A stretch of DNA of 63,833 nt, filler included, from Stramenopiles sp. TOSAG23-3 (lineage: Eukaryota), in the NCBI GenBank assembly GCA_900128585.1. It is 27 parts of 27 records of this genome, joined end to end, with 100 filler letters (N's around TTAATTAATTAA, not from the genome) between each part and the next. Parts side by side here need not be neighbours in the genome. Positions count along the whole stretch, not along the records: positions 1 to 8,318 come from LT643037.1; positions 8,419 to 16,723 come from LT643038.1; positions 16,824 to 25,126 come from LT643039.1; positions 25,227 to 26,751 come from LT645734.1; positions 26,852 to 28,375 come from LT645735.1; positions 28,476 to 29,999 come from LT645736.1; positions 30,100 to 31,622 come from LT645737.1; positions 31,723 to 33,244 come from LT645738.1; 19 more parts are not named here. One strand, 5' to 3'. Positions 1 to 63,833 of this stretch are shown here, piece by piece. A program made the translations under genes and the position numbers. Every line of letters starts with the position of its first letter. The first letter of the stretch is position 1. The notes beneath the pieces were generated by a model that was not told where the DNA came from, ran no database searches, and worked only from the letters and a program-made list of their open reading frames with translations.

Positions 1-78
1 CACATACTAAGAGTATATTGATCGTATTAAAACATACTTGAACTGAAATTGTAATTGATATAAAATGAGAAGTCTTAA

Positions 79-318
79 ATGCCAAGGAATGTTGATTTTA
101 TAGATTTTTGGAACCACGCCACCGAAAAAAATAAACACGATTTTTTATATGTTGATTACGAAGCCGACGAGCCGTACAATATAAGAAAAAATTTCAATAC
201 GGTGCTGTCTTACCGTCCTGTCAGGAGCAAAAATATGGCCCAAAAAAAGAAAAAAGGCAGGAGCAATGATCCGGCCAAAGCTGTAGAAATCGAAGGCAGT
301 ACAAACGCTACGGCCTAA
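79..318 (+). pseudogene. C-terminal fragment of an A32/FtsK-like viral packaging ATPase
   Basis: FIDFWNHATEKNKHDFLYVDYE...NIRKNFN resembles the F-x3-Y/W-x2-AT-x3-Y/H-x-FLYID...KNFN tail of PLV/virophage ATPases. The frame is closed upstream and the Walker motifs are missing. Confidence 0.6.
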
Positions 319-345
319 AATTTATTTATATGGATATAGTATACA

Positions 346-1422
346 ATGGCCTTAAATATTTTTTTGCCAGGAAAACGAGGAGTCGGGTCAAACGCTGAAG
401 CGGGTATGTTGCATTCTGTACTTAGTCCGTATCCTAACGACATCCCTATCCTATTTACGGATTTTCTCGATTTGAACCGAATACCGAAAACAACAATTAC
501 AGACAAGCTTTTCAATATTGCACAAAAGTTGAACTTTTTTAAATATCACACTACAACGAATACAAAAACAGGTACCCCCCTCTTCAACATCGGAATTAAC
601 GCAAACGACCAGCTGTTTATAAAAACAGAAGCAGAAGACGAGGTCCTTGGAGGTGCTAATCCGCCAGCAATTTTAATCGACACAAATGGAGACGTGTATA
701 TAAACGGTTCGACCAGTTCTCAAACAAACGGCTACGTCTACGTTTACGATACAGTAGGCTTGGTGCCGTACAATAGAAAAAGTGCAAACATCGGACCATT
801 AGGAAATTGGACTGATCCAGCTACGGGTAATGAGCGATACGATAATATATTTTTTGGGGCGCCAATTGGTTCGTATTCGTGGAACGGAGTTACCATTCCA
901 ATTACCACGCCTTCGAATCAACGCATTTTAAATCAGTCGCCCATACCAGGTTCTGTAAATCCTGGTTTTACAACGTTTGCAACGCAAGCAGATCCGCTAC
1001 CAGTCGATTGCGTAGTTAATGGTGAGTTTTTCGGAGTCGCGCCTGCGCCTGATGGAGCTTTATTAAATAATGTTGGTCATACGTTTTCAAATGTACCAAT
1101 AACAAATAATTTTACAGCGAGTTATACATTAACTGTTGGAATCGTCAGGCAAATATGGAACGGAGTTGCACCGACTCCCATAACTAATGTCTTAGTCGCA
1201 CGACAAGATATTGATGTACCTTTTAGGGGTTCGTTTACTGGAACAGTTGCAAGTTTTAGTTGCAATTTTAATTTTAATATGACAGACGTTGACCCTGCAA
1301 CTGGTAATCCGCAAAGTTACATTCCTTTCTTCAATCACAATGGAATCATTTATCCTGCCACGGATGCGAACATAAGGTGGAGGAATGTTACTGTAACATT
1401 TACTACGAAAGCAAATCTCTAA
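346..1422 (+). CDS. Putative virion structural (fibre/spike or minor capsid-like) protein, 358 aa
   Basis: Intact ORF rich in T/N/P/G and beta-strand-like segments, 27 nt downstream of the ATPase tail; function inferred from context only. Confidence 0.45.
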   Translation: MALNIFLPGKRGVGSNAEAGMLHSVLSPYPNDIPILFTDFLDLNRIPKTTITDKLFNIAQKLNFFKYHTTTNTKTGTPLFNIGINANDQLFIKTEAEDEVLGGANPPAILIDTNGDVYINGSTSSQTNGYVYVYDTVGLVPYNRKSANIGPLGNWTDPATGNERYDNIFFGAPIGSYSWNGVTIPITTPSNQRILNQSPIPGSVNPGFTTFATQADPLPVDCVVNGEFFGVAPAPDGALLNNVGHTFSNVPITNNFTASYTLTVGIVRQIWNGVAPTPITNVLVARQDIDVPFRGSFTGTVASFSCNFNFNMTDVDPATGNPQSYIPFFNHNGIIYPATDANIRWRNVTVTFTTKANL

Positions 1423-1479
1423 GGAGCAAAATAAAAAAATATTAATTTGAAGGCAACCCCCTTCAGATTCATATCGATT

Positions 1480-2235
1480 TTAAAGAATATCATCGAATTT
1501 GTAGTCGATATAAGCGACGGAGTATTCTTCAAGTGTTTTATTTGCTAACACTCGTCTTATTTCAATTATGATTTTGTCTTCATATTTGTCTTGGTCTTCG
1601 TAAAAGTAATTGTTTAGCCAATTTTGAAAGCTGTACGATTTAATTTTCGAAATAATGTATTTGTCAACGATTCTAAGAATGTCATATCGGGTGTAACACC
1701 GTATCATATTAGGCTTTACAAGGCAAAATGCAAACTCATCGGTTGGTTTTGCCAAGTGAAAGCAAGGCGATAGAAATTTTTTAAATATTCCGCTAATAGC
1801 TAAGAAAGGTGCCTCAAAGTTTTGGGTGGTAACAAATTGATTGTACTCCTCGGATATTAAAACTTCTTTTAAGCTTCGAACGCCCTTGGCTTCTAATGGA
1901 TTGCGAGGAACTACACACCGTTCAATGCACCTATTCATTTTTGATTCGAGCAGAAGGAGTCGCTGCATAATAGTTTGCAAATCGGCGGCGGTGCAGGTGA
2001 TGGACGACGCATTTGAAAAGGTCATTAGGTATTTTGAATCATTTACCTTTATCAGCAGGTCGGCCCTGCTAATAGAAGACAATTTGCCTGGACAAACCTT
2101 CTTTTTTTTTAAATGATTTTTCAAAGAAATTTTCTGAGTGAATAAAGCTCCGCACCGCTCACATTTGAAAGGTCGTGGTTTGCTTACGTTCATAATGGTT
2201 TGTGTGTCGTTAACTATGGTCTCTGTTGATGTCAT
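1480..2235 (-). CDS. Viral-type C2H2 zinc-finger protein, about 251 aa
   Basis: FKCERCGALFTQKISLKNHLKKKKVC is the CxRC...HLxKKxxC finger common in large DNA viruses and PLVs, followed by a short coiled coil. ATG at 2235 preferred; the longer ORF's 5' extension is poly-T intergenic sequence. Confidence 0.7.
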   Translation of the reverse strand: MTSTETIVNDTQTIMNVSKPRPFKCERCGALFTQKISLKNHLKKKKVCPGKLSSISRADLLIKVNDSKYLMTFSNASSITCTAADLQTIMQRLLLLESKMNRCIERCVVPRNPLEAKGVRSLKEVLISEEYNQFVTTQNFEAPFLAISGIFKKFLSPCFHLAKPTDEFAFCLVKPNMIRCYTRYDILRIVDKYIISKIKSYSFQNWLNNYFYEDQDKYEDKIIIEIRRVLANKTLEEYSVAYIDYKFDDIL

Positions 2236-3366
2236 TGGTTGTATATAATATATAACATATAAATTTAAATAATTATAAATCAAATTTTTATAAAAAATTG
2301 TAAAGTTTAAAGAATATAAAGAATTAAAGAAAGAATCTATTAGAAAGAGGAGGAATAGAGGTAAAAAAGAAACGCCAGGAAAAAGAGAAGTTTCGCTGTT
2401 TACAAATTTACAAAAAAGGAAAAAAAAAAAAAAAAGTTTAAGAGGATTTTGAAAATTGTCAGGGAAAATTAAAAAAAAAAAAAAGTAATTGTAAAATTGT
2501 AAACAGCGAAGAAAAATAAGGAACAAATTGTCTACACAATTGAACGGTTTTCAAGAATTCAAACCATTAGCTCCTGAAAAAAAAATATAAAAAAAGATTT
2601 ATATTTTTTTTGTTTATTTTAGTGGGCTTTATAAAAATTATCGAATAAATACCCCTGAATCGAAGCCGCTCAGAATTTTAGCAGCCTTAGCACTCTTTCG
2701 AGATCGTTCAGAAATCCAATCAGTATTTGGGTCGCTATCTTCTTCACCATAATAGAATTCATCAAATCCATCTTGAAGGCTGTCTGTAGTCACATACGAT
2801 GAGGTTTTCTTCTTCGTAGAGCTTCATTAAATCCTTCTTAACCCTAACCCTCTTTTCAATTCTTTCTCCTCTCTCCATCTGTCGCACGGAATTCGCTTGG
2901 TGCCCCTATAACACCTTCCATTACTTGAAGTGTAACTTGGTGTGTAAAGACGGTCGATGGCTACTACCTTGGCGAAGAGGCGGAGGCCGGCCCAGATGGG
3001 GAGCTTCTCCTCCAAGCCGAGCGCGTCGCGGAAACGAAACGGGTTAGCCAGCTAGTCGTAGAGAAAAACAACAAGGTTGGGGAAATCGCGATAGACCAAG
3101 GCGTAGAGGATGTCCTCTGCGGGCGCATACGCTTGGAAGTGCCCACCCAGGACGAGGTCGCCACGTCGTTGATGGAGGCCAAAAAGGCCAGGCTGATGGC
3201 GGCCTACGCGATGTAGTAAACAATTAAAAAAAAGCGCAAATAAAAATTTAAATTTTTTAATTTTTTAAAAAACAAAATAAGGAGGAGTTTGGGTTCTTGA
3301 ACGGTTTTACCTTCTTTTTTTAAGGTGTGGAACGAACCACAAAATAGTAGTTACAATACACCGATA

Positions 3367-4242
3367 TCACATGGGATTGTATCTCGCCAGCATTTTGTGT
3401 ATCCGTGGAGTAACTAGGGTATCCCCAGGAGTTCCAATAACTGTGGTAACTTCCTCGTGGGACAGGCTCGAAGCATCGAAGGTATGAACGAAAACCCCCG
3501 CACTCTCAAGGGCTTCAGCGTATTCCTCCACGATTTGCCTACGCGCAAGGGTTCCCCGGCTCAGTAATAGATGGGGAGGGATTTGGTTGGGCCTGGAGCG
3601 GTATCTTTCCACATAAGTTAGTGGAGATGCCTCTTCCCAAATTTCCGGGTTATTGCCAAAAGCATATGTAGGGCCTCCTTTGGCGGGGACGTCAAATGCC
3701 TCAGTGTCAAGCGGCGCAACAAAGTTTATGCTAGATAAACCCAAACCGTGCTCAGCAAGGTATGATGCGTCAGTGCTGACCAATGAAACCAAATGTGCAC
3801 CAGCAGAGTGTCCGATGAGTGACAGGGAATCCAAGTCAAATCGGTCCAATACATAAGCGATGGCAGCTGCAACGTCAACCACAAAGTCTGGGTACATTAC
3901 ATTATTAGTCTTTGTTACCAGTCGATAGTTGACGCTCACAAATATGTAACCCAGTTCGTCACGAAAGTACCTTATCTTGTCTTGGATTTTATTTTTTTTG
4001 TCTCCAACGGCCCACTTTCCTCCATGGACATACATCACAATACGATCCTCCTGTGGCCCATCAGCTGGTGGCAGGTAAATGTCCAATGCTTGGTAATTCT
4101 TGGGGACACCCGGCGTATGGCTGTATCGCACATCCATTAAGCAAGACTTTGGAAATGCACATAGTCCTTGATTAGCTAACACGCTAGAAGCCGCGAAGGA
4201 GGATAGTAAGAAGACAAAGAATACACTTTTCTGTCTTGTCAT
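3367..4242 (-). CDS. Secreted alpha/beta-hydrolase (esterase/lipase, HSL/arylformamidase-like)
   Basis: Signal peptide, LDIYLP, oxyanion YVHGG, SVNYRL, nucleophile GHSAG, C-terminal His (LSHEEV). Confidence 0.9.
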   Translation of the reverse strand: MTRQKSVFFVFLLSSFAASSVLANQGLCAFPKSCLMDVRYSHTPGVPKNYQALDIYLPPADGPQEDRIVMYVHGGKWAVGDKKNKIQDKIRYFRDELGYIFVSVNYRLVTKTNNVMYPDFVVDVAAAIAYVLDRFDLDSLSLIGHSAGAHLVSLVSTDASYLAEHGLGLSSINFVAPLDTEAFDVPAKGGPTYAFGNNPEIWEEASPLTYVERYRSRPNQIPPHLLLSRGTLARRQIVEEYAEALESAGVFVHTFDASSLSHEEVTTVIGTPGDTLVTPRIHKMLARYNPM

Positions 4243-4421
4243 TGTAAGTTCGTTTACGATTACTTGTTTTCTTGTTGTTATACTTGTTACTTGCTAATTG
4301 GTGGGGTTTAAATAAAAACAAGTGCAACTACGAAAGCTTGAAATTGGATGATTTATACATCAAAATATAAATGTTTTACTTCGTTTTCGTTTCGTTTCGT
4401 TTCTTTCTTAAAAACAATAAA

Positions 4422-4424
<3 letters not shown>

Positions 4425-4456
<32 letters not shown>
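4425..4456. repeat. (CT)n microsatellite
   Basis: Uninterrupted CT dinucleotide run. Confidence 0.9.
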
Positions 4457-4459
<3 letters not shown>

Positions 4460-4820
4460 CAATTTTGATTAAATCGTTTTACTCTCGTTGCTTCGTGCAG
4501 GAACCATGTGTGATAGAAGGACCATCAATATTTTGGATCTGAAGTTGTTTTAAACTAACGCTGCTGTGGTGATATGATGAATAGAGCTTTAGATTGGTTG
4601 GAGCCGAGGCAAGTCCCTTTTGATACACACACGTACACAGCATCCTTTTATTTGAAGATAAGGAGCTGTGGCAAGTCCCGATACACACAGGTGCACAGCA
4701 CAGTTATAGTTGATTATCTTATATTTAAAAATAAAATTAGTAATAACAGCCAAATAGAAAGGGACTTCGATTAATACAAAAAAAAGATCGTAAAACTTTT
4801 TTGGTTAGTGAAGAAAAAAT

Positions 4821-4955
4821 GCGCTGAAATTATATGCTGTGTAATGTTATTAAAAAGTAAAAAAAAATATAAAAAAGATTATCCTCGATAAAAATATAAA
4901 TGGTGCTGAAACTATATGCTGTGTAATGTTATTAAAAAGTAAAAAAAAGATATAA
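4821..4955. repeat. ~50-nt direct repeat (GCTGAAAyTATATGCTGTGTAATGTTATTAAAAAGTAAAAAAAA) in the divergent intergenic region
   Basis: Copies at about 4823-4872 and 4905-4955. Confidence 0.85.
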
Positions 4956-5401
4956 TAATAAAATAGATTATATAAAAAAATAATATAAAAAAGATGATCG
5001 GAAAGAAGCCCCCCCCACTTTTTTTTAAACGAGGAGGGAGGCAAGGCGTTATTATTTTTTGCGCCAAAAAGAGGGGGGCCTTACTAATATTATCGCCATT
5101 ATATCTACACAGCACTATAAAAAAATAATTATTTATTTACTACAACACAGCATAAAAATAAAATAATATTTTAGTAAATAAATAATACAGCTACACAGCA
5201 TAAAAAGCAGTATTTTTTTTACTGCCAAAGGAGTTGGGCCGGACGTCTCGTACTGCCTTTACTGGTTACTTTGCGCGAAGTCAACAATTAATATTGTACA
5301 ACGAAAAATATCTCATCCAACAAACTCCGCGATGAATATTTAAAAACAACGTTTTCACACAACAAACGTATTTAAACTGCAAACAAACAAACAAAAATAC
5401 T

Positions 5402-6673
5402 ATGACCGAAATTGATATTTACGGCGACGAGGACGTCATTCTACTACCAAGCCCCCACATGGCGTGGGACGACGACGCGAAATGGAAGGCGGACTCGCGG
5501 CTATACAACGAGGAAACGGACGCATGGGTTAAGAAATTGGCAAGGAATCGCGACCGCGAGGTCACATTGAGCATTTTGATTAGCGATATGAACGATACGT
5601 TTGGAACGAAAGCTGGGAGATATCAAATAAAAAAATGGCGAACAAAGGCGAAAGAAGCTTACATGGCAGGCGAGCGTCGCCGTGGCATACGGCCAACCGA
5701 AGTTGTGGCGTCGAACGTTGTTGGGCATGCTAAAGCGCCGTTCACGGAGGCCGACGAAGGCAAATTGTGCAAGGTACGGCTTCAAACGAGAACGAGTTCA
5801 ACAGGAAGGGTTACACAGACGGGCTGGAACCAGCCGTATGAAGCCCAGATAATTCGCGTTAACAAAAATGGCACGTTTGACGCCTTCTTCCCTGGCCGGC
5901 CAATCACCAACCGATATGCAGAATTTTCGTCGGCACGAAAAATTCCAGTGATTGAAAACAATCCTAGTCGGCATTTTGAGCTGTTTGAGCAGTATGTCCA
6001 CGACGAAAAGCACCGTGAAAAGGCTCGTGAAAGAGAAAAGAAAAAGATGGAAGACGAGCTTGCTGTCTTAAGGAAAACTTTGGCCGTGTATCGATACAAG
6101 TTCAGGAACCAGCAAGGCGATGAACCGAAAACTTGGAAAGAGTTGCAAAAAATCGCAGACGACCAGTATTTATACTACGATGCAACAAAAAACGAATTCG
6201 ATATGTACGAGCAAGAACAAAACCTGGATATGGAGGAAGAAGATGACGACGAGTTCGGTTTGATCGACCCGTCCCAGGTAAAGGACGAGGACGCAGCAAA
6301 AAGCCTAAGCGCTCTCGGAAAGCGAAAAAAGCAGGAAGACCGCGTACGAGACGATGGCACTTCCGAACAACCTCAGGCGGTGGAAGAGGAGAAAAACCCG
6401 TATCTTGGAAAAAGATTGTTATACACTTTTGGAAGAAAAGTTAAAAGAAGAGGGAGAATGTCTACAGTTTACGACAAATATGTTGGAGAAGTAATCTCTG
6501 TCAATGACAAAGGTTTATACTACGCAGAATTTTCCACAAAAAATGGTAAACTGGTTGAAGACGAAGACTTTCAGAAAATAGAAAACGTAAAGGAAGCCAA
6601 GATAAAAAGGTTTATCAAAGCGTATGACAAGATGGCAAAGAAAAGTAAAGATATGGAACCGAATGAATACTAA
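5402..6673 (+). CDS. Charged 423-aa protein with two probable Tudor/SH3-fold domains
   Basis: GKLCKVR...WNQPYEAQIIRVNKNGTFDAFF and YLGKRLLYTF...YVGEVISVNDKGLYYAEF follow the Tudor-like strand pattern; separated by coiled-coil and acidic tracts. Confidence 0.6.
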   Translation: MTEIDIYGDEDVILLPSPHMAWDDDAKWKADSRLYNEETDAWVKKLARNRDREVTLSILISDMNDTFGTKAGRYQIKKWRTKAKEAYMAGERRRGIRPTEVVASNVVGHAKAPFTEADEGKLCKVRLQTRTSSTGRVTQTGWNQPYEAQIIRVNKNGTFDAFFPGRPITNRYAEFSSARKIPVIENNPSRHFELFEQYVHDEKHREKAREREKKKMEDELAVLRKTLAVYRYKFRNQQGDEPKTWKELQKIADDQYLYYDATKNEFDMYEQEQNLDMEEEDDDEFGLIDPSQVKDEDAAKSLSALGKRKKQEDRVRDDGTSEQPQAVEEEKNPYLGKRLLYTFGRKVKRRGRMSTVYDKYVGEVISVNDKGLYYAEFSTKNGKLVEDEDFQKIENVKEAKIKRFIKAYDKMAKKSKDMEPNEY

Positions 6674-6742
6674 AATTTAAATTAAAGTTTTATTTAACTA
6701 TACTATTTTTCTTTACGTCTTGTTTGCTTTCTGGAAAGGGTT

Positions 6743-8132
6743 TTATCCTACACCGCACCAATATCCCTCAAAATCACTTGTGCGAAAATGGTCTCCATAA
6801 AAGATCAACTGTGGTAACATTGTTTGGATAAACGACTGGTTGAATTGGAACCCCGAACCGCCTATACCCAAGTATTCCAAGTCTTTTAGTTGGTCAATGC
6901 TGGGGAAATCGCCGCTGAAATTGTTGTAACGCAGGTCCAACCGCTTCATCTTTGTTAATCTATTGATCCAAGGCAACGTGCCTTTCAATTGGTTGTTTCG
7001 GAGGTTGAGACACTCTAGGTTTGTCAAGTTTCTGAAGTGGTGAGGCACGGATGTATTCAACAGGTTGTTTTGGAGATATAAATGTTGCAACCCTGTCAAC
7101 CCGCTTACATCGATGGACGTCAACTGGTTGATGTGGAGATTTAAATATTGCAACCCTGTCAGCCCGCTTACATCGATGGACGTCAATTTGTTGCTGTCGA
7201 GAGATAAAAAATGCAACCCTGTCAGCCCGCTTACATCGATGGACGTCAATTTGTTGTCGTCGAGATCTAAACGTTGCAACCCTGTCAGCCCGCTTACATC
7301 GATGGACGTCAATTTGTTGTTGAATAGTAATAAATGTTGCAACCCTGTCAGCCTGTTTACATCGATGGACGTCAATTTGTTGGTGTGGAGATATAAATGT
7401 TGCAACCCCGTCAACCCGCTTACATCGATGGACGTCAATTTGTTGTTGTCAAGATCTAAAATTCGCAACCCTATCAACCCGCTTACATCGATGGACGTCA
7501 AGTCGTTGCTGTCGAGACGTAAATGTTGCAACCCTGTCAACCCGCTTACATCAATGGACGTCAATTGGTTGTTGTGGAGATTTAAATATTGCAACCCAGT
7601 CAACCCGCTTACATCGATGGACGTCAATTCGTTGTTGTGGAGATATAAAGTTTGCAAGCCATAAAATTTCCCAATACACTCCGTTGATAAGTTATAAACC
7701 AAATCTATACGCAAAACCGCCACTTTTGTCAACTGACAAACTGGAAACGTTTCCTTTCCAGTACCATAAAAATACACATTTCGTACATCATTGTTTCGAA
7801 AATAGTCCCCCATCAGCTTGGTTGGAAATTCTCTCAAACGGTTTAAGTCCCTACTTTCCACTGCTAAACTAACGGCCTCCAAATCATCCATATAAACTTT
7901 GCCTCTTTTCCATACATCATTTAAGTTATACAATGCGTTCATCTTAACATCTTTCACAGGATTTCTGGATACGTCTAACATTTTCAGTGGTACATCACTA
8001 AAACGAACAGTAAAATCCAATCTCTCTAATCTGTTCTCAGAAATATTCAAACGCTCAAGGTGTGGGAGTACCTTCAGAATTTCATCGACATCCTTTGTTG
8101 TAAAGTCCCCTCTGGACAAGTCTAAGTCCTTC
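6743..8132 (-). CDS. LRR protein with ~10 near-identical 21-aa repeats; 3' exon, 5' end incomplete
   Basis: GLQxLxLxxNxLTSIDVSGLT repeats followed by plant-type LRRs (NNQLKGTLP, NNFSGDFP). No ATG start; an acceptor-like TTAG and an AT-rich intron-like tract lie at 8133-8240. Confidence 0.9.
7061..7660 (-). repeat. 63-nt coding tandem repeat array, about 10 units
   Basis: ATCGATGGACGTCAA recurs every 63 nt (7109, 7172, 7235...). Confidence 0.97.
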
Positions 8133-8318
8133 TAAGCAAACTATATATAAATTTGTTTTAAATCAAAACGTACTATATAAAATATAAAAAATGAGAGTTT
8201 GAAAGCATACTATATAATTTGTTTTTTATATATATGTACGCTACATAGCAGCCCGCCAGAGATGGATGGACTGGCAGATGCGAATATGCCAGAGGAATGT
8301 CCTGAACGGGGTCGCCAA

Positions 8319-8418
8319 NNNNNNNNNNNNNNNNNNNNNNNNNNNNNNNNNNNNNNNNNNNNTTAATTAATTAANNNNNNNNNNNNNNNNNNNNNNNNNN
8401 NNNNNNNNNNNNNNNNNN
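8319..8418. other. Artificial contig linker N44-TTAATTAATTAA-N44 (first of 26; others start at 16724, 25127, 26752, 28376, 30000, 31623, 33245, 34866, 36486, 38102, 39716, 41330, 42943, 44552, 46161, 47769, 49377, 50985, 52592, 54199, 55806, 57413, 59019, 60625, 62230)
   Basis: Identical 100-nt spacer with stops in all six frames; flanking contigs decrease monotonically in length, so neighbouring contigs are not genetically linked. Confidence 0.99.
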
Positions 8419-9017
8419 GTTTTCATATTTTAATTAGAATATACAATAGTATCGTCCTGTTAAATAGTATTTTATTTATGGTTTTAGTTTTAGTTTTAGT
8501 TATAATACTACTTATACTTCTACATTTTAGTTATAATACTACTTATACTTCTACATTCTATACATAAATAAATAATTGCAACGTTTCTCTCAAAACAAAC
8601 TGCCCTTAGAAAATATATTTTAGTAGCACTTACCAACGGTTTTTCTAAATTCATTATAACTAAAATAGTACTATTATATAAATGGAATAGAATTGATTCG
8701 TATGATGCACTGGATCTAAATTAAGGATACAGTAGTCAGTCTATCTTTCTAGTATACATTTAGGAGATGTATAACTATAATAACTATAACCACCACACAC
8801 AAAAACACAACAACAACAAATTTCTTTTTATTTAATTATTTGTCTTTTCTTTTTATCGACGTTGAATAAAAGTATGATACATTTACAATACTTCTTTTAC
8901 AAACCAAGATATGAAAGAAGAAACGGTGTATGCAGCCATCAATTGCCTCTCTGAGACGTAGCGGGAAAATTCCAACGAAATAGCACCGGAGAGATTTGAT
9001 ACAGGTAACAAAGACAC

Positions 9018-9389
9018 ATGGGGCTGTGCGCTAGTTCGACCGTAAAATTAGACGATCCCGCGTCCCCTGCGAAAGCAAACCCGGTGGTTCCCTCCCCCGA
9101 CAATTCGTCGTCCAAGAACAAAGCAAGGAAAAGTAATGTGGCAAAGAAGCGAATGAGCCGTCCGGGTGCCAACACTGTGCAAAAATCGCGACGAGTTCCA
9201 AAGGGAGATGAAAAGTGGAGGAAAGGGCGGCAATCGTTCCGGGAACAGATGAAGAAAGATCGCATGAAGTTTATGAAAAAGAAAAGTGAGGGGGGCGGCG
9301 GCGATGTGGTTGTTGTGGTATCGTGCAAATCCCCGAAGAATGCTATAAAGTCGAAACAAGGCGATTTGGCGATGACGGACTACGACTAA
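9018..9389 (+). CDS. Small basic protein with N-terminal MGLCAS dual-acylation motif
   Basis: ATG-started GC-rich ORF; Gly2 and Cys4. Confidence 0.6.
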   Translation: MGLCASSTVKLDDPASPAKANPVVPSPDNSSSKNKARKSNVAKKRMSRPGANTVQKSRRVPKGDEKWRKGRQSFREQMKKDRMKFMKKKSEGGGGDVVVVVSCKSPKNAIKSKQGDLAMTDYD

Positions 9390-9568
9390 TGCTGCACGTC
9401 GCGCTGTTCGCACGCATCATAGTACCGTGTAATGATATTAATTGACAAGTGCAGAATTACGAGAGAAGTCAAGATGCCATTTCTATTTTAACAACATTAT
9501 TATTATATACTATGAATATGACACATGTAACTTAGGCGGCCGTGTTAGAACTAAAAATGTATTAATTT

Positions 9569-10492
9569 TTACCACACCTCGCCCTCCTCGTCGTCTTCCC
9601 CACTGCTGGAGTCGGAAACGGTCTTTCCGTACTTGGAAGCCTTCTTTTTCTTCTTCTTCTTTTTGTGCTTTTTCTTCTTTTTGTCCTTCTTGTGCTTCTT
9701 CTCTTTCTTTTCCTTGGAGTCGTTCAGCACCAGGCCCTCAGGGTTTTCCCTATGGATGGACTCATCGGCGTGCTCGTCCGTTCTTGCCCCGCCCACCCCC
9801 TGCTGCTTCTTCGCTACGAGCTTCAGCAGGTGCTTCTTTAAGTTTCCAGCTATGTCCCCGTACAGCCTGTTCCGCCTTGTCGCCTCGCTATCCCAGAACT
9901 GCGCCCCAAATATTCGCTCTTTCAAATGCAGCTGCATCTGAAACATTGGAAACAGCAATTTGTCGTTCCGCTTCGACATTTCCTCGAACATTTGGAGCGA
10001 CAGCGAACCGTCCCCAGATTCGTCCATCATCTTCTGAACGACACTGTACACGTTGTGGTTCGCTTTCCAGGTCGGGCCGTACACATCGGCAAACATTTCT
10101 TCGACGACGTCCGGCTTGATTCTATCGGTCTCCTCCGTGTCGTACAGGCTGAACGCAAAGCGCACGAACGTTTGCTTGCGAACCGTCATGAAGATCCACA
10201 GGGCAAGGATAAAAGCTTGAAAGTCTACACCCTCACGGTTCCCCAGGAAATGAAAACAACGGTCCGTGAAGTTCGTCCGGTCTACTTTAATGTACTTGTA
10301 GAACTGCTCTATCGTAAACGTATCCGTATTGTCCTTGTCGATCTTTTTGAAGAGCTGGTAAAACTTGTCCACCCCCTGGTCGTCCAACTCTAGAAACGAA
10401 TGGCATAAGTCATACGTGTCCTGCTCATGCCCCACTTTGCTTGGGTTCACCTCGAAGGCGTAAACTTTTTGTTTGCTTGCACACAGCCCCAT
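9569..10492 (-). CDS. Myristoylated EF-hand protein (calcineurin B/neuronal calcium sensor-like) with lysine-rich tail
   Basis: Starts MGLCASK; EF hands DKDNTDTFTIEQF, FAFSLYDTEETDRI, DESGDGSLSLQMF. Confidence 0.85.
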   Translation of the reverse strand: MGLCASKQKVYAFEVNPSKVGHEQDTYDLCHSFLELDDQGVDKFYQLFKKIDKDNTDTFTIEQFYKYIKVDRTNFTDRCFHFLGNREGVDFQAFILALWIFMTVRKQTFVRFAFSLYDTEETDRIKPDVVEEMFADVYGPTWKANHNVYSVVQKMMDESGDGSLSLQMFEEMSKRNDKLLFPMFQMQLHLKERIFGAQFWDSEATRRNRLYGDIAGNLKKHLLKLVAKKQQGVGGARTDEHADESIHRENPEGLVLNDSKEKKEKKHKKDKKKKKHKKKKKKKKASKYGKTVSDSSSGEDDEEGEVW

Positions 10493-11363
10493 CTCTACCC
10501 AGTCGGCGAACAAGACTTCAGACAAACGCACACAAGTATCTACAACGAAATATTTTCTGTCGGTTATGAAAATATGAGTGATGGACTCGTCGTACATATA
10601 TTAAAACGCACAACCTAAAGTTGTTGGGTTATTTTATGAAATATATAACGGCTAAAATTTAGTACGGGGTACTGATGATATAGAGGGCTATACGTAATAA
10701 TAGAAGAATAATAATAATAAAATAAAAAATTGGTTTTTTGTTGTTGTTGGTTCCTTTTCTTCTTTTTTTTTCTAAGAAAAATAATATGAGAGAGAAGAAG
10801 AAAATAAATAATATTACATACATTGCACAGCATGAAAAAATCGTATTTCTATAACACTAGTAATTACCGGAAGAAGAAGAGAAGAAGAAAGAACGAAAAA
10901 CTGGATTTGCTCCTTCTGATTCTGTTATGCAGTACTCGTAGTCCTGGCAAAATCAATGTTATTACCATACTACGAGTAGTCGGTCTAGCTAGTCCACGAT
11001 AACCTTTCTTTCTGCAATCTGCAATCTGGACGTCTAATTAGAATTAAAAGATGCCCACTTGTTTTTCCCTTGCTGTGTTACTACTATATCATTATTTTTT
11101 TAGCTAGAAAAATTTATAATATATACATACCATTGGGAAAGTTGGTTAAGGGGTTGTTTAACAAAGATGGGAAAGTTTTAACACCGTATTACCTACCGAG
11201 GAAATGGCCGACGCAAGAAGTACTACTTTCGAATTTAACAACTGTGTAACATTGGTCATACCCACAGACAGATACGGCCACCCGTTCCATACAAAAGTTT
11301 CAAACGATGAGAAAAGTTGTGTTTTATTTCCATTAAAAAAAAGGAACGCCATACTTTTACAAG

Positions 11364-12458
11364 ATGCCAAGCAATACTAACACACCAAAAGCACTGACGA
11401 AGGAACAGCAGCTGGCGCTGGAGCAGCTACGACGAGTTCTCCCCGCCGTCGAAGAGCAAAGCCCATCTCGGAAGAGGGCCATCAAAGCATTGGGCAACGA
11501 AAAAAACGTTGACCCCGAGCGACACTTGAAGGAAGCGAATAGAAACCTTCTCCAGGCGACGCAGGCGCTGCGGAAAACATCTATGAACGCGCACGGGAAG
11601 ACCCTGGCGACCTATTACAGAGATGTCCCCCCACCGGTACATCCCCAACTAGACCTTGGGCCGCCGCCGAAAACCATTTGGGAGCACACCGTAGAGGGCA
11701 ACCTATCTTTTATCAACGAGTACGCAGCGGAAGGAAAAACTTTTGAAGCTGTCAGTTCCGATGGCTGGACACCACTGCATTTGGCGACAATGAACAATAA
11801 GCTTCGCTGCATGGAAGTGTTGATCAACCATGGGGCAAATATTGAGTCCAAGCGAGCAAAGTATTTGTGTGAAACGCCCTTGATACTGGCTTGTCGTCTT
11901 GGGCTGACGACAGCTTTGCAATTGTTGATTTTTCACGGGGCTTCACCAAATTCATTGGATGTGAACGGTATGTCCGGCCTGATGCACGGGGCGCAGGAGG
12001 GTCACATGGCCATATGCACGGCACTGTTGTCGTGCGGGGGGACATCTATGTCGAAAAAGTGCAAAGAGGGCAGGATGAAGGGCAGAAGCGCCGAAGAAAT
12101 TGCCCTGTTTAAAGCTCGAGTCTCGAAAGGGTGCGATGCATTCTCGCTCTACAACAGCATTCGGCTGTACATAATGAAAATGAGGGATCAGTCCGCAGCA
12201 AAACGAGATCTGGCCAAGATTTCAAAAGAGGCGTTCTGTCGGCGGAGGCTATCCCAAGTCGGCCTGCGCCACAATGCGCAAAAACTAGCTCAACTGCCGA
12301 TTGGCCTACCGCACGAAAATCTAACGTTGAACGACGCCTTGGGAGGCCGCAACACTGCGCGGATCAGTCAAGTCCGAGTCAGCGACTTGGTCAACGCGGG
12401 GGTATCCCATGGACAAGCCGACCGAGCTCTGAAAATGTGGAAGAGGAGGGTTCTGTAA
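11364..12458 (+). CDS. Ankyrin-repeat protein
   Basis: DGWTPLHLA, ETPLILAC and NGMSGLMHGA ankyrin motifs. Confidence 0.9.
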   Translation: MPSNTNTPKALTKEQQLALEQLRRVLPAVEEQSPSRKRAIKALGNEKNVDPERHLKEANRNLLQATQALRKTSMNAHGKTLATYYRDVPPPVHPQLDLGPPPKTIWEHTVEGNLSFINEYAAEGKTFEAVSSDGWTPLHLATMNNKLRCMEVLINHGANIESKRAKYLCETPLILACRLGLTTALQLLIFHGASPNSLDVNGMSGLMHGAQEGHMAICTALLSCGGTSMSKKCKEGRMKGRSAEEIALFKARVSKGCDAFSLYNSIRLYIMKMRDQSAAKRDLAKISKEAFCRRRLSQVGLRHNAQKLAQLPIGLPHENLTLNDALGGRNTARISQVRVSDLVNAGVSHGQADRALKMWKRRVL

Positions 12459-12831
12459 TAAAGGGAGGGTGAAGAGCGCGACACGCCTGCACGAAACAGT
12501 GCGATATTGAAAAAGCGCTAAAAGGGCGCTGCAGGGGCGGAAAAGATAAGGCTGCGCTGGTTTTGAAAGAAGAAGAGAAGAGAAGAAGAAAACATTTAAT
12601 TCGTTTTGGAGGAAAATATGTTATTTTTTGTTCCCTCTGGTTTTTTTATCATAAAAGAACTTAAACTTTTTTAACCAGAACACAAACAAATAAGTTCTTA
12701 ATATCTGGTATTCTTTACGTAAAACAACCGAAACCTTTCTTTCTCCTAAATTATCATGATGCCACATTACTGGCAATACCTGGCCATGCGCAATTGTGGT
12801 CCCTCAAACCTTTCCGCGCGACTCCTACGGC

Positions 12832-13518
12832 CTAAGCGTCTTCGTCCTCTGCACTGATCCAGCCTTGGAAGGCCCAGAAGAATTCCTTAAAAGTAATAGT
12901 GCCGTCGTCGTCCCAATCCATTTCTTTCCATCGTTCAGCCGACAGTACGCTCGCAGCGCCAGCAGATTTGAATGCACCTTCCTTGGCCTGCATCTGCTTC
13001 AAAACCTCCTCCTTGTCCAAGATCCCCGTGTGTTTCACATCAAATACTAAGTATGCCCCTAACACCCAATCGAACGCCTGCTTCAGTTCTGGGCCAAGTT
13101 CGGAGCCACTCCCGACTTTTATGTCCCCAAGCACATAACCTAACGCCAAGCACACTAAAAACTCTTTGTGGGTCAGGTTCTTGTTCGCGTACATGTCGGC
13201 CTCTTGGAACACGGTCGAGATTTCTTCATCCGTCATACTGTCCGTGCCAAGCTTTGCCAGAAAAGGTTTGATTTCGTCATAGTCCAAAGTCCCGTTCCCG
13301 TCATCGTCGCACGTCTCAAACATGGCTTTCACCTTTGTAAACGAGGCGTTGATCTTTGGAAATTTCAGAATAATCTGGTCAAAGCTAGTGACCTTATTCT
13401 TCGAGGCGTCGTACTCTACCTTCAAACGCTCCAGGTTCTTTGCAACCCTGGCGTCGAAGGGACTCAGCTTTGCGGGAGCAGTTTTGTTGCCTGCGGCAGA
13501 CGAGTTTGCACAGCCCAT
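12832..13518 (-). CDS. Myristoylated calmodulin-like 4-EF-hand protein (CML21/22-like)
   Basis: MGCANS start; IILKFPKI, DDDGNGTLDYDE, DWDDDGTITFKEF. Confidence 0.9.
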   Translation of the reverse strand: MGCANSSAAGNKTAPAKLSPFDARVAKNLERLKVEYDASKNKVTSFDQIILKFPKINASFTKVKAMFETCDDDGNGTLDYDEIKPFLAKLGTDSMTDEEISTVFQEADMYANKNLTHKEFLVCLALGYVLGDIKVGSGSELGPELKQAFDWVLGAYLVFDVKHTGILDKEEVLKQMQAKEGAFKSAGAASVLSAERWKEMDWDDDGTITFKEFFWAFQGWISAEDEDA

Positions 13519-14618
13519 TGGTGCGTGTAGTGTGATAATACGATTGTCCGGAACGCTGACAAGTTTTTATTATCTCTGTGCAATGCTTTGCAGGGATTCT
13601 TATTAGACGAATAAAAGCGGTCGCTGAGTTGTCAGCAGACAGTCGAAAAGTTTCCCGCTTTCGGTACGTGTGGAAAGATGAATGCTTCGTTCATTCATTT
13701 TGTAATACCAAGTAGACATCAACAAGTGTACCACTTCTTTTCTTTCGTGTCGAGAAAGAAGAAGAAGAAGAAGAAGAAGAAGAAAAGAAGAAGAAATCAT
13801 TAATTTTAATAATGTTGTAACAGTACTCTCTACTCTCTACCGTATTATAGAAGTACGGTGTACGGAACAAAAAGAAAGAGAAAGGAGGATGGAGGGAGGG
13901 AGAAAAGAGAAAGGAGGAGAGAGGAGCTAGATCATCCATCTTCTTATTTACGATTGAGACTACGAAATAATATACAACAACTATAAATACATCAAACTAT
14001 TCGTCCATAGTATAGTATAGTATTATATTGTATATAGGCTACTGTATTATAATTTTTAAAAAAGATCGATCTATATTGTACTACTACTACTACAACAACA
14101 TACACACACCAAAGCAAAGCCCTCTTCCTCAAATCTCTCTTTTCTCTCTTCTTCTTCTTCTTCAGGCTAATAATGGACCATTCTGTACTTATTTATGTTC
14201 AATTGGTATTCTAATAATAATAATAATATCAATTTTCTTCTATAAAAAAATTAAAAATAATATATGGTACTGTAGCTAAGGCCCACCTCCTTTTATTTCC
14301 TTGACTTATATCTGCTGCTGTGCTATATATAACTGAACGGTGAGGAATTTTAAAGAAGAGGTCAAATATCATCGTCGGATCATCGATCGATCGATCATCT
14401 TAATCGTCAAAAAAACAACAAACTCTTTTTTATTATTTATTATTATCATCTTATGTAGTATTTATTACTACAACACAACTCTTGATACGGTAGATAATAG
14501 TCGTTCTAGTAATAACGAAGTTCAAATTCAATTTTCTACTATCTCTTCTTCTGCTTTTCAATATAATCTCCAGCTTCAAAGAGGTAAAGAATGTGTTAAA
14601 CGTTTTTGCAGCAACGGA

Positions 14619-15438
14619 ATGTACTGGGAACATTCGTTCAAAGCCGCCATGAGCTATTCTAAAAATAACCCTCACAGGTTGGATAATGTGTATAATTTTC
14701 GAGCCGTATCTTCTCCAGTCCTCAAGCAGACCGTGTTGTACCGGTCCGCCAACCTGATGTCGGCGACTGAAAGGGACAAGCGTATCATATGTAGTGATGT
14801 TGGTTGCCGGACATACATAGACTTGAGATCGGATAGAATACCTAGCTCGGCGTGGGAGCAGGCGTGGGGGGGGGAAGCTGAAACGATACCATTGCAGTGT
14901 TGCCGAAAACCTTACCCCAATGGTGAATACAACAATACCGGAAGTGAGAGAGTTTTTTGACTCCAGCTTTCCTGAGGGAGAAAAACTTTTTGACGACGAC
15001 GCACAGCACGAGCTGTTTCTCAAACATTACATGATATTTTCTTGCAAGTACAATGGCAAAGGGCCAATACTGAAGACACTTCAAATCATGAGCAAGGAGG
15101 AAAACTACCCGATCGTGTTTGGTTGCCATGCTGGCAAAGACAGAACCGGCCTTATTGCGCTCTTTGTCAATGAAATCTGTGGGCTTTCCCGGAAAGAAAT
15201 CTTTGACGACTACTTGCTCAGTAATCCTGGACTTGGGGACGGTTCGAACGATAGCCCTGGGGGGAAGGTCTATCATGGGTCCTTGAAGGGGTTAATAGAG
15301 TGGTTGGAGAGAGAATTTGGCTCGATACATCAATATTTAGAGCACATCGGCCTGGGAATGGAAGAAATGGAAGCGATACGAGGCATTGTTTCCAGCAACG
15401 GGAGCAGGAGGCGCCCATTATTTTCAAGTAAATTGTAA
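14619..15438 (+). CDS. Protein-tyrosine/serine phosphatase (Y_phosphatase3, IphP/PtpB-like), frameshifted in this assembly at a G9 run
   Basis: VYNFR, LYRSANL and YIDLRS in one frame; CHAGKDRTG P-loop and DDYLLSN in the +1 frame; switch at G9 14866-14874. Confidence 0.85.
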
Positions 15439-15558
15439 AGAACCGCTCAGGAAGAGGTGCACCTCGTGATATTCAAATTATTTTGATTTTTTTTACCTGA
15501 ATCCTGAATCGTATTAAAATTGTTAAAGAATTCTTTATACAAAGTAGAAAAAGTACAA

Positions 15559-15745
15559 GAGGAGCAGAGATAAGTTCGCAGTACATTAATTTTAATTATG
15601 ATACATATTAAAGCCAATTTTTTGTATCATATTTAAGTTCGCAGTACATGAAGGAAGCAAACCTTTAATGGACAGAAGGAGCAGATTCACATTCGCGGTA
15701 CATGAAGAAGATAACTTTTAATTACTTAAATAACAGCCATTATTA
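15559..15745 (+). repeat. Dispersed ~70-nt repeat family, partial tandem copies (others at 42828-42895 +, 37760-37830 -, 37861-37874 -, 28501-28590 -, 28706-28740 +, 56642-56659 -)
   Basis: Shared blocks GGAGCAGATTC, TTCGCrGTACATGArGAA and TAATTACTTAAATAACAGCCAATTTTT on five different contigs. Confidence 0.8.
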
Positions 15746-15874
15746 TCTTGTTTTTATAGAAAAGTGCATTCAATATGTATACGGCTTAAAGAGTAAGACA
15801 GGGGGGGGGGGGGGGTACTCATGCAAACACTCATTTTTTCTTAAAAACAGCATGGCGCAGTCGAGCCCGCCCGT

Positions 15875-16279
15875 TTAAGTCTGGTGGTACGAGTCGAAGT
15901 AAGTGCTGCAATATTTCTCTTCGCATAGAGCCTCCCTAGACTCTGATATTATCGATCCCCCTACCTGGTGACAGGATCTTAAACATTCGTAATACAATTT
16001 GTCTTCGTCCTGTATTTTAATCAAATCGTTCATCAATCTTTCTTTAGCCTTCGCGACCTGTTCCGGTTTCATATTCCGAAGACCTATTTTTTGTACAAAG
16101 CTCGAGAAATGACCATCGTCGACATTCAAATGCCGTACCATGGGATCACGCTCCTCGACCCTTGCCCTGTTTTTCCCTAAAACCCCAATCTCAGGCGTGG
16201 TCAAATCTGACCCGGACGTACCAGCCAGCAGTAGGCAACAAACGATCAAAAATGCGTAATCAAAAACGACAGGACCCAT
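15875..16279 (-). CDS. Small secreted hypothetical protein
   Basis: Signal-peptide-like N-terminus and four C-terminal cysteines. Confidence 0.6.
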   Translation of the reverse strand: MGPVVFDYAFLIVCCLLLAGTSGSDLTTPEIGVLGKNRARVEERDPMVRHLNVDDGHFSSFVQKIGLRNMKPEQVAKAKERLMNDLIKIQDEDKLYYECLRSCHQVGGSIISESREALCEEKYCSTYFDSYHQT

Positions 16280-16886
16280 TAGTCAACGCGGACACCGTTG
16301 GATGGAGCGACAAGAGGCTTTGCTTTCGCTCCTCTCCTCAATCTATACAAAGAAGTATATCAAAGCAAGTTTTAAAAAATAAAACTCCTGGAGAGCATCA
16401 ATTTAAACGATTCCTTATTCTTGAATCCAATTTAATTCTGTGGTGGTTAAGTTCACCATATTTTTTGCCACTTTACTTTTTAAATGGAAAGAACCACAGG
16501 TATTTATTTTTTCTTTCTTTTTATTAAAAGTATTATACCACCCCCTTCCTCGGTACGACGTACGTACAACAATAGAAAATTAAAATTAACATAATAATAA
16601 TAACACACCACTTCTAATAATAATAAAAATAATAAAACAACACAAAAACATTCCACTTCTTCTTCTCGATCAACAAGAACGCGAAGAAGAAAGAACACAG
16701 CATAACCAACAACAAAGAAGAAGNNNNNNNNNNNNNNNNNNNNNNNNNNNNNNNNNNNNNNNNNNNNTTAATTAATTAANNNNNNNNNNNNNNNNNNNNN
16801 NNNNNNNNNNNNNNNNNNNNNNNGGTCCACCCCCCCCCCCCCCCCACGCACGGGTCCGCAGCCGCTCTCTTTCTTGTTCGCGCTCG

Positions 16887-18431
16887 TCAGCACTGATAAC
16901 AGTCACACGAGAAGTCTTTCGATATTGTCAGCCGTTTCAGCCTCTCCACAACGTCTTGGTGCCCCTTGGCGATATTGGAAACCTCGAACGGGTCTCTGCT
17001 CAGATCGTACAGTTCCATCGTGTCCGCGACGCTGGGAATGTTCTTCGTCGAGTTGCAATGCTGCACCACCCCTTTCCAGTCACCAACGCGAACGGAGTAC
17101 CCGCTCTTCGGGTGCGTCTTGGAGTACACCTTGTTGCCGTTCCACGTAAAGTACATGTATTCGTGCGTCTTTTGGTGTCCGCTGCCCAACAGCGTTGGAA
17201 CGATCGATATCCCATCCGTCACGGACGGAACGCTGTCCAGGCAACCGCCCAATTCGCACAAGGTAGGCATGAGCTTTGGAACGAGAGAGAATAGGAAAAA
17301 TGTGTTAGTGCATCTATATACAGAAAGACGGCGTCGGCCGAACCATCATATACTTACATCCCAGAACGCCCACTGCAGGTCTGACTCGGAGTTTGGAGCA
17401 ACTTTCCCCGGCCACCGAACCATGCTAGGGGACCGCACCCCGCCCTCGTACAGACTGCGCTTGTGCCCTTTCAAACCACCGGTAGAGTTGAAAAATTCGA
17501 CGGAGTGCCCGCCTTCGAGGTGGGCGCCGTTGTCGCTGGCGAAGAACACGATGGTATCGTCGTCGATGCTCAGCTCGCGCAATGTTGCCATGATCTCCCC
17601 GACGTAGTTGTCCAAATACACAATCACCCCCGCGTGGTCTTTTTCAACGTTTGGCCATGGCTCGTTCCCGTACTGCCCGTCCGTCGGCACGGGGGCTCCC
17701 TGCTCCGGGTTGGATGGCGGGTCGCCCCACCCTCCGGCGTGCGGAACCGTGAAGCTCATGTACAGGAAGAACGGGTCCCCGCCCTGCTGCTCGACCGTTT
17801 CCTTCAACCACTTGATGGAGTGCGTCTGCGTAATGTCGACAGTGTAATTGTAGTTGTCCGGGTTTGCCATGCAATCGTCTCGCGAGCGAGGGTTCTGATC
17901 GTTCAATGCCAGGGGCACGTTGCCCCTCCCTAGGCCGTAGTCGATCGACTTTGGGTACATATTATGGCAAAACGACTGGTCCACCTGGCCGATAAAATAG
18001 TCGAAGCCCTGCTGGATAGGGGACGTCAGCGGCGCGCTTTTCCCGACCAACGCGGTTTTGTACCCCGCGTTGTGGAGCAGCTCCGATGTCGTGATTGCTT
18101 GACCAGGAGGCAATGACGTGCCGGACAAGTTCGCTTTCTTGTACTGGCCAGAGTGTCGCCCCGTGAACAGTGCAGTCCGGCTAGGGGCGCACACCGTGTA
18201 ACCGGCGTACGCGTGCCGAAACAGCATTCCTTCCTTTGCAAACCTATCCAGGTTCGGCGTCGCTATTTTCCCATGAGCCGACGTCGACGGGAACGACCCT
18301 GGCTCCCCCCACCCCATATCATCCGCCATGATGAAAATAATGTTTGGCCGTGCAGCCGATCCCTCCGTCCCCGTAACCCAAAAGGCCGCAGCAACGAAAA
18401 ATACTGCAACCGGGACATACGCTAATCGCAT
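16887..18431 (-). CDS. Secreted formylglycine-dependent (S1) sulfatase; two exons (18431-17358, 17273-16887)
   Basis: RPNIIFIMADDMG, catalytic CAPSR, SDNG, GHKRSLYEGGVR, ELYDLSRDPFE. GTAAGT...AAG intron 17357-17274 (84 nt) joins FWD|LMPTL in frame. Confidence 0.93.
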
Positions 18432-18840
18432 GGTCGCTTTGAAAAGAAACGCCCTAAACACTGTATAATGCAGAAGAATATAGAGAAACAAAAAAACAAC
18501 TATTGAAACAAGGTATAGTTCCTCAAACCATATAGAGTACCCTATAGAATAACAATCTGATCTGTTCGTTAATTATTCAATCGTTTCATTTATGTATATA
18601 TATATAGATAATAAACAATAAACACAAATGTAAAACCACATCATTTTAACATATTTATTTTTTATAGACAAATTACAAATCCTCCATTGACTTTGTGATG
18701 GTGATGATTATTATTATTATTATTTCAAACAAACAAAAACAAACAACAACATTTTTATTATTTTATTATTTATTTCTATTCAGTCAGCGCTCAGCGCTCA
18801 GCGCGGCGAAGAAGAGAAGGCGAAGGCGGCGGAGGGCAAC

Positions 18841-18995
18841 TTTTCTTCTTCTTTCTTCTTCTTCTTCTTTCTTCTTCTTCTTCTTCTTCTTCTTCTTCTT
18901 TCTCCTTCTTTCTTCGTCTTCTTCTTTCTTCTTCTTCTCTCTTCTTATTTCTTCTTCTTTCTTCGTCTTCTTCTTTCTTTCTTCTTTCTTCTTTC
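18841..18995. repeat. Degenerate (CTT)n microsatellite (similar tracts at 13755-13796 and 55528-55701; (CTCCAGC)n at 19032-19067; (CTCTCAG)n at 21965-21992)
   Basis: Direct inspection. Confidence 0.9.
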
Positions 18996-19362
18996 CTGTA
19001 TTGACATAAATTAAATGATTTGGTCTTTTTTCCTCCAGCCTCCAGCCTCCAGCCTCCAGCCTCCAGCCCAATTCTCTTATTATTATTTTTAAGGAAATGT
19101 TAATAATTTTGTTTTTTTAAATAATAAAATAAATTCAAAAAAAAAGGGGTTTCAAAATAATAAAAAAAGAAGAAGGGAGAAGAAGAGGGGGCGGTGGTAG
19201 GGAAGAGAGGTTTTCAATTTTCAATAATTAGGATATAGTGTATTATTCAATTGAAAGAGAGAAGTCTAATAAAACGAACGATAAGAAAAATAGAGAGAGA
19301 AAGAAAGAAAGAAAGAGAATAGTCGAATACATTGAACAAACCAAATAGAGAATAAAAAGACA

Positions 19363-21868
19363 ATGGTGAAAATTCATTTAAAGAAGAAGGATGTGCTGTT
19401 GACGGTTTTGGAGTTTTTGAAGTCCAATGGCTACGTAGAGAGCATGAGGTGCCTGGAGCACGAGTCTGGGCTCTCCGTGGACAACTATGGGAACGATTTA
19501 GACTTTTTGCGGGAGCTCGTCCTTGACGGCCAGTGGGAGGATGCGGAGAATTTTGTTAGTCCATTGCGGAAGAAGGCCGGGGAGAGCGGGTTCAATTTTG
19601 AAAGAGTCATGTTCGAACTGCGAAAGCAGCGCTTTCTCGAACTCGTCGACGGGAAAGACCAGGAGGGCGCCGTGTTGGAGCTGACGGCAGGGTTGAAGGA
19701 GCTGGAAGGCAGATGCTCGAAAGAAGAGTTCAACAAACTTTGCTACTGCCTGACCTTGGAGAGCCTGTCGGACCACCCTGACTACTCCGCCTGGACCCCG
19801 TACCACGGCCGAATGGAGTGTTTCACGGCGATAAAGCATTTGTTTGATACCGTCTTCTCCGTGGAGTGGCGCGAGCAGAAAGAGACCATGCAGCGCGTAG
19901 AGCCCAACCATTTAATTACTTTATTGCAGCAGAGTGCCCTGTACCAGGCGAGCCTGTACATGGCCGCAACTTCCACTACGACGCTGCCGAACCCGATACA
20001 CTTTGATGTCCTCTCTCCGACGTTCAGGCCTCAGGATGCGAACGGAAAGGCGCTGGGGCCCCCTGGCCGACGGCCGCACGGGGAACAGTCGCTGGTGCCG
20101 GGCAACGTCATGCGCCACATGCAGCGAAAGCTGGGCGCGGGGGGGATCATGGGCGCACCGTTGCCGGTTCCAGGCGTCGTCCTCGACGAGGCGAACGCGC
20201 GAGGCGTCCGATCTTCGCCCGCGCGGCAGAGGGCGGGGCGAGCGGGCCAGCCGCTTCGCAGCTCCTGGGGATACGGCAACGGGAGGAACGCCCTGACGGG
20301 GAACGATGTGTCGACGCTTAAAAAGATGGCGCGAGAGTACGACAAGCCGAGGGAACCGTTGCCGCTGGAGGAGGCCAACAAGCACGCAGGGAAGAGGGCG
20401 ATGAAGTGGGAGATACCCCACGGCGAGAAAGATGAACCCATGCCGATCATCGACGAGGACGACAAGGACGGCGGGATGAACCTGCCGGGCGGCCCTGACC
20501 CCTCGTTGCCGACGACGAAGGAGGCCGGCCCTGCAGAGGAGGCGGCCGCGGCCGCCGGGGGCAAAACGACGGAAGAGAAGGCCGGGGCGTACGCCTCGAA
20601 AACGAGCGACCCGGACGCGCGAATGTTGGTAAAAGAGGTCGCGGACTCCGCCGACGACGCGCCCGCCGGGAAGACTTCGGAAGGCGCCGGCCACGCCCAA
20701 ATCCCGAAGCCCGTGGAGCGGGAAGGGCCGTTGGACGCGGGGCGGGTTCGAAAGCTAACCTGCTTGGCAATGAGCACGGAGTCCCAGCCCATCCGTACGG
20801 TTGCATTCTCTCCGAACGGGAAAAGCATCGCCATCGGGACGAACGGCTGCACGCTGAAGATATGCTCGGTCCCTGGGGAGCAGCAGTGCGACCAGATCTC
20901 ACGAGTCATCGGGCGGGCGGTCCCCGCCACGCTCAAGATTAAGACCACCGAAGTGTTCGAAGACCTTCACCTTGGGTCCGTGTACGCGGCGTCTTGGAGC
21001 CAGGACGGGAGCCTTATCGCGACGGGGTCGAACGACATGACGGTAAAGGTCACCCGAACGGGGACGGGGGGGGGACTGCACGGACGAGGCGAACTGCGTC
21101 ACCTTTGAGGGCCACGAGGGCACGATCCGCGACGTCGCGTTCTGCGGCGACAACAACCGGGTGGTGTCTGTGGGCGCGGGCGACTTTGGCGTCCGCGTCT
21201 GGGACTTGAGCGTCTCCGGGGAGGACAAAGCACCGCTCATGGTGCTGAAAGGGCACACGAACTCCATCATGGCGGTCGACTGCGGCATTACCGGGGAAGG
21301 GGGGAACACGATGGTCATCACGGCCGGGATGGACCGGACGATCCGCCTGTGGGACCTGCGGTTTCAAGCCTGCGTCGCCCGGCTCGGCTGCATCGGGGTC
21401 GGGGACAAGAAGTTTGGGGCCGCGGGGGGGGGGGACGCGGGCGAGGCCAGCAGCGAACAGGTCAACCAGAGCGCCATCCTGGCGTTGGCGACGAACCCGT
21501 TGACCCCGTGGACCGTTGCAAGCGGGCACAAGGACGGCGCCGTCTGCGTGTGGGATTTGAGGGCGCAGCGGCTCTCGTGGAGCCTGCGGCCCCACAGCGA
21601 CGAGGTTCGCAGCGTGGACTTTTCCCCCGACGGGCGGTGGATGCTCTCCGGCTCGTTCGATACCTCGATCAATTGCATCGATACGGACGTTTGGGAACGG
21701 CGAATCGTGAACACCTTCGAGAGCCATAAGAACAAAGTGTTGAAAACGGTATGGCATTCGCAGCGTCCTCTCTTTGCCAGTTGTTCCGCCGACAAGACCG
21801 TCAAAATTTGGGGACCCATCTTTTCTTCTTCCGCATCATCGATTGGCGAAGAGGAGGAAAGTCGTTAA
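19363..21868 (+). CDS. WDR47: LisH-CTLH plus C-terminal WD40 protein, WDR47-like; frameshifted in this assembly at a G9 run
   Basis: DVLLTVLEFL...SMRCLEHESG (LisH), DLDFLRELVLDGQWEDA (CTLH), EFNKLCYCLTL, HLGSVYAASWSQDGSLIATGSND, PHSDEVRSVDFSP. The frame changes at G9 21066-21074. Confidence 0.85.
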
Positions 21869-22735
21869 AAAAAAAACTGATTATATAGTATAAAAATATT
21901 AAATTTAATAAAAAGTGTAAAGGTTTTCAGCTTTCTCCAGCTTTCTTCAGCTTTCAGCTTTCAGCTCTCAGCTCTCAGCTCTCAGCTCTCAGTTTCGCTT
22001 GATTTTCTTCCTTCAGAAAATATGTACCACAGTCCACAGTCCACAGTCCACAGTTGGTGTTGAAACACATAAATATTTACAATATGAACACATCATCATA
22101 GTACAACATACGTACACTGAATAGGATTCTATATGTAATAAATGAGTTCATTGATTCATTTCTTTCTTCTTTTCTTTAAATCTGTCAATCTGCTTTAACC
22201 TAATTTCTATAATTAAGTATTATATATATTTTAATCTTTTAATTTAAATTAATAATATAAATATAAGATACGTTTTAATTATATTAATATTAATAGAGAT
22301 TATATATCCTTACTTTTATTATGGATTGGTTAAAATCTAAAAAATAGAAGAACAATAAAATTATCCATAAAAAATTAAAATACACACTATGGTACACTTA
22401 CACAGCATCTGATAAAATATAATAAAAAAAGAAGAAGTAAGTGAGTTACTATATAGTAGTGTTTATAATTATAATAGAAATTTTAAAGATATTAAGAAAC
22501 TTATGTGAATGCGTACATGAAAGATCTGTTTTATAATATACGATGAACAATGATTGGTTTGTAATTGAAGAAAAGCAAGCTGCAATGTTGGAATGAAAGA
22601 ATGAATATACTAGGTCGTAAAGAAAACGAACGACAGGAAACAAACAACGTCATTAGAGTAAACAAACATTCTACTAGTCGTTCTACAGTCGCATATATAC
22701 ACACAACTCTACCCCAGCCAACAGGAAATTGTTCA

Positions 22736-24850
22736 ATGGTGAAGAGGGCATTGCCGGGATTGGACCGGGAATTTCCAAAACAACCGCCGTATGCATTGGG
22801 AAAGAAGACATGTAAGCCTAAGACGCGGAAAGGGGTGCTGGAGGAGCGCAAATTTAGGCAGATTAAGGAGATGAAGAGTTTGTTTGCATACGGTTTAAAG
22901 CCAGACTTCAATTGGCTTAACGGGAACGTGTTGCGCGTGGACTACCGAAAGGGCAAGAAGGCTGTTACTGGCAAAAAGATCCCTATTAAGTCGTACTTCG
23001 CCATCTTACTTGAGAATGGGATGATCAAGTGCGAGGGCCTTGCACAAGACCGTTCTGAGACATATGCAGAACCATACACTGACCACAAACTGCTACAATA
23101 TTTTGCAAAGAAAGAACAACAACTAACGTTCGGGGCAGTCTCGGGGTTTACAAAATTCGTCGCCGAGTACCATTTCAAAAAGCCGAGAAACCAGGGCGCC
23201 TGGCACAGGGTCCATTACAAAAACGACAAGCGAGCAATCAACCATTATCGCGAACTGAAAAATACCGGGTTGCAAAAACTTGCGGCATTTGCCGAATTCG
23301 AAGCGGTTGGCACGCTAAAGGACGGGATAAAAACATTGAAAACACTGACGGCGCGATACTTTTCTGGGGAGCAGCGCCAAACGAAGAAGCACATGTTGAT
23401 GGTTGCTTTAGTTCGCCTTCGGCTTGCGAAAGGCCTGCCTCCATTTCCGGACCACATGCTCTTGGAGGACAGCAGTTTCAAAGCCATGCCTGCCACGTTC
23501 CTCAAGCCGGGCTGTAAGTTGACGAACAAGGGGTTCGAAATTCCCCCGGGCGGCTTGCCTACAGATAAGCTAGCCATCAAGCGCATGGAAAACAAGCAGC
23601 GACAGGATCGAAGGGAGCGAAATTTGAAGCGGCTTAAGAATGAGCTTGTGGCGATGTGCGTGCCGGAATACTTGCAAGATGGAGTTAGGGAGAAGAAAGG
23701 CTTAGACGCCATTACTGCAGAGTATATCAGCAAGTGCCTGGGTGCCCTCCCATCGGTGTCTAGAGCGGTGGAAAACCGAATAGCAACAATCATCATAAAT
23801 TCCAACGTGGTGGTCCCGAAATGCATGGCGGACCCGGCTCCGATCCTACCGGACCACAGACTACCAATCCCATCAGCGTCAGGCGGTGCATATGCATTAC
23901 CAGATGATCGAGGTGTAGTAGTTGGGAACGTGGTTGAAGGTGTAAAACAGGCGGGGTCGCCAGTTTTGCCCCTTCAATCAGCCGGGGACGGGGAGGCCAG
24001 CAAGAGCGCCCCCGAGCCAAAGAACATAGGCGGTCTAGATATTTTATTGTCTACGATCACCAGCTACGTGCTTCAGGATGATGGGTCTGCACAAATTAAT
24101 CGGGGGCATGAAGGTTCTTCCTCGTTTGGAGGTAAGGTTAGTTCGTCTGGACGCAAACGGGAGTACGACATTTGCAAAGATATCGATACGACATTTGCAA
24201 AGATATCGGCCCAAGCAAAAAGACAAAAACATTTAAAAAAGATCTGTGAACAGCACCGAAGGGACGGGCTGAAGGAAGAGTGGGAAGCCTTGAAAGCCCT
24301 GGCCTTGAAAGCCCTGACCCCGGAATTTCTTGCGCAGAAGGTGCAGAAGCGAGTGTCGCGCCGAGGCCCGACGAAGATGCAAATATTTATGGTTGCTTTA
24401 GTCCGCCTTCGGCTTGCGAAAGGCCTCCCTCCATTTCCGGACCACATGTTGTTGGAGGACAGCAGTTTCATAGCCATGCCTGCCACGTTTCTCAAGCCGG
24501 GATGTCAGACGACGGAAAACGGGTTCGAAATTCCCCCAGGTGGCTTTCCTAAAGATAAGTCAGGCATCATGCGCACTGAAAACAAGCAGAGAGGGGATCG
24601 TAGGCGGCGAAATCTACAGCGGCTTGAGAACGAGCTTGTTACGATGTGTATGCCGCTAAAGGGGAAATTCGTAGTCAGGAAGAAAGAAATTTTAAATTGC
24701 GTGGCAAGGTACCTTAGCGCCCTCCCACCAGTGTCGTTAGCGGAGAAAATACGGATATCATCCATAATCGAAAATTCTCAAGTGTTGATCCCAAAAGGTA
24801 TGGGGAAGCCGAAGAGGGCGGAAGTAATGGGGTTTAAGGAAAGCATTTAA
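22736..24850 (+). CDS. Protein with probable N-terminal RAMA domain and a duplicated ~140-aa unknown domain
   Basis: SLFAYGLKP...VLRVDY...YFAILLENGMI...TFGAVSGF...GAWHRVHYK...INHYR fits the RAMA pattern. MVALVRLRLAKGLPPFPDHMLLEDSSF occurs at 23399 and 24389. Confidence 0.7.
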   Translation: MVKRALPGLDREFPKQPPYALGKKTCKPKTRKGVLEERKFRQIKEMKSLFAYGLKPDFNWLNGNVLRVDYRKGKKAVTGKKIPIKSYFAILLENGMIKCEGLAQDRSETYAEPYTDHKLLQYFAKKEQQLTFGAVSGFTKFVAEYHFKKPRNQGAWHRVHYKNDKRAINHYRELKNTGLQKLAAFAEFEAVGTLKDGIKTLKTLTARYFSGEQRQTKKHMLMVALVRLRLAKGLPPFPDHMLLEDSSFKAMPATFLKPGCKLTNKGFEIPPGGLPTDKLAIKRMENKQRQDRRERNLKRLKNELVAMCVPEYLQDGVREKKGLDAITAEYISKCLGALPSVSRAVENRIATIIINSNVVVPKCMADPAPILPDHRLPIPSASGGAYALPDDRGVVVGNVVEGVKQAGSPVLPLQSAGDGEASKSAPEPKNIGGLDILLSTITSYVLQDDGSAQINRGHEGSSSFGGKVSSSGRKREYDICKDIDTTFAKISAQAKRQKHLKKICEQHRRDGLKEEWEALKALALKALTPEFLAQKVQKRVSRRGPTKMQIFMVALVRLRLAKGLPPFPDHMLLEDSSFIAMPATFLKPGCQTTENGFEIPPGGFPKDKSGIMRTENKQRGDRRRRNLQRLENELVTMCMPLKGKFVVRKKEILNCVARYLSALPPVSLAEKIRISSIIENSQVLIPKGMGKPKRAEVMGFKESI

Positions 24851-25279
24851 AAATCTAGCACACGAGTTCTACACGACAGGAAAAAACGAACAGTTAAAGT
24901 TACGCCAGTTACGAAGGAAATTGCAAACCTAGAATGTCTAAATCTAGATTTTCAGTTCGCAGTGACATTAATTTTAATTATCATACCAATTTTCTTGTTA
25001 AAAAAAAGTCTTATCATACGACGCCTTTTTGTGTTTTTAATAATTTTCAATTTTATGTTAGTTTGAATGATGAATACCAGAAGTCTTATTCTGGAACAAG
25101 GAGGAGTTTGGGTTCTTGAACGGTTTNNNNNNNNNNNNNNNNNNNNNNNNNNNNNNNNNNNNNNNNNNNNTTAATTAATTAANNNNNNNNNNNNNNNNNN
25201 NNNNNNNNNNNNNNNNNNNNNNNNNNCATTTGCCAAAATCCCAATGTCGGAGCTGAACGCGATCCATAACGACAAAGGG

Positions 25280-26751
25280 TTCCAGAAAAAAATTCAGAAG
25301 CTTATAATATTTTTTGAAATCTTGTTAAAACAAAAATTAAAGATTTTGATTTTAAATTTTTTTCTGATCGTGAATATTTTTTTACTGAAGTTAAAACTTC
25401 TTATCTTGAAATTAAAGTTACAGGAGACCTTTGAATGTATGATGGTTTAGATGCTAGTATGCAAGTAGAAAAACAAGTAATTAATTTTTTTAATGATTGG
25501 TCGGCTAAGCCTGGTATGCTTGACTTAGGTTACAAAGTAAAACATCATTATTCATCAGAAAATCATCCATTCACTTATAAATCTTCAGATGAGCTTGTAA
25601 ATAATGTAGATTCTACTTCTTATATTCTTAATGGAAAAGATTTAGAGTCTAAAGAAGACCTTACTTCTACAGAAAAAACTAAATCTGAAAATAAAAAAAA
25701 AGATAGTGATGATGATGATGGTAGTAATGGAGGTAATTCTGGAGAGGGATCTTCTTCTAATGAAGAAACTCCATCAGCAGAAACTGAAGTAGATACCACT
25801 TCAGTAGAAGATACTGTCAATAGTATTGTAGCTGAATTATTTGATTTTAATTGAGAAGTTTTATCAAATAGTTTAGTTTTAAATTTAGAACAATGAAATT
25901 TTTCTATTTATGGGACCATTATTATTGTTTTAAGTTTTTTAATTGGTACTTTATTTTATAAAATTAAAGGAGCTCCTTTTCATATTTGAGCCCCAACTAT
26001 TTATACTAGAATGCCTACAGGATCTATGGTAGTATTAGTTACTATTTTTACTTTAATTTTTAGTTTATATTTTTTTCAATTATTTTTTAAAATTTTTTAT
26101 TTATATTCTAATTTCTTTAGTCAATTTTTTATTTTAGGAGGAATTTTATCTTTAATTTTTGGATTTTTAGGAGCTTTTGATCAAAAATTATTAAAAAAAT
26201 TTTTTATTTATAGTTCTATAGGGCATGTAGCTTTCTTATTATTTTCATTTATTGCGCCTTATACTTTCCAAAGTGGAACTAGTTTACTTATGTATTTATT
26301 AATTTATTTAGTTTCAACTTTTTTATTATGGTTTTTAATTACACATAATACAAAAAAAGTTGAATTTTTATCTAATTTATTAGTTAATATTAAAGAAAAT
26401 TCTTTATATTTTTTTTTATTTGTTATTATAGTTTTTTCTATGAGTGGTATTCCACCTTTAGCAGGATTTTTTATTAAATTTGATATACTTTCAATTCTTG
26501 CTTTATCGAATGAATTTTTAATTTTATTTACTACTTTATTAATAACTGTAGCAAGTTTTTATTATTATTTAAGATTAGTAAAAATTTCAAGTTTTGAGAA
26601 TTTTAAATCATATTTACTCCAATTTTTAAAAATTGAAAATTTTTGAGTTTATATTCGTTTAGTATTTTTATTTGTATTCATTATGTTTTTATTATTCTTT
26701 CCTATTATTTTTGAACAAAGTTTTTATTACGTACTTTCTTTTATTTTTTAA
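25280..26751 (+). CDS. nad2: Mitochondrial NADH dehydrogenase subunit 2, 5'-partial, TGA=Trp
   Basis: YKIKGAPFHI(TGA)APTIY, KKFFIYSSIGH, FSMSGIPPLAGFFIKF, FYYYLRLVK. Very AT-rich; a single frame is open to TAA 26749-26751 if TGA is read as Trp. Confidence 0.93.
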
Positions 26752-26851
26752 NNNNNNNNNNNNNNNNNNNNNNNNNNNNNNNNNNNNNNNNNNNNTTAAT
26801 TAATTAANNNNNNNNNNNNNNNNNNNNNNNNNNNNNNNNNNNNNNNNNNNN

Positions 26852-28038
26852 GCCATGTGCTTTCCAAGAGCCCCTTGGAACTTTGCCGACACAACGCTGC
26901 CAAGAAGCCTGGGTGGGGAGTCGGACGACTTCAAACAGCCCGCGGTGATCAGCTCGCTCACGTACTTTTCCACGTGTCGAACCGCCAGCATGACCTCGTC
27001 GAGCTCGACGGTGCCGACGTGGTTCACAAACATTTTCATAATGTCCCCCCTTTTCCGGCGCGGAATCATTTTCGCAATGCTTTTGCTCTTGATCCCACCC
27101 GCCACCGAAGCGCCGACCAGGGCCGCAATGGCCTCTGCCTCCCGCATCTGTTCCGGGACTTCCAAAGGCAGGTGCGGGACCGGGGAGGTACCGCTTTGGC
27201 GTTCCCGCCGGTCGCACAGGGCCTTCGTCTGGTGGGCGCTGTGGCCTTCGATGGTCAGCACGACGCACGCTATTAACAGGTGGAACGCTTCTAGCAAATT
27301 TGGGGTCTCGCCGTACAAGTGTGTCTTCAGCAGCAGGAAAAGGGTCCATGAGTACTGGAGGAGGTGGGTCTCGACGGACTTTTTGCCCCGCCTCGACACA
27401 ATGTTGTCCGCGCCCAGGGCGTCGCGGTACTTCCAGAGCTGAACGAATTTTCGGTGCATCGCGCTGTCGGTGATGACGACCGTCTTCAGCCGGTTCAGCT
27501 TTTCGTCAAAGTCACGGCACATGTTGAGCGTTCCCCGCTTCGAATGATTTTGGATGACACCCATGTTATCGAAGAACGCCATGATGCGCAGCTTCGTGGC
27601 GATCATGAGCGTGGAAAATTTGACACCGTTCCACTCTGCCACGGAAACCGCAGTGCCCGTGGCGTGTCCTTCCTGGGTGTTCGCAATGAACAGGGCGCAG
27701 GCGGTCCACATGTTTGCCTCGTAGTCACGGGGGGAGCAGAAGTAATCCCTGCCACCTACAATCGAGTTTTGCTGCTTGGAAGCAGAACCAGAAGTTGCGA
27801 GGGGCCCCTTGCCCCCCCGAAAGGCATCCGGCAGTGGGTGGATGCCCATACCTAAAATCAGCTCGAGCACTTTCAGGCCCCTCGCAGTGTTTCCTTCGTC
27901 CAGGTTAAGCTTTCTACACACCACATAGAACTGTTCCTTCACGTGCGCGGTTCTAGAGCCCGGCGACACGCTCATCGAAGGGGGCGGTGGAAGAGAAGCG
28001 CCCCCCTCCCGCCCAGAATGGGGAGTAGACGAATCCAT
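26852..28038 (-). CDS. RBR: Retinoblastoma-related protein, N-terminal domain, 3'-partial
   Basis: CRKLNLDE, WTACALFIA, GVKFSTLM...FFDNM and WTLFLLLK...LLEAFHLLIACV match the RBL/RBR N-terminal region. Confidence 0.8.
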
Positions 28039-28792
28039 CGCACTCTTCACGACGGAAGGAAAGCGGGAGTCGGCCACTTCGGTGCTGCCGTACCTGAACT
28101 CAACACTCGGCCAAGCTTGTTCCAACAAACGTTATGGAATAGAACCAACACACCGTTCACGCTCAACAAAGAAATAGAAAATAATTCCGGTCACCAGAAC
28201 GAAAGTTTCTTTTCTGTACGATTAACTGTTCAGTGGCATGATTCTCTGAACAATTGATGGGGTCTATTTCATTTCTTTTTTTACACAATAAACTCTCAAG
28301 GAACGCAAAGGAATCGAGCTAAATCTAAACTATACACAACAACAACAACAAAAATAATAATGTAAGGAAATAAATNNNNNNNNNNNNNNNNNNNNNNNNN
28401 NNNNNNNNNNNNNNNNNNNTTAATTAATTAANNNNNNNNNNNNNNNNNNNNNNNNNNNNNNNNNNNNNNNNNNNNCTGTTATATTTAAAAAAAACAAAGA
28501 AGTAAATTCCTCACAAATTTTAAAAAACAAAAATTGGCTGTTATTGAACGTAAAGTTTAAAACGAAAAATTGGCTGTTATTTAAGTTTGTACCTGTACCG
28601 TATACGAGGTAATAATAAATAATATTATTATATTTTAACACAGGTACACCGTAAAATACTACGAGAGGAGTAATTAACAAACAGCAATAGCGAAAGAAAT
28701 GAAGAAGTATGTGAGGAAGCTAAATTTTAATTACTCTAAAATTGTTTTTGATGAAAAGTATATTCTAAAATTTGCGGGCAATTTTTATTTAT

Positions 28793-29500
28793 TTATAACT
28801 TCTTCACCATGGCTGCATAGTTAGGAGTTGTTCCCTTGGGTAACGTCGTTGAACGCATCGGCATTTTGGTAGATCCAAGGGTTCAAAAATCCCATTGGCT
28901 TTCCACCGGAGGCAAGGCGGACTTCGTTCAAGCGAGCAAATACAGCTGCAGCAGTTGGGCAAGCTGCTGAGGTGCCTGCAATTCCCATCAGGATGCTACC
29001 AACACCAATGCAGTATGGGTTCTGTGTCCCTGCAAGAGCAGAGATGTCAGGGTACCCTCTTCCGGTATTGTTCCAGTAACTTTGTGGGGGGAGACCTTTG
29101 GTGTTCTTGATGTAGCCTTCTACCGCTTCTTGCTGGTAAGATGGAATTGGGAAAGTGTCAGAGAAACCGCCGCCTCCATCAACCCAGGCCTTTTCGTCAC
29201 CAATTTCGGACGCCGTGGCAAAGTCAGTCCCGCCAACGGCGGTAACGTACGGGCTTCCGGCCGGGAAGTCTGGATGAAAGCGTGCGCCGCCACCTTCTCG
29301 GCCGAGCACACCTTGGTCGCCAGAGGCGAACAAGATGCTGATGCCTCGAACGCCTAGCTTTTGGAATTCAGTATTGACCGATTCCATGTAGGGGACACCC
29401 GTTTGTTGCGCTTCATCGTTTCCATAGGAGACAGAGTGAATAAGGGGTACATCTTTGTCCGACATGTCCGACACCTGCTTGGCCCAATTTAAAAGGGAAA
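28793..29500 (-). pseudogene. Sedolisin (S53, TPP1-like) C-terminal fragment with an internal deletion
   Basis: SVSYG, FASGDQG, PYVTAVGGT, GRGYPDISA, GTSAACP, GFLNPWIY. The tail TPNYAAMVKKL* is out of frame and the GWDPxTG motif is missing. Confidence 0.85.
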
Positions 29501-30100
29501 ATTGGCCGCTTTAACTGTACTTCAATGTGCACTGTACATCCTTCACCAGAGCGCCTACGCCGACCTGTACATGAACAATCCCCGCGGTAGTAACAACAAA
29601 CTGAACGAAGTCCCTATCCTTCTGTGCTTTCGCCTGGGCTGCCCTTTGCATTGAAATTATAGAAAATGATATCAACTAAATATTGAGCTTTCCGTAGTCC
29701 AAGTGGATTGCACCGCCTGCGCGCGCATTATTGCCAGCCAAAATGGTGTTCAAAAGGTTAAAACTGCTATTAAATGTACAATACGAGGTCTACTTGTTGT
29801 ACCTTTACCATTCACCAACGGCAAATTTGCATACCATGAACATGATTAGTGTCCAGAAGAAACCCATTAAACGCTGGTGCCTCAAACGCTGTTGCATTGC
29901 GGAATATATCCTCCATTGATTCTGAATGTTTCTTGCCGCGGCATTTTTCAGGATACACCGAAGTCGATAGTGCCTCCATTGAGTCTGAATGTTTCTTGCN
30001 NNNNNNNNNNNNNNNNNNNNNNNNNNNNNNNNNNNNNNNNNNNTTAATTAATTAANNNNNNNNNNNNNNNNNNNNNNNNNNNNNNNNNNNNNNNNNNNNA

Positions 30101-31604
30101 TTTTGGGGAGCTGGCGTTGCTGAACAAGGAGAAGCGGAACCGGGACGTTGTCGCAAGGGAAGACACCACTTGCCTCGTCCTTGGTATATCCGACTTTGAG
30201 CGCTTGTTGGGGAGTTTGAAAGGGGTCATGGACAAGAATTTGGGCATGAGGGTAATCCGAACTGTCGAACTTTTCAAGACGCTGAGTACCGACGTATGCG
30301 AGCGAGTCGTAGACGCGTTCAAAGAGCGCGTTTTCTCCAAGGGCGACACGGTAATCAAGGAAAACGATCCCGGCACCAGCTTCTGTGTTGTCCGGGAAGG
30401 GATGGCGACCGTCATGAAAAACGGCAAGGAAATTACTGCCCTGTCCGAAGGTCAATTTTTCGGGGAAGGCTCTCTATTGAGCAATGAACCCCGGTCGGCG
30501 ACCATCGTTGCTAATTCAGAGAACCTACGGGTGATGGAGCTGGAGAAGTCCGACTTTGACAGGCTCCTCGGCCCCGTCAAAGCGGTGATTGCAAAGACTG
30601 CAGAAGAACGGAAAAAACACATGGCTGTGAAATCGGTCAATTTGGCCACCGTTAAAGCGAGCGCGGTGCGCCCGCTTGGTCAGGGCACCTTTGGGCTCGT
30701 CAAACTAGTCAATCTGAAAGGCCATGGCACGTTTGCTCTTAAATGCATGAGCAAGAAACAGATTGCTAGAAGCAAGCTTGCGGCGAACACGTTGTACGAG
30801 AAGCGGATGATGGTCGAGAGCAACCACCCGTTCGTGCTTCGGCTGGTGAACACGTACCAAGACGACAACAGTTTGTACATGCTTCTGGAAATTTGCAGCG
30901 GCGGGGAGCTGTTCAAATTTTTGCAAACGAGGGGTGGATTCGTAGGTCCCAAACATGCCCAATTCATAAGCGCGTGTGTCGTGTCCGTCTTTGAGTACAT
31001 TCACAGCCGAAACATTTGTTACCGCGACTTGAAACCAGAAAACCTTATGATCGACTCCCAGGGGTTCATCAAGATGGTCGACTTTGGCTTTGCAAAGGTG
31101 GTGACGGACAAGACCTTTACCATGTGCGGCACGCCCGAGTACATGGCGCCCGAAATTTTGCTCCGTCGGGGCCACAATAAAGGCGTCGATTACTGGGCAG
31201 TCGGCATTTTGATGTACGAGTGCGAGAGCGGGAAAACCCCGTTCGCAGACTACGACTGTTACGACAACCGTGTCATCTGTGAAAATATATTGCGGAAGCC
31301 CTTGGCCTTTCACCGACGGTTCAGGGGAAAGGACAACTCAAAGGATTTAATTAAGAAGCTGGTCTTGCGCAGAGAGGACAAGAGATTGGGAATGCTGGCC
31401 GGCGGGGCCCGTGACATAAAGGGCCACCCGTACTTTAACGGCATGGACTTTATCAAACTGGTCACCAAAGAAATTAAGCCACCTTACGTTCCTCCTAAGG
31501 TTAGCCAAGATGGCATCTCGGAATCGGCATTTCGAAAGATTCGCACACGGGGGGAGAATAACGAAAAGTATAATGGGGACCAAGATCTATTTGCTGATTT
31601 TTAA
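30101..31604 (+). CDS. cGMP-dependent protein kinase-like (cNMP-binding domains plus AGC kinase), 5'-partial
   Basis: FGELALL and FFGEGSLLSNEPRSATI cNMP motifs; LGQGTFG, YRDLKPEN, DFGFAK, TFTMCGTPEYMAPE. Confidence 0.93.
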
Positions 31605-31722
31605 ATTTAAAATGATGGGGCGNNNNNNNNNNNNNNNNNNNNNNNNNNNNNNNNNNNNNNNNNNNNTTAATTAATTAANNNNNNNNNNNNNNNNNNNNNN
31701 NNNNNNNNNNNNNNNNNNNNNN

Positions 31723-32284
31723 CGGGTGGATGATTCCTGCGAGGCATACGTTGGCAGCCTTGCTGTTGGAGTGCAGCCAACTGGACTCAAGCGCGGGGGA
31801 AAGGAATGCGTACGTTCAAGAGGCGAAGGCCAAGTACGAGGAAGACTTGAAGCATTACCCCCGAAATATCTGGTCTTTGGTGGGCCTGAAGCAATGCGAA
31901 TCGCTGCTGGGTAGCGATGGGGCTTTTCGCATGGAAGAAGACCTTCGTCTGGCGCAATTGGGATGTGACGTGGACATTTTGTACTCGTGCCTCTGCGCAG
32001 GCCTACTGAGCGATGAAAAGCCCCAGAGTCCAAAGAAAACCCTGGGCGACTGCTGCCCAAAACGGGATCGGCGCAAACTGAAAAACAGTCTGTTGCCGAT
32101 CCCTCCGAGAAGCGGCAAAGTGCCAACGAAGCCTGCAACGGCGTCTGGGCAAGAAACGGGGGCGAATGGGAACCCGAGCAATTTGAGTGAGTGTATCCCT
32201 ATGGCAATGCCAACCCCCCCGTCCCCTGAACCTGAGAATAAAGGGGGAAAGAGACGGCTTCAAAGTGCTTTAGATTATTTTTAA
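31723..32284 (+). CDS. C-terminal fragment of a TPR-like protein
   Basis: AKAKYEEDLKHYPRNIWSLVGLKQC helical-repeat motif; 5'-truncated. Confidence 0.55.
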
Positions 32285-32652
32285 TATTGTTGTGGGTTGT
32301 AAATAGTGCTGTGCTACTGTATTTCATACCACCTGATAATAATATAATACTACGCACGGTTATAACGCCTCGTATCATCAGGTACGGTACGAGTAGTAGT
32401 AGGAAGTTATTTCGTAGTAGTCGTCTAGAAGCAGCAGCAGCAGCAGCAGATGATAAAATAAAAAAAAATAATAATTAAAATATAAATAATAACAGAATTT
32501 ATTTCATCATACACACGGAACACTCCGGAATATTAGTCTAATCTAATCTACTGTATAAGAATGGTGAGCCATGTACAAAAAAAGAAAGGTTCTGTCGTTT
32601 CTGCTCCTTTTGGCTTCTATTTCGTCTTTATAAGCATATTTCTGTAGTGACC

Positions 32653-33184
32653 ATGCCTCGTCGAGTAAAGAAACGCGGAGGGTAAGTTATTCTAAGACCC
32701 CACATTGTCCCCCTTTCCCATCTTGTTCCCTTCCTTGACGTGACTGCCCCCTTCAAGAACAACAACAACTAACCATAGTCTCGCTTCACGCCCACTACTA
32801 CTCCTTTCCCTTAGGTTTGATGAGGATAGATTAGAACTTTTAGGACCTCCCGGCGATGATTTTGATGCCAACGATGATTTTATTCAAGCGGAACTTCGAG
32901 ACCATAGTTTGATACATAAAAACCAGGATGCTCACCTCGACGTTATGTCAGAGGGCCTGACGCGCCTGAAGGACGTGAGCCATCGCATAGCGGATGAGTT
33001 GGACGAACACAATAGGCTACTCGACGACCTCGACGAAGACGTAGCGGATACAGATAGTCGTATAGCATTTGTAACGAACCAAACCAAGGAGTTGATTGCC
33101 CAGTCAGGGGGCACAAAGTGGTTTTGCTTAATCCTTGCCCTGGCGGTGCTGGCACTCTTCCTGTTCTTCCTGATTATTTCGTAA
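32653..33184 (+). CDS. Qc-SNARE (syntaxin 6/8-like), two exons (32653-32681, 32815-33184)
   Basis: QDAHLDVMSEGLTRLK...DELDEHNRLLDDL SNARE helix plus C-terminal TM; GTAAGT...ACTAAC...TTAG intron joins the exons in frame. Confidence 0.85.
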
Positions 33185-33442
33185 GCCCGCCGTTGCGAAG
33201 GAATGCCCCACGTGCGCTGTGTGAGAGAGAGGGGGGGGGGGGTTNNNNNNNNNNNNNNNNNNNNNNNNNNNNNNNNNNNNNNNNNNNNTTAATTAATTAA
33301 NNNNNNNNNNNNNNNNNNNNNNNNNNNNNNNNNNNNNNNNNNNNTTTTCAATTTTAAAAAACAAATTATATAGTAACTTCTAAAGATTAAATTTTCAACG
33401 CATATTTTCTTTTAGTCGCCTCCTACACTCTCCTCTCTCCTT

Positions 33443-34660
33443 TTACCTCTCCAACGAAGTGTTGATCGTGGTCCCAAACGTGCTTTTTCCGCCATTCTGA
33501 GCATGCATGAAAGCACGCAGGTGAATCGAAGGATTTGGTTTCTCTGAGTCATCATACCCGAGTATAACCCCAGAGCACGCGTGTTCACCCACCATTTTGT
33601 TCAACTGTAATTCTATATCGTACAATCGCGAACTAGTGCAAATATCGTAACTTCCCCAAGTCTTATCTTTCCCTTTATAAAGCAATAGAACATAGAAAGG
33701 AGTGCCGACAGGGTTCCCTAGCGCCCCCCCGTGTTCGTTGCGGTACGGCACCCAATGGGAAAACGAAGGCGCCGACGACGGTATTGCCGTGCCAGGGTTC
33801 TTCACCACGAACATTTGTACCCATACGTTCCGGTCTGGTCCATCCAAACATCTGTACACACGGCAATGGCCATTCCAGAACGAAAAGGTAACGAATTGGT
33901 CGCACGGGGAAAACTTAGCATGCGTTATTCTGCCCTCACCTTGCTCCATGACTATTGAAAATTCATTGCAAGCGTTCTCGGTCGCTGCTTTCGAATGACT
34001 CTGCCCCAACGCTTCCAAGTTGATGTTTATCATAAAGCAGCGACCATCCTTGCCCGCAAGGGCAACTTTCGGCACCCTATTCCCGGAGTCAACTATGCAG
34101 CAAGCACAAATCCCTTCCTTTAAATGTATCGTATTTACATGAGTCAGTGAGCCTTCACCACCACTCTCGACTGTTTCCAACCTCAGCATTGCCCCATCTT
34201 GTCCACCGTAGACGCACGCGTAAGTATTGTCCCACAAGCTAAGTGCAGAATCTAACGTTTGAAAATGCGTTTGAAACGAGTCAAGAAGGACAATTTCGTG
34301 TTGTTCTGTAACGCGAAACACCCCTCCCTGCATCCCGTACGTACAAATCAGCATGTTTGAGGAGTGCCACGCATGGCTAATATGCGTTACGCAGGAGGGA
34401 GTTCCTTCCTCTCCCTTTACAAAAAAGTCCTTCAACCGACCCAAAAGTTTGCTTCCAACGTACAAAAATATGTCGGGACCCTGTCCATCCTCTCCCAGAA
34501 GAGACCACAACGACGTCGACGAAAACCCAAGCGTTTCTGGGGAACTAATGACGTTCGCTAAGTTGCCAGCTGGCCACGGCATTCTTTCTGTTTTCGTCTC
34601 GTTGTTGCCACCACTAGTCCCACCCTTCTGACTATGCGCAGTTGAAACCAGGGACGCCAT
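33443..34660 (-). CDS. Hypothetical beta-propeller (WD40-like) protein
   Basis: Complete 405-aa ORF; ITHAKFSPCDQFVTFSFWNGHCRVY resembles a WD blade. Confidence 0.6.
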   Translation of the reverse strand: MASLVSTAHSQKGGTSGGNNETKTERMPWPAGNLANVISSPETLGFSSTSLWSLLGEDGQGPDIFLYVGSKLLGRLKDFFVKGEEGTPSCVTHISHAWHSSNMLICTYGMQGGVFRVTEQHEIVLLDSFQTHFQTLDSALSLWDNTYACVYGGQDGAMLRLETVESGGEGSLTHVNTIHLKEGICACCIVDSGNRVPKVALAGKDGRCFMININLEALGQSHSKAATENACNEFSIVMEQGEGRITHAKFSPCDQFVTFSFWNGHCRVYRCLDGPDRNVWVQMFVVKNPGTAIPSSAPSFSHWVPYRNEHGGALGNPVGTPFYVLLLYKGKDKTWGSYDICTSSRLYDIELQLNKMVGEHACSGVILGYDDSEKPNPSIHLRAFMHAQNGGKSTFGTTINTSLER

Positions 34661-34965
34661 GCTATTGAATTAGAAAACCCTACACGCTCGTCCACTCTAA
34701 TTTTCGAACCGGGGGGGGGGAGAGGGGGGTACAGCGTCTAAATTATCCCCGCCTTGGTTCACTTCCCACAAAAAATGCATAAATATTTATCTACTATTTC
34801 TTTGTAATTAAGAAAATGGAAAAGATATTATTCTCTTTAAAAAAATCAACAACAAAAAACGAAGANNNNNNNNNNNNNNNNNNNNNNNNNNNNNNNNNNN
34901 NNNNNNNNNTTAATTAATTAANNNNNNNNNNNNNNNNNNNNNNNNNNNNNNNNNNNNNNNNNNNN

Positions 34966-36485
34966 GTCCCTACAATAATTATGATCGCCTAGATATTCAT
35001 ATCCGTGTTCATGCGGAATATCAGCAGTCCATTTTTGGCATGTTAAACCATTAATAGTTGTATTGGTGTTTGGATATGCTTGCTTTGTGTAACTCATACC
35101 CAAATTACACTTGATTAATTTTGTTAGATTTTCGACTATATCCTCCAAACGTGATTGTGTATCATTCAGATTGTTGGATTGTAAAAACAGGGATTTTAAC
35201 TGAGATAGTTTCCCTATTCCAATTGGTAAAGCACCTGTCAACTGATTATTGGCAAGATTAAGATAGGCCAACTTGGATAACCTGCCAATTTCTTTTGGTA
35301 GTGATCCAGTCAAATTGTTATTACCCAAATGAACATGTCGTAACATGACTAAATTCAACAGAGGCTTTAAAGTTCCATCAATGCGTAAACAGTAAGGTAA
35401 GTCAAGTTCCTCTAGCTTCGACAAATTTTCCAAGGGTTTCAAAGTACCCGTGACAACGGATGCACCTAGCTTGAGTGTTGTCAAAGAATTTAGCTCTGTA
35501 AATGGATCTAGGGTTAAAGTCAAATACGAACCGTATGCATCGAATGTTTTAGAGTTTCTTAAACATTTCGGCCAAGGTAAGAATGCAGAAAAGTTTTGCA
35601 TAACACTTGTCTCAAATTTAATGGTCTCTACCACCGGATTTAATGGCAACACTAGATTACTGAAGTACATCTTTGTTTCGGCAGCTTTATTATTCAAGCT
35701 CTTAAAGCGAATCTTCACAATAGGATTTTCCGTCAAATAAATTCGCAAGCCATTGTTTATATTGCTTTCAACTGCCTTACTTGTGACTATAAATTCACTT
35801 ATTCTGTTTCGACTTAAATCCAATTCATTTAAAGTGCTCAAATCTGCCGTCAGAGTACATTTGCTGAAGTCTTCTGCAATTGAGTTTAACAGCAAAAATT
35901 GATTTCCGGACAAATTTAAATATTTCAGTTTTTCAAATTTGCAAAAGTCCTCGTACCCAGGAGTTGTATGATTGAGAAAATTTCCACTTAATTGAAAATA
36001 TTCCAACGTAGCCCCAAAACTTCTGTAAAAAGTACTTTCTACGGGTGGCAATGCGACGATTCCCTTGTTCGACCAATCAATGGATGTAGCAATAGGGGCA
36101 TCAGTAACAATAAGCTCTTGAATGTGCAAAGAAACTGCCACTTCAAACGGAATATGCCGTACGCCAGTGTACGAAACATCTAAAATACGAAGAGATGCAA
36201 TGGACGCCAGAGACTCCGGGATGCTTTCCAATTGAGGGTTGTGCGATAAAAAAACATTTTTTAATTTTGGCATTAGGCTCCCAATTCTGTCTGGGAGATA
36301 ATGAACATTTGCTTTGGAGCACGCCAACGACTTAACGTCCGCAAATGCGCAAGAGGGTTTGCCCATGATTCCCCCAGGAATATTAAAATAAAAACGCTCG
36401 GATGCGCAGAGCGAAATCGGTCCAACCTCTGCTACGCATTCCTTTTCTATGGCAACGTACTTGGCAATTGCCACTAAACAAAACG
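34966..36485 (-). CDS. LRR protein with C-terminal kringle domain, partial at both ends
   Basis: LGNNNLTGSLPKEIGRLSKL-type LRRs, then NTTINGLTCQKW...PHEH...GDHNYCRD (kringle signature). Confidence 0.85.
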
Positions 36486-36585
36486 NNNNNNNNNNNNNNN
36501 NNNNNNNNNNNNNNNNNNNNNNNNNNNNNTTAATTAATTAANNNNNNNNNNNNNNNNNNNNNNNNNNNNNNNNNNNNNNNNNNNN

Positions 36586-37622
36586 AATCTGTACGAAAAA
36601 TATTGGAAGCGAAGTTCGGAATCAGCCTAAAAAGCAAGAAAGATTTTCTAAAGACAACGTTGATATCGATCCTTTCTAAACCGGCAGAGGCTGATCGATC
36701 TAGTTCGCCACTGGAGGGGACGTCGCGCAAAAGTGGTTCATCAGCAAAGCCCAAACCGAAAAAGAAGTTGCCACAGAGCGAGCCCAAGGAAAACGTTTCC
36801 TCGTCGCAAGGGAGACCGGTGACAAAGGAGAGAAAAGAGATGAAACCACCGCCACCGAAACTACCCCCGCCACCCCCTAAAGTGGCGCCTCGCAAAAATT
36901 CTCGCGGGTCTGAGCCAGATTGCAAGAGCAACAGGTACAGCAAACGAAAGACGGGAGAGTATGAAGAGTATGACGCGCCCAGGAAGAAGCCTCGTCGCCT
37001 CGTCGACAACGCGTCTTCGTCGCGTGTCACAGCCACCAACCAGAAGGTCACAATAATTCGTAGCAAAGTGCAGGAAGTCAAGCGGTTAAAGCACCAAGCG
37101 GATGCGCTGATGAAGAAAAACAAGCGGTCGGAGAAGGCAGCGGGTATCTACATGTCAGCATCGATTTTGTACTTGGAGTATTTGAATGATTTGCAACGGC
37201 AGAGGAAGCACTCGAAAATAGAAGACGTCGTGCGGTCCGCAGCGGATTTCTTTGCGTCAACTGGTCGCTTGTTTGGAATATTAGGCAAATGGAAAAAGGC
37301 CAAATTAGCGCATTCGGCAGCAGCGACGCTGTATTTTGATTGTTCCATGCGCAACTATAGCAAGCTTAAGTTGATGAGAAAGTCCATTATGGGCAAGAAG
37401 AAAATTACGGAGGGAAACAGCAAACTGGCGTTCCGACTGATTAACGACATGGGAGATTTTCTTTCAGCGCAGCAGCAGCATAAATACTCCGTGACGGCCC
37501 GCGATAAAACAAAGGGCGAATCCGAAACGGGCGGCCCCGGAAACAATGGGCTGGCGTGGAATCTGGGAACGGAGAGGCTGCTGCTCGTGCTGCAAACGGA
37601 GGTGGGAGACATGGAAAAATGA
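36586..37622 (+). CDS. Nuclear protein with DEK-C-like end, basic linker and AF4/FMR2 C-terminal-homology-like domain, 5'-partial
   Basis: LEAKFGISLKSKKDFLK (DEK-C-like); EVKRLKHQADAL...EKAAGIYMSASILYLE resembles AFF-family EAKKLKHxADAL...KAxxYLxA. Confidence 0.6.
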
Positions 37623-38201
37623 GCCTGTGCATGAACATCTTTTCGGGGAAGGAAAGGGCGAAGATCAAACATAATGGCTCAATTAATTTTTATGGAAATT
37701 CGATTTTCCATTGTAGCATTTTAAAATTTATTTTGTAAATTTAACACATTATTCTTTTTAAAAAAATTGACTGTTATTTAAAGTAATTAAATTTTAGCTT
37801 TCTCACATACCGCGAAAAAGAATCTGCCCAGCTCAGCATTTGTCCAATTTAGAGGTTTACATGTACTGCGAACTGATACACATTATTCTAAATTTTAGAG
37901 GTTTTGTTTAAAACGTTTTTTTCTTAAATGTTTTTAATAATTATTTGTTTTTTAATGCTAAATGTTTTCTTTTTTAAATATTTTATGGAATTTTTTGTGT
38001 GTCTTTTTTGTCTTTTTTTAATGTTTTTCATAAATACATGACACACCGATAGTCAAAAGCATCTCATTTGCAAACGACGCCGGCGAGCACGCCACCGCAC
38101 TNNNNNNNNNNNNNNNNNNNNNNNNNNNNNNNNNNNNNNNNNNNNTTAATTAATTAANNNNNNNNNNNNNNNNNNNNNNNNNNNNNNNNNNNNNNNNNNN
38201 N

Positions 38202-38624
38202 AAGAGAGCGGTTCGAGCGAGGGGTTGCCATTCTAATGGACAGCTTGGTGTCTCCGGGCCCTGAAGAGTTACCAGATGAGTTGGTGGAAACGTGGCTCGA
38301 GTCGGCCTCGACAAGTTGAGAACGCCGACTCTTATTCTTCATTCTAAAGCTTCGTCGCCGACGTTTTCTAGATCTGGAGCCACGCCGACCAAGTCGTTTC
38401 CTTTCACGCTCTTCTTCCTCTTCCATTCGCAGCACCTCGATGTTGTAGCGGCACCAAACCGAAATGCCGACCAAGCTCAGGAAAATAAACCCTGTCATTA
38501 ACCCCACGAACAATGGCAAAGGCATCGGCAGCGATACTTGACCCGAAGGAGTGTCGTGTGGCGAGACTGTCGGGGAACTGGTAGGCGAGAAAGCACTAGG
38601 GTCCCCTGTCGGCGATCCAGACAT
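38202..38624 (-). CDS. Single-pass membrane protein, 3'-partial
   Basis: PT/SP-rich N-terminus, hydrophobic helix, basic cytosolic tail. Confidence 0.55.
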
Positions 38625-39010
38625 GGGCCTGCTTCAGGACTCACGACATTCGTTCTGAAGTTTCTTCACTTAGAGGGATCGAGGGACGGGGAATGGGGGT
38701 ACTTTTTCGAGCCGGTTTTTTTTTTTTCTTTTTGGAGAACCCCCCCGGGAATCCCCGGGAATCCCGGGAATCCGGTAGTGATACAATTCGGCTAAATATA
38801 AAAAAGGGCTCATGAAAGTGCCCGATCTTTTGAAATGACGCATGCACGAGCCTACCCTTTGCGGTAGTTGACTGCTCTGGGTTCATTTATCGCCATCTGT
38901 CAAGGCTGAAACTCTTATCTAGAGACCAAGACAGCACTAGAGTGCGGCCCACAAGCCTTTTTTTGTATCGCAACAACGCGTGAAAAGGCTCTAGAATCGA
39001 AGTACTGTGC

Positions 39011-39715
39011 ATGTCTCGGCAGCCACGTGTTTCGTCTCAAACAGCGAAGCTGTGGCGAGCCATGGATGAGCGGATTGTTGTCGAAATGCAGTGTCTAGCT
39101 GCAAAACTCAAGGACCTTGGACAAATTGATTCTCGCGTCACAAATGTTGCGCAGGACCTAAAAACCCTGTCACGCTTGGTTTCAAGTGGTGGGCACGTAA
39201 GGCATCAATCAATTGAGCCTATCGCTTCCAATCAGCAGACGAGTGCGCTGATGCTACCGCCGTCTCAGCCACCGCCCACATCAGAGAGAATGAGCGGGGG
39301 AAACGCCGCTGCTGGCATTGCTGTGGCGATCCCACTTATGGTACCACCGTCTCAGCAACCCGTTGCACTAGAGAGAATAAACAGAGAAATTCCAACTGCC
39401 AGTTCTTCGTGGCAAGTCAATTTTGCAACTCGGAGCCGATCTTTTGCAGCTGCGTCTCAACCAGTCTTAGCGCTTCCAAGACCTGTGGCGTACGCGCCAA
39501 CGATTGTCGCACCACCTCGTAGGGCCGAGCTGTGGCCCAGCAACGCGGCACGCTTGTTTCAAAAGCATCAGGTGCGCCCGTACCAATATCTAAATCAACA
39601 ACATCAACCTGTGGTATCAAGGCTGGCACCATCACGGGGCGCCTACGCGGTGTCGCCATTACAACGGGGTATTGCACCTCAATCTGCTGCACGATTCCCG
39701 ACGATGGGTTATTCT
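39011..39715 (+). CDS. Hypothetical protein (coiled coil plus P/Q/A-rich), 3'-partial
   Basis: ATG-started ORF open to the contig end. Confidence 0.5.
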
Positions 39716-39815
39716 NNNNNNNNNNNNNNNNNNNNNNNNNNNNNNNNNNNNNNNNNNNNTTAATTAATTAANNNNNNNNNNNNNNNNNNNNNNNNNNNNN
39801 NNNNNNNNNNNNNNN

Positions 39816-39852
<37 letters not shown>

Positions 39853-40099
39853 TTGTGTGTTTTTTTTTGGGATTATTGTTATTATGAAATTTATTTAATT
39901 TGGTTTTCTTGTTTAATAAATATATGTAGAAAGGAAAGGATATTTTTTTCTCGCTATGAATTAACAACCATAGCTTTCTTCCATTAGAAAGGGTTGGCGA
40001 TTTTTTAGAGGTATATACAGCTATATATAATTTATACAATAGGTTTCAGAACGGACGAGCGCGTGCTACCCTTCGAGTGTCGTTTCAGAGGAACCGACC

Positions 40100-41329
40100 A
40101 TGGCGGACGACGAGGGCCTGGACTTCTACTCGGACTTGGTGTTCCCGGAAAACCACTTTAAGGGGATTCTTCAGGAAGAAACGGTGTCTACTGTGGACGT
40201 GGCTGCGACGGGGGATGATAAAGGCGTTGGGGTATCCGCGAAGAGTGCGGGTGATGCGTCCAGGTCGACCTCGGGGGCGCCGGAAGTCAAAGATATCGAC
40301 GAGTCCGACGACAGCAGCAGCGACGAGGGTGATAGTGGCGACATACAGATTATCATTGGGGACGCGTCCGCCGCCAAGGCCAAGCGGCCAAACATGCGCC
40401 TGAAAAAAAACACGTGGAGGCGAAGCTCACTGCAAATTGCACAGCCCGACCTGACCGAAGCCAAGGCGACAGGGGCCGAGGATGCCCCGGAGGCAAAGGA
40501 TGGAAAAGAGGCCGCGACGGAGCCAGGCACAACGGCCGAAGCCCAAGGCGCGGACGGGACAACAAAGAGCAAGCCCCCGCCCGTGTCCACCGTGGGCAAG
40601 TCCGCGGCGAAGCCGCAGGCGGTGGTGATCAAGAAAGTCGAACTCTGGACCTCTAAGACAGGGTTTGACGAACCACCGGGGGGCTACGACGCAAGATTTA
40701 TGGTGGAGCCGTTTCGCATGAAAACGGCGTTCGACATTGACATCGAGCTTATTCCGCAAGAGGAAAGGGGGTGGTTGGTGGAGGGTGCGGACCTCACGGA
40801 CTATTTTAATTTTGGACACGACGAGAAGGGGTGGTTGGAGTACGCCGCCAGGCAACTAAAGGTGAGAAAGAACAAGCTTTACGAGGGTTGGTTGGTAAAG
40901 CGCCAAGAGCTAGACGAGTTCCAAGAGAAAGAGCGGGTGCGAATGCAAGCGGAGAGGGCAGACAAATTGGCTGACGGTGGCGCTGCGTCGATGGCAGCGG
41001 CGAACCCGTCCAGGTTCGTGGAAGTGTCGCAGCGAAAATGCTTCAAATGCCAACAGTTCGGTCACATGGCGAGCGTCTGTCCGAACGTACGTGGGCCAAA
41101 CTCTCCTGGCCCCGGAACGTTTTCCGAAATGCCAGACAGAATATGCTACAAGTGCGGCGAACGGGGGCACATGGCGAGCTCGTGCCCGAACAGCGAGACC
41201 CGTTGCTTTCAATGCAACGAGCCCGGCCACACGGCGAAGAACTGCCCGAAACAACGGTGCTTTCGTTGCCAACAGTATGGCCACCAGGCCAGTGCCTGCC
41301 CGAACCCGCCGTCGGCCCCCCCGCCCCGC
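40100..41329 (+). CDS. FIP1: Polyadenylation factor Fip1 fused to at least four CCHC zinc knuckles, 3'-partial
   Basis: AFDIDIE...WLVEGADLTDYFNFGHDEKGWLEYAARQ Fip1 motif; four CX2CX4HX4C. Confidence 0.88.
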
Positions 41330-41546
41330 NNNNNNNNNNNNNNNNNNNNNNNNNNNNNNNNNNNNNNNNNNNNTTAATTAATTAANNNNNNNNNNNNNNN
41401 NNNNNNNNNNNNNNNNNNNNNNNNNNNNNAAGAGTTAAGCACAGAAACAGTATAGCCCCCCATCCCCCCCTTCTTTCTTCACGTTTGTCCAGAGGTACGT
41501 CTGAGAAGACAGAACCCGTGGCGTTTTTAACAAGTGCACAAGGAGT

Positions 41547-42572
41547 ATGTCGGCGTCAAGCAAAAGTAGCAAGGCTTCGTCTCAGCAGAAAGAAATATAC
41601 GATTATAAAACTAGCCATGCAGTGTATGGGCTTGGGTGGAGTGCACGGCCGGACAAAACGTTCAGGCTGGCGGTCGGTAGTTTTATCGAGGAGTACAACA
41701 ACAAAGTAGAAATTATACAACTCTTGCCGGAGCACAACAATACGGGAGAAGAGTCCTTTCAAGTAATCTCAACCTTTGACCACCCGTACCCGACGACAAA
41801 AATCATGTGGTTGCCTCGACCGGACAAAGGGGACAAGGATTTATTAGCGACGACGGGGGACTACCTGCGCATCTGGAACGTCGACGAGGACAACAACGTG
41901 AAGCTGGAGCACCTGCTGAACAACGCGAAGAACAGCGAGTATTGCGCCCCGTTGACCTCCTTCGACTGGAACGAGACCGATCGAAACCTGATCGTGACTT
42001 CTAGTATCGACACTACCTGCACCGTCTGGGACGTCGAAACGGCCGTCGCCAAGACGCAGCTGATTGCGCATGACAAAGAGGTGTACGACGTTGCGTTCAC
42101 GAAGGGAAAGGACGTCTTTGGTTCTGTGGGCGCGGACGGGTCCGTCCGGATGTTTGACTTGCGCAGTTTAGAGCATTCGTCCATAATTTACGAGAACAAG
42201 GACAGCAGTCCGCTGCTTCGGCTGGCGTGGAACAAGCTCGACCCGAACTACTTGGCGACCCTTATGCTGGACGACAACCGCACCGTCATCCTGGACGTCC
42301 GGATCCCGTCCGTGCCCGTCGCAGAATTGAATGGGCACCAAGCCTGCGTCAACTCGATGGAATGGGCCCCCCATTCCAGTTGTCACATATGCACGGCCGG
42401 GGACGATAGCAAAGCGTTAATTTGGGACCTGTCCCACATTCCTAAACCAATAGAAGACCCCATACTGGCCTACGGCGCCGAGGGAGAGATTAACCAGTTA
42501 AAGTGGTCCGCAGCACAGCCAGACTGGGTCGCCATAGCGTTTGGAAAGAGGATACAGATTTTACGAGTTTGA
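41547..42572 (+). CDS. DCAF7: DCAF7/WDR68 (AN11/TTG1/LWD family) WD40 protein
   Basis: FRLAVGSFIEEYNNKVEII, FDHPYPTTKIMW, CAPLTSFDWN, KTQLIAHDKEVYD, DLRSLEHS, terminal QILRV. Confidence 0.97.
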   Translation: MSASSKSSKASSQQKEIYDYKTSHAVYGLGWSARPDKTFRLAVGSFIEEYNNKVEIIQLLPEHNNTGEESFQVISTFDHPYPTTKIMWLPRPDKGDKDLLATTGDYLRIWNVDEDNNVKLEHLLNNAKNSEYCAPLTSFDWNETDRNLIVTSSIDTTCTVWDVETAVAKTQLIAHDKEVYDVAFTKGKDVFGSVGADGSVRMFDLRSLEHSSIIYENKDSSPLLRLAWNKLDPNYLATLMLDDNRTVILDVRIPSVPVAELNGHQACVNSMEWAPHSSCHICTAGDDSKALIWDLSHIPKPIEDPILAYGAEGEINQLKWSAAQPDWVAIAFGKRIQILRV

Positions 42573-43146
42573 GGCAACGAGTCCATTCGCACGAATGTGT
42601 TCCAGGGCGGGGCGTGTATTCTTCCGGGGTATTTTTTTCACGAACGCACGAGTAGTAAGCTTAGTTTTTAGTGCCAACACAGTGCGTTTGCAACAGTATA
42701 TGCTTGCTTCTACGGGCTAATTCGTTTAATAAATTAAAAAAATATAAAAAGTATAGCTGAGATTTTACTCTATCATACGAAGTACTTCGTAAGATACGTC
42801 TCTACGTGTTGTAAAAAAAAAATGCGAAAGGAGCAGATTCCTTTTCGCGGCACATGAGGAATTTAATTAACTTAAATAACAGCCAATTTTTTGTTTTTTG
42901 TTTTGTACCTCAACACAAAATTTCTGCGCACACAAAAACCACNNNNNNNNNNNNNNNNNNNNNNNNNNNNNNNNNNNNNNNNNNNNTTAATTAATTAANN
43001 NNNNNNNNNNNNNNNNNNNNNNNNNNNNNNNNNNNNNNNNNNTGTGTTTGCTCTCCAACATCACCATGATCAGTGTAGGCCATCGACCGTCTTTAATTCA
43101 ATACCACAAACAGAAGCTAACTCTGCAGGAAAATTGTGGGGCTCAA

Positions 43147-44551
43147 ATGGAAAAAATTTCCCCTACTCCAATAGCCAGCAGCGACGACGAGCAATGGGAA
43201 CCTGAAGAGGCCCACGCTTTCATTGATGGTGATTTTAAACAAAAAAGCATAATTCACGAAAAAAGCAGAAACTTTTGCAGTAGAAAAGTTTGCAGGCACA
43301 TGAAGCATTTTTGTGGGGTGGGATTTGGGAATGTTTGTTCTGATCCCATGTTCATGTATGTAATTTCCACAACCGTTGCTATTGGTGCTGACGTTTATTT
43401 GTCGACTAATATTTTGAATCGATTAAACACTAATGGATTAGTTCAGTTATCATCAAGTGAAGGACTCGTATCAGGAACAATGTGGAGCTATTGGATCGGT
43501 TCGATTGGAAAAGCGCTGTTAGAAATATGGGTATCTTTCGGCATATTAAAAATAGCGCTGCTGTGGCGACGACGTGTAGTGAGGAACAACAACTCCCTTT
43601 ACTTCAAAGACACTGCCGTTTATGTAGCAAATAATCTTCTCCCAAAAAAAGATAGAAAGCTAGGATTAATTGACAACATTGACCAACGATATACAACGGA
43701 CACAGACACATTTACAACCGCCTTTACTAACAGCGTTTGGGGTGCTGCAGGGACCATCACGCTAACAGGACAACTCTTCAATTTTCTGATTGGCATCGGG
43801 CTGTTATTAAGCCACGGCATCACGCCTTATTCATGCGCATTGTTGTTTGGCGTTTTGGTTGTTAACCAATTCGTCGTTGTCTTGAGCATGGGACCCGTTG
43901 GCCGCAGAGCGTACATGAAGCAAAAGATGGAAGGGGACTTTCGGCATTTACATGCTAGAGGAGTTGAATTTGCAGAATCAATCTGCTTTTATCACGCAGA
44001 AGAAAACCAAAGCAGTGCTGTTGATGAATCGTTAGGTGCACTGCAAGACGTTTATCAGGGCTTGATAGTGTCAAAGTACGTCATGTTGATGATCACAGAT
44101 GTTTTGCAGAAAATCTCAGTCATGACCGTCTCCCCGATCATGTACTTACTGAACTACCCTTGCACCCCTACAAACCCGCCTGGACCTGATGCAACCTTCC
44201 AACTTCGCATATTGGCTGGATTAGCTGCATCGGTGCTTATTATACCGAAGATAGTGTCCATATTTGGCATTGTGTCCGGGTTTGTAAGGCGGCTGGGAGG
44301 TCTCGACGAAGCACTAAAATTTAGCACCGACCGAAAACTGTGGGAGGGCAAACGGGGCACCACCGCAGCATCGCCAAATTCGGTCATTGTCGAAAATCTT
44401 ACCTGCACTACACCAAGTCGTGAGCAAGATCAAGATGAAAAAGTGCTGTTTCGTGATTTATCGTTTGAAGTGAAAGAGGGAGAGTCGTTGATTATTATGG
44501 GGGCCTCTGGAACGGGAAAAACATCATTGCTGCGTATACTAGGTGGGTTAT
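43147..44551 (+). CDS. ABC transporter subfamily D half-transporter, 3'-partial
   Basis: IDNIDQRYTTD, EGDFRHLHAR...AESICFY (EAA-like), IMGASGTGKTSLLRILGGL Walker A. Confidence 0.92.
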
Positions 44552-44652
44552 NNNNNNNNNNNNNNNNNNNNNNNNNNNNNNNNNNNNNNNNNNNNTTAAT
44601 TAATTAANNNNNNNNNNNNNNNNNNNNNNNNNNNNNNNNNNNNNNNNNNNNA

Positions 44653-45120
44653 AACAATACTAATTTTATATGGTGCGGAGCAAACAATCCTTTATGCTCT
44701 TATGACAACCAAACTCAACGATTTAATTTCTCCAACCTACAAACAAATGTTTTTTTTGCCCAGATAGACGCTCCAGCAACTAGTTTTTCTGATGGGGTAG
44801 ATGCCGGTGTTCAATGTGCTAGAATTAATGTAGCGTTTGATGAAGATAAAGACATTCACACTCACAATAATAATGTAACAGCAGCAGCAAATTACTCGCA
44901 AAAAAATACAGGAATTCAAGACAGGCAATCAGGTATTTTCATTCATAAAGTCTGGCTGCCACCCATGAATTGGAAAAAACCTAGCAACATAAACTTAAAT
45001 AATTACACTAGTAATGAAAGTATGACCAAAACTAGTCAAAATCATTACGAAATTGTAAAGGATTTAATAGAAGCAGACGAAGATAATTATGCCGGTTGTT
45101 TATTGGATAAGATGGGATAC
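44653..45120 (+). CDS. Fragment resembling a PLV/virophage minor capsid (penton-type) protein, in frame with the ATPase
   Basis: Frame open from the contig edge: IWCGANNPLCSYDNQTQRFNFSNLQT, IQDRQSGIFI, CLLDKMGY. These motifs are recalled from PLV minor capsid proteins, not verified by search. Confidence 0.45.
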
Positions 45121-45630
45121 AACATGGAAATAAAAAAAAGTAAGCAGCATCGGGAACTACCTGAAAGTATCCCTGATGTGTATAAAGGTCAATTATTATT
45201 AGTTGTTGGGGCAATAAGAAGTGGCAAATCAACATTGTTAAACTCTCTACTTCTTCGTAAGAGTTTTTACAACGATTTATTTGATAGTATGACTATATGT
45301 AGCCCTACAATAAAAAATGACCAAACTTCACGGTTTTTGTATGAAAAATATAAAGGAAGTTGTTTTACACATTATGAAGATGAAATAGTGGATAATGTAG
45401 TCGCAAAACAACTTGAAAAGATACAAAACAAAGAACCAACTAGTTATTGTATGGTTTTGGATGATTTCTTAGGTCAAACAAGTAAAACAGGAAGGAAAAA
45501 TAACAAGATTTCATTTCATGCGTGTCGTTTTAGACACTATGTTGAACCTGGCGACCCGTGTATGATTATATTGTCCACACAAAAATTTAAAGAATTATCC
45601 CCATTAATTCGGGCAAACAGTGAATTATAG
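45121..45630 (+). CDS. A32-like viral DNA packaging ATPase, C-terminally truncated
   Basis: Walker A LVVGAIRSGKS, ICSPTIKND, Walker B MVLDDFLG, RFRHY, STQKFKELSPLIRAN (A32 arginine-finger motif). Confidence 0.88.
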   Translation, partial: NMEIKKSKQHRELPESIPDVYKGQLLLVVGAIRSGKSTLLNSLLLRKSFYNDLFDSMTICSPTIKNDQTSRFLYEKYKGSCFTHYEDEIVDNVVAKQLEKIQNKEPTSYCMVLDDFLGQTSKTGRKNNKISFHACRFRHYVEPGDPCMIILSTQKFKELSPLIRANSEL

Positions 45631-45786
45631 CAGGTGCGAGCAACTTACAATCTTTTGCTGTAATATTTTTGTTCCTAAAATCCAGTTCGCCACATTCGCA
45701 CCAATTATTTTTTTCAACTTTTTCCAGTCAATTTTCGGCTGCTCAATTTTCCTTTTTTTTCGTGGTCGGGAGCTGCTGCTGGACAT
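45620..45786 (-). pseudogene. Frameshifted 5' fragment of an RI-like LRR gene paralogous to 59120-60624
   Basis: Minus strand gives MSSSSSRPRKKRKIEQPKIDWKKLKKIIG and, in another frame, GELDFRNKNITAKDCKLLAPAII, versus DWDAVEKVVG...GTLDICEKQITDEGCKILAPALI at 60045-60186. Confidence 0.7.
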
Positions 45787-46791
45787 AGTAGTCAATTTAA
45801 AGTTGGTTTTGGTGTTTGGCGAAAATTAAATGTTGTTTAAAATATGCGATGGTAGATGTGTTCTTTTATCCGTGGTTTCTAATATATTTTGTTGAATATA
45901 CGGCTCGTTATTTGTTTCGTTTTCTTTCTGTGCGTTTGTGTGCGATATTCCGGGTGGTTCATTCAATTTTATTATCTATGTTCATCAAAAATAATAATTA
46001 TTTTTTAAGAGTTGGAGTTGGATTAAAGATTTTATTTTTGAGCATACGTAATGCTGTGTCGCACTATTTACATTATTCCTAAGCATTCCTAACAGTAATC
46101 GCCTGTTAAATATGCTCGCGTATTATCTCGCTACTTATTGTTATTCTATATATATTATTTNNNNNNNNNNNNNNNNNNNNNNNNNNNNNNNNNNNNNNNN
46201 NNNNTTAATTAATTAANNNNNNNNNNNNNNNNNNNNNNNNNNNNNNNNNNNNNNNNNNNNCCACCCACCCAGATTCCAGATCCCATGCCTTACTTGATGG
46301 TGTATATAAGAGTCATTGAGTAATTTTGTTCCATCAACCAACAAAAACAAAATGTATATAATAAATTTCGGTAATTTTTATAAATCCTTTGATTAAAATC
46401 TCTCGAATGTGCCTTCTCCAGGTTGGCTTAGCATGGACATACCATTACATCCACTTTTACTAAATTATGTGAAATTTATTGATAATTCTTGTGATTTCAT
46501 GCAATGGTATTTATATGCTATTTTACAAAACATATACATCTAACATCTAAATAAATAGTGTACATACATATAATGTTTATGGAGAGAAACAACAAAAAAA
46601 CAAAACAATTATTGAAACTATTTCATACATTGATATATTGAAAACATATATATAACGCATTTCATTAAATATCTTGCACCTTGTTATATATACTTTACGA
46701 AATATTTGTATTTATCAAAAGAATATTGGAGATTTAACAACAAATCGTTAAGCGTAAAATTGAAAAAACGGAAAACAAAAACTATTTAATT

Positions 46792-47768
46792 ATGTTTATC
46801 AAAAAACAAATAAGTTTTGTACATTTATTGTTATTATCCACACATTGTATATCAGTGTCTACGTCACTTGAAGATTTTACTTGTGAACCTGGTCATGGTA
46901 TGATTGGAACAGATATTCGTACATCTGGTTCACAATGTAGTGGTGTATCTAAAATAACAACAGCAGCAGAATGTGAATTAGCAGCTGAATATAATAGTAA
47001 GAATAATATTGATAAAAATGTAGGATATAAAGGCCGATGGAGTGTGTCGAGGGCTCCACCTGGATGTATTTATAGTGGGGGTAATAATAAATATTTTTGG
47101 AATGACAACACAAAATCAACAATAAAATGTAGTAATTATGATAAATGTATATGCAAACCAAAAACATGTATCAAATGCCCAATCAATACATATAGTAAAG
47201 GTGGTATCAATCCAACATGTACACCATGTCCAAGTCATGCACCATATACAGCTACAAATATAAATATATTTACTTCTATTGATGTATGTTCAGTTGAAAA
47301 GGATGACACATATTGTGATGCTGGTTTTGGTATGTATACAGAGAAAAAAACAATACGTAGTTCTGGCCATTGTATTAATAAAATAATAACAGAAGCAGAA
47401 TGTGAATTAGCAGCTGAATATAATAGGAAGAATAATATTGATAAAAATGTAGGATATAAAGGCCGATGGAGTTATGGTCCACCTGGATGTAGTTATTATA
47501 AGAGTATTAGTTATAGTAATATATATTATTGGAATGACGACACAGAATCAACAAGAGAATGTAGTAATAGGTATAAATGTGTATGCAGTCATAAACCATC
47601 ATGTGCAAAATGCCTACCCAATACATACAAAGCAGCTGGCGTGGGTGCTTGTAAAGAATGTCACAAACCAGACATAACAAACGCTGCCCGTAGTGAATGT
47701 TACAATCCAAAAAGTGAAAAATTATTTAATTCACACAGTAAATTAATTGGACAAATAACAAAAACATT
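46792..47768 (+). CDS. Secreted/surface cysteine-rich repeat protein, 3'-partial
   Basis: Signal peptide; duplicated module ECELAAEYNxKNNIDKNVGYKGRWS..PPGCxY..YxWNDxTxST..CSN..KCxC, each followed by a GCC2/GCC3-like CxxCPxNTY unit. Confidence 0.85.
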
Positions 47769-47868
47769 NNNNNNNNNNNNNNNNNNNNNNNNNNNNNNNN
47801 NNNNNNNNNNNNTTAATTAATTAANNNNNNNNNNNNNNNNNNNNNNNNNNNNNNNNNNNNNNNNNNNN

Positions 47869-49376
47869 GTCAGCAAACATTTTTCCACGGCATTGCCGCG
47901 CCCAGGTTTGCAACCGATAACGATAGGGAAAATAGACTGGTCGCCGTTCCGCACGTTGCAACGGCGGCAACTTTTGGATTTGTCCGTCATGCTTGCGGTG
48001 ACGGTGCTCTACGAAGTCCCGGACAATGTCCTGCTGGAAGCGCTGACAATGCTGCTGAAGGTGGACGTTGACATGAAACACATAGAATCGCTCGCGGCCT
48101 TACCGCGTTACGGACGGATGGTTATGGCGCACCACGTGAAAAATATTTTGAGGCAGTACGTAGAGGACAAGAACCCCGCGTACGTTCTTAATTTCATTGA
48201 GAAAGAGTTGTACAATGCGCTTCCGGAGTGGACGTCCCGATTGAATAAGGAGCGGGACACCGCGATCCAGCCCATCGACGAGGACGAACGGATTGGGCAG
48301 GAGCACCTGTCCCGCCATGCTGTAATCCTTTTTTCAAGGTCCCCAGCATTTCCCTCGCTCGTGCGGGGGCGCGATACGTCCCTCAGCGCGCACGAGAAGC
48401 GCGTCTACGAGAGGCTTGTCCCTCTGCTGACCGTGGCGGGGATGACCAACGAGGACCTGCACACCGAAGTGGACGAAAACTTGTGGAAGAAGAGAGTAGA
48501 GAACCCTTCAAGGCATTACTCACGCCCGTGGGAGCTTGGCGACGGGGCCGCTGTTGACGTGGAAGGAGATCAAGAGGCTAATGGGGCGTCCCCGCCTATG
48601 AGTCCGCCGTACGGCGGATTCAACAGCGACGAGGAAAATGATTTTGCATTTTTGGCGCAAAGTGGAGACGAGCACGAGACTTTGGTTGGGACCCCGGGGT
48701 GGACGCCCCGCTCGGCGAGGATGAACACCGCGCCACTGTCGGTTGGGGCGAATAGGATCATGACGGCGGGGTCAGAAGGCATGGGGGAGGGAATGGAGGC
48801 CGGTTCGATGTTTTACAAAGGCATTCGAATCCCGAAAGTAAACGAACGGGTGGAGATGGCCACGCAGCTGCTGGGTCGAATTTATCCCCAGATCGTCGAG
48901 GTCTTTGACTTTGGAAACGTTATCAAGCTGGAGTCGTTCCCGGGAGCGACTCGCACCACCCAGTGGCTCATGCACCGCGACATATTTTGGAACCCAAAAG
49001 GGTACTGGCGGCATGGGTCGGGCGTGAGTTTTTCTGCCGACCTGGCCGCAGGTGCGCGCCTGAGCGCGGCCACTCGGCTGCATCGCGTCAACAAGGGGCT
49101 GACCAAGAGTGGGCTTTTGGCGAGCGAAGGAGTGGCCAACAGGGCCCTGCCGGAGGCACTTGCGAAACTGGTGCTGGAGACGCCCAGCGCCCCGGGCCAC
49201 GAGGCGAAGCCGCTAAAGATTTTTGCCAACAACAAGACCTGGGACCCCAACTTTGTAGTTGCCCCTCCAAAGATGGTTCAGGCGCAGAACATGTACGCTC
49301 GGGCGATGGGGGCCCCCGGCGACTGGGACCCGATCCAGACGTTGCCGTTTATTGTAAAAGACTCGAGCGAAAGCCT
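47869..49376 (+). CDS. Hypothetical protein, internal fragment of about 500 aa
   Basis: Frame open across the GC-rich contig; no family recognised. Confidence 0.7.
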
Positions 49377-51128
49377 NNNNNNNNNNNNNNNNNNNNNNNN
49401 NNNNNNNNNNNNNNNNNNNNTTAATTAATTAANNNNNNNNNNNNNNNNNNNNNNNNNNNNNNNNNNNNNNNNNNNNAGGGTCTAAACTTATGCAATTAGG
49501 CGTCGTCGTTGCTTTCATTTGTCATTTTTTCTCAGCGAAATTTGCTTTTCGCGAGGGCCGCTTCCGGCGTGTTTTGCAGGCTTTGAAAAGAAGCAGGGCG
49601 CATCGAACCGCGTGCTGTGGCAGGACGCAGACAATAAAAACTCGAAGATTTTCTCTCGCTCGGATATGATGTACGTCATCATGTTCCCCGACGATGCGTC
49701 TAGGGAGAAATGGCGCACCGCCCTTGGGAACCAGCTTGCAAAGATGGGCACAGACAGTAAGAAGAAGTCTTAAACGGGCCGTAATATTAATCAATTAACG
49801 TTTTGAACGATTATAAATTATAATAAGAGTACACTTATTTTAGGAAGATACCGGTACGATTAAACATGAACATTTTTGTTCTCAACATGAATGATGTCCT
49901 TTTTCGCTTTTTCCTTCTTCTGTGGTGTTGTAAATTAAAAAAATAAAAACACGACCGTCGTTGTTTTTCTTTGAGTAAAATTCAATGATAGACACCTGTT
50001 CAATAAAGTGTTCAGTGTCCTTGGCGCGAAAAAAAATCTGACTCGAATTTCAAAGTATGGAAGTGCTCTGAGAAAAAATGACAAATGAAAGCAACGACGA
50101 CGCCTAATTGCATAAGTTTAGACCCTGCAATTGTTTCGCCCACGATACTCGGTCCCCAACGAACGTTTATAAATTGTTCGCCCTCTAATGACTTGGAATT
50201 ACGGTTCCTAGGGACAATTTTGTATGAAATGGGCGATTTGGACCAAGTGCCAGCCGAACAATCACTTATTTATTTTTAGCATCGGGAAAAACGAATCGTA
50301 GGAGCACAATTTTGTATATCTAAGACCACTTTTGACGCTTTAAAATTGTAAAAATTAAACTGTTTTCAGAAAGATCTCTTCATTTCAAATGGTTAACACT
50401 AACTCCTTTACCACTTTTCAATTCCGCGCCGAAGATAAAATACAATTGATACTTTTTTTACAACATCCCCCTGTAATATTAAAAATTATACATTTACACA
50501 GCATCTTGATAATAATGTAATATTTATATTATTATATATAGACACAGCATTGTTTTATTCGTCCTTCTCATCCGTCGCGTCAAATCCTCATATACGCTAA
50601 AAAACGACAGAGAGACTTATAATAAAAACACATTATTTATTGTTACGAATATGGGGCGGGCGTACGCGAATAATATTTCTCTATAAAATAAATAGATAAT
50701 AACATCGAAAAACGTTTGTTGTTGTTTTTTGTTTGCTGACTCTTGAAGAATCGCAATTTTTTCCTCCTGTTTACAAAAGTTCAAAAGTAAGAGCTCTGTA
50801 CTTTTCACCACCACCGGACAATGTGGCAGATTCGTTTGAAATTTTTTTGATGCGGCATTTCGGGTTCGACTGTTTCACGAATGCTAGGACATCTTCACTC
50901 ACCCCGTAATCTTTTTTTACCGGACCCACCAACGTGAACCTTACGACGTGCTGGCTGCGCGACAGAATGGTTAGCAACGCTTCCNNNNNNNNNNNNNNNN
51001 NNNNNNNNNNNNNNNNNNNNNNNNNNNNTTAATTAATTAANNNNNNNNNNNNNNNNNNNNNNNNNNNNNNNNNNNNNNNNNNNNGATGTGTTTTCCCGAA
51101 GCTTCATTTGCTACATATTCACAAAACT

Positions 51129-52539
51129 GAAAAATAAAACTGAATTGAGTAAGAAACATGGCAATCATAAAAAAGGTAATAAACAGGTAAAAAAACATGT
51201 AGCACAAAAAAGAAATGAAACTCCAAATAGCGGAGCAATTCGTAGTTTTTTCCTTGCTAATAAAAGTGAAGATGATAATGAACTTGATGGAATATTACAC
51301 GATAAAAAAAAATTAAAAACATTGTGGAACAGTCTTGATTATAATGGAAATGATATTTGTTCACTTGCGGAAATAGATAAATTCATAATATCTGTTCCAG
51401 GATTCAAACGTTTTAATAATAAACCTGCTCTAATTCGTGCATATGAATATACATTATCAAAAGGTAACGGTGGAGAGGGAGTTGATTGGATTCATAAGCA
51501 TGACTTTTCGTCACTTTTGAAAAACATTTATTACTTTAATAAGCTATGGAATGAATTTGAAGCAATAGATACTGACCATGATCATCGCATTAATATATCA
51601 GAATTTAAAATTGGGATGAGAAAACTTGGCGCATATTTATCTGATGAAGAAGTTAAAGTTGAGTTTAACGCTATGGATCGTAACAGTGGAGGTGAAATTT
51701 TATTTGATGAGTTTTGTGAATATGTAGCAAATGAAGCTTCGGGAAAACACATTGTACGACGGCTAGAAAAAAATAAGAAGAATACAAATACATTGAAGAA
51801 GAAAGACAACAAGAGTAAGGTTCGGGTAGAGCATAAAAATGGTAATGTGAAAACAAATCTTGATCACAGTTTCATATCTGGAGTTGAGGTTGAACGCAGT
51901 GACATCACTAACTGTATTCAGCATATAAATAGGGCAACTGATGATTGGAAATTTAAAATTGAGCAGATACAAAAGTTGACACATTTTGTGAAGCGAAGTG
52001 AAGAACATCCAGAATTGTGGACAAAAAAAATATTAGTTCGTGTTATCAGTCCTTTACTAATTTCACAAGTACGCGATCTACGTTCAACTGTAGTACGCGC
52101 CACATGTGATTTGATAAATGCAATTATGGAAATTCTAAAGGCAAAAGCACGATTTATACTTCGAGAACTGTTTCCAGTAATATTTGATATTGTAGGGAGT
52201 GGTAACTCTGTAATTGCGGACTATGCGCGAAATTCGTGTGTTTCTGTAGTAAAGCATGTACATGCTACAATAACATTACTCTGCATTTCAAATATGGCAA
52301 CATCATCTAAAAATTGTTCAATTCGTCTTCAAGCGATAGAATTATTTCATATTGTAATTAATACATGGGAATATTCAAAGATCAATTCTCAGGCACAACT
52401 TTTACAAAATACATTACAGGTAGCACTTGATGACGTATCTGGTGAAGTTCGTAAAAAAGCAAGACGATATTTTGTAAAGTACAGCAATCTTTTCCCTCAA
52501 AGAGCTGATAATATATGTACGTTTTATATGAATTTCTAA
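51129..52539 (+). CDS. Flagellar calcium-binding (calflagin-like) EF-hand domain fused to a CLASP N-terminal TOG domain
   Basis: DYNGNDICSLAEID...NKPALIRAY...YFNKLWNEFEAIDTDHDHRINISEF; then DWKFKIEQIQKL...QVRDLRSTVVRATC...DDVSGEVRKKAR. Confidence 0.8.
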
Positions 52540-52691
52540 TTTAATTTTTTTTCATACGGAATTTCGTCCCTAACGATTTTAATTTTTGAAANNNNNNNNN
52601 NNNNNNNNNNNNNNNNNNNNNNNNNNNNNNNNNNNTTAATTAATTAANNNNNNNNNNNNNNNNNNNNNNNNNNNNNNNNNNNNNNNNNNNN

Positions 52692-54100
52692 GGCTCGCGT
52701 TTGTTGTTACCACTCGACCCGAAGTAAACCTCATGGAAAAATTTGAACGGGCAAATCTTTTCCCCAAAAAATTGGTCGCCCAAGATCGGAGAAACGTGGA
52801 CGATGTAAGCACCTTTTTGAGAGATGTACTGAACGGAAAACTCTCGAACAGCGCCGATTTGGAAGAAGCGGTAAAGATATTAGGAGGCAAAGCCGAAGGA
52901 CTCTTCCTGTACGCGCACCATGCTGTCACTGACCTGTTGCTAAATGAGGGAACGGTGGCGTTAGAAGATTTGAAAGCGTTTCCAAAGGGGATTGAAGAGT
53001 TTTACAGTGAACAATTCAAGCGTATCTTTGAAGGGGAAACGAAAATTAAGCGATCTTCTACGTTATGGAAGATTGTTGAATGTATTGTCGTTGCTGAGGA
53101 ACCGTTGCCATTGAGCGTCTTGGGGGCAATGGTTGAATTGAAAGAGGATGAATGGCTCGATGAATTTGTTCAAGGGCGTCTCTCTTCGTTATTTCCCACC
53201 ATCAATGAGACGGTTCGGGTGAATCACCAAAGCGTGGTCGATTGGTTGACGGACGAAAAGCGGAGGCGAAAACGGTTGTTTGTCGATGTAAAGAATGTCC
53301 ACAAACGCATGGGGGAATCGTGTCGAAGGATATGGGAACGGAAGAACAGCGCGAAGGACGGTTTTGAGTATGCTATGCGGTATTGTGTGGCTCATTTTTG
53401 CAAGGGTGGCAATGAGAAAGAAGCGCGAGAGGTCATGTTTACGTTTGACTGGTTGCTGGACCGTGCAATGTTAGGCCCTATTCATGCGTTGGTACTTGAT
53501 GGAAATCGTATTTTAAACAGAAAAGACAAAGCGTTTGAACTTTTGCACAGCGCCATCAAATTGTCAGTGCATGTGTTACAAAAGGATCCTAGTCAGCTGG
53601 GCGTACAAGTAATCAGTCGGTTGTTGACCCATTTGCATCATCCTGAGATAAAACAATTGGTGGAAACAATACGTAGTATGGAGGGCTGGTATCCCATGTG
53701 GCCAACCATGGAGCAAGCAGGTGGGCCATGTTTGGTTACCTTGGGGGGGCATTCTGTTAGTGTAACTTCCCTCGCGATACATGGAGAGAACATCATCAGC
53801 GGTTCATATGACAATACCATAAAAATATGGAATCGAGAGGGTGAATGTCTGAAAACGTTAGAGGGACATTCTGGGTATGTATCTTCCCTCGCGATACATG
53901 GAGAGAACATCATCAGCGGTTCAGGGGACAATACCATAAAAATATGGAATCGAGAGGGTGAATGTCTGAAAACGTTAAAGGGACATTCTAAGGCTGTATC
54001 TTCCCTCGCGATACATGGAGAGAACTTCATAAGCGGTTCACGGGACAATACCATGCAAGAGTGGCGTTACTTTTATACTGCTGATGGTAATATGAGATAG
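52692..54100 (+). CDS. NACHT/STAND-WD40 (NWD/HET-E-like) protein, 5'-partial
   Basis: VVTTRP (sensor 1), KAEGLFLYA, FPKGIEEFY, HQSVVDWL, YAMRYCVAHF, followed by near-identical WD40 repeats. Confidence 0.85.
53737..54056 (+). repeat. 117-nt coding WD40 tandem repeat, about 2.7 units
   Basis: AAAATATGGAATCGAGAGGGTGAATGTCTGAAAACGTTA recurs at 117-nt spacing. Confidence 0.95.
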
Positions 54101-54298
54101 TTAAATTTTTACGGCAGTATTCCCTCCCCTGTTTTTTTGTACAATTTATATTATGCATATTTATTACTCGTAGATTTTTTTAAAGAAAGAAGAAGAGANN
54201 NNNNNNNNNNNNNNNNNNNNNNNNNNNNNNNNNNNNNNNNNNTTAATTAATTAANNNNNNNNNNNNNNNNNNNNNNNNNNNNNNNNNNNNNNNNNNNN

Positions 54299-55016
54299 CC
54301 ACGATTTTATTAACAGCGAGGTGGAGCCACGTGAGATTAACGAGCGTTGCCAGTGGTGCCACGTCCACGATTTGATTACTATAGAGGCGGAGCTCCGTGA
54401 GATTAACGAGCGTTGCCAGTGGTGCCACGTCCACGATTTTATTTCCATGGAGCGAGAGCCTCTTGAGATTAACGAGCGTTGCCAGGGGTGCCACGTCCAC
54501 GATTTGATTATTCCAGAGGCTGAGCCACTTGAGATTTACGAGCGTTGCCAGTGGTGCCACGTCCACGATTTGATTACCAGTGAGGTAGAGCTCCGTGAGA
54601 TGGACGAGCGATGCCAGTGACGTCACGTCCACGATTTGATTTTCACGGAGGTTGAGACACGTGAGATTAACGAGCGTTGCCAGTGGTCCCACGTCCACGA
54701 TTTTATTTCCACGGAGGTCGAGTTTGTTCACCTTCAGCAACTCCTTTCCCACCATCTCACGGAGCTCCTCCTTGGTGTTGTCCAGATCGAACAAACCAGG
54801 TTTGCTTTGTTTGCATGTCTCCACAAGCCTCTGGATCATAGCACCACGACCATACTGTGGAAACAAGCCAACGCACGCCTCCTCGCCCTCGCAATGAAAC
54901 ATCAACATCGCTTCTATCAACGTGTCGTTGGTTACGTTGACTGAAACATCCTTCACAGCAGCAGCAGCGCCAGAGCTTCCCCCCTGCATGCTTTCGTCAA
55001 CTCCGTCAACGGGCAT
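54299..55016 (-). CDS. Internalin/SDS22-like LRR protein with 66-nt near-identical repeats, 3'-partial
   Basis: LxxLxLxxNxIVDVAPLATLVN x7; the contig breaks inside the array. Confidence 0.92.
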
Positions 55017-55905
55017 GCGGACGAAGGGTAAAAAACATCTTTAAAATGCTTCGTTTTAAGAAAGTGTTAGGTTTACGAAACTGTCTTCGGAAACAGTTGT
55101 GTCTTAATCGGATACTTCATTCAATGGAACAATCTTTTCCGTCTTCCCGTGGTCCTTGCAATGGATGCTGTGCTGATGTTGTACCTTGGTAGTTGGGCGC
55201 GACTCATTTGGTAGTCTACTGAAATAATATATAGGGATTTCCCTTAAAAAAATAGATAATACCATGGTCCATCCATGTATGGAAAAAAATAAAAAAATAT
55301 TCCACTTTTTTAAATTTTTCATATACAACTACAACTTTTTAAGGATACTACACACCATTGTATTAAAAGATTGTAGTTGTATATTATGAAAAATGAAAAA
55401 AATACTACTACTTTTTTTCTTCTTCTTTTTTCTCCATTTTTTTATTGTTGGATTTATAATAATTTATAATATTTTATTTATTAATAGGTAGTACCAGGTA
55501 CCGGTACCGGTATATAGGTAGGAGGATCTTCTTTCTTTCTTCTTCTTCTTTCTTCTTCTTCTTCTTCTTCTTCTTCTTCTTCTTCTTCTTCTTCTTCTTT
55601 CTTTTTCTTCTTCTTCTTCTTTCTTCTTCTTTCTTCTTCTTTCTTCCTCTTCTTCTTCTTCTTTCTTCTTCTTCCTCCTCTTCTTCTTCTTTCTTCTTCT
55701 TGGACACAAATAAAAATAATCACATCCATCTCTCTAATACGAGGAATGTATTACATAATATAATAATACCATCCAGTATTAAAAGTATTAAGAAGGAGGC
55801 GGAGANNNNNNNNNNNNNNNNNNNNNNNNNNNNNNNNNNNNNNNNNNNNTTAATTAATTAANNNNNNNNNNNNNNNNNNNNNNNNNNNNNNNNNNNNNNN
55901 NNNNN

Positions 55906-56434
55906 TGTCCTTGTGGCCTACGCGAATTCGGAAGATGACCTACAAAAGAAGCCGTATTTTGGTGTTGACGGACTCCTACTAACGGTGAAAGGCGACTTGC
56001 ATCATGCCCATCGCCTAAGGAATATTCACCACCGTTTCACACGACTGGTGGAGCCGTACAAGAGCAAGCATCTGTGGTGGTACGTTCAAGAGCAGGTAAG
56101 TTTTTCCTTTTATAAATACATAAAAAACGAGTTTTAAGACTAACATTTCTGGATTCTTTTTCTTCAATAGTGCGAACAGACATGGAAAACCGCCAAGCCG
56201 GACGATCATCACACTGCGGCAACGGTGAATCTTCATGAGATGAAGCTTTGGTGCTGGGCAGGATATAAAGACGAGGATGTGACTGACTGGAGCCATCATC
56301 CGTGGGACGTTACGTTTATCCGCGATGCAGAAGCGTTAGGGAAAGCGCCGCATGCCTATTGGCACACACACAAGTTCGATACTTCGCAGCATCCACCAAG
56401 GCCCCTTCCAGAAGAAGCGAAAACGGAATTGTAA
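55906..56434 (+). CDS. 3' part of a hypothetical gene with intron 56096-56170
   Basis: CAG|GTAAGT...CAATAG|TGC joins the two ORF-track pieces in frame. Confidence 0.65.
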
Positions 56435-56757
56435 ACGCGCCCGTTTAAGCCGTGGGAGAAAATTTAGAGAGAAGCGATAGACATCATTTTTTAAGAATTT
56501 CTCTTGTTAAAATTCACATTTTTTGGAGTACCCTTTTGCTTTAGTTTGGGTGGGGTAACTTTTTTATAATAAAATCCAACGTGTTGGTAGGTTTTATTTT
56601 TAAAAATCGTTTTTATTTTATCATATCATATTAAAAACAAGAAAATTGGCTGTTATTTATATTAAGAGAGAGAATTCTTCTAAGTTTTTATCATTAAATT
56701 GCAGAAAAGTGAACGCGACTTCGAGGTTTATTTTCATATTTACAATTTTTGCTTTTG

Positions 56758-57412
56758 TCATCCCATCACAATACTGGACTCTCTCCTCCGCAGCAAGTTT
56801 TGACCAAACAGCTTCCTCAAGACGCTGCTTACTTCTTCAAACCTGCTGGAGTCTTTAGCGTTCCGAAATACATAAAGCACTGCGCGCAAAACAAAACAGT
56901 ACAGTTCGACGCCTTGGTCTACTTGCTGCTGCTTTGCATAGTTTACGTTCGCTTTGCATAGGTTCAGTTCAGTTTCGCCAATGTGCACAATCAGGTCCGA
57001 GAGAAAATTCAAATACGATGGATCGTAAACTTTTCTTAATTTTTCAATGATGCCATTGTCTGCGCGTATTGATTCCCCGAGGGGTTTTGGGACAAAGCTC
57101 GCTAGCCCTAGCGTTTCTTCTGCGTTTACCTCTTTGATTTCGTTCTTTCGATAGATCAACATGTAAGCGCTAGTTGTTGAAGGCTTTTGCGAATAAAAGC
57201 TATAGGCCGAGCTAAAACTTTTGGCCGCTCCACCGAAACAGTCAGCTTCCATTCTTGACTGCGAGTCCCATGGAACCACCTTCAGATCGTTGCATTCTTG
57301 CCACGTTCCATCGTCTTGTCGAATGAACGCGTAGTAATGCCCAGTAGTAGCCTGCCCGCTGTGAATAATGATGCCAGACAATCGGTATTTTGTGCCGGTG
57401 CGTTCGGCAGAG
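56758..57412 (-). CDS. Ubiquitin-specific protease (C19) His-box fragment
   Basis: YRLSGIIIHSGQATTGHYYAFIRQ...WQECND...SAYMLIY. Confidence 0.88.
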
Positions 57413-57518
57413 NNNNNNNNNNNNNNNNNNNNNNNNNNNNNNNNNNNNNNNNNNNNTTAATTAATTAANNNNNNNNNNNNNNNNNNNNNNNNNNNNNNNN
57501 NNNNNNNNNNNNCCCCCC

Positions 57519-58784
57519 CTACCGTTTCAACTTCTTCAAGGTCTGCTTGGCCAGTTTTACTTTCTGCAGCTTCATCTTTTGAATTTGCAAGGACAACTTT
57601 TTGTCGACGATTGGAATGCTGATTATGGATATGTTTCTGCACGTGCGCCGTACGTAAGCTTTGGACAGCAGAAAAGACGCTGGATCCTCAATGACGGCCC
57701 CCTCCGCATCGATCCCGTCAATGATGTCCTTGACGGCTTGAAATGGACCTATGCTATCCCAGAAACCAGAACTCCCTATAATACAGATTTTTGTTTCGAA
57801 CGATAATTCCAATTCCTTGATCGAGGGTTCGGGAGAAAGTCCCAAATGACTTGCGTCGCTGCAGCCAAGGGCTCTCGTCACCAGTAATCCTGGATCGGTC
57901 GTGTCGGGTTCGCAAAGGCGTGCAGTCCCGCCACCAAAAGTAGTCCCGTGCTCCGTCAACGCCGCCCCACACTTAAGAACTCGCTTTCGTTCCTTCGTGC
58001 TGCTTACTGTGCTGTGGTTTTCAGACATCGCGTGGGCTAGTATTTTTGCAAGTTTGAGCGAGTTCTTAGAATTTTGAAGCTCCCCGACAACGACGCCGCC
58101 GCGTCCAACGTTTGCGCAGACAATCTTTGTTGGGAAGAGCCAGGCAATGGTAGCAGTGGACCCGCTTTTTCTCGATTCAAACCTGGGGACTTTCTTCTTT
58201 GCCTTTTTCTTTCCTCCTATAGACCACCCGGAACCTTTCTTTGACGACCCTTCGTCTTCTGCTAATTTCGATTCAAGAAGGATACTTTTGTGAGTGGCGA
58301 GAAAGGCTTCCCTCAGGGCTTCCGCACATGTCATTTTCCCCTTTTGGATCTTTTTCCACCGCGTCTTCAGCTCTGATGGTAACTTTGTGCTGGCCCATTC
58401 TGCTATTTCCACGCCGCCGTCCCCGATTGCTTCAAATATTCCGCACAAACCAGTTTTACCCACAAAATTTGGGATGAGCATCACGGTCTCTCTCAGCTCC
58501 CTTTCCAGCCCTATTTCGTTCAGAAATTTTGCACGTTTCAGAACTGCCGCAGGCGTGAACAAAAACCTTTTGTCCGTCGCTTCGTCAGTTTCCTCGTTTG
58601 ATAAATCATCGTCGCTCCGATCAAACTTGCTTTCCGATTCAAAATCATCACCTTTTGCATTCTTCTTTTTCACCTTTATCAAATCGAACGGCCCAACTTT
58701 CGGTTGTACGTATGTCACCCGCTGTTTCTCTAACGCTTCAGGCGGATAGTACTCCTCCGAATACTCAGACCCCGCCCAACTCAT
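57519..58784 (-). CDS. PP2C/PPM-fold protein, catalytically degenerate
   Basis: SGSTATIA, CANVG, ERKRV, PGLLVTRALG, LSPEP and GFWD are present, but the metal-binding Asp residues are replaced. Confidence 0.8.
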   Translation of the reverse strand: MSWAGSEYSEEYYPPEALEKQRVTYVQPKVGPFDLIKVKKKNAKGDDFESESKFDRSDDDLSNEETDEATDKRFLFTPAAVLKRAKFLNEIGLERELRETVMLIPNFVGKTGLCGIFEAIGDGGVEIAEWASTKLPSELKTRWKKIQKGKMTCAEALREAFLATHKSILLESKLAEDEGSSKKGSGWSIGGKKKAKKKVPRFESRKSGSTATIAWLFPTKIVCANVGRGGVVVGELQNSKNSLKLAKILAHAMSENHSTVSSTKERKRVLKCGAALTEHGTTFGGGTARLCEPDTTDPGLLVTRALGCSDASHLGLSPEPSIKELELSFETKICIIGSSGFWDSIGPFQAVKDIIDGIDAEGAVIEDPASFLLSKAYVRRTCRNISIISIPIVDKKLSLQIQKMKLQKVKLAKQTLKKLKR

Positions 58785-59119
58785 TCACCCCCTTCAGCCC
58801 GTACGCAATGCGATTTTATGCTGTTGCAAGTAATAATGTGAACAAGCTGTCGAAAAGAATACAGCGCACTAACAAGCTTTTGTTTTAATCGTTCTAAAAC
58901 CATATTCAGCGAAAGCTAGATTTCTCATATTAGAATTGTCGTCTTACAATCTTACAATCTTACTCTGGCTCCAAACTTCAACACCAATGTTCGTGTCCTT
59001 GCGGTTGTTTTTTTCCATNNNNNNNNNNNNNNNNNNNNNNNNNNNNNNNNNNNNNNNNNNNNTTAATTAATTAANNNNNNNNNNNNNNNNNNNNNNNNNN
59101 NNNNNNNNNNNNNNNNNNC

Positions 59120-60624
59120 GTCTTCACCAAAACGCTGTGCTACGGGATAGGCGAGCGCCAAGCGGCGATGGGAAACAAGCCCTACGCTACCTCGAACGAC
59201 TTGCTCGAGTTCGTCCAAATACGGGTGCACGAGAAGACCAACAACAGGATGCAGCCGTTGGGCGAGAAAATGCTGCACGACCACTTCGATGCGCCCTGCA
59301 ACGGCCAGTTCGTCATGTTTCACGAAGAGACCATACGGAACCTGGCGGCGAACGCCGAGACGGAGGCGGTAGTCAGGCCGACGACGAACATTGGCACGCG
59401 CGGCGTAGGAACAAAGTCGCCGGCCAAAGGCCCGGCGAACCAGGCCCAAAGCGTCGCAGCGTTTGGGACTGTTCAAGCGTTTGTGAACTCCATCGAAGGG
59501 GTGAAAATAAAGACGCCCCTGGGGCCGACCTTCGCCGAGCTGCAGGTGGCGACCGTTGCGGACCTTGCCAGCCTGCCCTTGGACAAGGTCGAAAGCACCA
59601 TACTTCCCCGGCTGAAGCCGTTGGAGCGGAAAAGGTGGGCCCAGGGGGACGTGATCGGAAACGCGAAGAAGCACGTCGCAGCAAAGCTGGCCGCCATCGA
59701 GGAGAGCGCGGCGAGCGCACGAACGGTGCAGGAATGGCTGACGCTACTCCCCGCTTCCGCGCAGGAGGCCGTGAAGGCCTGGTTGGTGGAGGAGTACGGG
59801 GTAGAACTAGACGACGGGCTGGACGACGTCGTCGCGATGGAGCAAGAGTTCCTGGGGCAGTTGGTGAACGCCGTAGTCGGCGGTGGGGCGCACGGCCAGG
59901 CGCAGGCGCAGGCGCAGGCGGCGCTGTTGGGGCTGTACAGCGGGAACGAAACGACGAAGACGTGGCTTACGGAACAATTCCAGGAGGCCGAGGGGAGATT
60001 GGCGGCCAAGAAAGCCATCGAGCGGCAGTTGAACTCGCCGGCAGATTGGGACGCCGTGGAAAAGGTCGTCGGGAAGAAAGCGGCGGACCAGATGAAGCAA
60101 GGCGAGGAGTTCACGGGAACGTTGGATATTTGCGAGAAGCAGATCACGGACGAAGGGTGTAAAATACTTGCGCCGGCGTTAATCAAAATGACGGGGTTGA
60201 CTCGACTGGATTTTGACAGCAACAAGTACGGAGACGAAGGACTTCAATTCGTAGCGCCCGCTTTAAGAACAATGCCAAATTTGAAGGAGCTTTATTTGTA
60301 TTCCAACAATATTGGAGTTGAAGGCTGCCGAACAATCGCTCCGGCCTTAAGAACAATGCCAAACTTGGAGACGCTTTCTTTGAATTCCAACAATATTGGA
60401 GTTGAAGGCTGCCGAACAATCGCTCCGGCCTTAAGAACAATGCCAAACTTGAAGAAGCTTTGGTTGTCTTCCAACAATATAGGAGATGAAGGTCTTGCTG
60501 TGTTGAGTAATGTTGTTGATGCTATTCCACTGCTGTATGATCTTCGTTTGTCTGATAATAAGATTGGTAATGTTGGTTGTCAATGTCTTCTTGAGTTAAT
60601 TGAGAATGATTCGTTACAATCATT
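59120..60624 (+). CDS. RI-like LRR protein with 84-nt repeats and a possible caspase-like (C14) C-terminal segment upstream; partial at both ends
   Basis: MPNLxxLxLxSNNIGVEGCRTIAPALRT repeats; frame open from the contig edge with VFTKTLCYGIG...DLLEFVQIRVHEKT..RMQP...GQFVMF. Confidence 0.8.
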
Positions 60625-60799
60625 NNNNNNNNNNNNNNNNNNNNNNNNNNNNNNNNNNNNNNNNNNNNTTAATTAATTAANNNNNNNNNNNNNNNNNNNN
60701 NNNNNNNNNNNNNNNNNNNNNNNNAAAGAAGAGAAAAAAGAAAAAAAGAAGCGAGCATCATTGAAATGTAGTATTAAAATAACATACATAAACACAGCA

Positions 60800-61161
60800 T
60801 TGGTGGGTGTCGTTGTTGTGTTGTTAGAAGATACATCACTACTTGTTATATAGTTTGCGTCGTTAGTAAATGACGATACATTAGTTGGTAATTGACTGCT
60901 TGTTAATAATGCTTCCGAGCTTACTAAAGCATTCTCTCCGTGGCTCGATATCGATATAGTGGTAAATTGGTCTGTTCCTGTAGATTTAATTAATTTATTC
61001 GATGTCGTGCTAAGATTAGCTAAACTTTGCAAAGTAGCATCAAAACTTTGGATCGTTCCATTCGGCACAAGCTGAATTGCCGCACGAGCATCTACCACAT
61101 TATTTTTTAAGAATTGTATAATATCGCCACTCCCTTGTCCACTAAGAAACTTATTACTCAT
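60800..61161 (-). CDS. Phage-tail-fibre-like viral protein, 3'-truncated
   Basis: QSFDATLQSLANLSTTSNKLIKSTGTDQF and PTNVSSFTNDANYIT resemble phage fibre motifs (QPLDATLTALAGL..A.KL.YFTG.D; PTKVSxLTNDxGYIT); starts 31 nt after the upstream viral ORF. Confidence 0.6.
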
Positions 61162-61192
61162 ATTAGTTATATATAATAAAGATTTTATATAA

Positions 61193-62229
61193 TTAATTGG
61201 AAAGAAACTTTTTGTATAATTTCTTCACTTCACCGGAACTTAATACTCCTATCGTATTTAATTTATCAATAATTTGACTTGCTTCGTTATACAGTTCATC
61301 ACTAATATTACCAGCGGATTGGCTATTGAATAGCAAACTTAAGCGTTCTATCATTTCATCTGGAGATGCTAAGTTTAGCCCTCTTCCCCTTTGTCTTTTG
61401 TTATCATTAAAATTACGTCTATACCTTGCTGGAGGTGTTCTTCTCTTGCTACCTGCTCTTCCTTCTGGTATTATCCCTCTCTGTCTAACAGCACTTACTT
61501 TTCTATTATTATCATAGTCTCGTCCTATTCCGTATCTCGTATTTTCTATTTCACGAACTACTCTACTTGCTCGCCTCCTTTTACCTCTTTGTTCTTCTGC
61601 TTCAAGAACACTTTGTTTTCTGTCTTCTCTTCGCCTACGTTCTTGTTGTCTTTCTCTTTTTATATTTGGCTGTTGTGCTTCTCCCACTTTTTCTTCTCCG
61701 TCATCTATATCCATATCTTCAGGATTATCTATATCCATATCACTTTCCGCACTCTTTTCTTCTTCGCTTGGTGGTTCAGGCATATTATTTCTTTCAAACA
61801 CACGTCTTGCCCTTCTTAATTTAGCATTGTTGTTAGCCCTTACGCTTATATCACTTGCCCTTAATGCTCTATAGTAGTCCATTAATGCCGATGCATCTAT
61901 CTCATCATAATCGATAAGTCGATTCGGTTTGAAAAGCAAAGATGCTAAATCATCGGTTAATTTTCTTGAAAACGTTTCTCCTGTTTTTTTATTTCTTACT
62001 GTGAATATATTTTGATCCAAATCAGATAAGTTAACCTCCCCATTCAATCCAAGCTTTCCTATTCCTTCTTTAGCAGTAACTTTAACCTCACCTTGTGTTT
62101 TATTCATACCAATTGTATTTTGGAACATAGTCAAGAACACATTTCTACCACGTTTGACTTCCTGTGTTAGTCGGTCTAATGCTTCTATGGTAGGTTTTTG
62201 TTTCATTTCGTTTCTTGTTAATGGTCTTT
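61193..62229 (-). CDS. Polinton/adintovirus-type basic core-like protein, 5'-partial
   Basis: Arg-rich region ending GRGL, then SPDEMIERLSLLFNSQSAGNISDELYNEASQIIDKLNTIGVL, matching the Polinton motif P-x-EL-x2-RL-x-LL-x-AS-x2-AGN...NE-x3-I-x2-L-x3-G-x-I. Confidence 0.75.
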
Positions 62230-63833
62230 NNNNNNNNNNNNNNNNNNNNNNNNNNNNNNNNNNNNNNNNNNNNTTAATTAATTAANNNNNNNNNNNNNNN
62301 NNNNNNNNNNNNNNNNNNNNNNNNNNNNNATGGTGGTTATTTGTATGCTATGTTGATGTATATTAATCTCATAACAAATGAAATTTCGTTTTTTAGTTTC
62401 ATCGATTCCTATGCTATGTACGTCTTAATCGCAACGTTCTTTTTATTGAAGAAAGCACGAAAAGGAATTTTGCGGGAAAAGAAAGGATCTGTATTCAATG
62501 CTATGTACCTACTATTCAAATATTTTTCACTTTGATCGAATAAAATAATAAAATAATATTAAAAAAATGCGAAACGAAAAGTTTAAAGAAACGAACGGTC
62601 AAATTTTTTTTCCTTCGTGTATTAACAGGTATACAGTATAGAATTTGCTTAATCAAAAGTTTAATTTTTTTTAATTTTATTTTTACTTTTTCCTCTCAAA
62701 TCAGGATTATTTAATCGAACTAATAATATTATTTTTATTATTTAAATCTTTGAAGATGGACATGTCTGTATACATAGACAGACCATAGGAAACCATTGAC
62801 ATCGTTGATAAAAAAAATAACGAATTTTCAAGAAAGAAAAGAAAGAAAGAAAAGAAAGAAAGAAAGAAAGAAAGAAGTCGAGTAACTGAAAGAAAGAAAA
62901 GAAAGAAAGAAAGAAAGAAGTCGAGTAACTGAAAGAAAGAAAAGAAAGAAAGAAACTCAATTAAAATAAATTCCAACAGTAAAACAAATGAAACGGATAA
63001 AACGAAAACTAAAACTAAAACAAAAACTAAAAATGTATTTTATGCTCTACCTCGAACTTTCCAACATCCGTAAACTCGAACTTTCCTATTCTTACATATT
63101 ATACATTCATTTCTATTCAAATGTCTTTAAAGATTGGAATAATGTTAAATATATTACTAAACCTAAAGTTCCAACGGAAACATTTCTAAAATCCCTTTTC
63201 AATTATTCCAGTGAAAATGAAAAATGACAAATGACAAATGGAATCCCTTTTCAATTATTCCAGTTATAATTATATACATAAGCATATCATTGGGATACTA
63301 CAATACTGTGTCCATATTTGTATGCTTTCGTTGTGTTGTACTATATTCGTATACTATATATAGGTAATTGTTTCAATGCTCTGACGGGCTTTTAATGTTT
63401 TAATCTTCCATTCGATCAAAGCATCTACAAGTACAAATATTATTATTCTAAATGCTTGTTTATCTATCAATCCAAACACATACCTTCAGATTCTATTGTA
63501 TAGAGATATATTTTTATGTTACAAACCCTATTAAAACATCCTATGTAAAATCCAATTCAAATACAATATATTGTACTATACTTACTAATCCTATCGTATC
63601 CTATGACAACCTCTTCTCATTTCTTGTAACCCTATTTTCTAACTCAATATAATTTGCGTATCTTCCTTCAGAACCATCAATTAATTCCTTCTTTAAATAG
63701 ACTTGGACCAAATAAGCCATAATTAAGGGAGTTTGTTTTTATTAATTATATATGCTGTATTTATGTAAATAGAGATATATTTTATCCTTTTTGACTGTAG
63801 TTGGTTATAATTAATATTAAGAAATGATTTCAT

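Follow-up and report, generated by a model that had tools for sequence, protein, structure and literature searches.

Are the repeat genes of a marine eukaryote, in which near-identical units differ on the binding face, parts of one diversifying recognition system, or does each gene follow this course by itself? The question is raised by a stretch of 63,833 nucleotides (the window), which consists of 27 short contigs joined by N spacers and derives from a fragmentary assembly. The initial annotation described four repeat arrays, here called A to D, as a large, rapidly shuffled recognition system of one protist. We recovered the four arrays at the places proposed with Tandem Repeats Finder, on contigs 1, 21, 22 and 25. 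All four lie inside long open frames with LRR or WD40 Pfam matches. They represent four different repeat classes, and the carrier genes are unrelated. The copy numbers given below are provisional, since assemblies from Illumina reads leave out or add units in repeats of this kind, as described in a section of PMC12222747.

The four arrays and their carrier genes

6743..8131, minus strand: last exon of gene A, 462 codons plus stop (open frame)
7064..7657, minus strand: array A, nine near-identical LRR units of 63 nt (21 codons) and a diverged tenth (Tandem Repeats Finder)
8132..8244, minus strand: inferred intron of gene A, 113 nt, GT..AG, GC 0.19 (read from the sequence)
8245..8318, minus strand: inferred upstream exon fragment of gene A, 24 codons, open to the contig edge and in phase with the last exon

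Gene A encodes an LRR-only protein (Pfam LRR_4, 3.1e-46; LRR_8, 1.5e-38), in which N-terminal irregular LRRs are followed by the 21-residue repeat array, plant-type LRRs and the C-terminus. The array has a period of 63 with 9.4 copies and 86% matches. Gene A appears to carry a GT..AG intron, and its relatives P0033 and P0002 extend upstream of the putative intron point. P0002 is a full-length relative (44% identity over 99% of the query) that shares end point and architecture with A, but homogenisation of its array has produced a different repeat, a double unit of 42 residues. Self-similarity at the single-unit period is 0.65 in P0001, and the other relatives of A that were compared peak at the 42-residue double period. 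The AlphaFold2 model (mean pLDDT 85.3) places DSSP strands at unit positions 3-5. For this model, Foldseek ranks SHOC2, Leptospira LRR proteins, plant LRR ectodomains and internalins highest (E about 1e-15 to 1e-12; query-normalised TM-score 0.54-0.71 for the SHOC2, Leptospira and internalin matches).

52692..54100, plus strand: gene B, C-terminal 468 codons, 5' end off the contig (Pfam and relatives)
53746..54054, plus strand: array B, 2.6 WD40 units of 117 nt, or 39 codons (Tandem Repeats Finder)

Homology identifies gene B as a NACHT-type STAND protein of which the C-terminal part is present, with the NTPase end, a helical domain and WD40 repeats, in agreement with the initial description of a WD40 array on a NACHT protein. 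Pfam matches are WD40 (1.5e-26) and APAF1_C (4.3e-06, 27.1 bits at a cut-off of 22.8). The contig lacks the P-loop and, since it does not extend to the NTPase core, the NACHT context is taken from homology. Of 27 longer relatives, 26 are listed with NPHP3_N and/or NACHT (25 and 20, respectively), and the closest one, P0121, carries NPHP3_N at residues 505-659. The array has a period of 117 with 2.6 copies and 91% matches; its third unit diverges past codon 24, and the frame stops at 54098-54100. P0121 contains 4.7 equally homogenised units, ends in the same way and, judged by eye, varies at the same positions.

54299..55040, minus strand: gene C, about 100 N-terminal residues of orphan sequence, then 22-residue LRRs (open frame, off the contig edge)
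54299..54722, minus strand: array C, truncated at the contig end, with 6.4 or more units of 66 nt (Tandem Repeats Finder)

Gene C matches LRR_4 (8.2e-29), and its N-terminal region has no relative among longer proteins. The array begins at the contig edge (period 66, 6.4 copies, 81% matches).

59119..60624, plus strand: gene D, open at both contig ends (open frame)
59120..59344, plus strand: caspase-like (Peptidase_C14) C-terminal lobe of gene D, catalytic part off the contig (relatives)
59390..60154, plus strand: helical middle module of gene D, uncharacterised (relatives)
60263..60492, plus strand: array D, RI-type LRR with 84 nt (28 codons) per unit, 2.7 units (Tandem Repeats Finder)

Gene D matches LRR_6 (7.1e-21), and its PDB sequence matches include ribonuclease inhibitor, NLRP3, RanGAP and axonemal LRR proteins. 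A caspase-like effector had been suggested as a possibility, and the relatives of D support it. The N-terminus (first 75-120 residues, approximately) is 59-67% identical to P0150-P0152; P0151 has a Pfam Peptidase_C14 match (2.3e-14, residues 6-210), and the stretch aligned with D starts inside this match and extends past its end. The first 120 residues are 93% identical to P0153, for which the C14 match is weak (E=0.17), and D by itself gave no C14 match in the Pfam scan. The helical module has 22 relatives among 1.84 billion representatives and lacks a Pfam match even when E values up to 5 are admitted. Its relatives have it ahead of ankyrin repeats or together with beta-helix and SPRY domains. 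The relatives of D combine its modules with ankyrin, armadillo or LRR cassettes and contain one, two or three such RI-type units (by eye). Array D itself has a period of 84 with 2.7 copies and 90% matches.

Differences between units and tests of selection

Changes were counted per codon column on a minimum-spanning tree, with the x sets fixed beforehand from the LRR consensus. Ligand-facing residues correspond to the x positions on the beta-strand in LRR units and to the codons that flank the conserved V and D in WD40 units. For array A (nine units), 25 of 34 changes fall into the x codons, 6 of 21, and this concentration is matched by 5 of 54,264 equal-sized codon subsets. For array C (five units), 24 of 29 changes are found in 8 of 22 codons, matched by 111 of 200,000 sampled subsets. 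The samples are small for D, with two near-identical units, and for B, with 2.6 units: all five changes in D affect x codons (matched by 144 of 200,000 sampled subsets), and the four codons next to the conserved V and D hold six of the ten nucleotide differences between units 1 and 2 of B (244 of 82,251 subsets). Within each gene, the units are near-copies at the DNA level, and their differences are located on ligand-facing residues, as the initial annotation had stated. Its further statement, that units are identical even at synonymous sites, holds for three arrays and is weaker for the fourth. Units 1 and 2 of B differ at 10 of 117 nt with one synonymous difference, interior units of C differ at 0-1 of 42 scaffold nt versus 7-13 nt overall, and the two units of D differ at 5 of 84 nt, all nonsynonymous and in x codons, with no scaffold difference. 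Array A shows 0-5 scaffold differences per 45 nt.

Shifted self-identity, measured over at least 100 aa, is 0.81 for A, 0.85 for B, 0.76 for C and 0.69 for D, whereas five other LRR, WD40 and ankyrin proteins of the window, which serve as internal control, reach only 0.18-0.39. The published value for high internal conservation (85% over 100 aa, given in a section of PMC4986451) is reached by B only.

In array A, pairwise comparison yields pN 0.393 and pS 0.107 for x codons and pN 0.020 and pS 0.138 for the scaffold. Nonsynonymous to synonymous changes amount to 24:1 in x codons versus 3:6 in the scaffold (Fisher p=0.0004). The dN/dS check at x positions proposed initially gave a divided answer. 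The nonsynonymous rate at x codons exceeds the pooled whole-unit synonymous rate by a factor of 3.16 in A (p=0.003) and 2.65 in C (p=0.011), in tests where units are non-independent and which recombination can inflate; based on the few synonymous sites of the x codons themselves, neither array shows a significant excess of dN/dS over 1 (A p=0.107, C p=0.53).

In array A, hypervariable codons stand within 30 nt among Leu and Asn codons that do not vary, even synonymously. This interleaving rules out segments of different age or conversion tracts as the cause of the pattern in A. In several x codons, the difference extends to two or three nucleotides, as might be expected if some mechanism directed mutations to these codons in place of selection. 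We regard such targeting as extremely improbable. Variable and invariant codons alternate every 3-6 nt in four repeat types, which fits selection at the protein level and not a known mutator, and a general family scan of 36 ORFs contained no reverse transcriptase or deaminase family.

Origin of the arrays and roles of their carriers

We consider it fairly probable that the window contains four independent genes, each with a young tandem-repeat binding domain that arose by recent unit duplication and homogenisation under diversifying selection on the binding face. Units would have been duplicated recently within each array, and unequal recombination or gene conversion within the array would keep them alike. 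Diversifying selection would retain replacements on the binding face, and each array would therefore sample new binding surfaces on a fixed scaffold. Such concerted evolution fits the different homogenisation of the P0002 array and the unit number of P0121 compared to B.

The same arrays could result from ordinary repeat birth, in which any newly expanded repeat diverges fast for a brief period on functional residues. The carriers would then be housekeeping scaffolds or adaptors of SHOC2-, axonemal- or RanGAP-like type with no non-self role. According to a section of Persi et al. 2016 (PMC5120217), this two-phase course holds universally. In structure, A indeed resembles SHOC2 and other generic LRR proteins most closely, the LRR type of D is matched not only by NLRPs but also by axonemal and RanGAP chains, and no effector domain was seen on A or C in the Pfam scan. 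We nevertheless hold ordinary birth to be somewhat unlikely. The nine repeat proteins in 64 kb include four with such arrays, compared to a background of 0.4-1.2% of ANK, TPR and WD proteins reported in part of PMC4986451 under a stricter criterion than ours, and B and D combine sensor and effector. In addition, the arrays in relatives of A, B and D have been homogenised separately or contain other numbers of units, which argues for ongoing turnover rather than a single burst.

Collapsed or mosaic versions of longer arrays or paralogues, or amplification chimeras, would render unit order, number and combinations unreal. Most contigs measure about 1.5 kb, C breaks off within its array at the contig edge, the 2.6 WD40 units of B are too few for a propeller in comparison with P0121, and HNWD genes lose or gain repeats when assembled from short reads, according to the section of PMC12222747 cited above. 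An artefact of this kind is very unlikely, however, to account for the pattern. An 8.3-kb contig covers the whole of array A together with unique flanks, with a frame intact across ten units, at both ends of array B the terminal unit adjoins unique sequence, with an ending common to P0121, and collapse alters unit number or order but cannot make replacements confined to x codons.

If the four contigs came from different organisms (prey, co-sorted cells or a virus), no single repertoire would have been sampled. Third-position GC (GC3) of window ORFs ranges from 0.15 to 0.82 (A 0.52, B 0.48, C 0.61, D 0.69), so that a single source organism is not established, and contig GC ranges from 0.23 to 0.58. 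Mixed origin is still unlikely: such GC3 heterogeneity is possible inside one protist genome, the annotated neighbours are all eukaryote-type genes, and IMG/VR scans found no relative. The observation made for each gene is unaffected by it. The latter scans, the apparent intron of A and a scan of 36 window ORFs in which no viral hallmark family was detected speak against the earlier placement of LRR pieces on viral-gene contigs. The proposed large system of one protist is likewise not supported, in view of the four repeat classes, the GC3 range and a search within the window that found no array unit outside its own array. Four independent genes under one evolutionary regime, as parallel cases and not as parts of one machine, represent the best reading.

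By homology, B and D show receptor-plus-effector architectures, with a WD40 sensor on a NACHT-type STAND protein in B and a caspase-like end, helical module and RI-type LRRs in D. Both may sense ligands inside the cell and link their binding to oligomerisation or proteolysis, and we infer that they are candidate non-self or cell-death receptors. The LRR-only protein A and the protein C with its orphan N-terminus are putative binding proteins to which no output is assigned.

Relation to known systems

Lamprey VLRs carry diversity on the concave face of an LRR solenoid. Their somatic assembly draws on flanking cassettes, and they bear cysteine-rich caps. The VLR mechanism is different in that it is somatic: nothing in the four arrays points to somatic assembly, and A, C and D show no LRRNT or LRRCT family match in the Pfam scan. 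SHOC2, Leptospira LRR proteins and Listeria internalins share fold and repeat length class with gene A, but the relatives of A, on which self-similarity was measured, are less self-similar at the single-unit period. Gene D, P0151 and P0152 resemble fusions of caspase-like Peptidase_C14 domains with repeats in joining a C14-type domain to repeat sensors, but D has no NTPase domain between effector and repeats. A full-text literature search gave no example of C14 and the helical module combined with RI-LRR, ankyrin or armadillo cassettes whose internal similarity is high.

The parallels drawn initially with Ectocarpus LRR genes and fungal HET-E/NWD genes were confirmed by the sections of PMC3341825, PMC1805685 and PMC4986451 that describe them. 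The candidate receptors of Ectocarpus, of LRR-ROCO and NB-ARC-TPR type (Zambounis et al. 2012, PMC3341825, in part), have near-alike LRR units, positive selection on solvent-exposed residues and variable unit number. They differ in having one 72-nt exon per LRR, compared to units of 63, 66 and 84 nt in uninterrupted frames here, and the Pfam scan detected no ROC-COR or NB-ARC domain on A, C and D. In comparison with the fungal NWD/HNWD genes (het-e, het-d, het-r) from Podospora anserina, the units of B have 39 residues rather than 42 and number only 2.6 in the assembly, and no HET domain was seen in the family lists of P0121. In addition, B comes from a marine eukaryote assembly, and its nearest named relatives are cnidarian. 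B shares with these genes the NACHT-type STAND architecture by homology, WD40 units that are about 85-90% identical (PMC1805685 and PMC4986451, in part) and a unit number that varies between relatives. The variable residues of B are pairs flanking the conserved V and D, and in HET-E the variable WD40 positions are, according to part of PMC1805685, pairs flanking conserved residues on the top face of the propeller.

Repeat arrays and the placement of unit differences

The four arrays lie close to where the initial annotation had placed them, as supported by Tandem Repeats Finder, open frames and Pfam. Every array sits inside a long open frame with a strong LRR or WD40 Pfam match.

Tandem arrays (Tandem Repeats Finder) with their host genes, and an LRR gene that served as internal control
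7064-7657: array A, period 63, 9.4 copies, 86% matches; in gene A, an LRR gene on contig 1 (6743-8131, minus strand)
53746-54054: array B, period 117, 2.6 copies, 91% matches; in gene B, a putative NACHT-type STAND/WD40 gene on contig 21 (52692-54100, plus strand)
54299-54722: array C, period 66, 6.4 copies, 81% matches; in gene C, an LRR gene on contig 22 (54299-55040, minus strand)
60263-60492: array D, period 84, 2.7 copies, 90% matches; in gene D, a predicted caspase-like/helical/LRR gene on contig 25 (59119-60624, plus strand)
34966-36483, minus strand: fifth LRR gene, built of plant-type units of 24 residues, spans all of contig 10 and is open at both contig ends

After division of the frames into units, the changes in each codon column were counted along a minimum spanning tree that joined its distinct codons. 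The x codons, which are the variable, ligand-facing LRR positions, were set in advance from the consensus LxxLxLxxN, and the remaining codons are called scaffold. Of the 34 changes counted in A, 25 lie in the 6 x codons among its 21 codons, a concentration reached by only 5 of 54,264 equal-sized codon subsets. C places 24 of 29 changes in 8 of its 22 codons (reached by 111 of 200,000 sampled subsets). The two near-identical units of D differ at five sites, all of them non-synonymous and all within x codons (144 of 200,000 subsets reach this). Units 1 and 2 of B differ at 10 of 117 nt, with six of these ten differences in the four codons that flank the conserved V and D (a share reached by 244 of 82,251 subsets). 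The focus of differences on the binding face, as first annotated, is borne out by these codon-subset counts, for B and D from very few units.

The same annotation described the units as frozen even at synonymous sites. At the DNA level this holds for D with no scaffold difference, for B with a nearly frozen scaffold and for the interior units of C with 0-1 differences in 42 nt, and less so for A, where the scaffold shows 0-5 differences in 45 nt and a pS of 0.138. As internal control, shifted self-identity over at least 100 residues was calculated. It amounts to 0.81 for A, 0.85 for B, 0.76 for C and 0.69 for D, compared to 0.18-0.39 in five further proteins of the window with LRR, WD40 or ankyrin repeats. 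The control gene on contig 10 contains no DNA-level tandem repeat and reaches a self-identity of only 0.39.

For the x codons of A, the pairwise pN is 0.393 with a pS of 0.107, compared to a pN of 0.020 in the scaffold. Counted on the tree, non-synonymous and synonymous changes stand at 24:1 in x codons and at 3:6 in scaffold codons (Fisher p=0.0004). Relative to the synonymous rate pooled over the whole unit, the replacement rate at x codons is higher by a factor of 3.16 in A (p=0.003) and of 2.65 in C (p=0.011). A dN/dS above 1 at x codons is thereby found for A and C with pooled synonymous sites, but the excess is not significant when only the few synonymous sites that the x codons contain are used (p=0.107 for A, p=0.53 for C). 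In A, invariant Leu and Asn codons, which are also synonymously identical, alternate with hypervariable codons within 30 nt. An alternation on this scale cannot originate from segments of different age or from conversion tracts. It can fit selection on single residues and also a very precise mutator. A DGR-like element or another targeted mutator as the origin of the x-codon changes was set aside, with no reverse transcriptase among the Pfam matches of the 36 frames scanned.

We consider it most likely that the four arrays are parallel cases of one evolutionary regime. In each gene, recently duplicated repeat units would have been homogenised through conversion or unequal recombination, with replacements retained where they fell on the binding face. 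The main rival explanation is ordinary divergence of repeats after their duplication, which the accessible part of Persi et al. describes as universal (PMC5120217). Assembly artefacts form a second alternative. Short-read and single-cell assemblies misassemble such arrays, so that unit counts from these data are not trustworthy, and unit numbers are probably affected here; artefacts cannot, however, create replacements restricted to x codons. The single shuffled system of the initial annotation is not in evidence in the window: the window gives four repeat classes, and no unit was found outside its own array.

Domain architecture of the four genes

Gene A encodes an LRR-only protein. No NTPase family is among its Pfam matches, and its full-length database relative P0002 (589 aa, 44% identity over 99% of the A frame, with the C-terminus at the same point) carries LRR families only. 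In P0002, which shares the architecture of A, the array has been homogenised to another unit, a double one of 42 residues. Repeats that are more alike within A or within P0002 than between the two are a mark of concerted evolution. A marine-metagenome fragment, P0033, shows 83% identity over the N-terminal quarter of A and extends upstream. Upstream of position 8131, a putative intron (113 nt, 19% GC, GT..AG) may be present, and an open exon fragment would continue beyond it to the contig end. The metagenome scan yielded no close relative of A; its 16 loci are all generic LRR with 28-45% identity. The AlphaFold2 model has a mean pLDDT of 85.3, with values of ~95 in the array, and its strands fall on unit positions 3-5, corresponding to x, L, x. 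The best structural matches are generic LRR proteins, namely SHOC2, Leptospira LRR proteins, plant receptor ectodomains and internalins.

At the contig edge, the frame of B starts in what is predicted to be the last stretch of an NTPase domain and continues through a helical domain into the WD40 units; its P-loop would lie beyond the contig start. Relatives were searched with the 345 non-repeat residues, and many of them come from corals. The NACHT context given for the WD40 array in the initial annotation is supported by homology: 26 of the 27 longer relatives are listed with NPHP3_N and/or NACHT (NPHP3_N in 25, NACHT in 20). B itself gives an APAF1_C match in the helical domain (27.1 bits at a cut-off of 22.8). 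Its closest relative is P0121 (1245 aa, 40% identity over 83%), in which NPHP3_N lies at residues 505-659 (1.5e-11) and the linker is nearly identical to that of B. It contains 4.7 WD40 units with a self-identity of 0.90 and ends in the diverged last unit type of B. None of the other 26 relatives shows a homogenised WD40 period, with three being high at other periods outside the propeller. By eye, the same positions vary in B and P0121: those two residues and one residue before the conserved V, the one directly after it, and those flanking the conserved D.

In the stretch 54040-54198 (plus strand), the third WD40 unit of B diverges past codon 24, and the stop codon at 54098-54100 is followed by AT-rich non-coding sequence. 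As P0121 ends like B, the end of the array is genuine, whether or not the assembly has dropped units from its interior. The assembled gene has fewer WD40 units than a propeller needs. Ament-Velasquez et al. showed for such genes that Illumina assemblies fall short of the true length, with repeats omitted or created (PMC12222747). Given both points, array B was likely collapsed in assembly.

Gene C consists of an N-terminal region of ~100 residues, for which no relative was detected among longer proteins, and of 22-residue LRRs that run off the contig edge. Its predicted product is readable as an LRR binding domain and no further. A non-coding trinucleotide microsatellite, (TCT)n with ~55 copies at 55527-55701, adjoins the gene; a second one, (TTC)n with ~47 copies, lies at 18843-18993 on contig 3.

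The frame of D runs off the contig on both sides, and its LRRs are 28-residue units of the ribonuclease-inhibitor (RI) type, which is common to NLRPs, but also to RanGAP and axonemal proteins. An exhaustive HMMER search with the 329 non-LRR residues found 22 relatives in 1.84 billion representatives, mostly fragments, and ten of these were scanned against Pfam. One of them, P0151, matches Peptidase_C14 at residues 6-210 (2.3e-14). Its residues 174-268 align with the start of D, thus overlapping the C14 match and passing its end into armadillo-type repeats. These armadillo-type units are nearly identical and are joined to the caspase-like domain. By alignment, the first ~75 residues of D are the predicted last lobe of a caspase-like domain as in P0151 and P0152. 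Over the first 120 residues, the identity is 59-67% to P0150-P0152 and 93% to P0153. The latter is 98% identical to D over the matched stretch and reaches slightly further upstream. D alone gives no Pfam match to Peptidase_C14 at E up to 0.01, and P0153 gives a weak one (E=0.17, profile positions 169-230 of 233). The region of the catalytic His-Cys dyad of D lies beyond the contig start.

For the middle module of D, no Pfam family was found at E up to 5 and no usable Atlas match was obtained; by eye, we would guess two SAM-like helical bundles. Designed ankyrin proteins, which were returned by a PDB profile search with the D-family alignment, originate from the ankyrin columns of two relatives and not from the helical module. 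In P0154 and P0157, the helical middle module is followed by ankyrin repeats. P0166 combines the linker with RI-type LRRs, and P0169 carries beta-helix and SPRY domains. P0150 has half a UCH domain ahead of the last caspase-like lobe and is possibly a chimeric model. Three LRR-bearing relatives share, by eye, the linker and the cassette, carry 1, 2 or 3 of the homogenised units and differ in their N-terminal parts. Internally similar repeats are found in P0168 (LRR, 0.81 over at least 70 aa) and P0154 (ankyrin, 0.83). For the proposed turnover of modules and repeats, the best support comes from these relatives, which are database proteins; none comes from this genome.

Neither C nor D, both running off their contigs, has an NTPase family in Pfam, and in the relatives of D a helical module, not an NTPase, precedes the repeats. 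Judged from these alignments, D would be a member of a modular family with a caspase-like protease and repeat sensors and no NTPase in between. It is a reasonable inference that B and D are putative intracellular sensors coupled to oligomerisation or proteolysis, whereas for A and C only the term diversifying binding protein is justified.

Source of the contigs and neighbouring genes

The window of 63,833 bases consists of 27 contigs with N spacers between them, sorted by length into three of ~8.3 kb and 24 of ~1.5 kb, and their GC content ranges from 0.23 to 0.58. Among sequencing runs, one contains 0.94 of the sampled words and is probably the source, and three from seawater metagenomes contain 0.20-0.29, shares that count as no evidence of habitat, polymorphism or expression. 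A total of 36 open frames, each 130 codons or longer, were compared with Pfam. The families are of eukaryote type and include a cGMP-dependent-type kinase, an Rb-like domain, Fip1, a CLASP-type TOG protein, PP2C, UCH, an ABCD transporter, a sulfatase and a subtilase. It is plausible that all contigs come from one source organism. The four array-bearing contigs may also be of mixed origin. The third-position GC of the 36 frames spans 0.15-0.82, behind which more than one source genome may stand, and with this spread a single source organism is not established.

Neighbouring features
346-1419, plus strand: contig-1 ORF1, 358 aa, without Pfam family
3367-4293, minus strand: BD-FAE/alpha-beta-hydrolase esterase on contig 1, with a hydrophobic N-terminal stretch
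25227-26751: contig 4, GC 0.23, Proton_antipo_M-type NADH dehydrogenase subunit (respiratory-chain membrane subunit)
56761-57411, minus strand: C-terminal part of a UCH domain at the end of contig 23, profile positions 195-254 of 254

The very AT-rich contig 4 is probably mitochondrial. Given the UCH-bearing relative of D, the UCH fragment of contig 23 might be part of a D-like modular gene. The esterase, an ordinary cellular-type neighbour, lies ~2.4 kb from gene A. Neither gene A, nor the esterase, nor ORF1 has an exact sequence counterpart in the protein collection consulted. For contig-1 ORF1, the AlphaFold2 model is unusable (mean pLDDT 31.8) and the Atlas matches of 0.79 are at chance level. 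The viral context proposed initially was not supported: gene A, contig-1 ORF1 and the ORFs of contigs 26 and 16 have no relative in IMG/VR, and neither a viral hallmark family nor a caspase family was found by Pfam among the 36 frames. PADLOC returned weak, repeat-driven matches only.

Novelty and comparison with known receptor systems

A homogenised scaffold with a hypervariable face is already known as a signature. In eukaryotes, the consulted portions of PMC4986451 and PMC3341825 report it for fungal NLRs and, via exon shuffling, for brown-algal LRR and TPR genes. New would be a NACHT-WD40 gene with this signature in a marine eukaryote, intronless LRR arrays that show it, and a caspase-like-helical-repeat family whose modules are swapped. 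We found no published description of these three points in literature covered partly as full text, which is weak evidence of absence. Repeat sensors of this type are the best-documented route to new specificities in organisms without adaptive immunity. The signature in a marine protist would extend this strategy to plankton, which is under intense viral and grazing pressure, and would offer concrete test genes for cell-death-type defence.

We regard as unlikely a reading in which a lineage of marine protists assembles a germline-diversified repertoire for recognition out of interchangeable modules: NACHT or caspase-like effectors, a new helical adaptor that connects some of these to the repeats, and LRR, ankyrin, armadillo or WD40 sensor cassettes with a fast turnover of unit number and binding-face residues. 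If true, the repertoire would include an NTPase-less receptor class with a caspase-like protease wired directly to hypervariable LRRs. Following fungi and brown algae, it would further be the third independent case in which a hypervariable face is combined with a homogenised scaffold, and the first with intronless LRR arrays.

Canonical NLRs combine NACHT or NB-ARC with LRRs, whereas A, C and D have no NTPase family match in Pfam. Lamprey VLRs carry LRRNT and LRRCT caps and are assembled somatically from flanking cassettes. In contrast, Pfam detects no cap families on the LRR genes of the window, and no cassette copies are present elsewhere in it.

In the Ectocarpus LRR-ROCO genes, each LRR is encoded by one 72-nt phase-0 exon and the exons are shuffled, as stated in the accessible text of PMC3341825. 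The arrays of A, C and D are uninterrupted frames with 63-, 66- and 84-nt units, so that the mechanism of 72-nt exons does not apply. Pfam also finds no Roc or COR family on A, C and D, with C and D running off their contigs. The positive selection on exposed LRR residues is matched in A and C with pooled synonymous sites.

The closest likeness of B is to the fungal NWD/HET-E genes. For fungal NLRs, the available sections of Dyrka et al. 2014 (PMC4986451) describe WD40, ankyrin and TPR repeats and no LRRs. They define high internal conservation by repeats that are more than 85% identical over at least 100 residues, with a background frequency of 0.4-1.2%. B lies at the border of this definition (0.85 over 100 aa) and P0121 within it (0.90), while A (0.81), C (0.76) and D (0.69) remain under 85%. 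B fits the class of NLR-like proteins with high internal repeat conservation as defined in fungi. The unit number varies across relatives, with 2.6 units in B and 4.7 in P0121. In HET-E, codons 7/9 and 25/27, which flank the conserved codons 8 and 26, are positively selected and lie on the top face of the propeller, according to Paoletti et al. (PMC1805685). The hypervariable codons of B are likewise arranged in pairs that flank conserved residues.

What the first reader, a model, noticed from the sequence alone, without database searches (positions are those of the whole stretch)
7061..7660. 63-nt LRR array whose variable codons are almost all NNT/NNC
Coding-strand codons per unit. Site 1: ACT,TAT,CAT,ATT,CAT,CAT,CGT,TTT,TAT,CAT. 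Site 2: TAT,AAT,CGT,GAT,TAT,TTA,GAT,TCT,AAT,TAT. Site 3: CAC,CAC,GAC,GAC,CAC,TTC,GAC,GAC,CAC,CAA. Site 4: AAC,AAC,AGC,AAC,ACC,AAC,GAC,AGC,ATC,AAC. Positions 1-2 vary freely while position 3 is fixed in 38 of 40. This resembles adenine mutagenesis of AAY codons by diversity-generating retroelements, but it is also what strong positive selection plus homogenisation gives. Against a DGR: scaffold adenines in TTA and GTA do not vary, some changes are at non-A bases, and no RT or template repeat is in the window.
Basis: partly seen in the sequence, partly recalled or inferred. Interest (0 to 1): 0.75.

Follow-up and report, generated by a model that had tools for sequence, protein, structure and literature searches.

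The report
Hypervariable leucine-rich repeats, marine protist gene
A gene of an uncultured marine flagellate holds ten almost identical leucine-rich repeats that differ almost only at the residues of the predicted binding face, which fits ordinary fast evolution of a binding surface and not a reverse-transcriptase mutator.

Summary
A minus-strand ORF (6743-8131) holds a 63-nt, 21-residue LRR array (7061-7660).

The frozen third base is not special. It varies as little as scaffold third bases do (2/40 vs 7/151, p=1). A fifth variable codon ends mostly in A. A second LRR array in the window keeps third bases G, C, T, T.

DGR mutagenesis is rejected:
- 84 scaffold adenine cells never change, including the adjacent Asn AAC codon.
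- Seventeen of 30 changes in the variable codons start from C or T.
- No RT or template copy was found.
- The host is a eukaryote near MAST-4.

Seawater metagenome contigs anchored in the unique 3' flank differ from the window mainly at the same codons.

Best reading: a highly internally conserved repeat array shaped by unit duplication or recombination plus diversifying selection on the concave binding face. It is a new member of a known kind. The window is 27 contigs joined by artificial spacers, so the true context is only 8.3 kb.

The parts
6743..8131 (-). Open frame of the LRR protein (462 codons stop to stop). It is the last exon or the 3' part of the gene, and the 5' part is missing from the contig.
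   Evidence: ORF. Pfam LRR_4 E=3.5e-46 and LRR_8 E=3.2e-38; homologue P0054 residues 152-272 align to 8131-7769 at 83%, while its residues 1-151 have no match in the window.
7061..7660 (-). Array of ten 63-nt units of a 21-residue LRR; the tenth unit contributes its first 11 codons. The scaffold is near-identical. Variable codons are 4, 6, 8, 9 and 11 of the register G1 L2 Q3 x4 L5 x6 L7 x8 x9 N10 x11. Unit k starts at 7660-63k.
6743..7060 (-). Unique C-terminal part with irregular plant-type LRRs (NNQLKGTLP, NNFSGDFP) and a C-terminal tail. It served as the anchor for metagenome contigs.
   Evidence: translation. (records 20, 26, 27 span the flank and the array); homologue P0002 ends alike.
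8132..8318 (-). AT-rich stretch ending in ...ttgcttag just before the frame. It is probably the 3' part of an intron cut by the contig end. An assembly chimera cannot be excluded.
   Evidence: sequence. table 7: DNA contigs of X2 and X4 and an RNA-library contig of X15 leave the window at 8132. By my hand translation they continue with letters that encode RILEYLSTTM, as in P0054.
8319..8418 (.). Artificial spacer (N44, TTAATTAATTAA, N44) that joins separate contigs. It is not genomic sequence.
   Evidence: 52 N-runs, that is 26 identical spacers in the window.

Best explanation
The array is the ligand-binding part of an LRR solenoid protein of a marine stramenopile close to MAST-4. Its ten units descend from one 63-nt unit.

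The units are kept alike, or were recently multiplied, by unit duplication, unequal crossing-over and gene conversion. Amino-acid changes are kept at the four to five residues that face outward from the beta-strand on the concave side (x of LxxLxLxxNx).

The third codon base is simply the inherited base of the ancestral codons (CAT or TAT, TAT, CAC or GAC, AAC, AAA). Silent divergence between units is low. The favoured residues Tyr, His, Asn and Asp interconvert by single changes at position 1.

Shown here: the anatomy, the excess of nonsynonymous change at these codons, purifying selection on the scaffold, and the concentration of strain differences in the same codons.

Inferred: that selection rather than a mutator drives the pattern, that unit shuffling contributes, and that the protein recognises a variable ligand (prey, parasite, virus or mating partner).
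For: 1) Anatomy. The model has pLDDT 85-95 over the array. The six-residue strands (for example 199-204 = H L R L D S) cover exactly x4 to x9. The nearest solved folds are internalins InlJ and InlA and Leptospira LRR proteins.

2) Rates (Nei-Gojobori, all unit pairs). Variable codons: pN=0.452. Scaffold: pS=0.152 and pN=0.031. The variable codons therefore change about three times faster than silent scaffold sites, and the scaffold is under purifying selection.

3) Spectrum. Variable codons show 10 transitions and 20 transversions; the scaffold shows 11 and 4 (Fisher p=0.025). Changes start from A 13 times, C 11 times and T 6 times.

4) Residues. His 8, Asn 7, Asp 7 and Tyr 5 of 40. The same four lead at the first of the two hypervariable positions of Dictyostelium purpureum LRR proteins, and three of them are among the top four at the second (passages of PMC10392669).

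5) Independent repeat of the pattern in the same genome. A 66-nt LRR array at 54299-54722 keeps the third base at its variable codons in 5/6 (G), 5/6 (C), 5/6 (T) and 4/6 (T) units, while positions 1-2 vary.

6) Natural variants. Contig record 27 of run X4 spans 6968-7186. It has 1 difference in the 93 flank bases and at least 16 in the 126 array bases. Of those 16, 12 lie in the 30 bases of variable codons and 4 in the 96 scaffold bases. Record 20 of run X3 has 1 difference in 84 flank bases and 5 in 53 array bases, 4 of them in variable codons.

7) One X4 contig takes a path 126 bases (two units) longer through the array (tables 5 and 5c). This hints at a difference in unit number.
Against: - The rate estimates rest on few silent sites (about 12 in the scaffold and 1.8 in the variable codons). 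Units share ancestry, so counts of cells overstate the number of events. For example, units 1 and 8 differ at only one of the four variable sites.
- No site-model likelihood test was run.
- The metagenome evidence comes from short assembled contigs, not reads. Some may be paralogues rather than alleles, and 58 differences and 48 pieces were not shown.
- Unit-number polymorphism rests on one contig of depth 4.4.
- No ligand, localisation or expression is shown. Contigs of an oligo-dT RNA library cover five pieces, but DNA carry-over cannot be excluded.
- The 5' end of the gene is missing, so a signal peptide or signalling domain cannot be judged.
- The array comes from an assembly cut into short contigs, so unit order could be wrong.
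Confidence: 0.8

Rival explanations
1. Diversity-generating retroelement (or a like adenine-directed retro-mutagenesis): an RT copies a template with AAY at the variable sites and writes random bases at adenines.
For: 38 of 40 variable codons are NNY. Positions 1-2 of these codons hold A in 41 of 80 cells and any base otherwise (the cell count is mine, from the codon lists). Taken alone, that is what an AAT/AAT/AAC/AAC template would give.
Against: - Nine scaffold adenine columns (84 cells), among them the Asn AAC codon next to variable codon 9, never change.
- The fifth variable codon is AAA-based and varies at all three positions.
- Strain variants also change third bases (for example CAA to CAC, plus third-base changes in TAT and ATC).
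- The second array keeps a G-ending codon.
- No template copy was found.
- No RT was found in 44 of 62 ORFs of 150 aa or more. Only 8.3 kb is true context.
- The host is a eukaryote. The abstract of PMC5006420, seen in the listing, names viruses, bacteria and archaea as DGR hosts.
- The target is an LRR fold. That DGR targets are usually C-type lectin or Ig-like is my recollection.
Confidence: 0.02
2. Relaxed constraint only: the exposed residues are free to drift and no positive selection is needed.
For: The scaffold is clearly constrained (pN/pS 0.2). Exposed LRR positions tolerate most residues. The silent-site sample is small, so a ratio near 3 has a wide error.
Against: - pN at the variable codons (0.45) exceeds scaffold pS (0.15) about threefold.
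- Transversions are in excess relative to the scaffold.
- Residue use is strongly skewed: His, Asn, Asp and Tyr make 27 of 40.
- Anchored strain variants differ at 12 of 30 variable-codon bases against 1 of 93 flank bases.
Confidence: 0.08
3. Another targeted or somatic process, for example deaminase-driven hypermutation or lamprey-VLR-like assembly from cassettes.
For: Variation is confined to a few codons on a uniform scaffold. One contig has a different unit path. The strain variants of units 8 and 9 match no unit of this array (my comparison).
Against: - The spectrum is not that of a cytosine deaminase: C>T 4, C>G 4, C>A 3, A>N 13 and T>N 6 of 30.
- The array is complete and in frame in the germline contig.
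- No cassettes flank it within 1-8318.
- No raw reads were available to look for heterogeneity within a sample (laid contigs only).
Confidence: 0.04
4. Assembly artefact: the array is a collapse or chimera of alleles or paralogues in a fragmented assembly, so the pattern is not that of one gene.
For: The window is 27 contigs joined by spacers. Three other repeat arrays end at contig ends. Repeats of 63 nt are hard to assemble from short reads.
Against: - The array is in frame with no indels over 9.4 copies.
- A run that is probably the source holds 0.92 of the sampled words.
- Independent seawater metagenomes hold pieces with the same scaffold and variable codons.
- A wrong unit order would not create the contrast between scaffold and variable codons.
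Confidence: 0.05

Closest known systems
Repeat domains with high internal conservation in fungal NOD-like receptors (Podospora het-d/het-e/NWD WD40; ANK and TPR of other fungal NLRs). Passages read in PMC1805685 and PMC4986451.
   Same: Units are near-identical at the DNA level. Three to five positions per unit on the interaction surface are under positive diversifying selection. Homogenisation is by unequal crossing-over or gene conversion. Repeat-number polymorphism occurs.
   Different: Those repeats are WD40, ANK or TPR; the authors found no LRR in fungal NLRs. They sit behind a NACHT or NB-ARC domain, and RIP is discussed as a source of mutations. Here the repeat is an LRR, no NOD domain is seen in the part that is present, and exchange between loci could not be tested.
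Hypervariable-repeat LRR proteins of Dictyostelium purpureum and Flavobacterium psychrophilum (Altae-Tran et al. 2020, PMC10392669). Passages and section 6 read.
   Same: LRR units have a constant scaffold and a few hypervariable residues that form one face of the solenoid. In D. purpureum, Tyr, Asp, His and Asn lead at the first hypervariable position, the same set as here; Cys replaces His in the top four at the second. In F. psychrophilum, strains differ in repeat number and sequence through recombination.
   Different: D. purpureum has two adjacent variable residues, against four to five here. The F. psychrophilum proteins are bacterial surface proteins in a tandem gene locus of about 22-residue units. 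There is no sequence relationship beyond the LRR motif.
Ectocarpus LRR-ROCO and NB-ARC-TPR genes (Zambounis et al. 2012, PMC3341825). Passages read.
   Same: It is a stramenopile. LRR modules are under positive selection at solvent-exposed concave-face residues. Modules are shuffled and vary in number.
   Different: There each LRR is a separate 72-nt exon and shuffling is of exons, and the LRRs are fused to Roc-COR. Here ten units lie in one uninterrupted exon and no ROCO part is seen.
Diversity-generating retroelements
   Same: Only the NNY look of four codons per unit.
   Different: No RT, no template repeat, scaffold adenines invariant, LRR fold, eukaryotic host (see membership test).
Listeria internalin J (PDB 3bz5), best Foldseek match
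   Same: LRR solenoid. That InlJ has a 21-residue repeat length is my recollection.
   Different: 27% identity over 346 columns. It is a bacterial surface protein with a cysteine ladder, and it has no DNA-level homogeneity that I know of.

Membership tests
Leucine-rich repeat superfamily | Match to LRR profiles and the LxxLxLxxNxL motif with a beta-strand over xLxLxx | tested here: met
   Pfam LRR_4 E=3.5e-46 and LRR_8 E=3.2e-38. Model strands cover x4 to x9. LRR solenoids lead the Foldseek list.
Diversity-generating retroelement target | DGR-type reverse transcriptase near the target | tested here: not met
   No RVT family in 44 of 62 ORFs of 150 aa or more. All four other long ORFs on the true contig 1-8318 were scanned. 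The whole genome is not held, so a distant RT is not excluded.
Diversity-generating retroelement target | Template repeat: a second, invariant copy of the variable region | tested here: not met
   The scaffold word is found only in the array. Outside it the best unit match is 34 of 63 and blastn-short hits are 16 bases or fewer.
Diversity-generating retroelement target | Variation confined to adenine positions of the template, with all template adenines at risk | tested here: not met
   84 scaffold adenine cells are invariant, including the Asn AAC codon. Third-base and non-A changes occur within the array and among strains.
Diversity-generating retroelement target | Host is a bacterium, archaeon or their virus | tested here: not met
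   Eukaryotic gene set (Fip1, Rb-like, CLASP, cGMP-dependent kinase type, PP2C). The best named relative of a neighbouring-contig protein is a MAST-4 stramenopile at 85% identity.
High-internal-conservation repeats under concerted evolution and diversifying selection | Units near-identical at the DNA level | tested here: met
   438 of 453 scaffold cells equal the consensus. TRF gives 86% matches over all columns.
High-internal-conservation repeats under concerted evolution and diversifying selection | A few positions per unit with nonsynonymous excess, on the interaction surface | tested here: met
   pN 0.452 at codons 4, 6, 8, 9 against scaffold pS 0.152. These positions lie in the concave-side strand. 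This is a crude count method, not a likelihood site model.
High-internal-conservation repeats under concerted evolution and diversifying selection | Repeat-number polymorphism between individuals | tested here: inconclusive
   One X4 contig has a path two units longer, at depth 4.4. No contig spans the array.
High-internal-conservation repeats under concerted evolution and diversifying selection | Exchange of units between paralogous loci | not testable with these tools
   No genome is held. Only one close relative (P0054) was found for the non-repeat part.
NOD-like receptor / STAND | NACHT or NB-ARC domain fused to the repeats | tested here: inconclusive
   None in the 458 residues present, nor by eye in homologues P0002 and P0054, which are LRR throughout. 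The 5' end of this gene is missing.
Lamprey VLR-type somatic assembly | Incomplete germline gene flanked by donor LRR cassettes | tested here: not met
   The array is complete and in frame. There are no further unit copies in 1-8318 or elsewhere in the window.

The most novel reading that the evidence does not exclude
Uncultured MAST-4-like marine bacterivores carry a germline repertoire of recognition proteins built from highly internally conserved repeats. In this window that means at least two LRR arrays with hypervariable binding faces and an APAF-1-like WD40 protein with the same design. The repertoire diversifies by unit shuffling plus positive selection, as fungal NLRs do. That would amount to an innate non-self or prey-recognition system in a major group of ocean predators.
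Probability: 0.2. Interest if true: 0.55.

Novelty: new member of a known kind. Interest (0 to 1): 0.3.

Why it matters
It removes a false lead: NNY codons in a homogeneous repeat array are not a footprint of a retroelement mutator. A frozen third base is what young repeats under selection for amino-acid change give.

On the positive side, it shows that an uncultured marine heterotrophic flagellate has binding proteins whose surface differs between natural strains, while the rest of the gene is nearly the same. Such genes are candidates for recognition of prey, parasites, viruses or mates in organisms that cannot yet be grown. The same 64 kb of contigs holds three more arrays of the same design.

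Tried and rejected
- Whole-genome search for an RT and a template: not possible, because no genome is held.
- Rfam scan of the window: no family.
- Protein search with the whole protein: the list is dominated by bacterial LRR proteins matched through the repeat. Only P0002 (43%, full length) and P0054 (81%, N-terminal part) look like true relatives. Neither carries an organism name.
- Search with the non-repeat N-terminal 152 residues: only P0054.
- Metagenome loci L001-L014: 30-45% identity, with 66- or 69-nt arrays of other LRR types. They were no use for a close comparison.
- Viral contigs: no relative and no exact scaffold word.
Parts of the array without cover (roughly 7190-7520 in most runs) say nothing.
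- Expression: contigs of one oligo-dT RNA library lie on five pieces. I do not count this as proof of transcription.
- Splicing at 8132: the joined form also stands in DNA runs, so it is not evidence of splicing.
- Earlier notes of this scan: nothing for this genome or sequence.
- Papers: the listings showed no eukaryotic DGR. In one search the two MAST-4 papers listed have 0 occurrences of 'leucine-rich repeat'. I read the listings only, and supplements were not seen.

Full report
WHAT IS THERE

Tandem Repeats Finder reports one array at 7064-7657 with period 63, 9.4 copies, 86% matches and no indels. It lies in a minus-strand open frame, 6743-8131 stop to stop. Pfam calls this frame LRR_4 (E=3.5e-46) and LRR_8 (E=3.2e-38).

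38 of 40 end in T or C. A 24-base scaffold word occurs nine times, only inside the array, with 0 expected by chance.

HOW UNUSUAL IT IS

Cells that differ from the unit consensus:
- The four variable codons: position 1, 16/40; position 2, 12/40; position 3, 2/40.
- The 16 scaffold codons: 5/151, 3/151 and 7/151.

The concentration at positions 1-2 is very strong: 28/80 vs 15/453, p=2.5e-15. This figure treats cells as independent, which they are not.

The frozen third base, however, is no more frozen than scaffold third bases (2/40 vs 7/151, p=1.0). Each site keeps one base (T, T, C, C) and never mixes T and C. That is what descent from one ancestral unit with little silent divergence gives.

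Half of the codons of this ORF outside the array are NNY (128 of 258). Four ancestral NNY codons are therefore a 1-in-16 event by my arithmetic. Starting from CAT, TAT, CAC and AAC, only 13-20% of viable amino-acid-changing single steps fall on position 3. Two of 30 is then not a significant deficit (P=0.04-0.23, depending on transition bias).

It is A-ending and varies at all three positions.

AGAINST A DGR

- Nine adenine columns of the scaffold (84 cells) never change. They include both A's of the invariant Asn codon AAC that directly follows variable codon 9.
- Within the variable codons, changes start from A 13 times, C 11 times and T 6 times.
- No template-like copy exists outside the array. 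The best ungapped match of the unit is 34 of 63, and blastn-short finds at most 16 bases.
- No reverse-transcriptase family was found in the 44 of 62 ORFs of 150 aa or more that I scanned. The 18 not scanned mostly overlap, on another frame or strand, ORFs that were scanned.

The context is eukaryotic: Fip1, an Rb-type domain, CLASP, a cyclic-nucleotide-dependent kinase, PP2C and an ABC-D transporter. A WD40 protein on another contig of the window is 85% identical to a protein that EukProt labels Stramenopile MAST-4; the next named hits are 70% or less. The abstract of PMC5006420, seen in the listing, names viruses, bacteria and archaea as DGR hosts.

The window is not one molecule. It holds 52 N-runs, that is 26 spacers of N44-TTAATTAATTAA-N44, which join 27 contigs.

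True context for the array is only 1-8318. No whole genome is held. Absence of an RT in the window is therefore weak evidence on its own. The adenine argument is the strong one.

SELECTION

Nei-Gojobori counts over all unit pairs give these values:
- Variable codons: pN=0.452.
- Scaffold: pS=0.152 and pN=0.031.

The variable codons have thus changed about three times faster than silent scaffold sites, while the scaffold is under purifying selection. The variable codons are rich in transversions (10 transitions, 20 transversions) against the scaffold (11 and 4); p=0.025.

His, Asn, Asp and Tyr make 27 of the 40 residues. All four are NAY codons that interconvert by one change at position 1. This explains, without a mutator, why the walk stays in the NNY box. 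Third-base transversions would give stop, Gln, Lys or Glu.

The same four residues lead at the first hypervariable position of Dictyostelium purpureum LRR proteins, and Asp, Tyr and Asn are among the top four at the second (passages of PMC10392669).

STRUCTURE

A single-sequence AlphaFold model has pLDDT 85-95 over residues 155-355. Its six-residue strands, for example 199-204 (H L R L D S), span x4 to x9.

That x4, x6 and x8 point to the solvent on the concave face is established LRR knowledge, which I recall rather than tested. The best Foldseek matches are internalin J (3bz5), internalin A and Leptospira LRR proteins.

NATURAL VARIANTS

One run holds 0.92 of the sampled words and is probably the source. 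Seawater and marine metagenomes of other studies hold 0.22-0.35. Laid contigs of X2, X3, X4 and an oligo-dT RNA library X15 give two informative pieces anchored in the unique 3' flank.

Record 27 (X4, 6968-7186):
- 1 difference in 93 flank bases.
- At least 16 differences in 126 array bases.
- Of those 16, 12 lie in the 30 bases of the variable codons of units 8 and 9, and 4 lie in the 96 scaffold bases.

Record 20 (X3, 6977-7113):
- 1 difference in 84 flank bases.
- 5 differences in 53 array bases, 4 of them in variable codons.

Across all listed rows in the array, the changed coding-strand base in variable codons is A 9 times, T 6, C 4 and G 2 (my count). Third bases change too (CAA to CAC, and third-base changes in TAT and ATC).

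The variant units match no unit of this array (my comparison). One X4 contig takes a path 126 bases, two units, longer. Unit turnover by recombination probably adds to point substitution.

Limits:
- These are contigs, not reads.
- Some may be paralogues.
- 58 differences and 48 pieces were not listed.
- No contig spans the array.

GENE MODEL

The frame has no start codon near its 5' end. The homologue P0054 (a marine metagenome protein) matches 8131-7769 at 83% with its residues 152-272. Its first 151 residues match nothing in the window.

At 8132 the DNA contigs of X2 and X4, and a contig of the RNA library, leave the window. By my hand translation they continue with letters that encode RILEYLSTTM, as in P0054.

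The window instead reads ...ttgcttag before the frame and ends at the spacer 187 bases further on. Either this strain has an intron there and the contig ends inside it, or the contig is chimeric at that point. I cannot tell which.

THE SAME DESIGN ELSEWHERE IN THE WINDOW

- A 66-nt LRR array (54299-54722, six full units IVDVAPLATLVNLxxLxLxxNx) varies at positions 1-2 of four codons. It keeps their third bases G, C, T, T in 5/6, 5/6, 5/6 and 4/6 units. A G-ending frozen codon is one more point against an AAY template.
- An APAF-1-helical-domain plus WD40 protein (52733-54100) has 117-nt WD40 units at 91% identity. Its first two units differ only at codons 1, 4, 5, 7, 21 and 39.
- An RNI-type LRR protein (59168-60676) has 84-nt units at 90%.

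All three arrays lie close to contig ends, and two of them run straight into a spacer.

COMPARISON WITH WHAT IS KNOWN

This is the design described for fungal NLR repeats with high internal conservation. There, near-identical units are homogenised by unequal crossing-over or gene conversion, a few surface positions are under positive selection, and repeat number is polymorphic (passages of PMC1805685, and PMC4986451).

The same design has been described for LRRs:
- In the stramenopile Ectocarpus (PMC3341825).
- In D. purpureum and Flavobacterium psychrophilum (PMC10392669).

Earlier notes of this scan on phage, giant-virus and bacterial LRR arrays reached the same reading. They are leads, not support.

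What is new here is only the host, and perhaps the number of such arrays in it. One search listed two MAST-4 papers with 0 occurrences of 'leucine-rich repeat'; I saw the listing only.

VERDICT

- DGR is rejected.
- Diversifying selection on a homogenised LRR array is the best reading (0.8).
- It is a new member of a known kind, of modest interest.

Noticed in passing
window 8319-8418 and 25 further places (e.g. 16724-16823, 25127-25226, then about every 1610 bases to 62230-62329): Each gap is N44-TTAATTAATTAA-N44, so the window is 27 separate contigs joined by an artificial stop-in-all-frames spacer. The contigs are three of about 8.3 kb, most of the rest about 1.5 kb, and the cut pieces at the window's ends. 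Gene neighbourhood across spacers is not real.
   Followed up: yes
window 54299-54722 (-), ORF 54243-55016: A second LRR array of 66-nt units (IVDVAPLATLVNLxxLxLxxNx), six full units, cut by the contig end. Its scaffold is near-identical. Four variable codons keep their third base (G, C, T, T) while positions 1-2 vary.
   Followed up: yes
window 52733-54100 (+), repeats 53746-54054: A protein with an APAF-1 helical domain followed by WD40 units of 117 nt at 91% identity. The first two units differ only at a few codons (4, 5, 7, 21, 39). This is a STAND-type protein with highly internally conserved WD40 repeats, as in fungal NWD genes, and it lies close to the contig end.
   Followed up: partly
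window 59168-60676 (+), repeats 60263-60492: An RNI-type (LRR_6) protein with 84-nt units at 90% identity. Two units are identical except in the xxLxLxx stretch (ETLSLNS vs KKLWLSS). It is cut by the contig end.
   Followed up: partly
window 26011-26646 (+): An ORF matching the NADH:quinone oxidoreductase / Mrp antiporter membrane subunit family (PF00361, E=7e-18) on its own 1.5-kb contig. It may be a mitochondrial or foreign contig among nuclear ones.
   Followed up: no
window 8132 (-): Metagenome DNA contigs and an RNA-library contig continue the LRR frame upstream without interruption. The window has an AT-rich stretch ending in an acceptor-like ttgcttag instead. This is either an intron presence/absence difference between strains or an assembly chimera.
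   Followed up: partly
window 9018-9389 (+) and 9569-10597 (-): Two ORFs contain MGLCAS, a motif that looks like an N-myristoylation signal (my recollection). In 9018-9389 it is the N-terminus. In 9569-10597 it lies about 46 residues inside the listed ORF and would be the N-terminus only from an internal start. The second ORF has EF-hands and a long Lys-rich tail.
   Followed up: no
window 20001-22000: GC content of 0.63 against about 0.40 for the rest. The stretch holds WD40-coding ORFs with several overlapping antisense ORFs.
   Followed up: no
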